A stretch of DNA of 37,444 bases from a virus. The stretch spans positions 1 through 37,444 of IMG/VR virus record IMGVR_UViG_3300045988_122803, one strand, 5' to 3'. Positions 1-37,444 of this stretch are shown one piece after another (within the stretch, counting starts at the first letter, position 1; each line of letters begins with the position of its first letter). The position numbers were made by a program, and so were the translations under genes. Below the pieces are notes generated by a model. It did no database searches. It saw only the letters and a list, made by a program, of their open reading frames with translations, and was not told where the DNA came from.

Positions 1-42
1 CTCTTAATCAATGGGCCGTGGGTTCGAGTCCCACCGAGGTCA
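1..42 (+). tRNA. 3' portion of a tRNA-Lys(CUU) gene (anticodon loop through discriminator); the 5' part lies upstream of the window
   Basis: Reads CTCTTAA (anticodon loop: U33, CTT anticodon, A37) / TCAAT (3' anticodon stem) / GGGCC (variable loop) / GTGGG-TTCGAGT-CCCAC (T arm) / CGAGGTC (3' acceptor strand) / A (discriminator). Collinear with the usual tRNA-Lys layout. Confidence 0.75.
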
Positions 43-43
43 C
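1..43. repeat. attL core (43-bp direct repeat)
   Basis: Identical 43/43 to 37402-37444. Confidence 0.9.
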
Positions 44-47
44 AGGG

Positions 48-80
48 AAACCGCTCCTAATAGGGCGGTTTTCTTCGTTT
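48..80 (+). terminator. Hairpin plus T-rich tail directly after the tRNA 3' end (phage-supplied)
   Basis: AAACCGC(48-54)/GCGGTTT(65-71) stem, extendable by 2 pairs, followed by TTCTTCGTTT. Confidence 0.55.
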
Positions 81-156
81 ATATGCCTTTTCTCTTTGTA
101 CTTGTCACCGCTTTTAAGTATATTTAATGCGTAAAAGTTGACATATAGTTTGCAAT

Positions 157-1455
157 ATGGCCACATTTAAACCAGAAATCCAGAATAAACGCGCCGACGG
201 GACATATAATGTCCGAATAAGGATAACCCACAATCGTACAATCCGGCGCATGTCTACGCATATCTATGTTACCGCAGAGGATTTAACGCGAAACCTTAAA
301 ATAAAGAACCAATCCGTACTCGACAGATGCGAAGACCTTATTAGAAAGTGCCGGGAATTGTGTAACGGTCTTGGCTACTCTATTAACGCAATGCCGATCG
401 ATAACCTGGTAGACAAGATAAAAGAATATTTGCGGGGCGGCGAACAGTTCCATTTAAATTTTATAGAATACACGAAGCAAAAAGCGGCCGAAATGACGCC
501 GGGAACGGGCGCTACTTATCTTATAATGCTAAATGCGTTACAGAGATACATAAAACGCGATAACCTGGATATAACGGAAATAAACGCCGCCTTTTTACGG
601 GGCTTCGAAAAATTCTTAGAAACGGAACCCTCGCAGCAGGGCAATAACCGCAAAACACCGGCACGAAGCCTTAAAACAAAAGGCGGCCGGGCAGTATCGG
701 CATATCTTGCGTGTATCCGCGCTATACACAATAAGGCAAAGGCAGAGTTTAACGACGAGGACAGGGGGCTAATCCGTATCCCATGTTCTCCGTTCAAATA
801 TTATAGGATCAGGCCGCAACCGAAAACGCGGAAAAGAGCGTTGCCGGTCCAAGCCTTACAAAAAATAATCAATCTGCCGTACGAAAAAGAAAAAAAAGGC
901 GAAAAATGGTCGCGTTTTAACCTGGCAAAAGACTGTTTTATATTGTCCTTCGCACTAATAGGCATGAACAGCGCCGATATGTTTTACACAGAGGGCGACG
1001 GCTTAGATACGATAATATATAACCGGCGCAAAACCGCAAGGCGCCGCCGGGATGATAACGCAGAAATGCATGTGCGTATAGAACCCTGCGTAATTCCGCT
1101 TATCGAAAAATACCGAGACCCTAAAGGCGCTCGCCTGTTTAGTTTTTATAATCACTACACCACCTCGATGATTTTTAATAAGGCTATTAACAAAGGTCTA
1201 AAACAGATCGGAGAAAAATTAGGCATAGAGGGGCTGGAATTTTATGCAGCCCGGCACAGCTGGGCTACTATCGCACGATCGAGCGCCGTAGGCATAGATA
1301 AGGCGACGGTACACGAGGCGTTAAACCACGCCGACGGCGAAATGAAAGTTACCGATATCTATATAAAAAAGGATTGGTCGGTGATATGGGAGGCGAATAA
1401 AAAGGTATTATCCGTGTTTGACTGGACCGAGTTAGAGTTGTTATACCTTATTTAA
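157..1455 (+). CDS. int: Tyrosine recombinase / phage integrase (Bacteroidota type)
   Basis: 432-aa ORF adjacent to attL. N-terminal arm-type DNA-binding-like segment (MATFKPEIQNKRADGTYNVRIRI). C-terminal catalytic signatures ..YAARHSWATIA.. and ..LNHADGEMKVTDIYI (His/Arg and terminal Tyr of the R-H-R-Y set). Confidence 0.9.
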   Translation: MATFKPEIQNKRADGTYNVRIRITHNRTIRRMSTHIYVTAEDLTRNLKIKNQSVLDRCEDLIRKCRELCNGLGYSINAMPIDNLVDKIKEYLRGGEQFHLNFIEYTKQKAAEMTPGTGATYLIMLNALQRYIKRDNLDITEINAAFLRGFEKFLETEPSQQGNNRKTPARSLKTKGGRAVSAYLACIRAIHNKAKAEFNDEDRGLIRIPCSPFKYYRIRPQPKTRKRALPVQALQKIINLPYEKEKKGEKWSRFNLAKDCFILSFALIGMNSADMFYTEGDGLDTIIYNRRKTARRRRDDNAEMHVRIEPCVIPLIEKYRDPKGARLFSFYNHYTTSMIFNKAINKGLKQIGEKLGIEGLEFYAARHSWATIARSSAVGIDKATVHEALNHADGEMKVTDIYIKKDWSVIWEANKKVLSVFDWTELELLYLI

Positions 1456-1517
1456 CCGCATACCATATCCCCGGAGAATTTTTTTTTCATTTTTCTGAAA
1501 ATATTTTGAAAAACGTA

Positions 1518-1547
1518 TTGCATATATCAAAATAATCCCTATCTTTG
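1518..1547 (+). promoter_or_regulatory. Bacteroidota-type promoter TTG-N19-TATCTTTG
   Basis: TTG at 1518-1520 and TAnnTTTG match at 1540-1547, 35 nt upstream of the ATG at 1582. Confidence 0.5.
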
Positions 1548-1581
1548 TAGTGTAAGAAATGAACAAATAAAACACAGAGCC

Positions 1582-1797
1582 ATGAAAAAATTAACCCGCC
1601 TCTCAAAAAAAGCAATTGAATTCTGCGAATTGTCCGGATATGATGTAAACAAGATTCGCGAAAACATGAAATCAGAAAGTTTTGCTTTTCAGATTTGTGA
1701 AACAAGAGAAGATATGAATGACAATGGTGTAGATTATAATTATCCCTATGTCATTTTTAATCCTTTTAATTTCGATATAGAGAAAGAATATGATTAA
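1582..1797 (+). CDS. Hypothetical protein (71 aa)
   Basis: ORF behind a consensus promoter; overlaps the next ORF by 8 nt (coupled). No recognisable motif. Confidence 0.5.
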   Translation: MKKLTRLSKKAIEFCELSGYDVNKIRENMKSESFAFQICETREDMNDNGVDYNYPYVIFNPFNFDIEKEYD

Positions 1798-2113
1798 AGA
1801 AAAGAAACAACACGGCGGCGCCCGTCCCGGAGCCGGGCGGAAGAAATCGGATAATGCAAAAAAGACATTTAGTTGCCGCCTATCCGATCAAGTTGAATCG
1901 CTTTTAAGCGATTTTACGGAAGGAACAGGACTTACTAAAACGCAACTCGTAGAATATTCTCTGTTTAATAGCCTATCCTATAATAATCCGGACGTTGTAT
2001 ATTGCCCGGATTGCGGCAAGCCGGTAGTTTTTAGAAGTATGATCCTGCCAACCGGCGAGTGTGATGTTAAATGCCGGTGCGGGCGCGAGTTTATGGCAGG
2101 ACTATCCGACTAG
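1790..2113 (+). CDS. Putative ribbon-helix-helix DNA-binding protein with C-terminal Cys4 zinc ribbon
   Basis: Basic arm HGGARPGAGRKK, then TFSCRLSDQVESLL..GLTKTQLVEYSL (strand-helix-helix pattern), then CPDCG..(17)..CRCG. Confidence 0.5.
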   Translation: MIKEKKQHGGARPGAGRKKSDNAKKTFSCRLSDQVESLLSDFTEGTGLTKTQLVEYSLFNSLSYNNPDVVYCPDCGKPVVFRSMILPTGECDVKCRCGREFMAGLSD

Positions 2114-2140
2114 ACCGTAGTAAAGCGCTTTACTACGGTC
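2113..2140. terminator. 28-bp perfect palindrome between convergent genes (bidirectional terminator-like hairpin)
   Basis: GACCGTAGTAAAGC|GCTTTACTACGGTC lies exactly between the stop at 2113 (+) and the stop at 2149 (-). No U-tract on either side. Confidence 0.5.
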
Positions 2141-2148
2141 CGCCTGGA

Positions 2149-2745
2149 TTACCAATTATCCTTCTCGGAGTCTAAAACCCCGCCTTCTTTTAATGCCTTT
2201 TCCAGTGACAGTACACTTTTGTTCATCTCATCGACCAGGGAAATAAATGCCCGAAGCTGGTGTTTTTTTAGCAAAGAGGGGGCGCGTTTATCGGTTATAG
2301 GGTAATAGTTTATTATACTGTATTCGTATTCGTTATCCAAATGTGCCGAGCTATTAGGTATTACTGTAGATGCGCTGCATATAATCCGGGCGCGTCCTTC
2401 TTTTATATCTACTCTTAGGATGTGGTATGCTTTCATCGTCCAAGCCCCTAAATTAAAGGACGCAAGGCCGGTATATAGCCCTTTCCCAATAATAACCCCG
2501 CTTTCCTTGTCATCCGTCTGTATAACAGATTTACTGTCGTTATAGGCCCTCGCAAGATAAGATTTTGCCCTGGTGTATATGTCTTCCTTACTGCCTTCTA
2601 TGTTCTCTACTATTTTAGACACAACAACGCTTCCCCCGTCGATTGTATACATTTTCTCCGCTGTATACTTTTCGAAAACTTTTTCGTCCTGTGCAAGGCC
2701 TTGCAAAAAAGGACACATAAATAGTAACAATACTAACCTTTTCAT
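2149..2745 (-). CDS. Secreted protein or lipoprotein, DUF4468-like
   Basis: Signal peptide MKRLVLLLFMCPFLQGLAQ. Body pattern ..GSKEDIYTRAKSYLARAYNDSKSVIQTDDKESGVIIGKG.. resembles the Bacteroidota DUF4468 family. Last gene of the leftward lysogeny operon. Confidence 0.6.
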   Translation of the reverse strand: MKRLVLLLFMCPFLQGLAQDEKVFEKYTAEKMYTIDGGSVVVSKIVENIEGSKEDIYTRAKSYLARAYNDSKSVIQTDDKESGVIIGKGLYTGLASFNLGAWTMKAYHILRVDIKEGRARIICSASTVIPNSSAHLDNEYEYSIINYYPITDKRAPSLLKKHQLRAFISLVDEMNKSVLSLEKALKEGGVLDSEKDNW

Positions 2746-2831
2746 AACCTTTTTTAATTATCGTTTATATTTACCGATACTCCGATTTTATCGGTCAACT
2801 CTCTTCGGGTTAAACCCGGCATTTGCTCCAT

Positions 2832-3155
2832 TTATCCCAGTTTATCTATGTTTTTAATTTTGCTTTGAATCACGCTAATATCCCTTTTCAAGGTATTTAT
2901 ATCGCCTTGAAAAGCGGTAAGACGCTTTTCTATTTTGTCCGGCAATCCCCCGCCCAACTCTCTTTCAGTGTTATACAGTTCGACAAAATCTTTAAACCAA
3001 TTAGCTAACTGTGTAAGTGCTTTCGTATTGGCGTTTACCAGTACTAATACGTCTTCAATAGCTTCTTTTGTATTAACGTACTCACCCGTCAAAGAATGCA
3101 TTTTATTATTTAAGTCAAAGTCCATTTTATTTTTTATCGGTGTTAATCTTACCAT
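2832..3155 (-). CDS. Hypothetical helical protein (107 aa)
   Basis: ORF 24 nt downstream of the repressor gene on the same strand. Predicted helical/coiled; no motif recognised. An alternative start (MDFDL) lies at 3125. Confidence 0.5.
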   Translation of the reverse strand: MVRLTPIKNKMDFDLNNKMHSLTGEYVNTKEAIEDVLVLVNANTKALTQLANWFKDFVELYNTERELGGGLPDKIEKRLTAFQGDINTLKRDISVIQSKIKNIDKLG

Positions 3156-3178
3156 TTTACCCGTTTTACAAGCGCAAT

Positions 3179-3559
3179 TTATGCAATGGCCGCAATATCG
3201 GGAATCTTTTTTGAGAGAGTTTCTATAGTTCGTTGTTGTGATAATACCGTTTCCGTTAACCGCGTAATTTGGTCGAAGACTTCGCGCGGCATAGAAATAT
3301 TATCACTTTGCATATCGTTAGGCGAAGCCGTATTAACGTACTTTTCGCCTTTTCCTGTTTTTAGCCATACCGTACTAATATTAAAAGCCCTACATATATC
3401 GTTCATCACTCTATCGCCAATTGACCTTTTGCCATTCTCAATTGATGAGTAATTTTTAGGGTCTATCCCGGCCTTCGCTGCAAAATCTTTAGAAAGCAAT
3501 CCCGTTTCCATTCGTACCGCTATCAACCTTTCGGTTATTTCCTTTTTATTATCAATCAT
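3179..3559 (-). CDS. XRE/cI-type HTH transcriptional repressor
   Basis: HTH_3 pattern LSKDFAAKAGIDPKNYSSIENGKRSIGDRVMNDICRAFNISTVWLKTGKG. Lies next to the inverted-repeat promoter region and is divergent from the early genes. Confidence 0.8.
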   Translation of the reverse strand: MIDNKKEITERLIAVRMETGLLSKDFAAKAGIDPKNYSSIENGKRSIGDRVMNDICRAFNISTVWLKTGKGEKYVNTASPNDMQSDNISMPREVFDQITRLTETVLSQQRTIETLSKKIPDIAAIA

Positions 3560-3591
3560 TTACATTCTAATTTTGGGGTTATAGGAAAAAT

Positions 3592-3620
3592 AATCATCAA
3601 ATAGTTTGCTTATGATGATT
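3592..3620. other. AT-rich hairpin (8-bp stem, 13-nt loop) between the 3-TM gene and the repressor gene
   Basis: AATCATCA(3592-3599)/TGATGATT(3613-3620), with T-rich flanks on both strands. A weak attenuator/terminator candidate. Confidence 0.3.
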
Positions 3621-3636
3621 TTTGACGATATATTTG
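3605..3636 (+). promoter_or_regulatory. Rightward consensus promoter TTTG-N20-TATATTTG
   Basis: TTTG at 3605-3608, TATATTTG at 3629-3636 (Bacteroidota -33/-7 consensus). Confidence 0.5.
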
Positions 3637-3660
3637 TACTTGTAATTAACAAGGGACTTA

Positions 3661-3691
3661 CAAATATATACAAATTATTTGTACATGCCAA
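3661..3691 (-). promoter_or_regulatory. Leftward promoter TTG-N20-TATATTTG facing the repressor gene
   Basis: The minus strand reads AATTGGCATGTACAAATAATTTGTATATATTTG. The -7 box occupies 3668-3661 and the TTG 3691-3689. Confidence 0.45.
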
Positions 3692-4124
3692 TTACCATAA
3701 GTCCCATAATAAATAATACGAATGCAACGTAACCGATTATTTCACATACGAAAAAGAACGATGAAACATCTGTTTTTAAAACTACGCCGTAGGGCGCTTC
3801 ATCTTCTTTCAGGGCAAACGATTGTTTTATTAGTCTGCGTATCTGAAAAAGGGTGCGCCTGTAAAGAAGCCTATAACCTAATAAGGCAGTGCCGAAAGAA
3901 AGGACGCAAAGTACATTTAGTGGTATCAGTAGATTACACAGAGTGCGCAAAATGCAGGCACTCGAAATATCTTGGGGAGTCTTTAACACTAACGATGCCG
4001 CTAACACTGTAGTAGATATAAGTAAAAATGTACTTAATGCACGGTAAGACACTAAATCATTTTCCAGCTGATACCGTGTATGTAAATCGGTAAGATCACG
4101 TTGGTATTTTTCTCTGTTTGTCAT
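3675..4124 (-). CDS. Small integral membrane protein (3 predicted TM helices)
   Basis: 149 aa. Hydrophobic stretches STFLLISTTVLAASLVL, LCNLLIPLNVLCVLSFGTALLGY and FFFVCEIIGYVAFVLFIMGLMVIGM, with a basic linker YRRTLFQIRRLIKQ. First gene of the leftward operon. Confidence 0.6.
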   Translation of the reverse strand: MTNREKYQRDLTDLHTRYQLENDLVSYRALSTFLLISTTVLAASLVLKTPQDISSACILRTLCNLLIPLNVLCVLSFGTALLGYRLLYRRTLFQIRRLIKQSFALKEDEAPYGVVLKTDVSSFFFVCEIIGYVAFVLFIMGLMVIGMYK

Positions 4125-4149
4125 AATAAAGTAATTAACAAATAAAATA

Positions 4150-4157
4150 CAAATATA
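4150..4157 (-). promoter_or_regulatory. -7 box TATATTTG (read on minus strand) for the leftward 3-TM gene
   Basis: Plus-strand CAAATATA at 4150-4157, 26 nt upstream of the minus-strand start codon (4124). It abuts the ATG of the rightward gene at 4158. Confidence 0.4.
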
Positions 4158-4379
4158 ATGAAAAAAACATTTGTAGAATGGTGGAAAGGCCTGACGCCTC
4201 CGGAAAGGGATGAAGTTGCTATAGAGCTTTCCCGTAAATGCAATACCGCTATAGCAACGGTAAATTCGTGGGGGCTGGGATACAGAACCCCAAAAGCCCG
4301 GTCAAGGGCAATTATTGCAGACTACCTAAAGATATCCCTAAATGTAGAAACCGAAAGTAACACCCTGTTTCCTAATTAA
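4158..4379 (+). CDS. Cro/YdaS-like small HTH regulator
   Basis: 73 aa. ..VAIELSRKCNTAIATVNSWGLGYRTPKARSRAIIADYL is an HTH followed by the W..G.R.P pattern. First rightward early gene. Confidence 0.5.
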   Translation: MKKTFVEWWKGLTPPERDEVAIELSRKCNTAIATVNSWGLGYRTPKARSRAIIADYLKISLNVETESNTLFPN

Positions 4380-4380
4380 A

Positions 4381-4653
4381 ATGGACTTTTTTACTTTAAA
4401 ACAGCAAATAACGGAAGCGGCCGAATTATCGGCGCTGGCTATCGCAAAACAGATGTTCCCGGCTTTCGACGAGGTAAAATTTGACGAAGCCGCTAAGATC
4501 GCGGGTAGCGTACGTTGGCTAAAATACCACATCAAGGCCGGCAATATCCCGCCCAGGCGCCGCGGCCCGGCGAAAAACTCCCCGATCTATTACAGTCGTT
4601 TAGACATCGCCGCGACAAAAAAGGCGGAAGCGGAAATGGCAAAATTAAAATAG
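4381..4653 (+). CDS. Excisionase-family (HTH_17/MerR-like) DNA-binding protein
   Basis: ..FDEAAKIAGSVRWLKYHIKAGNIPPRRRGPAKNSPIYYSRLDI matches the Xis-type winged-helix pattern. Confidence 0.45.
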   Translation: MDFFTLKQQITEAAELSALAIAKQMFPAFDEVKFDEAAKIAGSVRWLKYHIKAGNIPPRRRGPAKNSPIYYSRLDIAATKKAEAEMAKLK

Positions 4654-4655
4654 AC

Positions 4656-4880
4656 ATGGAAAAGAAGAAAATCTACAGACTGGATGCCGAGACAGCATTA
4701 CGCGAGAGATGCGTAAAAATGGCAGTCGACATTATGCGGATAGCGCCCGCGGGGCGTTGGCAACCGCTAACGGTAGCTAACAAACTACACGAATTCATCT
4801 TGGACGAAATTAAAAACAATCTGGAGTGTTTGGAGTTAAGCCCATTTGAGATACACGAAAAGAAAAAATCGGAAAAATAA
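4656..4880 (+). CDS. Hypothetical protein (74 aa)
   Basis: Uses the internal ATG (MEKKKIYRLD..) of track ORF 4515-4880. This start lies 3 nt after the upstream stop. The longer N-terminus overlaps 4381-4653 out of frame. Confidence 0.5.
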   Translation: MEKKKIYRLDAETALRERCVKMAVDIMRIAPAGRWQPLTVANKLHEFILDEIKNNLECLELSPFEIHEKKKSEK

Positions 4881-4913
4881 ATCCGGCATGTTTAACAATT
4901 AAATTTTTTAGCA

Positions 4914-5366
4914 ATGGAAATTACAGTAACAGGAACCGTATTTGTAGAAGTTGGCCCAAAAACAATGGCCATTCTTACAGGTGTAACCAATGTAAAAAGT
5001 CCGAAAACACAGGACGTCTCTACAGACGTAAAAATCCCGCAGGAAACGGAACAGGCGAAAGAACAGAAAACGCGTACCTCCACTAAGCAGGCGGTTAAAG
5101 AAGACACGACAAAGGAGAAAACCGGCTCCTCGTTTGCCGATCTGGACGACGAAGCCAAACTGGAAGCGATTAAGGCAGAAGTAACGAGACACACAAAGAA
5201 CCGGAAAGGGGCAGACATCAAGTGGATGCTGGCCCAGTTTAACGCGTCCAGTGTGTCTAAGATCGACCCGATCGATCCTAAAGACTACGACGCCTTTTAT
5301 AACGCTATTATGCGTTACGGGGCCGGTGAAGCGCTTACAGATATTTTCCCTAGCGATTTGATGTAA
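4914..5366 (+). CDS. Hypothetical protein (150 aa)
   Basis: Co-oriented ORF whose stop overlaps the next start (TAATG). Charged, Lys/Glu/Thr-rich middle region. Confidence 0.55.
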   Translation: MEITVTGTVFVEVGPKTMAILTGVTNVKSPKTQDVSTDVKIPQETEQAKEQKTRTSTKQAVKEDTTKEKTGSSFADLDDEAKLEAIKAEVTRHTKNRKGADIKWMLAQFNASSVSKIDPIDPKDYDAFYNAIMRYGAGEALTDIFPSDLM

Positions 5367-6490
5367 TGAGCGGGACACATGCAATATTAAGTCCGTCGGC
5401 GGCGTACAGGTGGCTAATCTGTACGCCTTCGGCCCGCTTCGAAGAACAGATACCCGGAGAGGAGAGCGTATACGCGGCGGAAGGGACGTTAGCGCACGAG
5501 CTGGCCGCACTTCTTTTAACGGCCCGTGCCGGCTTGTTTAAAGGTCCGCAGAAGGCGTTTAACGCCTTACTCAACAAAATAACCTCTAACGAATTGTACA
5601 GCCCCGAGATGCTGGAGCATTGCGAAGCCTATGCCGGTTTTGTAATAGATAAGGGCGGCGAAATTCTCGTAGAACATTCCTACGATCTTGCAAAATATAT
5701 CCCGCTTGGCCGGGGGACGGCGGATGCGACGAACTTTACAAAATCCACGATATACGTAACGGATTTTAAGTACGGTGCCGGCATACGTGTTTCCGCTACC
5801 GTTAACACGCAGCTGATGTGTTACGGGCTGGGGGCTTACGAAGAGGCAATAAAAAGAGGATTAAACCCTAAAACCTTCGTTCTGTCTATATTTCAGCCGC
5901 GGGCGGGTGGCCCGGCCTCCTGGGAAATAAGTACCGACGATCTTTTAGAATGGGCCTGGGGGGTAGTAATCCCGAAAGCCGGGCTAGCCATGGCCGGTCA
6001 GGGGGAATTTAAACCCGGTAGTCACTGCCAGTTTTGCAAGGCACGCACTTCCTGTAAAGCATATTTTACCCGCTTCTCGGATATAAAATCGATAAAGGAC
6101 AAAAGGGTTATGACCGACGACGACTTAATAGCCGTGCTGACGCATGGTCCTGCCCTGGCCTCCTGGGTTAAAAAAGTAGAAGAAGAAACGGTTAAGCGAT
6201 TGGAAAACGGTAAGCCGCTTAACGGGTTTAAACTCGTAGCCGGACGCGGGCGCCGGTCTTTTAAAAACGAGGACGACGTAGTAGATATCCTATTTGGCGA
6301 AGGTTTAGAAAACGACATCTTCGATAGTTCTATAAAACCTCTTACCGCGATTGAAAAATTAGTAGGACCTAAACGGTTTAAGGAACTCTTTGCAGACTGC
6401 ATAATAAATGTACCCGGCAAGCCACAAATCGCGCCGCTTGACGATAGCAGACCGGCTATAGGCGCTTCCGGGGCAGACGAGTACGACTAA
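5366..6490 (+). CDS. PD-(D/E)XK, Cas4-like exonuclease (DUF2800 family)
   Basis: N-terminal HAILSPSAAYRWLICTPS; DFKYG core. Cys pattern C19 ... C-x2-C-x5-C (HCQFCKARTSC) typical of a Cas4-type Fe-S cluster. Sits in the DUF2800-DUF2815-PolA cassette. Confidence 0.8.
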   Translation: MSGTHAILSPSAAYRWLICTPSARFEEQIPGEESVYAAEGTLAHELAALLLTARAGLFKGPQKAFNALLNKITSNELYSPEMLEHCEAYAGFVIDKGGEILVEHSYDLAKYIPLGRGTADATNFTKSTIYVTDFKYGAGIRVSATVNTQLMCYGLGAYEEAIKRGLNPKTFVLSIFQPRAGGPASWEISTDDLLEWAWGVVIPKAGLAMAGQGEFKPGSHCQFCKARTSCKAYFTRFSDIKSIKDKRVMTDDDLIAVLTHGPALASWVKKVEEETVKRLENGKPLNGFKLVAGRGRRSFKNEDDVVDILFGEGLENDIFDSSIKPLTAIEKLVGPKRFKELFADCIINVPGKPQIAPLDDSRPAIGASGADEYD

Positions 6491-6497
6491 AAATTTT

Positions 6498-6794
6498 TTG
6501 GATATGGATAAAAAGGAAAAACAGGACCGCGTTAAGGAGATTATAAATAATGCGGGCAAAACGTTAGAAGCCGAGGGAGTTAAATACTTTATCGGCGTAG
6601 TAGACAAACAACCGGAATCTCCCGACGGGGGTAAGGTATATGCAAAATCGGATATTTCCGGCGAGGAATTTTGCTATATCCTGGAAGCGGCCATGCCAAA
6701 CCGGAAAGACATTATAAACCTGGGGCTCTGGGTAGGACAAGTATTAACCGCGCGGGACGCCGCTAATAAAAAGGAAAAACATGGAAAACGATGA
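6498..6794 (+). CDS. Hypothetical protein (98 aa)
   Basis: Co-oriented, tightly packed ORF; no motif recognised. Confidence 0.5.
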   Translation: MDMDKKEKQDRVKEIINNAGKTLEAEGVKYFIGVVDKQPESPDGGKVYAKSDISGEEFCYILEAAMPNRKDIINLGLWVGQVLTARDAANKKEKHGKR

Positions 6795-7068
6795 AGTAAC
6801 CTTACAAGAAGCGGAAAACGCATTGTCTGCCCTTACTCCGATAGCAGATACAATTGATCGATACGCGGAATCAAAGGACGACTGTACGGCCCTACTAATA
6901 GTCGGAGGCGTCGATAATGGTGATACTGTTAGTACACACGTGTCACTGATAGGGGGCGGTATGCCCCTTCTGGCGATGCTAGTCGAACTAATGACGAAAT
7001 ACCCAAGCCTGCGCGGGTTAATAAAGTCGGCCGCAATAATCGCCAATAATTTTAAGGGAGAAGAATAG
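6781..7068 (+). CDS. Hypothetical protein (95 aa)
   Basis: Overlaps the upstream ORF by 14 nt; no motif recognised. Confidence 0.5.
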   Translation: MENDEVTLQEAENALSALTPIADTIDRYAESKDDCTALLIVGGVDNGDTVSTHVSLIGGGMPLLAMLVELMTKYPSLRGLIKSAAIIANNFKGEE

Positions 7069-7096
7069 AAAGGCTTTACTTTTTTGCAGAATAGTA

Positions 7097-7345
7097 ATGC
7101 AACTTACAGATTTAACCCCGCCGCAGATTTTCGAATTAGACGGCAGAAAGTACGAATGTATAAGGGTTTACCCGGGCGGCCGTGTCGCTTCCTGTTATGA
7201 ACTTAACGAAAACGGCAGTTACATAGAAACGGGTAAACCCGAAGACCCCTACAAAATACGCCTGGTGTCGGATATCCGGTTTAACCGGCAACACCAGACA
7301 GACGAAGAACGAGAGGTAGAACAAGAGTTAGAAAACTTGCTATGA
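7097..7345 (+). CDS. Hypothetical protein (82 aa)
   Basis: Co-oriented ORF with an ATGA overlap to the next ORF. Confidence 0.5.
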   Translation: MQLTDLTPPQIFELDGRKYECIRVYPGGRVASCYELNENGSYIETGKPEDPYKIRLVSDIRFNRQHQTDEEREVEQELENLL

Positions 7346-7602
7346 AAACCGCAATATACAACTGTAAATTAAGCGATTATCAGGGCGGATATACGCTAAA
7401 TCCTATAAAAGTCGAGATACTGGACGAAAGCGATAAGAGCTACAGAGTTAAATACCTGGAGCCGGGAGCCTTCGGACAATATGTAGGCACGACGAAATGG
7501 GTACGTAAGTATAGCGTATGCAGCATAGTAGAAACGAACGTGGACGCTAGTGTACGGCCGGCCACGCGTTCGGGAGAAATAAGATTACCGTACAAAGACT
7601 AA
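7342..7602 (+). CDS. Hypothetical protein (86 aa)
   Basis: Co-oriented ORF coupled to the upstream ORF. Confidence 0.5.
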   Translation: MKTAIYNCKLSDYQGGYTLNPIKVEILDESDKSYRVKYLEPGAFGQYVGTTKWVRKYSVCSIVETNVDASVRPATRSGEIRLPYKD

Positions 7603-7614
7603 AATTTAAACAAG

Positions 7615-8172
7615 ATGGTACAAAAAAAGACAGAAAACCCGCTTAAGGTCGTTTTAAATACGCACCGCGTAAGTTATGTACACATAAAAGAGCCGTCCAG
7701 CTTCGAAGAAGACGGGGAGAAAAAGTACGATACTACCTTCTTAATCGAAAAAGACAGCCCGGACGTAGATAAGATCAAGGCAGCTATTAAGGCCGCCTAC
7801 TCTGCAAATAAAGAGAGCATGTTTAAGGGCTTACCGATAACAAGTCCAAAACTGTGGAACCCTCTGCGCGATGGCGATGAATGGTTAGAAGAACACCCCG
7901 AAGCAAAAGAGTACGAAGGCTGTTACTTTTTAAAGGCGGCTTCTAAAAGCCAGCCAAAAGCGTTCGATACGGATAAACAGGAAATAATCGATTTAGACGA
8001 AGTATACAGCGGCTGTTACTGCCGGGGAGTTATAGTGTGCTACCCCTTTAACAACAAATCGAAAGGGTTCGGCTTCTATCTAAACAGCCTTATGAAGATG
8101 AAGGACGGGGAAAGGCTGGGCGGATTTGAAGCCGATCCGGACGATTACGACGAAGAAGAAGACTTATTATAA
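7615..8172 (+). CDS. Phage ssDNA-binding protein (DUF2815 family)
   Basis: Pattern ..HRVSYVHIKEPSSF..KYDTTFLI.. and ..FGFYLNSLMKMKDGERLGG. Acidic C-terminal tail DPDDYDEEEDLL as in SSBs. Lies between the DUF2800 and PolA genes. Confidence 0.7.
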   Translation: MVQKKTENPLKVVLNTHRVSYVHIKEPSSFEEDGEKKYDTTFLIEKDSPDVDKIKAAIKAAYSANKESMFKGLPITSPKLWNPLRDGDEWLEEHPEAKEYEGCYFLKAASKSQPKAFDTDKQEIIDLDEVYSGCYCRGVIVCYPFNNKSKGFGFYLNSLMKMKDGERLGGFEADPDDYDEEEDLL

Positions 8173-8217
8173 ATCCGGGGGCGGCCACGCGTCGCCCTTC
8201 TTTCTAAATTTAAAAAA

Positions 8218-8439
8218 ATGGCAAACAGGACTTTACAAATACGTGTTCTGAATAAGGCAGGGCAAAACCTGGATTTCGTAGCATGCGAATTGACAGTAGA
8301 CGGGCGGAGTTGCCGTTTTGCAATCAGCAAACGGGATTATTCCGCCCTGGTCCTTGACGGTTTTTTTACCCGCACAGGGGAAATACCGGACAGTGACGGA
8401 TACTGGAATGTAACACGGGTCTATAAAGAAGAAGCATGA
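8218..8439 (+). CDS. Hypothetical protein (73 aa)
   Basis: Co-oriented ORF with an ATGA overlap to the polymerase gene. Confidence 0.5.
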   Translation: MANRTLQIRVLNKAGQNLDFVACELTVDGRSCRFAISKRDYSALVLDGFFTRTGEIPDSDGYWNVTRVYKEEA

Positions 8440-10397
8440 AACATCTGCATATAGATATAGAAACGCGGTGTAGACTGGACGTCGGGGACGTCGGGGTATA
8501 CCGTTACGCCGAAGACCCCACGTTCTGCATTATACTTTTTGCGTACAGTTTCGGGGACGAACCTGTTATCGTACTGGATACATCGCGCGACACATTCCCG
8601 GGCGAGAGCATACCCCGGGACGTATGGTCAGCGCTAACAGACCCGGACGTACTAAAAATTGCGCATAATGCAAACTTCGAATACGTGTGTATAAAAACCG
8701 CGTTCGGCCTTGCGCTCGATATCCGGCAGTGGTTCTGCACCATGGTAGGAGCCGCGTATCTGGGCTTGCCGCTAAGCCTGGATAAGATCGGACAAGTGTT
8801 AGGGCTTAGTCAGAAAAAAGACACCCGAGGAAAGGCCCTTATAACATATTTTTGCAAGCCCTGTAAACCCACGAAAAAGAATGGCGGACGTACACAAAAT
8901 TTACCGGAACATGCACCCGAAAAATGGACCGAGTTTAAGGAGTATAACGCACAGGACGTAAGAACGGAAAAAGAAATATACACCTATCTTTCCCGGTTCC
9001 CCGGACTACCCGATACCGAGCAAAGGTACTGGATATTAGATCAGGACATTAACGCTACAGGTATAACCGTAGACCGCGAATTTTCCGAAAAGGCAATCGA
9101 ATTAAACACCCTGTTTATCCGGAATGCGCATAAGGAACTAACGGCTATAACCGGGGTAGATAATCCGAACAGCTTACCGCAGTTAAAAAGCTGGCTTTTT
9201 AAGGAACTGGGACACGAGGTACACAGCCTCGGCAAAGACTACTTAGCCGACGCGATAGACGGGGGATTACTCCCTAAACACGTAGAAAGGGTCTTACGGC
9301 TCCGGCAACTTGCGTCGAAAACATCGGTAAGCAAATACGATGCCTTTTTAGCGTATGCCTGCCGGGACGGCCGTATCCGGGGTCTACTACAATTCTACGG
9401 GGCTAACCGTACCGGGCGCTTTTCCGGAAGAGGCCCGCAAATACAAAATTTAAAAAGAACGCCGAAACAAGACATAGGCGTAGCGCGGGACGCGGTATTA
9501 TATGGTTTTGCCGGCCTGCTGTACAGCGATGTCCCGGACGTAATAAGCCGTCTTACCCGAACCGCGCTGGTTGCAAAAGACGGGTACAGCCTGGCCGTAT
9601 CCGATTTTTCCGCTATCGAGGCCCGGGTATTGGCGTGGGAAGCCGGCGAGGACTGGGTATTAGATGTATTCCGCACGCACGGGAAAATTTACGAGGCAAC
9701 GGCGGCAAATATGTTTAACGTGCCTCTGGATTCGATTTCGCACGGCAGCGATTTACGGGCTAAAGGGAAGGTCGCAACACTGGCCCTGGGGTATCAGGGC
9801 GCGGCCGGAGCGCTAATTGCAATGGGCGCTTTACGCGAAGGACTGGACGAGGCCGAATTACCGGCAATCGTTAACGCCTGGAGATCGGCAAATCCCAATA
9901 TAGTTAAGTTCTGGCGGGAAGTAGAAAACGCCGCTAAGCACGTAGTTAAAAATAAGACAAGCTATGTACTCCGGAAAAAGTACTGTAGCCTTAAATTTCT
10001 GTACGACCGCGGGTATCTGTTTATAGAACTGCCCGGCGGGCGCCGGTTATCCTATTACGGGGCGAGCCTGGATAAGGGCCGGTTATCCTATTACGGGCTT
10101 GACCAGGTTAAAAAGATATGGGTTAAAATCGATACCTACGGCGGTTCACTGGTAGAGAACATAACACAGGCTATCGCAAGGGATTGTCTGTGTGATGCTA
10201 TGTACCGGATACGCTACGACGCCGGCTTACCTATTCTTATGCACATACACGACGAAATTGTAAGTGAGGCCCCGGAAGATAAAGCCCCGGACGCGCTTAA
10301 AACTATGTACGATATTATGTCCGTCGGGCCGGGGTGGGCCGGGGGACTCCCGCTTAAGGGCGACGGATTTATAAGTAAATTCTATAAAAAAGACTGA
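8436..10397 (+). CDS. Family A DNA polymerase with 3'-5' exonuclease domain
   Basis: Exo I HIDIETR; motif A SDFSAIEARVLAW; motif B RAKGKVATLALGYQGAAGAL; motif C LMHIHDEIV. Confidence 0.92.
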   Translation: MKHLHIDIETRCRLDVGDVGVYRYAEDPTFCIILFAYSFGDEPVIVLDTSRDTFPGESIPRDVWSALTDPDVLKIAHNANFEYVCIKTAFGLALDIRQWFCTMVGAAYLGLPLSLDKIGQVLGLSQKKDTRGKALITYFCKPCKPTKKNGGRTQNLPEHAPEKWTEFKEYNAQDVRTEKEIYTYLSRFPGLPDTEQRYWILDQDINATGITVDREFSEKAIELNTLFIRNAHKELTAITGVDNPNSLPQLKSWLFKELGHEVHSLGKDYLADAIDGGLLPKHVERVLRLRQLASKTSVSKYDAFLAYACRDGRIRGLLQFYGANRTGRFSGRGPQIQNLKRTPKQDIGVARDAVLYGFAGLLYSDVPDVISRLTRTALVAKDGYSLAVSDFSAIEARVLAWEAGEDWVLDVFRTHGKIYEATAANMFNVPLDSISHGSDLRAKGKVATLALGYQGAAGALIAMGALREGLDEAELPAIVNAWRSANPNIVKFWREVENAAKHVVKNKTSYVLRKKYCSLKFLYDRGYLFIELPGGRRLSYYGASLDKGRLSYYGLDQVKKIWVKIDTYGGSLVENITQAIARDCLCDAMYRIRYDAGLPILMHIHDEIVSEAPEDKAPDALKTMYDIMSVGPGWAGGLPLKGDGFISKFYKKD

Positions 10398-10398
10398 T

Positions 10399-10584
10399 AT
10401 GAAAGGTATAAATTTTTACAGTACGATCCTGACAATAGCTATTATGATAGTTTTCATTACGCTTAAAATCGCGGGTGTTATCGCCTGGTCATGGTGGTGG
10501 GTAACCGCGCCGGTATGGATACCTGCGGTTTTGGCGATTATCGCAGTAATTCTGTCTTTTGTTCTTATTAAGTATTACAAATAA
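10399..10584 (+). CDS. Small hydrophobic membrane protein (61 aa)
   Basis: Almost entirely hydrophobic (TILTIAIMIVFITL.., VWIPAVLAIIAVILSFVLI), with a Trp cluster WSWWW. Confidence 0.5.
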   Translation: MKGINFYSTILTIAIMIVFITLKIAGVIAWSWWWVTAPVWIPAVLAIIAVILSFVLIKYYK

Positions 10585-10592
10585 AAGACGGG

Positions 10593-11570
10593 GTGAGAGT
10601 ACTTAGTTTGTTTGACGGTATTAGTTGCGGTCGGGTGGCTTTGGAACGTGCAGGGCTATCCGTATCGCGCTACGTCGCTTTCGAGATAGACCAGAACTCT
10701 ATTAAATGTAGTAACCGGAACTACCCAGATATAGAACACCGCGGGTCTGTAGTAGGTATGGACTTTTCCGAATTTATAGGCTTCGATATAGTTATAGGCG
10801 GTTTTCCCTGCCAGGATTTAAGTTTAGCGGGTAAGCGAAAAGGGCTTAAAGGTAAACGGAGTTCACTTTTTTGGTATCTGGCCGAAGCGATAGAAGTTAT
10901 TAAGCCGCGTTACTTCCTGATCGAAAATAACGTAGGTATGCCGAAAGAAGCCAAAGAAACGATAACGAAAACTTTAGGCGTAGAACCCATCCAGATAAAC
11001 AGCGCCTTAGTATCAGCGCAAACACGTAAGCGCCTTTACTGGACTAATATACCAGGCGTCGAGCAACCCGAAGACCGCAATATAATTCTATCCGATATTC
11101 TTAAAAACGGCTACGGTATACACGGTAATAAAAGTATGGCGTTAACAGCCAGCTACGGCGGCGCGGTTATCTGGAATAGCTTAGAAAGGAGACAGCGCAC
11201 TATGGTGGCCGAACCCGTCGTACTGTATCAAAGGCCCGGGGGTTACAACAAAGGCGGCTTTACTGTTACCGAAAAAAAAAACCCGCCTATTACCGCATCC
11301 GGCCAGCAAAATAATGTATACACAGTAACCGACGGTGTAGTATTGATACAAAATAAGAAAGGCGTTAAACCTTATAAAATTTCTATTCCGGACGGTCAAT
11401 ACCTGATACGCCCGTTTACGCCGGAAGAATGCGAATTACTACAGGGCCTACCCGCCGGATATACCGAAATGATACCTAAGACGCGTAGGTATAAGGCGAT
11501 AGGTAACGGGTGGACCGTCGACGCCGTGGCCCACATTTTAAACTATATAAATTTAGACCTGCTGATATGA
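10593..11570 (+). CDS. DNA (cytosine-5)-methyltransferase
   Basis: GTG start. Motif I LFDGISCG, motif IV GGFPCQDLS, motif VI LIENNVG, motif VIII QTRKRLYW, motif X GNGWTV. Confidence 0.9.
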   Translation: MRVLSLFDGISCGRVALERAGLSVSRYVAFEIDQNSIKCSNRNYPDIEHRGSVVGMDFSEFIGFDIVIGGFPCQDLSLAGKRKGLKGKRSSLFWYLAEAIEVIKPRYFLIENNVGMPKEAKETITKTLGVEPIQINSALVSAQTRKRLYWTNIPGVEQPEDRNIILSDILKNGYGIHGNKSMALTASYGGAVIWNSLERRQRTMVAEPVVLYQRPGGYNKGGFTVTEKKNPPITASGQQNNVYTVTDGVVLIQNKKGVKPYKISIPDGQYLIRPFTPEECELLQGLPAGYTEMIPKTRRYKAIGNGWTVDAVAHILNYINLDLLI

Positions 11571-13957
11571 TAACCCTAAAGAATAATATAACACTCGATA
11601 TAGCCACCGCCGGCACCAGACGGGCGGCAAAATGGCAGAACAAACGGACAACGTGGCAGGATATAGTTAACACGCTGTCGCAGACCGAGAGAACGCAAGA
11701 AACGGTAAAACAGTATTTCAGCTACACGAAAGACCGTCAGGACGAAATAAAGGACGTGGGCGGCTTCGTAGGGGGATATCTCCGGGAAGGGCGGCGTAAA
11801 AAAGGTTACGTGGACTACCGGCAGGTCGTAAGCCTGGACGTCGATTACGGCGATCTGGACCTGTGGATAAACTATGGCTTGCTGGAATATGCCGGGTGCA
11901 TGTATACGACGCACAAGCACCGGCCGGAAGACCCGCGGTTCAGGATCGTATTTCCGCTTAACCGGAAGGTAAGTCCGGATGAGTACGAAGCTATCGCCCG
12001 CGTCGTGGCCGGCTGGCTCGGTATCGATTATTTCGATGACACGACATACCAGCCTACGCGCTTGATGTATTACCCGTCTACCCCCAGAGACGGCGAGTTT
12101 GTATTTAACTACTCGGACGGTCCTATAATGGATGCAGATGCGGTATTGGCAGAGCTTCCGGACTGGCGCGACCCTACGACCTGGCCGGTATCGTCGCGGG
12201 TAAAGGATACGGTAAGACATAATAAAGGCAATAAGGTAGAAGACCCGGAAGACAAGACCGGCATAGTAGGTGCGTTCTGCCGGGCATACAGCATGTACGA
12301 AGCTATCGCCGAGTTTTTAAGCGATGTTTACGCGCCTTGCGAAGAGCTAGGGGGCGACCGCTATAGCCTAATCGGGGGCTCTGCCTCGGGCGGCCTTGTA
12401 ATCTACGATAACAAACTAGCCTTCTCGCACCATGCTACCGACATCGCAGGCGGTAAGTTATGCAACGCTTTTGATCTCGTCAGGCTGCATAAGTTCGCCG
12501 ATCTCGACGAGGCGGCAAAAAGCGGTACAGAAATAACGAAACTGCCAAGTTACAAAGCGATGTCCGATTTTGCGGGCAAACTGGGACCGGTAAAAAAAGA
12601 GATCGTACGCCAGCGCCGCGAACAGATGGCAGAAGACTACGACGAACCGGAGGAAGGCGCCCCCAATGAAATCTGGATAGAAGAGTTGGAAACAGACGGC
12701 AAACGAATAAAAAATACGATAAGTAATGCCGTACTGATACTATCGAACGACGAAAACTTAAAAGGACGTTTCGGTTTTAACGAATTCGAACAGCGCGAAA
12801 CTGCCGTAAAAGCCCTGCCGTGGGACCGCCCGGGCATTAAATACCCGCGCCCCCTTTGTGATGCGGACGACGCAGAACTGCGATTGTATCTGGAAAGGTG
12901 TTACGAAATTACGGGCAAGGGGCAGATAACAGACGCGCTTACGGTAGTGGTACACGGTAACAACTATCACCCGGTACGCGATTACCTGGACGCGGTAAGC
13001 TGGGACGGAACGGAGCGGCTTGATACGCTCTTTATCGACCTTTTCGGGGCGCCGGACACGCCATATACGCGTGCGGTTACACGCAAAGCGTTTGCCGCAG
13101 CCGTAGCCCGCATCTATACCCCCGGTTGCAAATACGACTATGTTTTAGTCCTGGTAGGCGAACAGGGTGTAGGGAAAAGTACCACTCTCGCAAAAATGGG
13201 CGGAGACTGGTTTAGCGATAGCGTCCCTACCCTGGCAGGCAAAGAAGCTATAGAGAGTATACAGGGGTCTTGGCTTATCGAACTGGGCGAACTGGCGGGA
13301 CTCCGCAAAGCGGATATAGATGCCGTTAAACACTTTATAAGTAAGAGGGAAGACCGCTACCGGGTTGCGTACGGTAAAAGAATAGAACATTTTCCGAGGC
13401 GGTGCATATTTTTCGGCACTACCAACGAAGAGGACTTTCTACGCGACGTTACGGGCAACAGGCGGTTTTGGGTCGTAAACTGTAAAGGGGGCAAGAGCCG
13501 GCTGGATTTTAAAACATACCTCACACCGGTAATTGTATCGCAACTGTGGGCGGAAGCCAAAGAAAGATTAGCGCAGGGAGAACCGCTGTACCTGGCCGAA
13601 GAAGGGTTAGAAGAGGAAGCGCGGGCAATACAAGATAAACACCTGGAAAAAGACGAGCGTAGCGGGCTTATTGGCGAATACCTGGAGCGGTTACTACCGA
13701 AGAACTGGGACGGCCTGGATACGTACCAACGGCGTAACTGGCTGTCGGACGATAAAAACGCAGGAACGGAGGAACGGTGTAGCGTGTGTATCCTGGAAAT
13801 ATGGGCCGAATGTTTAGGCAAAGACCCGAACAGTATTACACGCCGGGATAGCTTCGAACTATCCCGCATAATGAAGACGGTTAAGGGGTGGAAACCGTAT
13901 GGAAGCACCTTAAAATTTAAAAATTACGGAAACCAAAAAGCGTATGTCCGGCGGTAA
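11567..13957 (+). CDS. Primase-helicase (VirE / P4-alpha-like, P-loop NTPase)
   Basis: Start taken at ATG 11567 (ATGA overlap with the methyltransferase stop) rather than track start 11510. Walker A VLVGEQGVGKST, Walker B SWLIELGEL, then ..RRFWVV. The large N-terminal domain is consistent with a primase-polymerase. Confidence 0.8.
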   Translation: MITLKNNITLDIATAGTRRAAKWQNKRTTWQDIVNTLSQTERTQETVKQYFSYTKDRQDEIKDVGGFVGGYLREGRRKKGYVDYRQVVSLDVDYGDLDLWINYGLLEYAGCMYTTHKHRPEDPRFRIVFPLNRKVSPDEYEAIARVVAGWLGIDYFDDTTYQPTRLMYYPSTPRDGEFVFNYSDGPIMDADAVLAELPDWRDPTTWPVSSRVKDTVRHNKGNKVEDPEDKTGIVGAFCRAYSMYEAIAEFLSDVYAPCEELGGDRYSLIGGSASGGLVIYDNKLAFSHHATDIAGGKLCNAFDLVRLHKFADLDEAAKSGTEITKLPSYKAMSDFAGKLGPVKKEIVRQRREQMAEDYDEPEEGAPNEIWIEELETDGKRIKNTISNAVLILSNDENLKGRFGFNEFEQRETAVKALPWDRPGIKYPRPLCDADDAELRLYLERCYEITGKGQITDALTVVVHGNNYHPVRDYLDAVSWDGTERLDTLFIDLFGAPDTPYTRAVTRKAFAAAVARIYTPGCKYDYVLVLVGEQGVGKSTTLAKMGGDWFSDSVPTLAGKEAIESIQGSWLIELGELAGLRKADIDAVKHFISKREDRYRVAYGKRIEHFPRRCIFFGTTNEEDFLRDVTGNRRFWVVNCKGGKSRLDFKTYLTPVIVSQLWAEAKERLAQGEPLYLAEEGLEEEARAIQDKHLEKDERSGLIGEYLERLLPKNWDGLDTYQRRNWLSDDKNAGTEERCSVCILEIWAECLGKDPNSITRRDSFELSRIMKTVKGWKPYGSTLKFKNYGNQKAYVRR

Positions 13958-13958
13958 T

Positions 13959-14207
13959 TTGGTTTTTGGTTTTTTTTGGTTTTCACCAGCCCGGAACCAA
14001 AAAACCAAAATCGGGTTTACGGGCTTAGCCGTTGGTTTTTTGGTTGCGCTTAATTAACAACGGGTTACACCCCTAAAACACCAAAAAACCAAAAAAATAT
14101 ATACAGTATAATATAGTAAATAAATTAACAATATACACGATTTACGCAATATATGTACGCGTATATAAGTGTATAGGAAAAAGGGTTTTTTAGTTTTTGG
14201 TTTTTTG
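13959..14207. repeat. Iteron array plus AT-rich block; putative replication origin
   Basis: GGTTTTT(T)GG / CCAAAAAACC units in alternating orientation at about 13959-13983 (+), 13996-14010 (-), 14032-14044 (+), 14080-14094 (-) and 14192-14207 (+). The 15-mer ACCAAAAAACCAAAA occurs twice. An AT-rich stretch at 14097-14180 is rich in TATA/ATAT runs. Confidence 0.55.
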
Positions 14208-14209
14208 AC

Positions 14210-14479
14210 ATGGAAAAGACGATAGAAAAATATTTGGTATCCCGGGTCGAAAGTTTAGGCGGCCTTTGCGTAAAATTTCCTCCTTTGTTTTTCGCGGGCT
14301 TTCCCGACCGGATAGTAATGCTGCCCGGCGGCCGTATAGTTTTTGTCGAAACCAAGGCGCCCGGCGAAACGCCCCGGGCGATACAAAGGAAGGTACACGC
14401 CCGGTTATGCGGCCTGGGCTTCCGCGTGGAAGTTTTAGACAGTAAGGAAAGTATAAACAAATTTATAGCGGGGCTATGA
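14210..14479 (+). CDS. VRR-NUC domain nuclease
   Basis: 89 aa. ..GFPDRIVMLPGGRIVFVETKAPG.. carries the D...E-x-K active-site pattern of VRR-NUC. Confidence 0.8.
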   Translation: MEKTIEKYLVSRVESLGGLCVKFPPLFFAGFPDRIVMLPGGRIVFVETKAPGETPRAIQRKVHARLCGLGFRVEVLDSKESINKFIAGL

Positions 14480-15990
14480 TTCCTAAAATACTATACAACA
14501 AGCGTGAAGACGAATATTATAACACAGACCCGCACCAGATCGAAGCGTACGAACACTTGTCGAATAATCCACGCGCGGCGCTATTTCTCGGGATGAGTCT
14601 AAGCAAAACCGTTGTTACGCTTTCGTATCTCTACGACCTTGTGTACAGGGAAGCGGCCGCGATAAAAGTGCTGGTCGTAGCGCCGGACAAAGTAGCGCGT
14701 ATTACCTGGCCGGATGAGCTGGAAACGTGGGGGCATCTGGAAGGGGTGAATTATAGTGTAGTACAGGGAGACCGGAAACAGCGCGAAAAAGCGTTAAGCG
14801 CCGAAGCCGAAATCTATGTAATAGGGGCGGACAATCTTGTCTGGCTTATAGATAAATACCTGTACCGTAAAGTAAGTAAGAAGACGGGTAACGCTCACGG
14901 TTCGCGTTTAGGCGCGTTTCCGTTCGACTGCCTGGTTATCGACGAACTTAGTCTTTTTAAGAACAGGAGCAGCGAGCGTTTTAAAAAGCTGCGTATCGCC
15001 TTAAACCACAGCGATATAAAATACCGGGTGGGCTTGACGGGTACGCCATCCCCCAATGGGTATATCGACCTGTGGGCCGAAATAATGCTTTTGGATGACG
15101 GGCGCCGCCTGGAAAACACTTTCGGTAAGTTCGTCGATAAATACTTTACAACCCGCGGAAACGGGATGATTGTTTACGAATATATCCCCCGGCCGGGGGC
15201 CCAAAAAGTTATCGCGCACAAAATACGGGACATAGCCTTAACAATGCAGACGCGCGACTATTTAGTATTGCCCGACTTACACACCGTCGACTTAGAGATA
15301 GAGCTATCCCGCGCCGACCGCAAAGCGTACGACACCCTGGAAGAGGAATACGTACTGGATTTTCTTACACAGACCGGCAGCGGCTCCGTGACGGTAAAGA
15401 CTGCCGCCGATCTGACGAATAAATTACTACAGATAAGCAGCGGGGCGGTATACGAAGAGCAGAAGTATGACGATAAAGGCAATAAGCTGCCGAGGGTGTG
15501 GCATGAAGTAAATACGGCGAAAATCGATGCCTTGGGCGGCTTGCTGGAAGCATACCCGGACGAGAATTTTATAGTAGTGTATCAGTTCAAGCACGAGGTA
15601 GAACGGATACGCGCCGTTTTTCCGTTTGCCCGGGAACTCCGCAGAGGGGCTAAAACCGCAGAAGATTTTACGGACTGGAATAACGGACGTATACGTCTTC
15701 TCCTTATACACCCGGCAGGGGCCGGACACGGGCTAAACCTGCAATTCGGGGGGCGGAGAATGGTTTGGTTTACGACAACCTGGAACCTGGAGCATTACCA
15801 ACAGACGGTAGCACGCCTGTTGCGCCGGGGGCAATTAAAGGAAATATACGTACACCGGCTTATTGTAAAGGGTACGCGCGATATACGCGTGTGTCGTCGC
15901 CTGGCAAGCAAGGACAGTGATCAGGTTTTTCTGTTTAACGAGATTAAAAATTTAAGAAGCAAGTATGAACACAGGGAAGAAGTACATTAA
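14476..15990 (+). CDS. SNF2-family DNA helicase/translocase
   Basis: Motif I-like LGMSLSKT, motif II VIDELSLFKN, motif III LTGTPSPNG, C-terminal HPAGAGHGLNLQ and ..QQTVARLLRRGQ. Confidence 0.85.
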   Translation: MIPKILYNKREDEYYNTDPHQIEAYEHLSNNPRAALFLGMSLSKTVVTLSYLYDLVYREAAAIKVLVVAPDKVARITWPDELETWGHLEGVNYSVVQGDRKQREKALSAEAEIYVIGADNLVWLIDKYLYRKVSKKTGNAHGSRLGAFPFDCLVIDELSLFKNRSSERFKKLRIALNHSDIKYRVGLTGTPSPNGYIDLWAEIMLLDDGRRLENTFGKFVDKYFTTRGNGMIVYEYIPRPGAQKVIAHKIRDIALTMQTRDYLVLPDLHTVDLEIELSRADRKAYDTLEEEYVLDFLTQTGSGSVTVKTAADLTNKLLQISSGAVYEEQKYDDKGNKLPRVWHEVNTAKIDALGGLLEAYPDENFIVVYQFKHEVERIRAVFPFARELRRGAKTAEDFTDWNNGRIRLLLIHPAGAGHGLNLQFGGRRMVWFTTTWNLEHYQQTVARLLRRGQLKEIYVHRLIVKGTRDIRVCRRLASKDSDQVFLFNEIKNLRSKYEHREEVH

Positions 15991-16573
15991 GTTACGCGGC
16001 GACGAGCAGCCGGCGCCGGCTGATGAATTACGCGCACTGGAGTTTATGCGCTGGTATGCAGCGAATACGGATAAGCTAAAATATTATATCCGCGGCGCGG
16101 GGTATCCGGTAGACGACGATCTACTTAGCGCTACGATGCTAAAGATATACGATATCATTGCGCTGAAAGGCAGGCAGATTAAGGACTATACCGGTTTTTT
16201 CCTGCAATCGTACCGCGGCGTGTTTATAAACGAAGAAAAGAAAAAAACGCGCAGCGCCTGTTTATTTGCCCCCCTTTCCCCGGAAAAGGCCGCCGGACTG
16301 GATGCGCCCGCACCGGCCGACAGCGGGGAATACGAGAAGGCGGTAGAAATGCTTAACGCCGAAGTTTTAGAATATGTACGCGATACCTTCGACGAGGTAA
16401 GCGTGTCGCTCTTCGAAATGTACGTAGGGCTTTCGCCCGACATATCGTACAAAAGGCTATCCGCGATGCTGGGAATACCCTTTACAAAAGTGTGGATGAG
16501 CATAGGTAATGTAAAAAAAAGCGTAGTCCGGAAGTTCGGAACCAAAAAGGATTTCGTTCTATCCTTAATATAA
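15965..16573 (+). CDS. Sigma-70/ECF-like transcription factor (candidate late-gene regulator)
   Basis: 202 aa. Region-2-like DDLLSATMLKIYDIIALKGRQIKDYTGFFLQSYRGVFINEEKK. Region-4-like HTH VSVSLFEMYVGLSPDISYKRLSAMLGIPFTKVWMSIGNVKKSVVRKF. Sits between the replication and packaging modules. Confidence 0.45.
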   Translation: MNTGKKYIKLRGDEQPAPADELRALEFMRWYAANTDKLKYYIRGAGYPVDDDLLSATMLKIYDIIALKGRQIKDYTGFFLQSYRGVFINEEKKKTRSACLFAPLSPEKAAGLDAPAPADSGEYEKAVEMLNAEVLEYVRDTFDEVSVSLFEMYVGLSPDISYKRLSAMLGIPFTKVWMSIGNVKKSVVRKFGTKKDFVLSLI

Positions 16574-16582
16574 AATCGCAGT

Positions 16583-16596
16583 AAATTGTCTTTATA
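16583..16596 (+). promoter_or_regulatory. Late-operon motif copy 1 (AAATTGTCTTTATA)
   Basis: 14 nt upstream of ATG 16611, in the 37-bp gap after the sigma-like ORF. Confidence 0.5.
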
Positions 16597-16610
16597 TAAA
16601 TACAGCAAGT

Positions 16611-16931
16611 ATGAACACAGTAATTTTTTTATCTGGCGTTGCCGCGATAGTCGCGTTTAACGCGTTTATAGCCTTCACATTAGGGTGGTTGTTTACCGAG
16701 GTTATAAGGCTTCCGTTAAACTTTAAACCTTTTACGTGCAGGCCGTGCCTTACGTTTTGGTTTACGGTTATACAGGGTGTAATCTTAGCGTTAATTCTTA
16801 CGCCGTATTTTCCCTGGGCCGAAAATCTGCAGGTAAGTACTGTAATCCGTTTCGGGCTTATCGGGGTGGGAGTTCTGACAGGACTTATAAACTTTTTATA
16901 CATAAAACTAAAATTTAAAATCTATGACTAA
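16611..16931 (+). CDS. Membrane protein with 3 TM helices (holin candidate)
   Basis: 106 aa. Hydrophobic segments at about aa 5-28, 45-66 and 78-98; charged C-terminus KLKFKIYD. First gene behind late motif copy 1. Confidence 0.5.
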   Translation: MNTVIFLSGVAAIVAFNAFIAFTLGWLFTEVIRLPLNFKPFTCRPCLTFWFTVIQGVILALILTPYFPWAENLQVSTVIRFGLIGVGVLTGLINFLYIKLKFKIYD

Positions 16932-17433
16932 AGCAAAAACGAAAGGGCCGGATTACGGTAATGTAACACCCGCCCTGATCGGGCAGGTTAGGAAAGTAAT
17001 CGCCGACGGAGCCCGACACCATTATAGCGTATCGAAGGTGTACGGGGCGTATAATGCAGTTTTCGGCAAGAAGGACACGCCGCAGACGTGCAGTAGTTGT
17101 TTACGTAACCGGGTACGCGAGTTGTGCAAATGGCTGGAGGGGTATGAAAAGCACAGCGAAAACGCCGCGCCGCAGTATGACGATCCGGCCGCACCTGGTT
17201 TTATTGAGCCTGCAAATGGCATAGTACGCTATCCGATGGCAGAGGGAATTCCTTTCGACTTTTTGCCGGACGAAGGCACGGCCGTAAAGGGCTCTGTTAT
17301 CCGGGCGGACGGGTCTAAAGTCAGGCCGGGAACGTATATCACCGCGGAGGGTTTAAAGATTGTAGTACAGCCCGGCGGCAGAGCGAACATTAAGGAAGAC
17401 CCGGACGATAACCACACTAACGAGTTATTGTAA
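16924..17433 (+). CDS. Hypothetical protein (169 aa)
   Basis: Overlaps both neighbours (8 nt upstream, TAATG downstream). No motif recognised. Confidence 0.5.
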   Translation: MTKAKTKGPDYGNVTPALIGQVRKVIADGARHHYSVSKVYGAYNAVFGKKDTPQTCSSCLRNRVRELCKWLEGYEKHSENAAPQYDDPAAPGFIEPANGIVRYPMAEGIPFDFLPDEGTAVKGSVIRADGSKVRPGTYITAEGLKIVVQPGGRANIKEDPDDNHTNELL

Positions 17434-17957
17434 TGTCTTTAACGGGGAATCAGTTCTGGCGGCTTCGCACCAAACACGGACGCGATAAGCTATTCAGCGA
17501 CGCAGAAACGCTGTGGCGCGAAGCCTGCCTTTATTTTGACTGGTGCGATCGACACCCGCTTAAAAAGGCCGAACTGGTAAAGTATAAAGGCGCGTACGAA
17601 GAGGCGGGAGTGACATTAGCCAGGGCGTATACCGTGGACGGCCTTACCCGGTATCTTGGTGTGTCCGGCAGTTATTTCAGGACTGCAAAATCGCGTCTCC
17701 GCGAAAAAATAGAAAGAGGAGGGGCGGCCTTATCCGAAATTAGTCTACTGGAAACGATAGAATTAATAGAGCAGACTGTACGTACGCAGCAAATCGAGGG
17801 CGCCGCCGCCGGTATTTTTTCTGCCGGTCTGGTTGCGCGTCTTAACGGCCTCGCAGAGAATACAAACGTTACAAACGCCGGAGAAGCCGTACTTCGCGTA
17901 ACGGTCCGCGATCAGGAAACAGCGGATAACTTGGCCTTATTGGATGAATTATTGTAG
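17433..17957 (+). CDS. terS: Terminase small subunit
   Basis: N-terminal NQFWRLRTKHGRDKLFSDAETLWREACLYFDWCD pattern seen in small terminase families. Immediately precedes and overlaps the large terminase gene. Confidence 0.65.
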   Translation: MSLTGNQFWRLRTKHGRDKLFSDAETLWREACLYFDWCDRHPLKKAELVKYKGAYEEAGVTLARAYTVDGLTRYLGVSGSYFRTAKSRLREKIERGGAALSEISLLETIELIEQTVRTQQIEGAAAGIFSAGLVARLNGLAENTNVTNAGEAVLRVTVRDQETADNLALLDELL

Positions 17958-19135
17958 TGGATACGACGAAAGTATATAGCGACCTGTTAGCGGCTTATAT
18001 TAACCCCGAGATACGTATAATAGCCTTAGAGGGGTCTACACGTTCCGGCAAAACGTGGGCCGCTCTGCAATTGCTTAATACGATTATGTACCGGACGAAA
18101 AAACCGCGCCTGATATCGGTAGTGTCCGAAACTCTCCCGCACCTTAAAAGGGGCTGTATACGCGATCACCGGGACATGTTAGAAGCAGACGGCATGTATG
18201 ACCCGAACGCCTGGCATGACACGGACAAGATATACAGGGCCGGTAAAGGGGCTATGGAGTTTTTTGGTGCAGACAGCCCCGGCAAGGTTTTAGGTCCCGC
18301 CCGGGACATTTTATTTGTAAACGAGTGTATTAACATATCGTACGACGTTTGCCGGCATCTGATGGTACGTACTAAGGAAAAAGTAATTTTGGACTATAAC
18401 CCGGCATTCGAGTTTTGGGTAGATAGTAAGATAGCGCCGCGGGCCGACGCGGTAATACTGCACTCTACGTATCTGGATAACGACAAACTTACCGCATCGC
18501 AGATCGCCGAGATCGAGAGTAACCGCGATACAGACCCGGAATGGTGGAAAGTATACGGGCTTGGCGAAAAGGGAAGTAAGCAGGGGTTAATTATCCAGAA
18601 CTGGGATATAGTTACCGACCTGCCCCCGCGCAATACCTGGAAAAAAGCGTATATCGGGCTGGACTGGGGATGGTCCGTACCTTCCGCGATAGAATTGGTC
18701 GTATTAGGCGAAGGCGGCGAAGTGTGGATAGACGAGATAGGATATGCGCCTAACCTGGATAATCCCGAAATAGCTAAAACTATAATAGCTGCCGGCTATA
18801 AGGACTTGGAAATAATCGCCGATCCCGCGGAACCTAAAAGCAAAGCCGAATTACGGAACTTCGGGCTAAACGTTCCGGACGGCATCGTGAAAGATATAGA
18901 TTTGGGCATACGCGTTGTTAACCGGTATAAAAAACATTACACATCCCGGTCGCTCGGGAGCATCGACGAAAACCGCAAATACAGGTATAAGCAGGACATA
19001 GACGGAAATTATACAGGCGCTCCTGTCGATGCCTTTAACCACGCAAAAGACGCGGAACGTTATGTATTCTTAAACCGTCTTAGTAATATTTCGTCCGGGT
19101 TCGATGTAACGGTAGGGTCAGCAGCCCGCAAATAA
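17957..19135 (+). CDS. terL: Terminase large subunit (PBSX/Terminase_3-like)
   Basis: GTG start overlapping the terS stop. Walker A EGSTRSGKTW; ..LFVNEC.. Walker B-like; ILDYNPAFEFW; C-terminal nuclease-like ..HAKDAERY. Confidence 0.85.
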   Translation: MDTTKVYSDLLAAYINPEIRIIALEGSTRSGKTWAALQLLNTIMYRTKKPRLISVVSETLPHLKRGCIRDHRDMLEADGMYDPNAWHDTDKIYRAGKGAMEFFGADSPGKVLGPARDILFVNECINISYDVCRHLMVRTKEKVILDYNPAFEFWVDSKIAPRADAVILHSTYLDNDKLTASQIAEIESNRDTDPEWWKVYGLGEKGSKQGLIIQNWDIVTDLPPRNTWKKAYIGLDWGWSVPSAIELVVLGEGGEVWIDEIGYAPNLDNPEIAKTIIAAGYKDLEIIADPAEPKSKAELRNFGLNVPDGIVKDIDLGIRVVNRYKKHYTSRSLGSIDENRKYRYKQDIDGNYTGAPVDAFNHAKDAERYVFLNRLSNISSGFDVTVGSAARK

Positions 19136-19144
19136 ATCGAGGAA

Positions 19145-19597
19145 ATGGAACAGATAAGCAAAAATTTCAGCATGGCCGAGTTTAGCGCAAGCGCTACGGC
19201 GGCCAGTGCGGGTATTTTAAACGATATACCCGGCAATGTAAAGCCCGCTGTACGGGCGTTAGTGTCAGAACTTTTACAGCCGCTTTGCGATTACGCAGGG
19301 TGGCGCGGTAAGATTAACAGCGGCTACAGGTCTCCGGCCTTAAACGGGCTGGTTGGCGGTGTTGCAACTTCGCAGCATGTCCGGGGGGAGGCGGCCGATG
19401 TGGTATTTTTTAGAAAAGAAGGCGGGAAGACGATATACATTGCGTCCGTCGAAGTGTTGCGCGTGCTTACGGCTTCCGGCCTTAACTTCGATCAGGCAAT
19501 AGCTTATAATGGTTTTGTACACTTATCGTACACTACTGCGAGGCCGAACCGCCGGCAAATACTGTATAACAGTTTTTACACAGGAGGCCGGATATGA
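19145..19597 (+). CDS. Peptidase M15 family cell-wall hydrolase (endolysin)
   Basis: FSMAEF.., INSGYRSPALN, zinc ligands SQHVRGEAADV and FVHLS (H-x6-D ... H). Confidence 0.85.
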   Translation: MEQISKNFSMAEFSASATAASAGILNDIPGNVKPAVRALVSELLQPLCDYAGWRGKINSGYRSPALNGLVGGVATSQHVRGEAADVVFFRKEGGKTIYIASVEVLRVLTASGLNFDQAIAYNGFVHLSYTTARPNRRQILYNSFYTGGRI

Positions 19598-20118
19598 AAC
19601 GCAGGACATATATAGCGCTGGTGATTGCTTCATTTATAGCAGGCGCACTGTTCCGGAAATGCCGGCCGGACGCAACGCCGTTTGAACCTGTAAGGCGCGA
19701 CACGATAGTTACCCTGGATACGGTGTATCCGCCGGTCCCGGAACCGCAAACAGACACGGTATTAAAATACGATACCGTAATACTTCATATAAAGCCCGTA
19801 GACGACATAACTTCTATTGTAGATACTTCCGGCTATACCGGGGATACAATGTCGCAAATAAAGCCCATAAGCGGCGTAATTCTGCCCATTACTCGAAGGA
19901 CGTATAAGACGGAAGATTATATGGCTGTCGTGGAGGGGTATAAAGCGCGTCTGGTTAGTATCGAGCTATACCGGAAAAACGTAACAGTAACGAATACGGT
20001 TGTTAACACACGTCCGCCCCGCTGGGCGTTAACGCTTGGCCCGGGCGTCGGGTATGGCCCGCATGGGATACAGCCCTACATAGGTGCGACCTTTGGGTTT
20101 GTTCTCTGGAGTAAATAA
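19594..20118 (+). CDS. N-terminally membrane-anchored protein (lysis accessory candidate)
   Basis: ATGA-coupled to the endolysin gene. N-terminal TM YIALVIASFIAGALF; Gly/aromatic-rich C-terminus LGPGVGYGPHGIQPYIGATFGFVLWSK. Confidence 0.5.
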   Translation: MKRRTYIALVIASFIAGALFRKCRPDATPFEPVRRDTIVTLDTVYPPVPEPQTDTVLKYDTVILHIKPVDDITSIVDTSGYTGDTMSQIKPISGVILPITRRTYKTEDYMAVVEGYKARLVSIELYRKNVTVTNTVVNTRPPRWALTLGPGVGYGPHGIQPYIGATFGFVLWSK

Positions 20119-20147
20119 AAAAAATATAGCATTTTTGTTATAAAATA

Positions 20148-20179
20148 TTTGGAAGTTTATAGCATAATAGTTATATTTG
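20148..20179 (+). promoter_or_regulatory. Consensus promoter TTTG-N20-TATATTTG for hicA
   Basis: TTTG at 20148-20151 and TATATTTG at 20172-20179, 26 nt upstream of ATG 20205. Confidence 0.55.
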
Positions 20180-20204
20180 TACTGTAAAGTAAAAGTTCTT
20201 TGAT

Positions 20205-20387
20205 ATGAAGTATTCAGAACTGGTTGCGGCTTTAAAGGCCGCGGGGTGCTACATTAAACGAAACGGCGCAAATCACGACATTTGGTACAGCCCGGCTACA
20301 AAACAGGTCTTTCCTGTACCACGTCACGGCAGCCACGAGGTCCCGAAAGGAACCGAAATCAGCATCCGTAAAAAGGCGGGGATTTAA
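20205..20387 (+). CDS. hicA: HicA mRNA-interferase toxin
   Basis: 60 aa. ..LKAAGCYIKRNGANHDIWYSP...VPRHGSHEVPKGTEISIRKKAGI is the canonical HicA/YcfA pattern. Confidence 0.9.
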   Translation: MKYSELVAALKAAGCYIKRNGANHDIWYSPATKQVFPVPRHGSHEVPKGTEISIRKKAGI

Positions 20388-20393
20388 TCCCCG
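20375..20393 (+). terminator. GC-rich hairpin overlapping the hicA stop codon
   Basis: GCGGGGA(20375-20381)/TCCCCGC(20387-20393), 5-nt loop, followed by TTTACTT. Confidence 0.35.
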
Positions 20394-20448
20394 CTTTACT
20401 TAGATCAGGTGCTTTGTTCTTAGACTTTTACTTTAAAATTTAAAAGGT

Positions 20449-20844
20449 ATGAAGGCAACTATTATTATCGAAAAGGCGAAAGACGGTTATTTTTCCTGCT
20501 ATATGCAGGATGAAAAATTCGATTTCGGGTTAATCGGTCACGGCGAAACCGCCGCCGGGGCGAAAAACGACTTATTAGCGGCGTACGAAGAAATAAAAAA
20601 ATTGAAACGGGAAGAAGGCGAGGCCGTCCCCGAATTAAATTTTGAATTTAAGTACGATCTGCAATCTTTTTTCGACTACTTTAAGTTTATAAATGTGTCG
20701 AAACTGGCGGAAGAGGCGGGGATTAATCCGTCCCTATTGCGGCAATATAATTCAGGTTCGGTGAAGGCCGGGCAAAAACAGTACGATAAATTACAGGCAT
20801 GTATACGGCGTATAGGACACGAGTTAATTACCGCTAAGTTTTAA
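20449..20844 (+). CDS. hicB: HicB-family antitoxin with C-terminal DNA-binding region
   Basis: N-terminal MKATIIIEKAKDGYFSCYMQDE...GHGETAAGAKNDLLAAYEEI (HicB fold pattern). C-terminal ..VSKLAEEAGINPSLLRQYNSG.. is HTH-like. Directly downstream of hicA. Confidence 0.75.
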   Translation: MKATIIIEKAKDGYFSCYMQDEKFDFGLIGHGETAAGAKNDLLAAYEEIKKLKREEGEAVPELNFEFKYDLQSFFDYFKFINVSKLAEEAGINPSLLRQYNSGSVKAGQKQYDKLQACIRRIGHELITAKF

Positions 20845-20890
20845 TATCCCAACGCCGTGAGGCGTTAATACTTTTACTTTACAAAAGAAG

Positions 20891-20919
20891 GAGCCGTCCA
20901 CGAATGGGCGGCTTTTTTT
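20891..20919. terminator. Strong rho-independent terminator between convergent hicB and the 20921-21259 gene
   Basis: AGCCGTCCA/TGGGCGGCT stem (one G-U pair), CGAA loop, followed by T8 (20912-20919). A second small hairpin AACGCC-GTGA-GGCGTT lies at 20851-20866. Confidence 0.75.
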
Positions 20920-20920
20920 T

Positions 20921-21259
20921 CTAGTAGACACCGGGCGGCTCCCGTGTAGGACACCCTCGTGTTTTGCATATCTGAATTATTAATAGTTCTTTATCCAGTT
21001 CTAACCTATTATTTTTTTGGGTTAGGTCTAAATTACGTTTTTGCTCTTCCCGGAGTTCTTTATACAAAGCATCTACTTTCGCGTCCCGGTTGGCTAAACG
21101 CGTTTCGTATCGGTCTATCTGCTTTTCGTGTACGGCAATCTCGGCATCTTTCGCGCTTGCATTCTCTTTCCGGGCATAGGCTTTTCGGTTTATCAGCCAG
21201 TTAAAAAACTCGCGTCCGCCCAAAGATGCGAGTATTGCGGCTATTACGGTCCAGTCCAT
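20921..21259 (-). CDS. Membrane-anchored coiled-coil protein (112 aa)
   Basis: N-terminal TM WTVIAAILASLGG, then a long charged heptad-like region (..IDRYETRLANRDAKVDALYKELREEQKRNLDL..). Last gene of the inverted block. Confidence 0.5.
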   Translation of the reverse strand: MDWTVIAAILASLGGREFFNWLINRKAYARKENASAKDAEIAVHEKQIDRYETRLANRDAKVDALYKELREEQKRNLDLTQKNNRLELDKELLIIQICKTRGCPTREPPGVY

Positions 21260-21273
21260 TTTTTTTTAAAAGT

Positions 21274-21813
21274 TTAGGAGGGAATGTATATGCCGGCATC
21301 AAACGGGCTAACGGCAGAGCCGTTGCCGTCGTCCCATTCGGGGCCACATCCGCAGCCCCGGCCGGGCTTCCACAGGGGGTAAAGCGTTTTACAGCTACAA
21401 AGGTACTCTATTAAGTCCCGGGCGAGTTCTTCGGCGTCGTCCTTAATCCAGCGGCGAAGCTGGGCTATGTCGTTTATAGTTACTGCGTCGCTGTTTTCGC
21501 TGTTACGCAGCGTTACGCCTTTGTTTACAATGCTAGCCCAATGAAACGGAATACCCTGATACACAGCGTAAAATGATAGAGAGGGTGCGATTTTTAACAG
21601 TAACGCCTGATTAGCCGGCGTTATCGTGTCGTTACCTAGGCTGGCCGATTTTATCTGGTCTTTTAGTTCGTCGGTTAACGGCTTGCCTAATATGCGCTCT
21701 ATATACATCTTTTGCGCAATGTTTATGTACGGTACGAATTTAGATATTATCGTATCTTCTTTTATCGGCCCGTTTTCCTTAAATAGTTCTTCGTTAATTA
21801 ATACTACGTCCAT
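21274..21813 (-). CDS. Hypothetical virion-module protein (possible head-tail adaptor)
   Basis: 179 aa, 13 nt downstream of the portal gene on the same strand. The role is inferred from position only. Confidence 0.45.
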   Translation of the reverse strand: MDVVLINEELFKENGPIKEDTIISKFVPYINIAQKMYIERILGKPLTDELKDQIKSASLGNDTITPANQALLLKIAPSLSFYAVYQGIPFHWASIVNKGVTLRNSENSDAVTINDIAQLRRWIKDDAEELARDLIEYLCSCKTLYPLWKPGRGCGCGPEWDDGNGSAVSPFDAGIYIPS

Positions 21814-21825
21814 AATATATTTTTT

Positions 21826-23049
21826 TTAAAATGCCTTAACGGATAACATACGCTTTAACAACCGGATTACCGCGTTACCTTTTTTCGACAGAGTGGTAGT
21901 TTTTTCGCCGGCCTGCTCGTCTATCTGTTCGTATTCGGTGTCCTGTATTTTAGGCAATACGTCCAGATCGTCTATAACCAGTTCTCCGGTACGGTTTATC
22001 TTAGTAAAAATGTTAAGTTTATCTAGTATCTTGCGTCGTAGCTTTTCGATAACCGTGTAGTTATAAAGTACATACGCGTCGATTATTTCAGCGGCGTTCC
22101 CGCTTAGGTTTCCCGATCCGGATACACCTGCCAGCGTAGGGCTGCTTAAACGGTGCGCGCTTATAATTTTTTGGAACACTATACTTTCGACGTTATTGTA
22201 AATATCCGCGTTGGCGCTGGCATTAAACGGTGTTATACCCGGCTTAACGGCGTCATTCTCTCCCCACAGGATAACAATAGCCGATGCCCCCTTAGCGCCG
22301 GCGAAAGCGTTTTCCATTTTCCGTTGGAACTCCGCTTTCTTTTCATCCGACGGATTATTAGGCATGTTAATAACGACAGACGGCGTAAAGCCGTTGTCTA
22401 CGCTGTTGTTATAGAACAGGCCTAGGGCGCCGTCCGCTTTAACATACTCGATTGCCGGGTAATAACCCGGGACACAATAGAAATCGAGGCCCGGCGTATA
22501 ATCCCAGTGGTAGAACAGGTAAGCGACGCCCCTTTTTGCCTTGTTTACACTTCCGGGCCATACTGGGAGTTCTAGGGGTTTATTCTTTCCGCTCGTTTTC
22601 GTCCAGTCTTTCGAGATGCGGAATGTTTCGGGTTTTCCTGTTTCGGTAATTTCTCCGATCCGGACTTGGCTAAAGTCCTGATGAAAAACCGAAACGGTCG
22701 TACTGCCTTTATTTACTATTATCTGTAAATAGAAGCCGCCGAAAGTTTTGTAATCTTTAGCGACTTTTTCTATTAAGTCGTCCCAGCTTTCATCCGCGTT
22801 TGGTACGCCGACATATTTTTTAGCTGTGTTGCTGTCGCGGACGCCTTTACCGCAAATATATGTTACCGTACTCTCTATTATAGAGGCGTTTACTGGGCTT
22901 TTACCGTTGTGGGCTATAATTTCCTGGGGGAAAAGGTTCTTATCTCCGAACGCCACCCAGCCGGCACGGTTTAGCGATAGTTTAGGATAAGCCGGCTTAT
23001 CGTCGGACGCACGTAGGTTTATAACCGAGTATGTTTGTATTTCTTCCAT
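21826..23049 (-). CDS. Portal protein
   Basis: 407 aa. Core pattern ..FTPSVVINMPNNPSDEKKAEFQRKMENAFAGAKGASAIVILWGEN.. and ..ISAHRLSSPTLAGVSGSGNLSGNAAEI.. resembles the Phage_portal family. No other portal-sized candidate in the element. Confidence 0.65.
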   Translation of the reverse strand: MEEIQTYSVINLRASDDKPAYPKLSLNRAGWVAFGDKNLFPQEIIAHNGKSPVNASIIESTVTYICGKGVRDSNTAKKYVGVPNADESWDDLIEKVAKDYKTFGGFYLQIIVNKGSTTVSVFHQDFSQVRIGEITETGKPETFRISKDWTKTSGKNKPLELPVWPGSVNKAKRGVAYLFYHWDYTPGLDFYCVPGYYPAIEYVKADGALGLFYNNSVDNGFTPSVVINMPNNPSDEKKAEFQRKMENAFAGAKGASAIVILWGENDAVKPGITPFNASANADIYNNVESIVFQKIISAHRLSSPTLAGVSGSGNLSGNAAEIIDAYVLYNYTVIEKLRRKILDKLNIFTKINRTGELVIDDLDVLPKIQDTEYEQIDEQAGEKTTTLSKKGNAVIRLLKRMLSVKAF

Positions 23050-23064
23050 CTTGATATTTTTTCT

Positions 23065-23078
23065 AATAAAGACAAAAA
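23065..23078 (-). promoter_or_regulatory. Late-operon motif copy 3 (minus strand TTTTTGTCTTTATT)
   Basis: Core TTGTCTTTA read on the minus strand, 15 nt upstream of the portal start codon (23049). Confidence 0.45.
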
Positions 23079-23084
23079 GCGGGC

Positions 23085-23098
23085 AAATTGTCTTTAAT
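23085..23098 (+). promoter_or_regulatory. Late-operon motif copy 2 (AAATTGTCTTTAAT)
   Basis: Ends 2 nt before ATG 23101. Confidence 0.5.
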
Positions 23099-23100
23099 GT

Positions 23101-23829
23101 ATGCTTACGATAGAATACAATAACACTAAAGTATTCGTACCCGAAAACTGGGACGATATAACACTAGGCTTTTACGAATCGATTTACACGGAAAAGCCCG
23201 GAACGACGCGCGAACGGGTTAACCTCGTAGCCCGCATCTGCAAAATAGACGCCGACCTGCTTTTAGGCTGGCCGGTAGGGATTTTTAATAAGATCGTCGA
23301 CACGATCGACTTTTTATTTAAAGATAACCCGGCGCCCCCCGATCCGGTCGTAGAGATAGAAGGCGTTAGGTATGTAGTGCCTATCGAGGAAGAACTAAGC
23401 CTAGGCGCCTGGGTCGACGCGGATAATGTGCAGAGAAACGGGGTAAACGTACTTTCTAACATTCTTTCTATCGTTTGCCGGCCGGCGGGCGAGGATTACA
23501 ATTACAGGAACAACGAAACCCGTGCGGCGATGTTCGCGGCGCTTCCGGTATGTAAGGTGCTGGGGGTTCTCGCTTTTTTTTTACACTACAAAACCGTGTT
23601 AGAACGACGTACAAGGGCTTATACGAAGCTGGCGGACCTGGCCGGCCGATTGCCGCGGAGTATACATATTTTGCAAAATCTTGGGGGTGGTATAAAATTA
23701 TCGCGGATTTGGCAGATACTAAGATACTGCGCTTTAATAGTATTACTTCGTTACCGGTTTCGGAAGCTTTTACGTTCCTGCAATACTGTAAAGACAAAGC
23801 CCGCGCGGAAGAAGCGCAGTACAAATTAG
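23101..23829 (+). CDS. Virion-module protein; zero-frame ORF as written, probably frameshifted at a T9 tract
   Basis: The N-terminal 160 aa look protein-like. After T9 (23574-23582) the zero frame turns Arg/Lys-rich and implausible. The -1 frame stays open to 23870 with normal composition (see finding). Confidence 0.5.
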   Translation: MLTIEYNNTKVFVPENWDDITLGFYESIYTEKPGTTRERVNLVARICKIDADLLLGWPVGIFNKIVDTIDFLFKDNPAPPDPVVEIEGVRYVVPIEEELSLGAWVDADNVQRNGVNVLSNILSIVCRPAGEDYNYRNNETRAAMFAALPVCKVLGVLAFFLHYKTVLERRTRAYTKLADLAGRLPRSIHILQNLGGGIKLSRIWQILRYCALIVLLRYRFRKLLRSCNTVKTKPARKKRSTN

Positions 23830-23856
23830 ACAGGAAGTTAGCAAAACATACGAAAA

Positions 23857-24393
23857 ATGCAGATAGTTAATTTTTTCTACGAACTGGCCCGGCAAAATAA
23901 AAGGTTAAAGGGATTTATTTACGGCAAGGGCTACGAAAAAGGGGCGGCGAACGAAGCCCACCCACTCTTATGGTTGGATGACCCGGTTTACGGGCAATCG
24001 GTTAACCAGGCGGTACAATACACTGTTAACGCGGATATCCTGGGTATTCCGAAAAACAACGAAAGCGTATTAGAGGTGCAGACAGCTGCTTTTAATGTAG
24101 GTCTGTCAATCGCCGAAAGGATAAAGCAAACCCGCGCCCACACCGGGTATAGCCTAAACGGTTTTAGTTTCGTGTCGTTACGCGACTACTACGATAATAA
24201 CGCGGCCGGTATTCGTTTTACATACACGATACTACAGGCTAACCCTGCCGACCGTTGCGCCGATGATTTTGACCCGGCTAAGGAGTTCCCGGAAGCCGGC
24301 GCGTTGCCCGATTTTAAAGTAGATAACCCGGACGGATGCGCGATTTTTAGCGATAAAAGCGGACTTCCGGACTTTAAAATAACAATCCAATGA
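23857..24393 (+). CDS. Hypothetical virion-module protein (178 aa)
   Basis: Co-oriented, tightly packed ORF in the morphogenesis operon. Confidence 0.55.
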   Translation: MQIVNFFYELARQNKRLKGFIYGKGYEKGAANEAHPLLWLDDPVYGQSVNQAVQYTVNADILGIPKNNESVLEVQTAAFNVGLSIAERIKQTRAHTGYSLNGFSFVSLRDYYDNNAAGIRFTYTILQANPADRCADDFDPAKEFPEAGALPDFKVDNPDGCAIFSDKSGLPDFKITIQ

Positions 24394-24869
24394 GTAAGGA
24401 AGGTATACAACTAGCTATAAAGAACATCGCGGATGGCCTGTTGTCGCTGGCCTCTGCCGTACTGGGGGATGACCGCGTAGGCGTTAATGAAAAAACGGGC
24501 AGGAACACCCTTCGCGATAGTGCGCTAAACGGGGATTTAGAGGCGATCGTAAGCACGGTTTCGGGCGGAGACCCCGTAATAAAGGCCCTGTTTAACCATT
24601 ACGTTGTATACCTGGAGTGGACGCGTCCCCCGAAATATAAAAGAAAACCGCCTATTGGCGTTTTAAAAAGCTGGGCGGCAAAGAACGGGATTCCGACCGA
24701 CGCCGACACTCTGTACCGGATATCTTATGCGATCTGGCGGGACGGACACAAGGGCCGTCCGATTTTCGCGACGATAGACCGGGAGGCGGACAGGCTGTTT
24801 GACGGGGAGTGGGCCGACAAACTGTATAATGCGATAGTAGAGGATTTAGATGAAATTTTTAATGATTAA
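24390..24869 (+). CDS. Hypothetical virion-module protein (159 aa)
   Basis: ATGA overlap with the upstream ORF; no motif recognised. Confidence 0.55.
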   Translation: MSKEGIQLAIKNIADGLLSLASAVLGDDRVGVNEKTGRNTLRDSALNGDLEAIVSTVSGGDPVIKALFNHYVVYLEWTRPPKYKRKPPIGVLKSWAAKNGIPTDADTLYRISYAIWRDGHKGRPIFATIDREADRLFDGEWADKLYNAIVEDLDEIFND

Positions 24870-24874
24870 CAGAA

Positions 24875-26488
24875 ATGGGATATGTAAGTAAAGACATTGC
24901 GTTAATTACCGAGCCGGAAATTGTAACGCTCTCGGCGGTGCCTAATTTCGTCGTGTTTAAGAGTAAACCAGGTGTTAAAAAGTACCTAGAGGTTAATATA
25001 CAGGTTAACGTTACCCCCACAACCGGAAATGATATTCCGGCGCTTACCCTTTTACAGATTACGGATTCGGCGGGATCGGAGCATGTTTTTAAAGGCACAT
25101 CGGATAAAGACGAGGCCGGCGGGTCTTCGTTTTATGTGTCTTCCGATACTTCGGATACGGCGGAAAATTTAAGGCAGGCCTTATTGTCGGACAAATGGTT
25201 CGGTACTAATTTCGAGATAGCTATACCTTTTGTACAATCCGGCAATAGCGTTAAGAACGGAAGGACGCTTAATATAAAGAGCAAGGGAGCCGGGCGGGAT
25301 TTTAACATATCCGTTTCCGCGCCGAACAACACCGGCAACGCGGCGTACACTATAGCCTGGGTAAATAACGTTTCGCAGAATAACGATAGTATAAGCGGGG
25401 AAGAGTCTACGGTAGAAATAGATTTAGACGTATATGCAGACCCTGACGTTTTTTTGGGTCAGGACGATAAGCCGGTAAATCCGGATAAGATCGGACGGTA
25501 TATAACCGATTTACAGAAGACGTATGCCGGCGCCCCCTTATGGTTCGAATTAAATGCGATGTTCTCCCGGTATGGGGGGTATAACAGGCCGCCGGACGTC
25601 CCGGGGTGGTTCGATACGGGGACTATTAAGGCTTATCGTTTTGTTGCAAAAGTAAAGGGGGTTAATTCCTATCCTTTCTATATCTCTAATGCATTGTTTG
25701 TTTTGCACGGGTACGGCCCCGCTTCGGAGGCTATAGATTTAAATGAATACATTTACGACGATGAAAACCGGATTAGGTTACTTTCGAATAAGCCCCGAAC
25801 AACTTATGTAAGAGGACAAAAAGAGTATATAAATTTTATTTTAAAAGACCCGCACCACGGTGATTCCGTGCCGGAGGATTTTTTGTTGCAAGTCGCTTAC
25901 CAGGTCTACAGCCCCGGAAATAAATACCTGGGAACTGTGTTCGGGCAACGGGCTAACCGGTCTTTTTTTTCTATCGTTAATACCTGCGTTTTAGATATAG
26001 ACGCAGTTCTAGATCAGTACCCCACGGCCGGATTTATACGTGTTCTTTTGGCACGGGATGAGGTAACGGTATCGGGGAGCGTCGAATACCAGATACGCCC
26101 GGGGTGTCTGCATACCCTCCGGCAGTTTTCGTTTTTAAACCGGCTGGGCGGCTGGGACGCTTTTAATTTCGACGCAGGCGTGAAGGAGGATATAAAAAAC
26201 GGCGTAGAGACATATAATAAAACCCTTACGCCTTCGTACCAAAAAGGCGATAGCGTTGAAACGGTCTACGCTACTACTTTAAACAGGACATTTACTATCG
26301 AGGGGGCGCCCGTTACGGACGAGGTTGCGGACTGGTTAAAAGAACTAGCCGCAGCGCGGGTTATCCTGGACGGGGACGGTAATTACGTAATTATAGAAGA
26401 TTTTACCCTGTCTAAGACCGGTGCCGCTTTTAATATGCAGCGCCCTACAATTAAGTACAGATTAAGCGAAAAATACGTAAATGACTAA
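24875..26488 (+). CDS. Large structural protein (537 aa), function unknown
   Basis: Long ORF in the morphogenesis operon; overlaps the next ORF by 8 nt. Confidence 0.6.
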   Translation: MGYVSKDIALITEPEIVTLSAVPNFVVFKSKPGVKKYLEVNIQVNVTPTTGNDIPALTLLQITDSAGSEHVFKGTSDKDEAGGSSFYVSSDTSDTAENLRQALLSDKWFGTNFEIAIPFVQSGNSVKNGRTLNIKSKGAGRDFNISVSAPNNTGNAAYTIAWVNNVSQNNDSISGEESTVEIDLDVYADPDVFLGQDDKPVNPDKIGRYITDLQKTYAGAPLWFELNAMFSRYGGYNRPPDVPGWFDTGTIKAYRFVAKVKGVNSYPFYISNALFVLHGYGPASEAIDLNEYIYDDENRIRLLSNKPRTTYVRGQKEYINFILKDPHHGDSVPEDFLLQVAYQVYSPGNKYLGTVFGQRANRSFFSIVNTCVLDIDAVLDQYPTAGFIRVLLARDEVTVSGSVEYQIRPGCLHTLRQFSFLNRLGGWDAFNFDAGVKEDIKNGVETYNKTLTPSYQKGDSVETVYATTLNRTFTIEGAPVTDEVADWLKELAAARVILDGDGNYVIIEDFTLSKTGAAFNMQRPTIKYRLSEKYVND

Positions 26489-29156
26489 CATAGAGTTATA
26501 TATAAACCGGAAATTATGCGATACAGACGACGCCTTTGGTGTGCGTCTTAACCGGCAGTTACTAAGCCCCGGCGAACTTAATACGAAAGATGCACAATAC
26601 AGTTATAGTATTACACTGCCGCCCACATCTAACAATCTTAATGTCTTTAATCTTGCCGGAATCGAAGAGACAAAAGATAAGTTTAACCGCGAATATAGTG
26701 CCGAACTTATTATAAACGGCGTTCGGGTGTTTTCCGGAAATTTCCGGCTTTCCGAGGTTTCCGATACACAGTATAAAGGGAACTTATACGTACCTGCACA
26801 AAAAAGCGTTAAAGACGTATTCGGGGGGATAAAGCTAAGCGAAATTCCGGAGTACTATATAAAATTCGGGGATTTCGCAGAATACATAAGCCAATACAAC
26901 ACCCTTGCCCGGTCTGGTCCGCAGGCCGCTATTTTTCCGTATGTGCTGTACGGATTACTCCCTAAAGTGCCGATTTCGGAAGATAATTACTCGGACCGAA
27001 ACGTATGGGACGACAGCGTATTAACCGGTATTACGGATTTTTCGCCTTCTATTAACGTTCTTCTTTTGTTAGAGCATATATTTAAAAGCAAAGGATACGA
27101 TCTGTACGGCTCCGCTTTTTCCGATAAGAGGCTAAGCGGAATATACATGAGCTACAGGAATGCGGCCGACTACGAGCAGCCGTGGAACTACGGCGAACTG
27201 GCTAAAATACATATCTCGGGTTCCTGGTCGAACCGGTACAACAGGAACGAGGCAGGAGATACGCAGCAACTTGAAAGGGGGGTGTACGAAACCTACGGCG
27301 ATGATGAAGAGCTATACGCCTGCAATTTATTCGATTGTACGAACGCGAAAATAAATATTATCAGTGACCCCGGGAAAAATGTATCGAACGTACGCCGGTC
27401 TTTATCCGGCCGGGACTGGTATTTAAGCCAAATCCGGATACCGGCGTCCGGATACTATAAAATCCGGTTAAACGCTAATGTGCAGTTAGAAAATGTACAA
27501 TGGACTGGCTACGACGACACGACTAAGGTACGTTTTATCGGCGCGTACGGCCCTACACGCGGTCTGACAGGCATAAAAACGGCAATTAAATTATTGCGGG
27601 ATTGGGGTACAGGGGATTTTAATATAGGGGGTTCTGAAATGGACGGTACTCTATACCGGGATAACCTGCCGCAAGACAGCAACACATTACCGCGTTATTA
27701 CCCTTACTACGATAGCGAGTCCGGGATGATTAACTTTGTAGATAAGGCACAAAATAAAAACTATTTGTGTGGTTTTCAATGGGGTAAGAAAACGAATAAA
27801 GACGTTAACCCGTTGGATTCTTCCACCGGCTTAGCACAAATAAATGTCGGGAAACCCGCCTTTTCCTGGGATAGTTCCCTTTCGAGAACGGAGATAAGCC
27901 GGATAGCGATAAATAACCCTAACGGGTATATGAAATACGGAGTACCGGACGAAGGGGGTACAGAGCAACCTGTTTGGACGTCTACTACAAAATTTATAAG
28001 CGACCTGAAAAACTCCCCGCGGAATTATGCGAGGCGCGGATTTTTCGAAGGTTCCGCGGCAAATAAGGATTACAGCGCGGACGGGGTTTTAAACTGCGTG
28101 GCATGGCTAAACGCGGGAGAGCTTTTAACTCTTGCGGACGTATCGAACAAGGGGGTTATAATCGATCTAAGGGGTGTCCGGGGGTGGGTATCTAAAAAAG
28201 TTACTTTCGATCTGGAAATTACCCCTTTCCGGAAAAATGAAGACTGGTTAAAAATAGACGAGACGGGAACGGGCCGGGCGGCGATGGACTGGAGTGACCC
28301 TGTTAACTTCGATATAAACCGCATTAACTTAACAGGCTTTCTCCCGGCAGATGTTAAAACGGACGATTTTATAGAAAATTTTTGTAAGGCGTTTAACTTA
28401 CGTCTCTCCCAGGTCGACGACAAAGCCTTTAGCCTGGATGTAAAACAGACAAAAGCTACGAGTAACTTATATATTAACCTGGATAACCTAACGTCTACGC
28501 ACGACCGGTCTAATTTGCCGCTCGGCTTACCATCCCGCTATAAGCTAGGATTTACTGTAGATACGGAAGAAGAAGGATACATAGCCAGCGGGGAGGACGA
28601 CGGGGGCGGTGAGTTTAAGACGGGTGTTGCCGAGGAAAAAACCGTCGAGCAAAAAAGTAATTTTTCTTACAACTGGTTTAAGGATATAATTAAACGGCAG
28701 CAAAACAAAGATATTATAATCCCCCTTCCGGTTATTTCGAAGCACGAAGTGTGGACTAACGAACTATCTTACCCCGAGGCGATGTTAAAGAGGTATACGG
28801 ACCTGCCGGTACGTTTTTGGTATTACGATGGTCTGTTAAACGACCTGGGCGCGGAGTTTACGTTTAACGGCCGCAAATTATCGGTAGCAAAAGTTTCTAA
28901 CGAACTGGCCGGGATGAGCATACTTAACTACAAAAACAAGAGGCTTACGATATTAGATAACTTTTTTACAATACTCATTAACGGCAGTTCGCACTATACC
29001 GAGGTTGAGGGCTATCTAACAGCGGAGCAATACGAGGCTTTTAACGGCGTCATTATGGCAATGTTTAACGGGGACATTTACTACGTAGCCGAGTTGTCCG
29101 GATACGACCCTACCGGCCGGAATAAAACAAAAATTAAACTAATACGGAAAATATGA
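26481..29156 (+). CDS. Large structural protein (891 aa), tail/baseplate-like by size and position
   Basis: Long beta-rich ORF immediately upstream of the tape-measure-like gene. Role inferred from size and context only. Confidence 0.55.
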   Translation: MTNIELYINRKLCDTDDAFGVRLNRQLLSPGELNTKDAQYSYSITLPPTSNNLNVFNLAGIEETKDKFNREYSAELIINGVRVFSGNFRLSEVSDTQYKGNLYVPAQKSVKDVFGGIKLSEIPEYYIKFGDFAEYISQYNTLARSGPQAAIFPYVLYGLLPKVPISEDNYSDRNVWDDSVLTGITDFSPSINVLLLLEHIFKSKGYDLYGSAFSDKRLSGIYMSYRNAADYEQPWNYGELAKIHISGSWSNRYNRNEAGDTQQLERGVYETYGDDEELYACNLFDCTNAKINIISDPGKNVSNVRRSLSGRDWYLSQIRIPASGYYKIRLNANVQLENVQWTGYDDTTKVRFIGAYGPTRGLTGIKTAIKLLRDWGTGDFNIGGSEMDGTLYRDNLPQDSNTLPRYYPYYDSESGMINFVDKAQNKNYLCGFQWGKKTNKDVNPLDSSTGLAQINVGKPAFSWDSSLSRTEISRIAINNPNGYMKYGVPDEGGTEQPVWTSTTKFISDLKNSPRNYARRGFFEGSAANKDYSADGVLNCVAWLNAGELLTLADVSNKGVIIDLRGVRGWVSKKVTFDLEITPFRKNEDWLKIDETGTGRAAMDWSDPVNFDINRINLTGFLPADVKTDDFIENFCKAFNLRLSQVDDKAFSLDVKQTKATSNLYINLDNLTSTHDRSNLPLGLPSRYKLGFTVDTEEEGYIASGEDDGGGEFKTGVAEEKTVEQKSNFSYNWFKDIIKRQQNKDIIIPLPVISKHEVWTNELSYPEAMLKRYTDLPVRFWYYDGLLNDLGAEFTFNGRKLSVAKVSNELAGMSILNYKNKRLTILDNFFTILINGSSHYTEVEGYLTAEQYEAFNGVIMAMFNGDIYYVAELSGYDPTGRNKTKIKLIRKI

Positions 29157-32100
29157 CAACCGGGAAGAAAGAATACACCATCGTGGTAAACGGTGTAGAA
29201 CAGAGCATAAAAGAGGTTACAAAGTTACGGGACGTAGTAGCGTCTCTGGGCAATACTTTCGATAAGGCAAATCTTTCCGTTGCCGCTTCTACGCGTACAG
29301 CGCATGAACACTCGAAAACTTTGTCCGACGAGGGAAAAGCGGAACAGAAGCTAATTGACACGATAGATAAGGTCGTACGGGCACGTAGCGACGCGAATAA
29401 AGCCCAAATCGAAGCTAACATAGCCGCCCGGGAAGCCCAGCGCGAAATAACGCGCGAAATACAAATCCGGCAACAAGCCGAGGGGAGTATTAAACAAATG
29501 GGTATGCAGTTGTCCGATCTCCGGAACCGGTACGAAAACCTTAGCGGGGCTGAACGGAACGACATTGCGGTAGGAGGGGAATTACTAGCGCAAATACAGG
29601 CTTTAGACGCAGAATACAAAGCCTTGCGGGAAAGTACAGGTAATTTCCGGGATAGCGTAGGTAATTACGAAAAAGCATTAAGCGGGTTAGGAAAGCTAAG
29701 TGATGGCGTAGAGGGGGTTACAAAATCCAGCATGGGACTGGCACAGTCGCTTTTAGGGGTTAATGCCCTTATGAATCTGTTTGGTAATTCGGCTAACGAA
29801 AATGCCGAAAGCGTGCAGAAACTGCAAAAGGTAATAGCCCTTTTATCAATTGCGCAACAGGTAAACGAAAATATACTGCGTTCCGGCATCGTGCAAAATA
29901 AATTGGCGATCGTTACAGATACAATACGTACCGCACAGCTAAAAGCCAAAACCGCGGCCGAAGCAGCGAGTACAAAAGGTACGATTTCCGCAGCAGCCGC
30001 GCAAAAGGTACTTAACGCTGTCGCTTCTGCAAACCCTTACGTAATACTTGCTTTAGCCTTGCTAGGAGTAGGGAGCGCATTAGCCGCGTTCGCTTCCGGT
30101 AGTTCGAAAGCTAAGGTAGAACAGGCGAAATTAAATTTCGAAATTTCTACTACAAACCGGCTGTTAAAGCAGTTAAACCGGGATACGGAACTAGCCGCGT
30201 CTTTAGCCGAGGCGGAGGGTAAGGCAGAAGAGGAAGTTTTAAATATATATCGTAAAGCGGCAAAGGAGCGGACAAAACTAGCAGAGAAGGCATACGACGA
30301 TATTACCGCGAACACGAATGCTACGAAAGAGCAGATAGAAGAGGTTACCAGGCTAAAACAGGAGGCATACGACAACGAACAGGCGCTAAACGACCGGGCG
30401 TCTGTATTAGAGACGAAACGTAGAAAAGAGGCGGCGGATAAGGCTAAAACGCTTGCTAAAGAAAGGGTTAAAGTCGAAATAGAAGCGGTACGCGCCGCGG
30501 AAGACGCTAAAATAAAACTTATCCAGGACGCAAACGAACGGGCGATAAAACAGACGGAAACGACATATAACCGGCAGATAGAGGCGCTACGTAAACGCCT
30601 GTCTACGGAAACTAATTTAACGTTAGAGGCCCGGCAGGCACTTAACGAGCAGATAGTAAGCTTAGAGGCCTTAAAAAACCTGGAATTGCAAAAATTGCAG
30701 GAAGAGCAGGCGGAAAAAACTTTGGAATTGGAACGGCAAGTAGAGGACAGCCGTACCGCCCTTATTGCAGGGGAGAATGACCGGCGAAAGGCCGAGATAA
30801 TGCTACAGTACGATAGGCAGATAGAAGACTACAAAAAACGCCTGGACAAAGAAAAAAGCCTTACCGAAGAGCAGCAACAAGCGATTAAAACACTTATCGA
30901 AAACGCACAGCAAGCACGGGACCGGGAATTGTTAAAACTCGCGGCTGACGAGTTAAAAACACGGGCTGATCTGGAGCTAGCAGCAATAGAGGATATGTTG
31001 TTAAGCGCGGAACGCAAAATCGGCGAAATGACCGTCCGGGATAAAGCATCCGGTTTAATCGATGCGGACGCTACCCGGAAAAATCTCGAGGACACGAATA
31101 AGGCTTTAGACGAATATATAAAGCGCCTTACCGAATATCAGGCCAATTTGACCGCGACGCACAAGGCGGCCTTATCTACTTTGGAAGAGGGTTCTACCGA
31201 GTACGAGGATGAGTTACAAAACTATTCCCGGGCTATGGGGGACACTACAGAACGTATTAAAGCGGCCCAAAAAGAACAGGAAGTAAATACTAAGCAGTCG
31301 GCAAGGGCGCAACTCGATGCTCTCGCAGAATTATTTACAAAAATTAGCGAATATGCTAACGAGACGGTAAAAGGGGTTTCCGCGGTTATGGAAACCTGGA
31401 GCATGGGGCTACAGGTGCAATTGGACGACCTTAACGAACAACTCGACGCAATAAACGAACGATACGAAGAAGCGCAAAAACAACGCGAAGACGCGGTTAA
31501 AAATGTCGAGGACATAGAAGCACAGCTACAGGAAGCAACAGGAGGTACGGCCGAAGCATTAAAAATGCAGTTACAGGATGCTATACACGCCCGGGAAGAT
31601 GCCGCCCGGGAAGAAAAAAGGTTAGCGAAAGAAAAGGAAAAGCTAGAGGCAGATATTGCGAAAAAGGAAAAGCAACAAAAGAGGGCGGAACTTATAACAA
31701 GCATAGCGATGGCAACGGCAGACGTAGCCGCGGCAGTTGCAAAGGCATTAACCGCCGGGCCTGTAATCGGGCAAATAATGGCCGGTATTGTAGCGGCGGC
31801 AGGTGCAATACAGATCGGCATTATGACAAAACAGCTTACAAAACTTGCCAAGGGTGGTGAAATCAAGGGGCCGAGCCACGCCAACGGCGGCGTACCTATC
31901 CTGGTTAACGGCGAATATACACACGAGGCGCAAGGGGGCGAATTTATGGTAAACGATAAGAGTTACAGTGCTAACAAGGCACTTGTAAATTTTATAAACG
32001 ATACTCCGCGGGCGTTAACGGTTGCCGATCTGTTTAACATTGTCCCGGGCGACAGCGATACGCCGGTTATCGTGTCCGATGTAGACCGGTCGGAAGGGGA

Positions 32101-32212
32101 TAGGATTGTAGAGGCTATCGCCGGTATAAGCATAAAACCGGTTGTGGCCGTTACCGATATAATGGACGCGACGGACGAAGTTGTAACCGTACGCGATCTG
32201 GCAGGGTTTTAA
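29153..32212 (+). CDS. Tape-measure-like coiled-coil protein (1019 aa)
   Basis: About 800 aa of Ala/Glu/Lys/Gln-rich coiled coil. Hydrophobic Gly/Ala-rich segment ITSIAMATADVAAAVAKALTAGPVIGQIMAGIVAAAGAIQIGIM. C-terminal globular part with KGGEIKGPSHANGGVPI..EAQGGEF. Confidence 0.55.
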   Translation: MTTGKKEYTIVVNGVEQSIKEVTKLRDVVASLGNTFDKANLSVAASTRTAHEHSKTLSDEGKAEQKLIDTIDKVVRARSDANKAQIEANIAAREAQREITREIQIRQQAEGSIKQMGMQLSDLRNRYENLSGAERNDIAVGGELLAQIQALDAEYKALRESTGNFRDSVGNYEKALSGLGKLSDGVEGVTKSSMGLAQSLLGVNALMNLFGNSANENAESVQKLQKVIALLSIAQQVNENILRSGIVQNKLAIVTDTIRTAQLKAKTAAEAASTKGTISAAAAQKVLNAVASANPYVILALALLGVGSALAAFASGSSKAKVEQAKLNFEISTTNRLLKQLNRDTELAASLAEAEGKAEEEVLNIYRKAAKERTKLAEKAYDDITANTNATKEQIEEVTRLKQEAYDNEQALNDRASVLETKRRKEAADKAKTLAKERVKVEIEAVRAAEDAKIKLIQDANERAIKQTETTYNRQIEALRKRLSTETNLTLEARQALNEQIVSLEALKNLELQKLQEEQAEKTLELERQVEDSRTALIAGENDRRKAEIMLQYDRQIEDYKKRLDKEKSLTEEQQQAIKTLIENAQQARDRELLKLAADELKTRADLELAAIEDMLLSAERKIGEMTVRDKASGLIDADATRKNLEDTNKALDEYIKRLTEYQANLTATHKAALSTLEEGSTEYEDELQNYSRAMGDTTERIKAAQKEQEVNTKQSARAQLDALAELFTKISEYANETVKGVSAVMETWSMGLQVQLDDLNEQLDAINERYEEAQKQREDAVKNVEDIEAQLQEATGGTAEALKMQLQDAIHAREDAAREEKRLAKEKEKLEADIAKKEKQQKRAELITSIAMATADVAAAVAKALTAGPVIGQIMAGIVAAAGAIQIGIMTKQLTKLAKGGEIKGPSHANGGVPILVNGEYTHEAQGGEFMVNDKSYSANKALVNFINDTPRALTVADLFNIVPGDSDTPVIVSDVDRSEGDRIVEAIAGISIKPVVAVTDIMDATDEVVTVRDLAGF

Positions 32213-32226
32213 GACGATTTAGGTTA

Positions 32227-32240
32227 AAATTGTCTTTATA
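32227..32240 (+). promoter_or_regulatory. Late-operon motif copy 4 (AAATTGTCTTTATA)
   Basis: Identical 14-mer to copy 1. Ends 2 nt before ATG 32243. Confidence 0.5.
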
Positions 32241-32242
32241 GC

Positions 32243-33385
32243 ATGGAAAAGAGAATACCAGTTTACGAGTGCAAAATACTAGGCACGGACAATACGGGGA
32301 TATTTGCTATATCCTTTGTAGATGCGCCGGCGAACGAGTGCGATTTTGTTGCCCTTAGCAGGCATCGCCCGGTAAAACTTGCTTTAGACCGGCAAAAACA
32401 GATATTAACCGGAGTCGTTTTAATACCCGACCAGCTTATATACCGGTACGACGAGTCTTTAGGCGAATACTACCTTAAATTTACCGCCGAGGACATCGAA
32501 AAAATTGCACAAAAGATGATGAAAACGGGTTTAGCACTAAACACGACTACGCATCAGCACGAGAAGCCGTTAAAAAACAATTATTTAACGGAAATCTGGA
32601 TTGTATCGGATTCTAAGCGGGACAAAGCGGCGGCCCTAGGGCTGGGTGAGCTTCCGGTAGGTACGTTAATGGCTTCTTATAAGATAGAAGACGCCGGTTA
32701 CTGGCGTACAGAGGTACTAACCGGCAATGTAAAAGGATTCTCCTTAGAAGGTATATTTAATTTTAAAAGCGTAAGTATGAAAAAGAATGTAAAAACAGCG
32801 GCTAAACAGGCCGCAAAAAAGACAAAATTAACGGCTTTCGGGCTCGCCTTACAAAAAATGGGCTTGCCCGTCGTACTGGAAGGCGAAACGGAGGCTGAGG
32901 CCGAGTCTTTAGTAGACGAAGCGGCTAAAGACGAGATGGACGCGGGCGAACCTTTCTTAATTTTCGAACTGGCAGACGGAAATGAAGTTTGGGTAGATGC
33001 GGACGGGTTCGCAACCCTGGACGGCGAGCAAATGGCAGCCGGCGAGCATGCATTAGCTGATGGCAATTTTATCGTTATCGACGATACGGGTATGTTGGTA
33101 ATTACGCAACCCGAGGCCGACAGTACAGACTCCGAAGCAGCAGCGGCCGAACTTGCGAAAAAAACCAAATTGGCGAAGGCCCGGGCCAAACAGTTTTTAG
33201 CTAAGACCGGAACAAAAGAAGCCCAGATTGCCCGGCTTAAAGCCCAGATCGCCGAACTGGAAAAACAGCCGAGCGCGGATAAGGCGGAGGCGAAGGTAGA
33301 CAAGGGGAAAAAGCCGGAAGAGATGACATACACCGAAAAAATGGCGGCTGTTATCCGCAGCCGAAACGAGAGAAAGAAAAAGTAA
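32243..33385 (+). CDS. XkdF-type prohead protease fused to a scaffold-like coiled coil
   Basis: N-terminal ..IFAISFVDAPANECDFVAL..KQILTGVVLIPDQLIYRYD..YLKFTAEDIEKIAQKMMKTG..TTHQHE (XkdF/Peptidase_S78_2 pattern). Acidic and Ala/Lys-rich C-terminal half. Immediately upstream of the capsid gene. Confidence 0.7.
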   Translation: MEKRIPVYECKILGTDNTGIFAISFVDAPANECDFVALSRHRPVKLALDRQKQILTGVVLIPDQLIYRYDESLGEYYLKFTAEDIEKIAQKMMKTGLALNTTTHQHEKPLKNNYLTEIWIVSDSKRDKAAALGLGELPVGTLMASYKIEDAGYWRTEVLTGNVKGFSLEGIFNFKSVSMKKNVKTAAKQAAKKTKLTAFGLALQKMGLPVVLEGETEAEAESLVDEAAKDEMDAGEPFLIFELADGNEVWVDADGFATLDGEQMAAGEHALADGNFIVIDDTGMLVITQPEADSTDSEAAAAELAKKTKLAKARAKQFLAKTGTKEAQIARLKAQIAELEKQPSADKAEAKVDKGKKPEEMTYTEKMAAVIRSRNERKKK

Positions 33386-33405
33386 TAACCAAAAAAATAA
33401 TTGAA

Positions 33406-34698
33406 ATGGCTGATATGTATGATATTAACGGTCTTAGCTATACATCGCATGAAAATCCGGAATGGTTTACCCGCGCGATGTTCGGAGGCCGTTTGGTGCA
33501 GGGCGGATATATCCGCGTATTGACCGGTATAAAGGGCGACGAACTCTTAAGCATGATCGATCTGGAAAACAAGATTTTACAAATCGACGGCAAAGATTGT
33601 GCCTGGACACCGAACCAGATTATAAAGTTATCGGAGAAGCAGGCGAAAGTTAAAACCTACAAAATTAATCTGGAGCAGTGTATTGACGAACTGGAGAACA
33701 AACGGACGCTTTACCAACTCTCGCCCGGGGCTAAAAACGAAAGTCTGCCGCCTGACCTGGAAGCGGCAACCTTATATCTTATCGCGATCGGGTTAAGTAA
33801 CGAAATCGAGGAGATGGTAGTAGGGGGAGATGAAAGCGCAGACCCTAACCAGTTTAACGGTATGGAAAAAACGCTCCTCGACTCTACACAAGCGGCTAAG
33901 CTGGTCGGAGAGGTTATAACCAAGGACAACATTATAGACGCGGTAGAGGCCGTCTACGATGCTTTCCCGGAAGAAGTGTTACAGGCAGAGGATCGCGGGG
34001 AACTTTATGTACTCGGAAGCTACAGTACACGGCGCAAATTGCGTACAGCTATCGCAAAGCAGAAGAAAAACGATTCCCTGGCGGAAGAGTGGGAGGTAGA
34101 CAGTACAGACAAGAAAAACCCGCGTATCTGGTATAACGGCATGGAGTTCATACCGGTTAAGGGTATCGGGGCTAATACGCTTATCGGGTACGATTCTACC
34201 AACGCCTTTCTGTTAACCGATCTACTTAGCGATCTGGACGAAATCGAGTTAGGACAATTCCCGAAACCGCACGAAAATAAAGTTTGGATTAAAGGTCGTC
34301 TGCGTTTGGGATTTGTTATTCCGTTCGAAGACGAGGCCGTAATTTGGTCGGATAAGGTTAAAACCGGCCAGGAGGCCGGGCCGCGTAACGAAATTACGGT
34401 AGCTCCGAATTCGTTAGTATTCCGTGCTGCGGGCGAAAGTAAAACCTTTAGTATTTTTACTAAAGAAGGCGTAACGCCGACTGTCGGCACGTCCGTTACG
34501 GGCTTTACTGTAACGAAAGGGGAATCCTCCGTTGTTAACGGCGTAAATGTTACTCCGGTTACTGTAGTAGCAGCGGATAATACCGGAAACCGTGACGTAA
34601 AGGTAGGACAGGTAAATATCACCCTACCTGACAGCGACCGAAGTGTTGTCGTAACGCTTAATCAGCGGCACAGCGACATAGAAGAAATAACGTTGTAG
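33406..34698 (+). CDS. Major capsid protein with C-terminal Ig-like domain
   Basis: 430 aa, follows the protease/scaffold gene and is followed by a terminator-like hairpin. The C-terminal ~90 aa are beta-rich and Thr/Val-rich (ITVAPNSLVFRAAGESKTFSIFT..VTPVTVVAADNTGNRDVKVGQVNITL), like BIG2/Ig domains. Confidence 0.7.
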   Translation: MADMYDINGLSYTSHENPEWFTRAMFGGRLVQGGYIRVLTGIKGDELLSMIDLENKILQIDGKDCAWTPNQIIKLSEKQAKVKTYKINLEQCIDELENKRTLYQLSPGAKNESLPPDLEAATLYLIAIGLSNEIEEMVVGGDESADPNQFNGMEKTLLDSTQAAKLVGEVITKDNIIDAVEAVYDAFPEEVLQAEDRGELYVLGSYSTRRKLRTAIAKQKKNDSLAEEWEVDSTDKKNPRIWYNGMEFIPVKGIGANTLIGYDSTNAFLLTDLLSDLDEIELGQFPKPHENKVWIKGRLRLGFVIPFEDEAVIWSDKVKTGQEAGPRNEITVAPNSLVFRAAGESKTFSIFTKEGVTPTVGTSVTGFTVTKGESSVVNGVNVTPVTVVAADNTGNRDVKVGQVNITLPDSDRSVVVTLNQRHSDIEEITL

Positions 34699-34706
34699 TA
34701 TAACCG

Positions 34707-34730
34707 GGGCGGCGTTTTAAGCCGCCCTTT
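34707..34730 (+). terminator. Hairpin after the capsid gene
   Basis: GGGCGGC/GCCGCCC stem with a 7-nt loop, followed by TTT then A9. Confidence 0.5.
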
Positions 34731-34745
34731 AAAAAAAAATTAGAC

Positions 34746-35318
34746 ATGGCAGGCTGTAAATTAACAAAAAGCTTAGATAACAAAGCGTGCGAGTACGCTA
34801 TAGCGGGGGCGCGTGCTTTGTATTTAGCGAATTATCACGCCCCCGCCGAAGGCGAAACCGCGGTAGAGGGCGCGATTACTTATCAGACCGGGGCGGACGG
34901 CACGATAGATAAAATAACTTTACCGACAGGAGAGGTATTTTACAAGATCGAGGGCGCGGACAATACAATATCCTTTACAGATGCGCTTTTGGTCGGGGGT
35001 AACGGCGGAAAATACCGGCAGCACACTGTAAATGCCGTCCTGAATCAATACGATGTAGATGTACTGAACGAAGGGGATGCTATTAGCCTCGGACGTTTTA
35101 TCGCGGTAGTTATCGATAACGCGGGGCGTCCGATCCTGTTAGGACGTACGGGCGGACTTAGCGCCCCGGCTGGCGGGTTCGATTATAACAGCGGAGCGGC
35201 GGAAGCCGATGCGACCGGGTGGACTCTTATTTTACAAGGCACGTCCATGGAGATCGGGCAAATCTTAAAAGACGAAAGCGTAATAACGCCTGTTTACAAA
35301 GAAACCATATCCGAATAG
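34746..35318 (+). CDS. Virion protein (190 aa), possibly a major tail/tube-like protein
   Basis: Beta-rich, Gly-rich pattern (..RFIAVVIDNAGRPILLGRTGGLSAP..GWTLILQG..). Flanked by hairpin terminators, suggesting high expression. Role is a guess. Confidence 0.4.
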   Translation: MAGCKLTKSLDNKACEYAIAGARALYLANYHAPAEGETAVEGAITYQTGADGTIDKITLPTGEVFYKIEGADNTISFTDALLVGGNGGKYRQHTVNAVLNQYDVDVLNEGDAISLGRFIAVVIDNAGRPILLGRTGGLSAPAGGFDYNSGAAEADATGWTLILQGTSMEIGQILKDESVITPVYKETISE

Positions 35319-35326
35319 TCCGAAAG

Positions 35327-35354
35327 GCGGTGTTACGGAAGTAACGCCGCTTTT
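35327..35354 (+). terminator. Rho-independent terminator
   Basis: 10-bp stem GCGGTGTTAC/GTAACGCCGC (one G-U pair), GGAA loop, followed by TTTT. Confidence 0.7.
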
Positions 35355-35373
35355 ACCTTCCCCGTAAAAAAAA

Positions 35374-36213
35374 ATGAATTGCAGAATTACACATATAGAG
35401 CCGCCCTGTGCTTATAACGTCGAGGGGATACGATATATCCGGCTTCTCGACTTCGACGATTTTACGGCGCTGGAGTTTCACGGTGCCGGATACGAGACAT
35501 GTATTGTTACCGAGATTATACACAAGGGCGATTTTATAAATGTAGAGGCGACCGGGGGCGCAAAGTACAATTCGACGTTACAGAACGGGTTACACACGCA
35601 TAAAATAGAAACCTTTATCGGCGATTTATCGGCGGAGTTACAAGCCGAGTTACAATTAGCAAGCAAAAGAAGGTTTTTAGTAGAATTCGAAATTTATTCG
35701 GGCCGGCGGTTTCTGTTCGGATATGAAGCCGGGGCGGAGGTCTCTTTTAATAACCAGACGGCCGAATCCGTCGGGTCGATGCTAACAATTTCCGCCATGT
35801 CGATACATCCCTTATTCGAACTGGGGGAAGTATGGGCGGAATGGACGGATTTTGTGAACGTCTGGGAGCCTACAATAAATTCATGTAACTGGGGGGAATT
35901 CGTAAATATCCTGGCGCTTACGCAGGATACATGCGAGTGGTCGGGATTCGAGCATGAATTAACACTTACGCAGGATACTTGCGAGTGGTCGGGATTTGTA
36001 AACATCTGGGAGCCTATAAAAGAAGAGTCTATGTGGGTAAATTTTGAAAACGCATGGAAAGAGCTGGGTAAGGGTGATTTTAAAGGCCGGGAATTTAGCC
36101 CGGATTTTAATACGGAATTTGATGTTATCAACCCGCCGGTTGATGTTATCATCCCGCCGGTTGATGATAACATCCCGCCGGTTGATGTTATCATCCCGCC
36201 GGAAATCGGATAA
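35374..36213 (+). CDS. Trp-rich repeat protein with C-terminal proline heptad repeats (distal virion/fibre candidate)
   Basis: 279 aa. Repeated W-x-[EG]-[WF]..FVN(I/V)WEP units and a duplicated LTQDTCEWSGF. C-terminus DVINPPV-DVIIPPV-DDNIPPV-DVIIPPE. Confidence 0.6.
   Translation: MNCRITHIEPPCAYNVEGIRYIRLLDFDDFTALEFHGAGYETCIVTEIIHKGDFINVEATGGAKYNSTLQNGLHTHKIETFIGDLSAELQAELQLASKRRFLVEFEIYSGRRFLFGYEAGAEVSFNNQTAESVGSMLTISAMSIHPLFELGEVWAEWTDFVNVWEPTINSCNWGEFVNILALTQDTCEWSGFEHELTLTQDTCEWSGFVNIWEPIKEESMWVNFENAWKELGKGDFKGREFSPDFNTEFDVINPPVDVIIPPVDDNIPPVDVIIPPEIG
35917..35996 (+). repeat. 32-bp direct repeat (31/32 identical) with 48-bp period inside the CDS
   Basis: CTTACGCAGGATAC(A/T)TGCGAGTGGTCGGGATT at 35917-35948 and 35965-35996. 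Confidence 0.9.
36121..36202 (+). repeat. 21-bp tandem repeat, about 3.9 copies, at the 3' end of the CDS
   Basis: Units start at 36121, 36142, 36163 and 36184 (GATGTTATCAWCCCGCCGGTT). Unit 3 carries GATGATAACATC, the exact reverse complement of GATGTTATCATC in units 2 and 4. Confidence 0.9.
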
Positions 36214-36228
36214 TGAAAAATAAAAGAT

Positions 36229-36663
36229 ATGGCAATAAAAACAAAAATACAGTTACACGCACTGTCTGACTCTACCTACGAAACAAACAGAACCGGTAAC
36301 ATTACGGCGGAGCTCGTGCGTACGTTTAATACCGATCTGATCGATAGTCTTACGATAGATTCAGGTTGGATAAACTTAAATATAACGGCTACCAGCGGAA
36401 GTATTACCGTACGTTCGGCAAAAATACGGGACTACGGGCCATTTTGCCTTATAATGTTAGATGTAACACTTAAAAACACGGTAAGTACATTTACGGTTAG
36501 TAACGCATCTTTTGGGACGAAAGGCGTAGGAGGCGCCTATACCGCGGGGTCTTCCGGAACTTTCCGGGTTTCTGTTTTTACCGAAAACCGTAATGTGCAA
36601 TTTGTCGCGGAAAGCGCCGCAGAAACTATTTTTAAAGGAACAGTAATCGTTACAAGGCAATGA
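36229..36663 (+). CDS. Hypothetical virion protein (144 aa)
   Basis: Co-oriented ORF with an ATGA overlap to the next gene. Beta-rich, Thr/Ser-rich. Confidence 0.55.
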   Translation: MAIKTKIQLHALSDSTYETNRTGNITAELVRTFNTDLIDSLTIDSGWINLNITATSGSITVRSAKIRDYGPFCLIMLDVTLKNTVSTFTVSNASFGTKGVGGAYTAGSSGTFRVSVFTENRNVQFVAESAAETIFKGTVIVTRQ

Positions 36664-37019
36664 AAGGGTATTATGTTAATAAAGATGGCTATATACTTAG
36701 CTATGCAGAAGGCGAAGAAGGCTTAGAAGATTTTATTCCCTGTGAACAGGAAATGCCTTGCAAAACCGAGGAAGGACTATGCCTAAAGGCTAACGACGAA
36801 AGAACAGGCATCGAGTACGTACACATCCAGGTAAGCGAAATTGAATTAAGCACAGAAATGCAAATATATGCATTAAAACAACAATTATTCGCGATGGACT
36901 ATAAGACATCAAAGCGCTTGGACGGCGAGTACACAGACGAGGAATGGGCAGAAATTTCTAAAGAGAGAGCCGGGATAAGAAAGCAAATCCGGGAACTGGA
37001 AAATAAGTTAAACCAATAA
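36660..37019 (+). CDS. Hypothetical protein (119 aa), possible fibre-assembly/chaperone-like
   Basis: Acidic N-terminus. C-terminal helix ..DYKTSKRLDGEYTDEEWAEISKERAGIRKQIRELE resembles the tails of tail-fibre assembly proteins. A weak call. Confidence 0.4.
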   Translation: MKGYYVNKDGYILSYAEGEEGLEDFIPCEQEMPCKTEEGLCLKANDERTGIEYVHIQVSEIELSTEMQIYALKQQLFAMDYKTSKRLDGEYTDEEWAEISKERAGIRKQIRELENKLNQ

Positions 37020-37030
37020 AAAAAATCACT

Positions 37031-37321
37031 ATGGCATGGGTTACAACAAACAGAGACGTGGCGACCTCTCTAACGGTGCATAAAAAAGTAGGAGGTATTA
37101 ATATATCGGGATACCCGAAAACTTATAGCATCCTATCCGCTTTTCCAGGTGTTACAGTTATTACGGTTAACCAGTGGCAGAAATTAGCCGACCGGTCGTC
37201 CAGAATAGCGGCTTTTAAGCAGTATATAAAGACTGCGGAAAACATAGACGTAGACGCTACGCAAACAAACGATGTGTATAGAACGTCTACGACTCCTCCG
37301 GGCACAATCGTCGAACGGTAG
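37031..37321 (+). CDS. Hypothetical protein (96 aa), last gene before attR
   Basis: Co-oriented ORF; no motif recognised. Confidence 0.5.
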   Translation: MAWVTTNRDVATSLTVHKKVGGINISGYPKTYSILSAFPGVTVITVNQWQKLADRSSRIAAFKQYIKTAENIDVDATQTNDVYRTSTTPPGTIVER

Positions 37322-37401
37322 ACGTCCTGTTGACAGGGAATAAATATGGTTAGCATGTAATACACTGGTTTTTAGAATTATACGCTAAAAACAACGAAGG
37401 T

Positions 37402-37444
37402 CTCTTAATCAATGGGCCGTGGGTTCGAGTCCCACCGAGGTCAC
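37402..37444. repeat. attR core (43-bp direct repeat; displaced tRNA 3' fragment)
   Basis: Identical 43/43 to 1-43. It is preceded by phage DNA (..CGAAGGT) that cannot pair with the TCAAT anticodon-stem strand, and no GACCTCG 5' acceptor strand lies upstream, so it is a fragment and not a second tRNA. Confidence 0.9.

Follow-up and report, generated by a model that had tools for sequence, protein, structure and literature searches.

Face-to-face predicted promoters beside an immunity repressor gene: a probable lysis/lysogeny switch in temperate phages of Bacteroidota

Introduction

In phages P2 (Pe/Pc, controlled by C and Cox) and 186 (pR/pL, controlled by CI and Apl), the lytic and lysogenic promoters face each other, with transcription starts 40-60 bp apart. 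The immunity operators of P2-like switches lie over the lytic promoter and the Cox or Apl sites lie between the two starts, and in phage 186 pR inhibits pL but not the reverse (PMC7498355). A comparable layout is found outside phage switches in the Ecl18kI/SsoII restriction-modification region, where the genes are divergent and their promoters actually face each other (PMC2760811). In Ecl18kI the stronger promoter masks the weaker through a front-end clash of bound polymerases, and an HTH regulator blocks the strong promoter and indirectly activates the other one, whose transcript reads through the bound regulator (PMC2760811). Phage lambda provides the back-to-back arrangement, in which PRM and PR are controlled from operators shared by CI and Cro.

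Prophages of Bacteroidota are among the commonest elements of the human gut. The original prediction, made for a single viral sequence, proposed that two promoters stand face to face beside the repressor gene and work in the manner of P2 and 186, and that such a switch is not known to have been described for Bacteroidota prophages. Our literature searches agree on the last point: they turned up no description of how the switch of Bacteroidota phages is built, and a 2026 survey of 902 Bacteroidales prophages treats repressor types, not promoter or operator layout (10.64898/2026.06.25.734096). Here we compare this locus with its relatives. The conservation of its layout suggests that the head-on pair is probably the core of the lysis/lysogeny switch in dozens of distantly related phages.

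Results

Two consensus -7 boxes face each other beside the repressor gene

The window is the whole 37,444-nucleotide stretch of IMG/VR record IMGVR_UViG_3300045988_122803. A repeat search recovered the perfect 11-bp inverted repeat that had been proposed, with ATATATTTGTA at 3628-3638, TACAAATATAT at 3659-3669 and 20 nt between the arms. The Bacteroidota sigma-A consensus consists of a -33 element TTTG and a -7 box TAnnTTTG (PMC7366714, PMC9723704), and each arm contains a match to the latter, TATATTTG, at 3629-3636 on the plus strand and at 3661-3668 on the minus strand. The two boxes are convergent, lie beside the repressor gene and have 24 bp between them. We refer to the corresponding candidate promoters as P_R (rightward) and P_L1 (leftward). 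The other elements of the original prediction are likewise present in the sequence: a -33 element 20 nt upstream of each box, TTTG at 3605-3608 for P_R and TTG at 3691-3689 for P_L1; a dyad CTTGT-N5-ACAAG at 3639-3653; and a palindrome TACAAAT-T-ATTTGTA at 3669-3683. The starts had been placed at about 3643 and 3654. Their convergence holds, and the positions are shifted by the rule that the sigma-A -7 box occupies -12 to -5 (PMC9723704), which predicts a rightward start at 3641 and a leftward start at 3656, about 15 bp apart, with a 16-nt overlap of the transcript 5' ends. Where the spacer between the boxes is 22 nt, the predicted overlap is 14 nt.

When the local 25%-GC stretch was shuffled 20,000 times, 142 of the shuffled sequences contained a perfect 11-bp inverted repeat whose loop was no longer than 30 nt (p ~0.007). 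The 37.4-kb window has one copy of the facing pattern TAnnTTTG-N20-27-CAAAnnTA, where 0.035 would be expected, and the single motif TAnnTTTG shows no enrichment (28 found, 30 expected). Inverted repeats are also the hallmark of invertons, where they enclose a promoter-carrying segment of at least a hundred bp and are accompanied by a dedicated invertase. We rejected a Bacteroides inverton for this locus: the arms are only 20 nt apart, and the sole nearby recombinase is the prophage integrase on the left-hand side of the window (157-1455, plus strand), 2 kb away.

The facing pair is retained among distant relatives

Scans of genomes and metagenomes with the repressor sequence returned few loci, and the usable set of relatives came from an IMG/VR scan with a repressor alignment, which gave 80 loci at 23-80% identity. 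GenBank phages gave no match to a DNA search with window positions 2800-5400, and protein searches of GenBank phages found no Bacteroidota phage with this repressor. The pattern TAnnTTTG-N20-27-CAAAnnTA is present in 37 of the 58 distinct regions upstream of the repressor and its relatives (23-100% identity), against 0.05 in shuffles; these 37 cases are not independent events, as the lineages are related, and they comprise 30 distinct cores. Box spacing is 22 nt in 14 cases, 24 nt in 13, and 23, 25 or 26 nt in the rest. No back-to-back pair of boxes at that spacing was found across the 58 regions. Several of the 21 regions lacking the pair hold a version of it with one mismatch, such as CATATTTG-N23-CAAATATA.

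The constant positions in these pairs are TA and TTTG only, while the "nn" positions vary independently between the two boxes, which argues that a promoter consensus is conserved rather than an arbitrary palindrome. In close relatives the minus-strand CAAAnnTA follows the rightward box after 22-24 nt, as CAAATATA, and the variant leftward box of L008 and L009, CAAAGATA, still fits TAnnTTTG and is counted in the 37. The exception is L010, with leftward boxes at 14 and 47 nt. The spacers between the boxes of close relatives belong to unrelated sequence families. Eight more distinct loci have repressors 60-89% identical to the one in the window, and in each of them the repressor gene is directly divergent from the first early gene. 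Since the paired -7 boxes are kept at 22-24 nt, down to 23% repressor identity, while the surrounding and intervening sequence changes, the comparison strongly supports the face-to-face pair beside the repressor gene. The operators assigned in the original prediction fare differently, as described below.

P_R matches the full sigma-A consensus and P_L1 matches it in part

P_R reads TTTG-N20-TATATTTG on the plus strand (3605-3636; -33 at 3605-3608, -7 box at 3629-3636) and matches the full consensus of a Bacteroidota sigma-A promoter, defined by TAnnTTTG with TTTG 19-21 nt upstream. In an alignment of 9 relatives its -33 TTG and its -7 box TATATTTG are invariant, and in close relatives the promoter is almost invariant as ATCATCAAATAATTTGC-N3-TGATGATTTTTGAYGATATATTTG. 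Across the 37 lineages, the rightward -33 is found at 19-21 nt as TTTG in 25 and as TTG in 34. The P_R -7 box lies 28-40 nt upstream of the first rightward gene in relatives, which corresponds to a normal Bacteroides leader length, the median leader of Bacteroides thetaiotaomicron being 32 nt (PMC7366714). In relatives without the 149-aa insertion described below, this gene starts 0-12 nt past the leftward box. These distances suggest that P_R drives the early genes in the relatives.

P_L1 combines a perfect -7 box (3661-3668, minus strand) with a partial -33 element, TTG and not TTTG, 20 nt upstream (3689-3691, minus strand). Its transcript would start at about 3656 and reach the repressor gene through a 97-nt leader that crosses P_R. 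The leftward -33 is TTG in 18 of the 37 lineages; in 17 it stands at exactly 20 nt, against a mean of 6.3 and a maximum of 15 in shuffles. It is TTTG in none of the 37, and L003, L008 and L009 have no TTG at this position. In L007 the leftward box stays beside P_R despite a first rightward gene 74 nt away, an arrangement which indicates that the box tracks P_R and not the gene start. No lineage has another canonical minus-strand box between the repressor gene and P_R. P_L1 thus appears to be the weaker promoter and the only canonical one for the repressor gene. By analogy, a strong lytic promoter facing a weak lysogenic one would follow the pattern reported for phage 186. A sigma-70 scan also matched the leftward promoter (TTGGCA-17-TATATT); this match was set aside as not relevant to Bacteroidota.

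A second leftward -7 box, P_L2 (4150-4157, minus strand), lies 26 nt upstream of the start of a 149-aa ORF and abuts the ATG of the 73-aa first early gene. It falls in the right copy of a 45-nt duplication and is present in this window only. P_L2 has no canonical rightward partner, only TCTGTTTG at 4113-4120, 29 nt away.

Candidate repressor half-sites surround the -33 element of P_R

The leftward genes to the left of the switch encode the immunity repressor, a 107-aa ORF and a DUF4468 protein. The repressor gene (3179-3559, minus strand) encodes a 126-aa XRE/Cro-C1 HTH protein (Pfam HTH_19 7.8e-12, HTH_3 1.5e-9) which matches PHROG transcriptional regulator and repressor families. Its AlphaFold model comprises a five-helix HTH domain (4-68), a disordered linker (78-88) and a long C-terminal helix (92-118). 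Foldseek assigns the model to the generic 434/Cro fold and lists P2 C (2xcj) only at rank 38, amid other generic HTH_3 folds, and a profile search of PDB sequences recovered neither P2 C nor 186 CI at E <=0.01. Neither Pfam nor the AlphaFold model shows a peptidase (S24) domain, and RecA-stimulated self-cleavage of this protein appears unlikely. The repressor fits the "NTD-only" type noted in Bacteroidales prophages (10.64898/2026.06.25.734096).

Three candidate half-sites surround the P_R -33. Oa, ATCATCAAA at 3593-3601 (-48 to -40 of P_R) with its core ATCATCA at 3593-3599, is inverted relative to the other two, Ob (TGATGAT, 3613-3619) and Oc (TGACGAT, 3623-3629), which lie between the -33 and the -7 box as direct repeats spaced by 10 bp. 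The centers of Oa, Ob and Oc are 20 and 10 bp apart, and together the sites stand on both sides of the -33 and occupy the stretch from there to the -7 box. Oa and Ob form part of a perfect 8-bp inverted repeat (AATCATCA at 3592-3599, TGATGATT at 3613-3620). Taken alone, the half-site repeat of the window is not significant (shuffles, p ~0.08).

Relatives with the same recognition helix, KNYSSIE[NS]GKR, retain Oa, Ob and Oc, and Oa becomes ATCACCA or ATAACCA only where the recognition helix of the repressor changes. L015 (helix RHFSSIITGKR) has ATCACCA, TGGCGAT and TGGTTAT at the half-sites, and L019 (helix RHLSPILKGKR) has ATAACCA and CGGTAAT. Position 3 of the half-site changes from A to G in both loci, matching the change in Oa, so that the same position is altered in the inverted and the direct copies. 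Unrelated lineages carry repeat pairs of their own at these positions, on either side of the -33 and spaced by 21-22 bp (GTATGGCAA twice, TTGTATGCTTTT twice, GGAATATATTC twice, and ACATTGTG with CACAATGT), and the longest repeat at the operator positions averages 8.6 nt against 6.05 in shuffles. Because the half-sites change in step with the recognition helix and unrelated lineages place their repeats at the same positions, Oa, Ob and Oc are the likelier repressor sites, and the repressor most likely binds ATCATCA/TGATGAT/TGACGAT around the P_R -33.

The spacer dyad accompanies the first early gene

The dyad CTTGT-AATTA-ACAAG (3639-3653), which spans both predicted starts, had been proposed as an operator for the adjacent repressor. 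L007, L009 and L019 retain it, as does L008 with a single mismatch; its core TTGTAA-N3-ACAA is also found in L002 and L017, beside genes of the EWWK family and different repressors. Dyad and EWWK-family first early gene occur together in six of six loci (the window, L007, L008, L009, L002 and L017), and between them these six loci have three different repressors, of which one is a tandem multi-HTH protein from a Salinivirgaceae genome. In L019 the dyad arms are present and the first gene is different. Since the dyad travels with the EWWK family and stands beside three different repressors, its assignment as a repressor operator is not supported, and it is more likely a site of the 73-aa early protein, a weaker assignment than that of the half-sites. 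In L047 and L029 the spacer and the right side are common while the left-hand operators and the repressor differ, and this sharing of the right side only would place a recombination boundary at the rightward box.

The 73-aa first early gene itself (4158-4379, plus strand) is the EWWK-family member of the window and a candidate Cro/Cox-like regulator. It shares ECNTAL.T...WGLGYRTPK with its relatives in L007, L008, L009, L002 and L017. A homologue search with the protein returned only itself, and it has no Pfam, PHROG or PDB-sequence match and no detectable DNA-binding family; its single-sequence model is of low confidence (pLDDT 68). The second early gene (90 aa, 4381-4653, plus strand) matches Pfam HTH_17, of the excisionase type, at E=0.0083, below the family cut-off, and phrog_17289 at 3.5e-9. 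It has homologues in L003 and L007-L011, and L015 has a 72-aa HTH_17 gene at its position. Downstream lie a DUF2800 nuclease and then a DNA polymerase. The polymerase resembles those of Firmicutes phages at ~50% identity, an observation of no help on the switch.

An insertion and a duplication are specific to the window

Between P_R and the first early gene lies a 149-aa ORFan with hydrophobic segments (3675-4124, minus strand). It has no Pfam, PHROG, PDB-sequence or PADLOC match, no homologue but itself in 5.8 billion proteins, and is absent from every relative examined; it appears to be an insertion specific to this window. Neither this ORF nor the second leftward box P_L2 figured in the original prediction. 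The ORF is flanked by the two copies of the 45-nt direct duplication, at 3642-3686 (plus strand) and 4131-4177. A pairwise alignment matches ATTTGTA (3677-3683), the right-hand arm of the 15-bp palindrome, to the 5' Phe-Val codons of the 73-aa gene. The match of this arm to the start of the gene within the repeat identifies the palindrome as a duplication scar; it occurs in the window only and is absent from all relatives, and we reject the earlier suggestion that it is an operator. The rightward early genes begin only at 4158, beyond the minus-strand ORF, and there is no terminator-like site on the plus strand between P_R and the early genes. In this phage alone, P_R transcripts destined for the early genes would first have to cross the 149-aa ORF in antisense, over ~500 nt.

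Discussion

We think it likely, on balance, that the interval 3590-3692 is the control core of a prophage lysis/lysogeny switch in which P_R and P_L1 compete. The open complex of bacterial RNA polymerase covers roughly -55 to +20. With starts about 15 bp apart, each polymerase would therefore cover the start and the initial transcribed region of the other promoter. Only one of the two promoters could then be occupied at a time, both polymerases needing the same DNA. In the switch that we propose, the strong P_R, starting near 3641, would drive the early genes, and the weaker P_L1, starting near 3656, would drive the repressor gene through its 97-nt leader. The 126-aa repressor, bound to the half-sites around the P_R -33, would shut P_R and free P_L1. 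Since these sites correspond to +28 to +64 of the repressor transcript, the bound protein could also restrain expression of its own gene. The 73-aa early protein might act on the dyad between the starts in the manner of Cox or Apl, a step we put forward with less assurance. P_L2 would serve the 149-aa ORF, and its transcripts could extend as far as the repressor gene, which would add ordinary convergent transcription to the competition at the core.

A broader reading can be offered tentatively. Temperate phages across Bacteroidota may share this one switch, which would be a purely steric toggle and tighter than any characterized convergent-promoter switch, and its immunity side (repressor and operators) and early side (spacer site and first early gene) may be independent modules exchanged by recombination at the rightward -7 box.

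Several other readings of the locus deserve consideration. Only the rightward promoter might be real, the leftward box being retained on other grounds and the repressor transcribed from P_L2 (4150-4157) or from an unrecognized nearer promoter, in which case the switch would not be face to face. Indeed, none of the leftward promoters shows a complete TTTG at -33, the TTG too is missing in several close relatives, and the leftward box usually abuts the first rightward start codon, so that it could reflect translation-start context; the window also offers a second leftward box upstream of the 149-aa ORF. We nevertheless consider this reading unlikely, since the conserved positions are exactly TA..TTTG with "nn" free, the distance between the boxes is fixed at 22-24 nt while the distance to the gene start ranges over 0-74 nt, no lineage has another canonical minus-strand box before the repressor gene or a back-to-back pair at that spacing, and P_L2 is confined to this window. 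A further possibility is that the leftward promoter is genuine and yields mainly a short RNA with an antisense or regulatory role, directed at the 5' end of the early transcript. In favor of this, the 5' ends of the two predicted transcripts share 14-16 nt, the repressor leader is long (97 nt against the Bacteroides thetaiotaomicron median of 32 nt, PMC7366714), and the dyad gives the leftward RNA a small 5' hairpin (-3.5 kcal/mol, z = -2.9). This hairpin, however, is weak and lineage-specific, there is no Rfam match, and the minus strand has no terminator-like site from 3656 to 3559, which makes such an RNA improbable as the main product. The dyad hairpin forms in the leftward RNA alone, and the stronger fold of the rightward RNA needs the palindrome that is found in the window only.

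The inverted repeat could also be a protein-binding palindrome, for a repressor dimer or tetramer or for a host factor, with an incidental likeness to the -7 box in one or both arms. The arms do form a perfect 11-bp inverted repeat in the window, and the fixed 22-24 nt, about two helical turns between centers, would suit a dimeric binder. In relatives, however, the arms are often non-complementary (TATATTTG with CAAAGATA, TACATTTG with CAAAGGTA), they stay constant when the recognition helix or the whole repressor family changes, and a consensus -33 lies at the right distance from the rightward arm in 34 of the 37 lineages; we regard this explanation as very improbable. Chance resemblance in an AT-rich intergenic stretch could be argued from its GC content of 25% and from the single TAnnTTTG motifs, which are as frequent as expected (28 against 30), but the local shuffles (p ~0.007) and the 37 conserved pairs against 0.05 expected lead us to reject it as extremely improbable.

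The competing-promoter switch that we favor would work like the P2/186 switch and the Ecl18kI region, and by homology the phage does not belong to the P2 family. As in P2 and 186, the lytic and lysogenic promoters, here predicted from their sequences, face each other, and a separate candidate site lies between the starts, where it travels with the first lytic gene. As in P2-like phages, heteroimmune relatives differ in their candidate operators and keep the layout (PMC7498355, PMC1904263). The repressor resembles P2 C in lacking a peptidase domain and in having, apparently, a single promoter. Unlike those of P2 and 186, the promoters are of the Bacteroidota sigma-A type (-33 TTTG, -7 TAnnTTTG), the likeness of the repressor to P2 C is limited to the generic 434/Cro fold, with no sequence match, no Cox or Apl homologue is recognizable, and the integrase gene lies outside the repressor operon. 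The predicted start separation is 14-16 bp instead of 40-60 bp, which implies direct competition for the same DNA and not interference by elongating polymerases. The Ecl18kI region, with its starts 50 bp apart, a single regulator (the methyltransferase), one operator and sigma-70 promoters, is not a phage switch. With lambda (PRM/PR) the locus shares an XRE/Cro-C1 HTH repressor encoded beside, and divergent from, the early lytic operon. It differs in that its promoters are face to face and not back to back, in the lack of an S24 peptidase domain and in the separate candidate sites of its two regulators, where CI and Cro share operators.

If the proposed switch is real, a simple sequence signature would serve to locate it in uncultured Bacteroidota phages and to predict their immunity groups. 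It would also offer a natural test case for competing promoters that lie much closer together than those of P2 and 186, and a compact two-state part for Bacteroides engineering. The targets for mutagenesis are exact: two boxes (for example TATATTTG to TCTATCCG), three half-sites and one dyad.

The boxes also occur in this orientation elsewhere. An IMG/VR-wide search for the exact TATATTTG-N20-27-CAAATATA gave at least 120 matches; those listed are mostly from unrelated AT-rich viruses and thus uninformative, with a mild excess only at spacings 24-25. In the remaining 257 kb of the loci compared here, we found eight further pairs, each pointing at a gene, and the genes that the far box would drive start 73-109 nt from the center of the pair. 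Six of these eight genes encode proteins resembling HTH repressors, with a WLLTGEG-type motif, and the products of the remaining two (in L061 and L064) are small and hydrophobic.

Possible module exchange and conserved motifs upstream of the repressor

Comparison of the upstream regions of the repressor relatives suggests that the rightward -7 box (3629-3636 in the window) is the point at which immunity modules recombine with early modules, because the locus L047 and the loci L029 and L039 are identical in the spacer between the two facing -7 boxes and on its right-hand side, whereas their candidate left-hand operators and their repressors differ. The L047 repressor shares 44% identity with the 126-aa query, against 35% for the L029/L039 group.

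The upstream regions of the distant relatives (e.g., L026, L029, L034, L047 and L091-L101) carry two further conserved motifs. One, GTTAAT(T/A)A, is positioned immediately upstream of the repressor start, 60-75 nt to the left of the rightward box; the other, AATAGTATAAACGCATTAAAA, is found 20-40 nt to the right of the leftward box. In nine relatives, all six bases of CATTTA (TAAATG on the coding strand; window 3560-3565) at the repressor start are invariant, and the 25 nt of leader beyond them vary freely.

Some repressor relatives are the final module of a tandem-HTH protein, a single chain of at least four HTH modules that each end in WLLTGEGEM. This protein is found in one Salinivirgaceae genome and on two contigs from metagenomes (L001, 1-1222; L017 and L018, about 1500-2840). 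It is accompanied by a face-to-face box pair of its own (L017:1525-1564), adjoining a gene of the EWWK family, to which the first early gene of the window belongs.

Other features of the window

The early promoter is separated from the early genes by an ORFan of 149 aa with hydrophobic segments (3675-4124, minus strand). The copies of a 45-nt direct duplication (3642-3686 and 4131-4177) flank this ORFan, and a second leftward -7 box falls within the duplication. No homologue of the ORFan was found and it is missing from all relatives; it may therefore be a moron expressed during lysogeny.

Immediately 3' of the stop codon of the ORF at 1790-2113 (plus strand) is a perfect 28-bp palindrome, GACCGTAGTAAAGC|GCTTTACTACGGTC (2113-2140), which has convergent genes on either side and is probably a two-way terminator. 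Finally, clustered TTGGTTTTT repeats at 13960-14050, together with copies of AACCAAAAAACC in inverted orientation, form a possible packaging or replication site.

Follow-up and report, generated by a model that had tools for sequence, protein, structure and literature searches.

What reads the short sequence that recurs at the heads of the late operons of this prophage, and where would transcription begin relative to it? In the window, by which we mean the whole 37,444-nt stretch of viral DNA analysed here, the 12-mer AAATTGTCTTTA occurs exactly three times, always on the plus strand (16583-16594, 23085-23096 and 32227-32238), as the original prediction had it. Shuffled sequence contains 0.03 copies on average, and none of 100 shuffles reaches three. 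Copies 1 and 3 share the 14-mer AAATTGTCTTTATA, which had been noted correctly. The 9-mer core TTGTCTTTA is present five times in the window (mean of 0.25 in shuffles, 0/100 of which reach five). Its two copies beyond the 12-mers both lie on the minus strand: the one at 23067-23075, facing the portal gene, had already been recognized, whereas the one at 23789-23797 had been overlooked.

Motif sites in the window

Four of the core copies stand before late genes:

16586..16594, plus strand: P1 -10 element TTGTCTTTA, predicted late promoter; relatives carry TYRTCTTTA-N4-ATG at the homologous gene
23067..23075, minus strand: P2-left -10 element TTGTCTTTA, predicted late promoter, heading portal, g21274 and g20921
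23088..23096, plus strand: P2-right -10 element TTGTCTTTA, predicted late promoter, 4 nt before the ATG of g23101 (23101)
32230..32238, plus strand: P3 -10 element TTGTCTTTA, predicted late promoter, 4 nt before the ATG of the XkdF-like prohead protease gene (32243)

The P1 operon comprises a small membrane protein gene, g16924, terS, terL and an M15 peptidase gene, that of P2-right runs from g23101 through the tail genes to 32212, and at P3 a major-capsid-like gene comes next after the protease gene. The motif lies 16 nt from the ATG of gene 16611, 17 nt from that of the portal gene (23049) and 4 nt from those of genes 23101 and 32243, which corrects the distances of 14-15 and 2 nt given previously. 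The claim that its copies occupy the only sizeable late gaps is wrong, since the late region also has gaps of 86, 61, 47 and 55 nt without a copy. Its restriction to late genes holds: the lysogeny and early region contains no copy, even with up to two mismatches allowed and the GTCTTT core kept.

Two resemblances we do not count as sites. The core at 23789..23797 (minus strand) runs antisense inside gene 23101-23829 and is taken as a coding-driven lookalike, because it stays TTGTCTTT in the TTATC-type phage L019 and so tracks the protein, not the promoter variant. The near copy ATGTCTTTAA at 17433..17442 (plus strand), at the start of terS, had been put forward as a relative of the motif, but it is a chance resemblance produced by Met-Ser-Leu codons that only this window has; relatives read ATG-GAA-CGA-TTA (M-E-R-L).

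A search of the four sites for the host box (-7 TAnnTTTG, -33 TTTG type) finds none, in agreement with the earlier statement that the motif does not match TAnnTTTG; boxes of this type instead precede g1582, g3675, g3179 and hicA, that is, early, lysogeny and hicA genes. A promoter for the Bacteroidota primary sigma is therefore rejected. An intrinsic terminator is likewise rejected, because the motif sites are not listed by the intrinsic-terminator scan, their stems are A+T-rich and the best palindrome lies between divergent genes, unlike the G+C-rich terminator stem at the end of a unit.

Conservation and concerted variation among relatives

We compared about 35 related prophage contigs: 24 IMG/VR relatives anchored on the portal gene, plus about 12 further loci. 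From them the element T-[T/C]-[G/A]-TCTTTA-N3-Y-ATG emerges, and every relative has it at the head of the same three or four late operons, those beginning with homologues of g16611, g23101, g32243 or g29153, and portal. This conservation supports the earlier proposal of a phage-specific late promoter. The homologue of site 1 abuts the ATG in most relatives, and the fixed spacing of P2-right is kept in all. P3 is kept before the protease homologue in L001-L006, L012 and L017/18, and an equivalent site precedes the 1019-aa tape-measure-like gene in L014, L017 and L034. An arm facing the portal gene is found in 24/24 portal-anchored relatives, 14-26 nt from the portal ATG.

Across the 42 unique plus-strand sites, the 9-mer is always separated from the ATG by 4 nt. 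Counting from the A of the ATG (+1), the base at -1 is a pyrimidine in all 42 (T 34, C 8), a feature found in 25 of the 48 window genes (52%). Position -13 is T in 39/42 sites and -5 is A in 38/42; G (25 sites) or A (17 sites) stands at -11, and -10 and -9 are invariably T and C (42/42 each).

The two variable bases of the motif are uniform at all sites of one phage and differ between phages, giving TTGTC, TCGTC, TTATC and TCATC; the spacing is unchanged in L097, which carries the fourth variant. At its gene heads each genome carries its own 9-mer variant only; none of the other variants is ever found there. This uniformity within phages, together with the difference between them, points to a reader encoded by the phage. 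Window site 1, L031/L032 (25 nt) and the portal gene have an insertion between the motif and the start codon. The motif thus need not touch the ATG, and a promoter fits better than a translation signal.

A sigma-like ORF upstream of site 1

Directly upstream of site 1 lies the ORF that the original prediction had called sigma-like:

15965..16573, plus strand: very diverged ECF-like sigma factor gene (sigma2 + sigma4), 202 aa, proposed reader of the motif

The ORF closes the replication/middle operon and shares 26 nt with the SNF2 helicase gene; along the DNA, SNF2 helicase and the sigma-like ORF are followed by site 1, two small genes, terS and terL. Homologues occupy the same position directly upstream of site 1 in relatives. 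The window protein itself has no match in Pfam or PHROG and none to an NCBIfam sigma model, and ten more distant family members have no Pfam match. Of its close homologues, 6/17 match the sigma70-ECF model TIGR02937 (best 1.7e-6) and 4/17 match PRK12522 (7.2e-7). A family profile matches Mtb SigH at E=0.018, and a deeper profile of 93 sequences, compared with PDB sequences, matches sigma-H 3mzy (4.3e-5) and then SigW, SigH and sigmaE over the full length; the alignments to SigH, SigW and sigmaE cover both domains. Comparison with a single sigmaE sequence by hhalign aligns region 4.2 only.

The AF2 model (pLDDT 72.7) has two helical domains and a disordered linker at 97-118. Its top Foldseek matches are almost all ECF sigmas (SigH, sigmaE, SigL, AlgU, SigW and CnrH), aligned over 170-195 columns with a probability of about 1, and a sigma2 + sigma4 architecture in 202 aa agrees with the ECF (group 4) layout of about 170-220 aa, which lacks regions 1.1 and 3. 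From the profile, NCBIfam and Foldseek results, we conclude that the ORF probably encodes a strongly diverged two-domain ECF-like sigma factor, in line with the earlier suggestion. Assignment to RinA/ArpU is rejected, as no such family appears among the Pfam and NCBIfam matches of 17 members at E up to 10.

Palindromic arms and a candidate -35 element

Inverted repeats at 23067-23096, in the portal/g23101 gap, and at 32209-32238 had escaped the original prediction. They are perfect or near-perfect and have equal arm spacing. The portal/g23101 palindrome (9+12+9 bp) sets two predicted -10 elements back to back, and its left arm, P2-left, lies where the -35 element of P2-right is expected. The left arm of the second repeat is a feature of its own:

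32209..32217, plus strand: P3 candidate -35-like element TTAAGACGA, imperfect left arm

The arms are 12 bp apart in 19/21 unique palindromes, and the spacer sequence is free. The palindromes and 4/7 unique unidirectional sites with a noncoding region share a candidate -35 sequence, AAGAC(G/A)A, at -32 to -26. At P3 its GAC (-30 to -28) is noncoding, just past the stop codon of gene 29153-32212, and GACG(A/G) is found at the matching post-stop position at 4/7 unique unidirectional sites with a noncoding stretch. At site 1 the corresponding region codes for the C-terminus of the sigma-like protein. From AAGAC to GTC the distance is 17 bp, which is 2-3 bp less than from GGAAC to GTC in sigmaE promoters, and the spacer is about 14 bp, whereas a GGAAC-like element of an ECF-type promoter would stand 16-18 bp upstream of the -10 block. 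An ECF sigma usually depends on a good -35 element, and these sites show no clearly defined one; the -35 element of the late promoters, including TTAAGACGA, is uncertain.

An arm spacing of 12 bp places the half-site centres 21 bp apart, which also fits a dimeric DNA-binding protein. The 30-bp palindrome would then be the operator of a late activator or repressor, with half-sites two helical turns apart and the real promoters elsewhere or overlapping. The near-perfect symmetry of both repeats, the constancy of the arm spacing over a free spacer and the joint variation of both arms between phages speak for such an operator. However, a recognizable left arm is missing from site 1 and from about half of the unidirectional sites. 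Only the right arm is universal, with its 4 nt to the ATG and its pyrimidine at -1, neither of which an operator requires, and the left arm of window site 3 reads GACGA where a symmetric dimer would be expected to bind GACAA. The sites carry no host-type -7 box, and the 51-bp divergent gap is too small for separate promoters. We thus consider an operator unlikely.

Still less probable is an element acting in RNA, a hairpin or protein site 5' of the start codon that governs translation or processing of read-through late transcripts. The fixed spacing to the AUG would suit it, and hairpins are predicted at site 2 (-6.7 kcal/mol, z = -2.2) and site 3 (-9.4 kcal/mol, z = -3.3), but site 1 has none (z = -0.6) and an Rfam search returns no match. 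At the divergent site, an mRNA would have to start within the opposite gene to include the two arms, and the AUG is 14-26 nt away from the portal copy and from three variants of site 1. What is conserved is the primary sequence, not base pairing with free sequence.

The proposed reader of the motif and the predicted transcripts

The sigma-like ORF might have another role, and the promoters might be read by a host alternative (ECF) sigma or by the host primary sigma with a phage activator. Bacteroides carry many ECF sigmas with unknown motifs (PMC7366714), and the window ORF fails curated sigma models. We nevertheless give this explanation little credence: the variable bases differ between phages of related Bacteroidales and are uniform per genome, and the sigma-like gene is kept beside site 1. 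Furthermore, the -10 variant predicted from the sigma sequence class is found in 4/4 held-out contigs, although the co-variation of sigma clade and variant is inseparable from shared ancestry. A residue-level recognition rule for the variant fails for P0060 and L023. That the motif consists of module-boundary sequences kept by mosaic-phage recombination, with no role in expression, is very improbable even though the sites lie at junctions of functional modules, because such sequences need no fixed 4-nt distance to the ATG, pyrimidine at -1, inverted orientation in the divergent gap or concerted two-base change.

We favour, with a probability of about 0.65, the reading in which late promoters recognized by the prophage's own sigma have this motif as their -10 element, most late operons being transcribed as leaderless mRNAs. 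The conservation, the fixed spacing, the concerted variation, the sigma-like character of the ORF and the lack of host-type boxes are observed; the pairing of sigma and motif, the transcription start, leaderless translation and the double use of the palindrome arms are inferred. The ORF at the end of the replication/middle operon would supply an ECF-like sigma that binds the host RNA polymerase core, and the holoenzyme would initiate at T-[T/C]-[G/A]-T-C-T-T-T-A. The invariant T (-10) and C (-9) would be flipped into sigma2 pockets, as in sigmaE, and phage-specific recognition would depend on the variable bases at -12 and -11.

The motif is so near the start codons that most late operons should yield leaderless mRNAs; given the 4-nt distance and the preceding pyrimidine, transcription should begin at the A of the ATG. 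The earlier idea of a -10-like element producing leaderless or short-leader mRNAs gains support from this arrangement. With that A as +1, G, T and C stand at -11, -10 and -9, as does the GTC of the sigmaE open complex, a fit conditional on the inferred start, and a pyrimidine-purine pair would lie at the predicted start. Leaderless-type features (fixed 4 nt, pyrimidine at -1 and A at +1) are found together in 42/42 sites; the exceptions with a leader are portal, window site 1 and L031/32.

In the window, the A of the g23101 ATG is the predicted start of the P2-right transcript, which would be leaderless, as would the P3 mRNA. Short A-rich leaders of about 12 nt are expected for the portal gene and site 1: the predicted start of P1 is at about 16598-16599 (leader about 12 nt), and P2-left would give a leader of about 13 nt. 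The portal/g23101 gap would hold back-to-back promoters, each arm lying at the expected -35 position of the other promoter. Leaderless ECF promoters start with A (PMC7776599). In B. thetaiotaomicron only about 3.7% of 5' UTRs are shorter than 10 nt (PMC7366714), so a leaderless design is unusual for the Bacteroidales host group, which counts against our reading. The activator or antiterminator site originally offered as an alternative to a -10-like element is less favoured.

Comparison with known systems

T4 late promoters carry TATAAATA at -10, read by gp55, and there, as here, late genes are marked by a phage-specific motif in the -10 region together with a phage sigma-like protein. T4 gp55 is without sigma4 and needs gp33 and the sliding clamp, whereas the prophage protein has a sigma4-like HTH domain.

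ECF (group 4) sigmas such as E. coli sigmaE (PMC6648896, PMC7776599) resemble the phage system in their size of about 200 aa with sigma2 and sigma4, the R-T-C core of the -10 element, T and C at -10 and -9 provided that transcription starts at the A of the ATG, and a pyrimidine-purine pair at the predicted start. The sigmaE consensus is GGAACTT at -35 and GTC at -10, and in the open complex protein pockets hold T-10 and C-9 (PMC6648896). The phage protein differs in being phage-encoded and too diverged for Pfam sigma models, its -10 element extends to the 9-mer TYRTCTTTA, most of its proposed targets abut the start codon, and the candidate -35 is closer by 2-3 bp. No partner anti-sigma gene is identified for it, and autoregulation is not indicated, since the sigma gene has no copy of the motif upstream of it.

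The distant sigma homologue gp36 of phiEco32 serves middle and late transcription from AATGTA centred at -11.5 (PMC12276001) and is, by description, likewise a strongly diverged phage sigma that sends host RNA polymerase to phage promoters mainly through a -10-region motif. Unlike the prophage, phiEco32 is a lytic coliphage, and gp79 is required there as a co-factor; its motif is another, and no fixed abutment of start codons is described for it (PMC12276001). RinA, ArpU and LtrC of temperate Gram-positive phages (PMC3152322) are encoded, as here, just upstream of terS at the replication/packaging boundary and turn on packaging and morphogenesis, but there one promoter serves one long late operon, whereas the prophage would use three or four promoters because its portal module is inverted. 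The -10-adjacent ORFs of Deinococcus-Thermus (PMC12340547) and the leaderless ECF promoters of Actinobacteria (PMC7776599) share a short, constant spacing between -10 element and start codon and a start at the A of the AUG, which here is predicted. Those systems rely on the primary or ECF sigmas of hosts from phyla in which leaderless mRNAs are common, in contrast to a phage system in Bacteroidota.

Leaderless mRNAs are rare in this phylum. Our tentative broader proposal, which we hold to be somewhat doubtful as a whole, is that the entire morphogenesis programme of this prophage family may be leaderless through an unannotated, phage-specific family of ECF-like sigmas. The 30-bp portal palindrome would then be two overlapping promoters, the -10 of each (GTCTT) doubling as the -35-like element (AAGAC) of the opposite one, and the bases at -12 and -11 may give orthogonal sigma-promoter pairs (TTGTC, TCGTC, TTATC and TCATC).

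Gene order and host-type signals

The window is an integrated temperate phage, with its genes in the following order (gNNNNN denotes a window gene by its start position).

Integrase, then a CI-like repressor: first in window order
DUF2800 nuclease, family A DNA polymerase, C5 methylase: after the repressor
VapE-like primase/helicase, VRR-NUC protein, SNF2 helicase: upstream of ORF 15965-16573
15965-16573: 202-aa ORF (product designated gp15965), between the SNF2 helicase and site 1
Small membrane protein, unknown gene, terS, terL, M15 peptidase: downstream of site 1
hicAB-like pair: between the M15 peptidase and the inverted portal block
Inverted block of portal and two genes: reaches to the divergent gap that holds the palindrome (site 2)
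g23101 and tail genes, up to a 1019-aa protein: right of the divergent gap
XkdF-like prohead protease, then a capsid-like protein: behind site 3

Host-type -7 boxes (TAnnTTTG) precede g1582, g3675, g3179 and hicA, and none was found before the late operon heads. Scanning the late region for the sigma-70-type promoter consensus gave 24 sites versus 25.8 expected, and thus no signal. Rfam at gathering thresholds returned no match to known RNA elements, and no tRNA was found.

Two further regions stand out. Behind the VapE-like primase/helicase gene, a 252-nt gap (13957-14210) in which repeated GGTTTTTTGG / CCAAAAAACC units flank an A+T-rich stretch looks like an iteron-type replication origin. 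Between two late operons, 20172-20844 holds a HicA toxin gene (Pfam) and a 131-aa partner; the unit has its own host-type -7 box, TATATTTG, at 20172, and resembles a moron whose expression does not depend on the late programme. Terminator-like hairpins on both sides of the pair, at 20376-20394 (minus strand) and 20851-20866 (plus strand), may mark the limits of the hicAB unit and of the leftward portal operon.

A conserved element abuts late start codons

The 12-mer AAATTGTCTTTA occurs exactly three times in the window, all on the plus strand, at 16583, 23085 and 32227, as the original prediction held; shuffled sequences contain 0.03 copies on average and none of 100 reaches three. Its 9-mer core TTGTCTTTA has five copies versus 0.25 expected. 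That prediction missed that two of the sites are inverted repeats of the same geometry, and it placed the motif in the only sizeable gaps, which is wrong: four gaps in the late region, of 86, 61, 47 and 55 nt, are without it. The repeats and the additional core copies are as follows.

23067-23096: inverted repeat (site 2), TAAAGACAA-N12-TTGTCTTTA
32209-32238: inverted repeat (site 3), TTAAGACGATTT-aggtta-AAATTGTCTTTA
23067-23075, minus strand: extra 9-mer copy, facing the portal gene
23789-23797, minus strand: extra 9-mer copy, inside gene 23101-23829

Site 1 (16586) has a weak left arm only.

Searching 50,697 phage records by tblastn for cultured relatives yielded only a 24% portal match, in Nonlabens phage P12024, and no match to ORF 15965-16573. 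An IMG/VR scan anchored on the portal gave 24 related contigs (portal identity 61-87%), scans anchored on the sigma-like ORF gave 8 further loci, and a GTDB scan gave four: Bacteroides stercorirosoris DSM 26884, a Rikenellaceae MAG, a Salinivirgaceae MAG and one probably mis-binned contig. The B. stercorirosoris prophage (NZ_FQZN01000044.1) is a close relative, with 87% portal identity and TTGTCTTTA sites ahead of its g16611, g23101 and tape-measure homologues. The ORF also has a homologue in Bacteroides nordii, and this and the GTDB relatives identify the hosts as Bacteroidales.

Synteny is kept among the relatives. Every one carries an inverted repeat in the portal/g23101 gap, with the ATG of the g23101 homologue 4 nt past the right arm, and the same element at the same spacing heads the g16611 homologue plus a protease or tape-measure-like gene. 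With the A of the ATG as +1, 42 unique plus-strand sites give the consensus WW-T-T-[T/C]-[G/A]-T-C-T-T-T-A-N-N-g-Y-ATG-G. T at -10 and C at -9 are invariant; T occupies -13 in 39 of the 42, A occupies -5 in 38 and G occupies +4 in 31. Position -12 is T (31/42) or C (10/42), and -11 is G (25/42) or A (17/42). A purine is never found at -1 (T in 34, C in 8); window-wide, a pyrimidine occupies this position in 25 of 48 genes (52%). The portal ATG lies 14-26 nt from the portal-side arm, except in one relative (L005) whose perfect palindrome abuts both genes. Distances of 16 nt at site 1 of the window and 25 nt in two related contigs (L031/L032) indicate that the motif can work away from the ATG.

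The small gene behind site 1 illustrates a practical annotation problem: gene calls in two public contigs (L093:2088-2394 and L095:1518-1850) miss this membrane-protein gene, which starts 4 nt after the motif, and callers may skip it for want of a leader.

The element varies in concert within each phage

Phages fall into classes by their variant of the element, TTGTC, TCGTC or TTATC. A fourth class, TCATC, is represented by the phage of sigma-like homologue P0060 (contig L097), in which the variant TCATCTTTA lies 4 nt ahead of an ATG, with AGACAA upstream (L097:1115-1165). Each genome has one class at every site, both palindrome arms included, and 9-mers of other classes were never found at gene heads within a genome. 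A scan of all IMG/VR for the palindrome pattern returned 56 matches, 19 of them from this phage family, and the arms match in all 19; the remaining matches mostly have mismatched arms and lack a sigma homologue in the fetched stretch, and thus do not suggest that other phage families carry the element. The cis-element is almost certainly real and functional.

Two lookalikes were rejected as sites. The copy at 23789-23797 stays TTGTCTTT even in a phage with TTATC promoters, which marks it as coding-driven. The near copy claimed at the terS start is absent from all relatives and did not hold up under concerted variation.

The joint change of two bases at 3-4 dispersed sites argues for a sequence-specific reader that changes alongside them, and thus for one encoded by the phage.

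The gene upstream of site 1 belongs to a sigma-like family

ORF 15965-16573 itself has no match in Pfam, PHROG or NCBIfam. It has 17 close homologues, and a search of 1.8 billion representatives puts its family at 347 clusters (50% identity), annotated as 'hypothetical' at most where any source names it. A 17-sequence profile matched the Mtb ECF sigma factor SigH over both domains (E=0.018). In a PDB-wide search, a 93-sequence profile matched sigma-H (3mzy, 4.3e-5), followed by SigW, SigH, sigmaE and SigE, in nearly always full-length alignments. This search was more informative than hhalign of the family against a single sigmaE sequence, which aligned the region 4.2 HTH alone. TIGR02937 (sigma70-ECF) is matched by 6 of the 17 members (best 1.7e-6). 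The AlphaFold model (pLDDT 72.7) comprises two helical domains joined by a disordered linker, and its PDB matches are almost all ECF sigmas, with a probability of about 1. By profile and predicted fold, the family is sigma-like, which bears out the original prediction for this ORF. Like RinA/ArpU-type late regulators, ORF 15965-16573 lies upstream of terS (PMC3152322); its family has no match to the RinA or ArpU families.

The sigma-like gene is directly upstream of site 1 in relatives, and in several its stop codon is a few nucleotides from the motif or overlaps it. It is only 30-73% identical among relatives, far more diverged than its neighbours. A distant 271-aa member (P0100, in L096:281-4732) comes directly after the gene for a DNA polymerase III beta clamp, ahead of PcfK and PcfJ genes, a context indicating that the family also occurs in other mobile elements.

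Sigma sequences group by -10 class. When the variant was predicted from the sigma class before contigs were fetched, all four held-out cases were correct (TTATC for P0016, TCGTC for P0015, TTGTC for P0005 and P0006), with the ATG 4 nt past the motif in each. Prediction and phylogeny are not independent: in each of the trees built for portal, g23101, terL and sigma, the classes are largely set apart, so co-evolution is inseparable from ancestry. The trees were intended to show the variant tracking sigma over the structural genes and did not do so. A residue-level code (YR..IN for TTGTC, YR..LD for TCGTC, YH for TTATC) was correct for four of four held-out sequences and was rejected, failing for L023 and for P0060, whose TCATC class goes with TYR..LLH. 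Adjacency, fold, geometry and concerted change all speak for the sigma-promoter link; co-variation is no proof of it.

Proposed promoter geometry and possible role of the second arm

The E. coli sigmaE promoter has a -35 GGAACTT and a -10 GTC (PMC6648896). In the phage element, counted from the A of the ATG as +1, position -11 is G or A and is followed by the T and C of -10 and -9. ECF promoters have a pyrimidine-purine pair at the start, and leaderless ones start with A (PMC7776599); taking the C as the flipped base puts the A of the ATG at the '-1' position, always preceded by a pyrimidine. Coding conservation begins at codon 2 (M-V-T-I-E-Y-N in g23101, M-E-T-x-I-F-L in g16611), which places the predicted transcript start at or within a few nucleotides of the ATG, and leaderless mRNAs are thus predicted for most late operons. 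We infer both the start position and leaderless translation. The best-supported mechanism, to which we assign a probability of about 0.65, is that gp15965 reads the motif as the -10 element of a promoter and that transcription starts at the ATG or close to it.

The left arm lies at -34 to -26 from the predicted right-hand start, the expected -35 position. Of 21 unique divergent gaps, 19 have a 12-bp spacer between the arms, one a 13-bp and one a 14-bp spacer, and the spacer sequence is free. Among unique unidirectional sites with a noncoding stretch, GACG(A/G) comes after the upstream stop codon in 4 of 7, which represent two lineages and two types of site, and the left arm of site 3 has GACGA versus GACAA in the exact complement. 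The candidate -35 has a GAC-to-GTC distance of 17 bp, 2-3 bp shorter than in sigmaE promoters. The C-terminal codons of the sigma gene confound this region at site 1, and a 'TTTRCTATC' / 'AGTCGAT' box there was rejected as a -35 element, being C-terminal coding sequence (LLS..VVDF).

On these positions we favour AAGAC(R)A as a putative -35-like element; each of the two -10 elements in the divergent gap would then also serve as -35 for the promoter on the other strand. The main rival is a dimeric regulator binding both arms. RNA hairpins are predicted at site 2 (-6.7 kcal/mol) and site 3 (-9.4 kcal/mol) and none at site 1; at the divergent site, neither mRNA would contain both arms.

Implications for late expression in Bacteroidales prophages

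T4 gp55 is a phage sigma that redirects host polymerase in the late switch. In phiEco32, the phage sigma gp36 uses promoters with AATGTA at -11.5 (PMC12276001). Like both, gp15965 would redirect the host polymerase to the late promoters. Among B. thetaiotaomicron 5' UTRs, about 3.7% are shorter than 10 nt (PMC7366714), a rarity that makes the leaderless prediction stand out; in Deinococcus-Thermus, an ORF-adjacent -10 element giving leaderless mRNAs is established (PMC12340547).

Literature searches for a phage-specific late promoter of a Bacteroides prophage returned none. To our knowledge, late-gene timing in temperate Bacteroidales phages is little described. New on this reading are four features: a family of sigma-like proteins, hitherto unannotated, in prophages of Bacteroidales; a -10 element of 9 bp in which two positions are specific to the phage; a bidirectional promoter compacted into a palindrome; and systematic start-codon abutment, which implies leaderless late mRNAs where the phylum has few. 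For 5'-end mapping, B. stercorirosoris DSM 26884 offers a practical lysogen in culture.

If the proposed mechanism is true, it would provide a readable promoter signature marking the late operons of this phage family, a name for a 'hypothetical' protein family, and a natural set of 3-4 apparently orthogonal sigma-promoter pairs working in Bacteroides, possibly useful as genetic parts. It would also clearly exemplify leaderless expression in a phylum that seldom shows it and that initiates translation without Shine-Dalgarno pairing.
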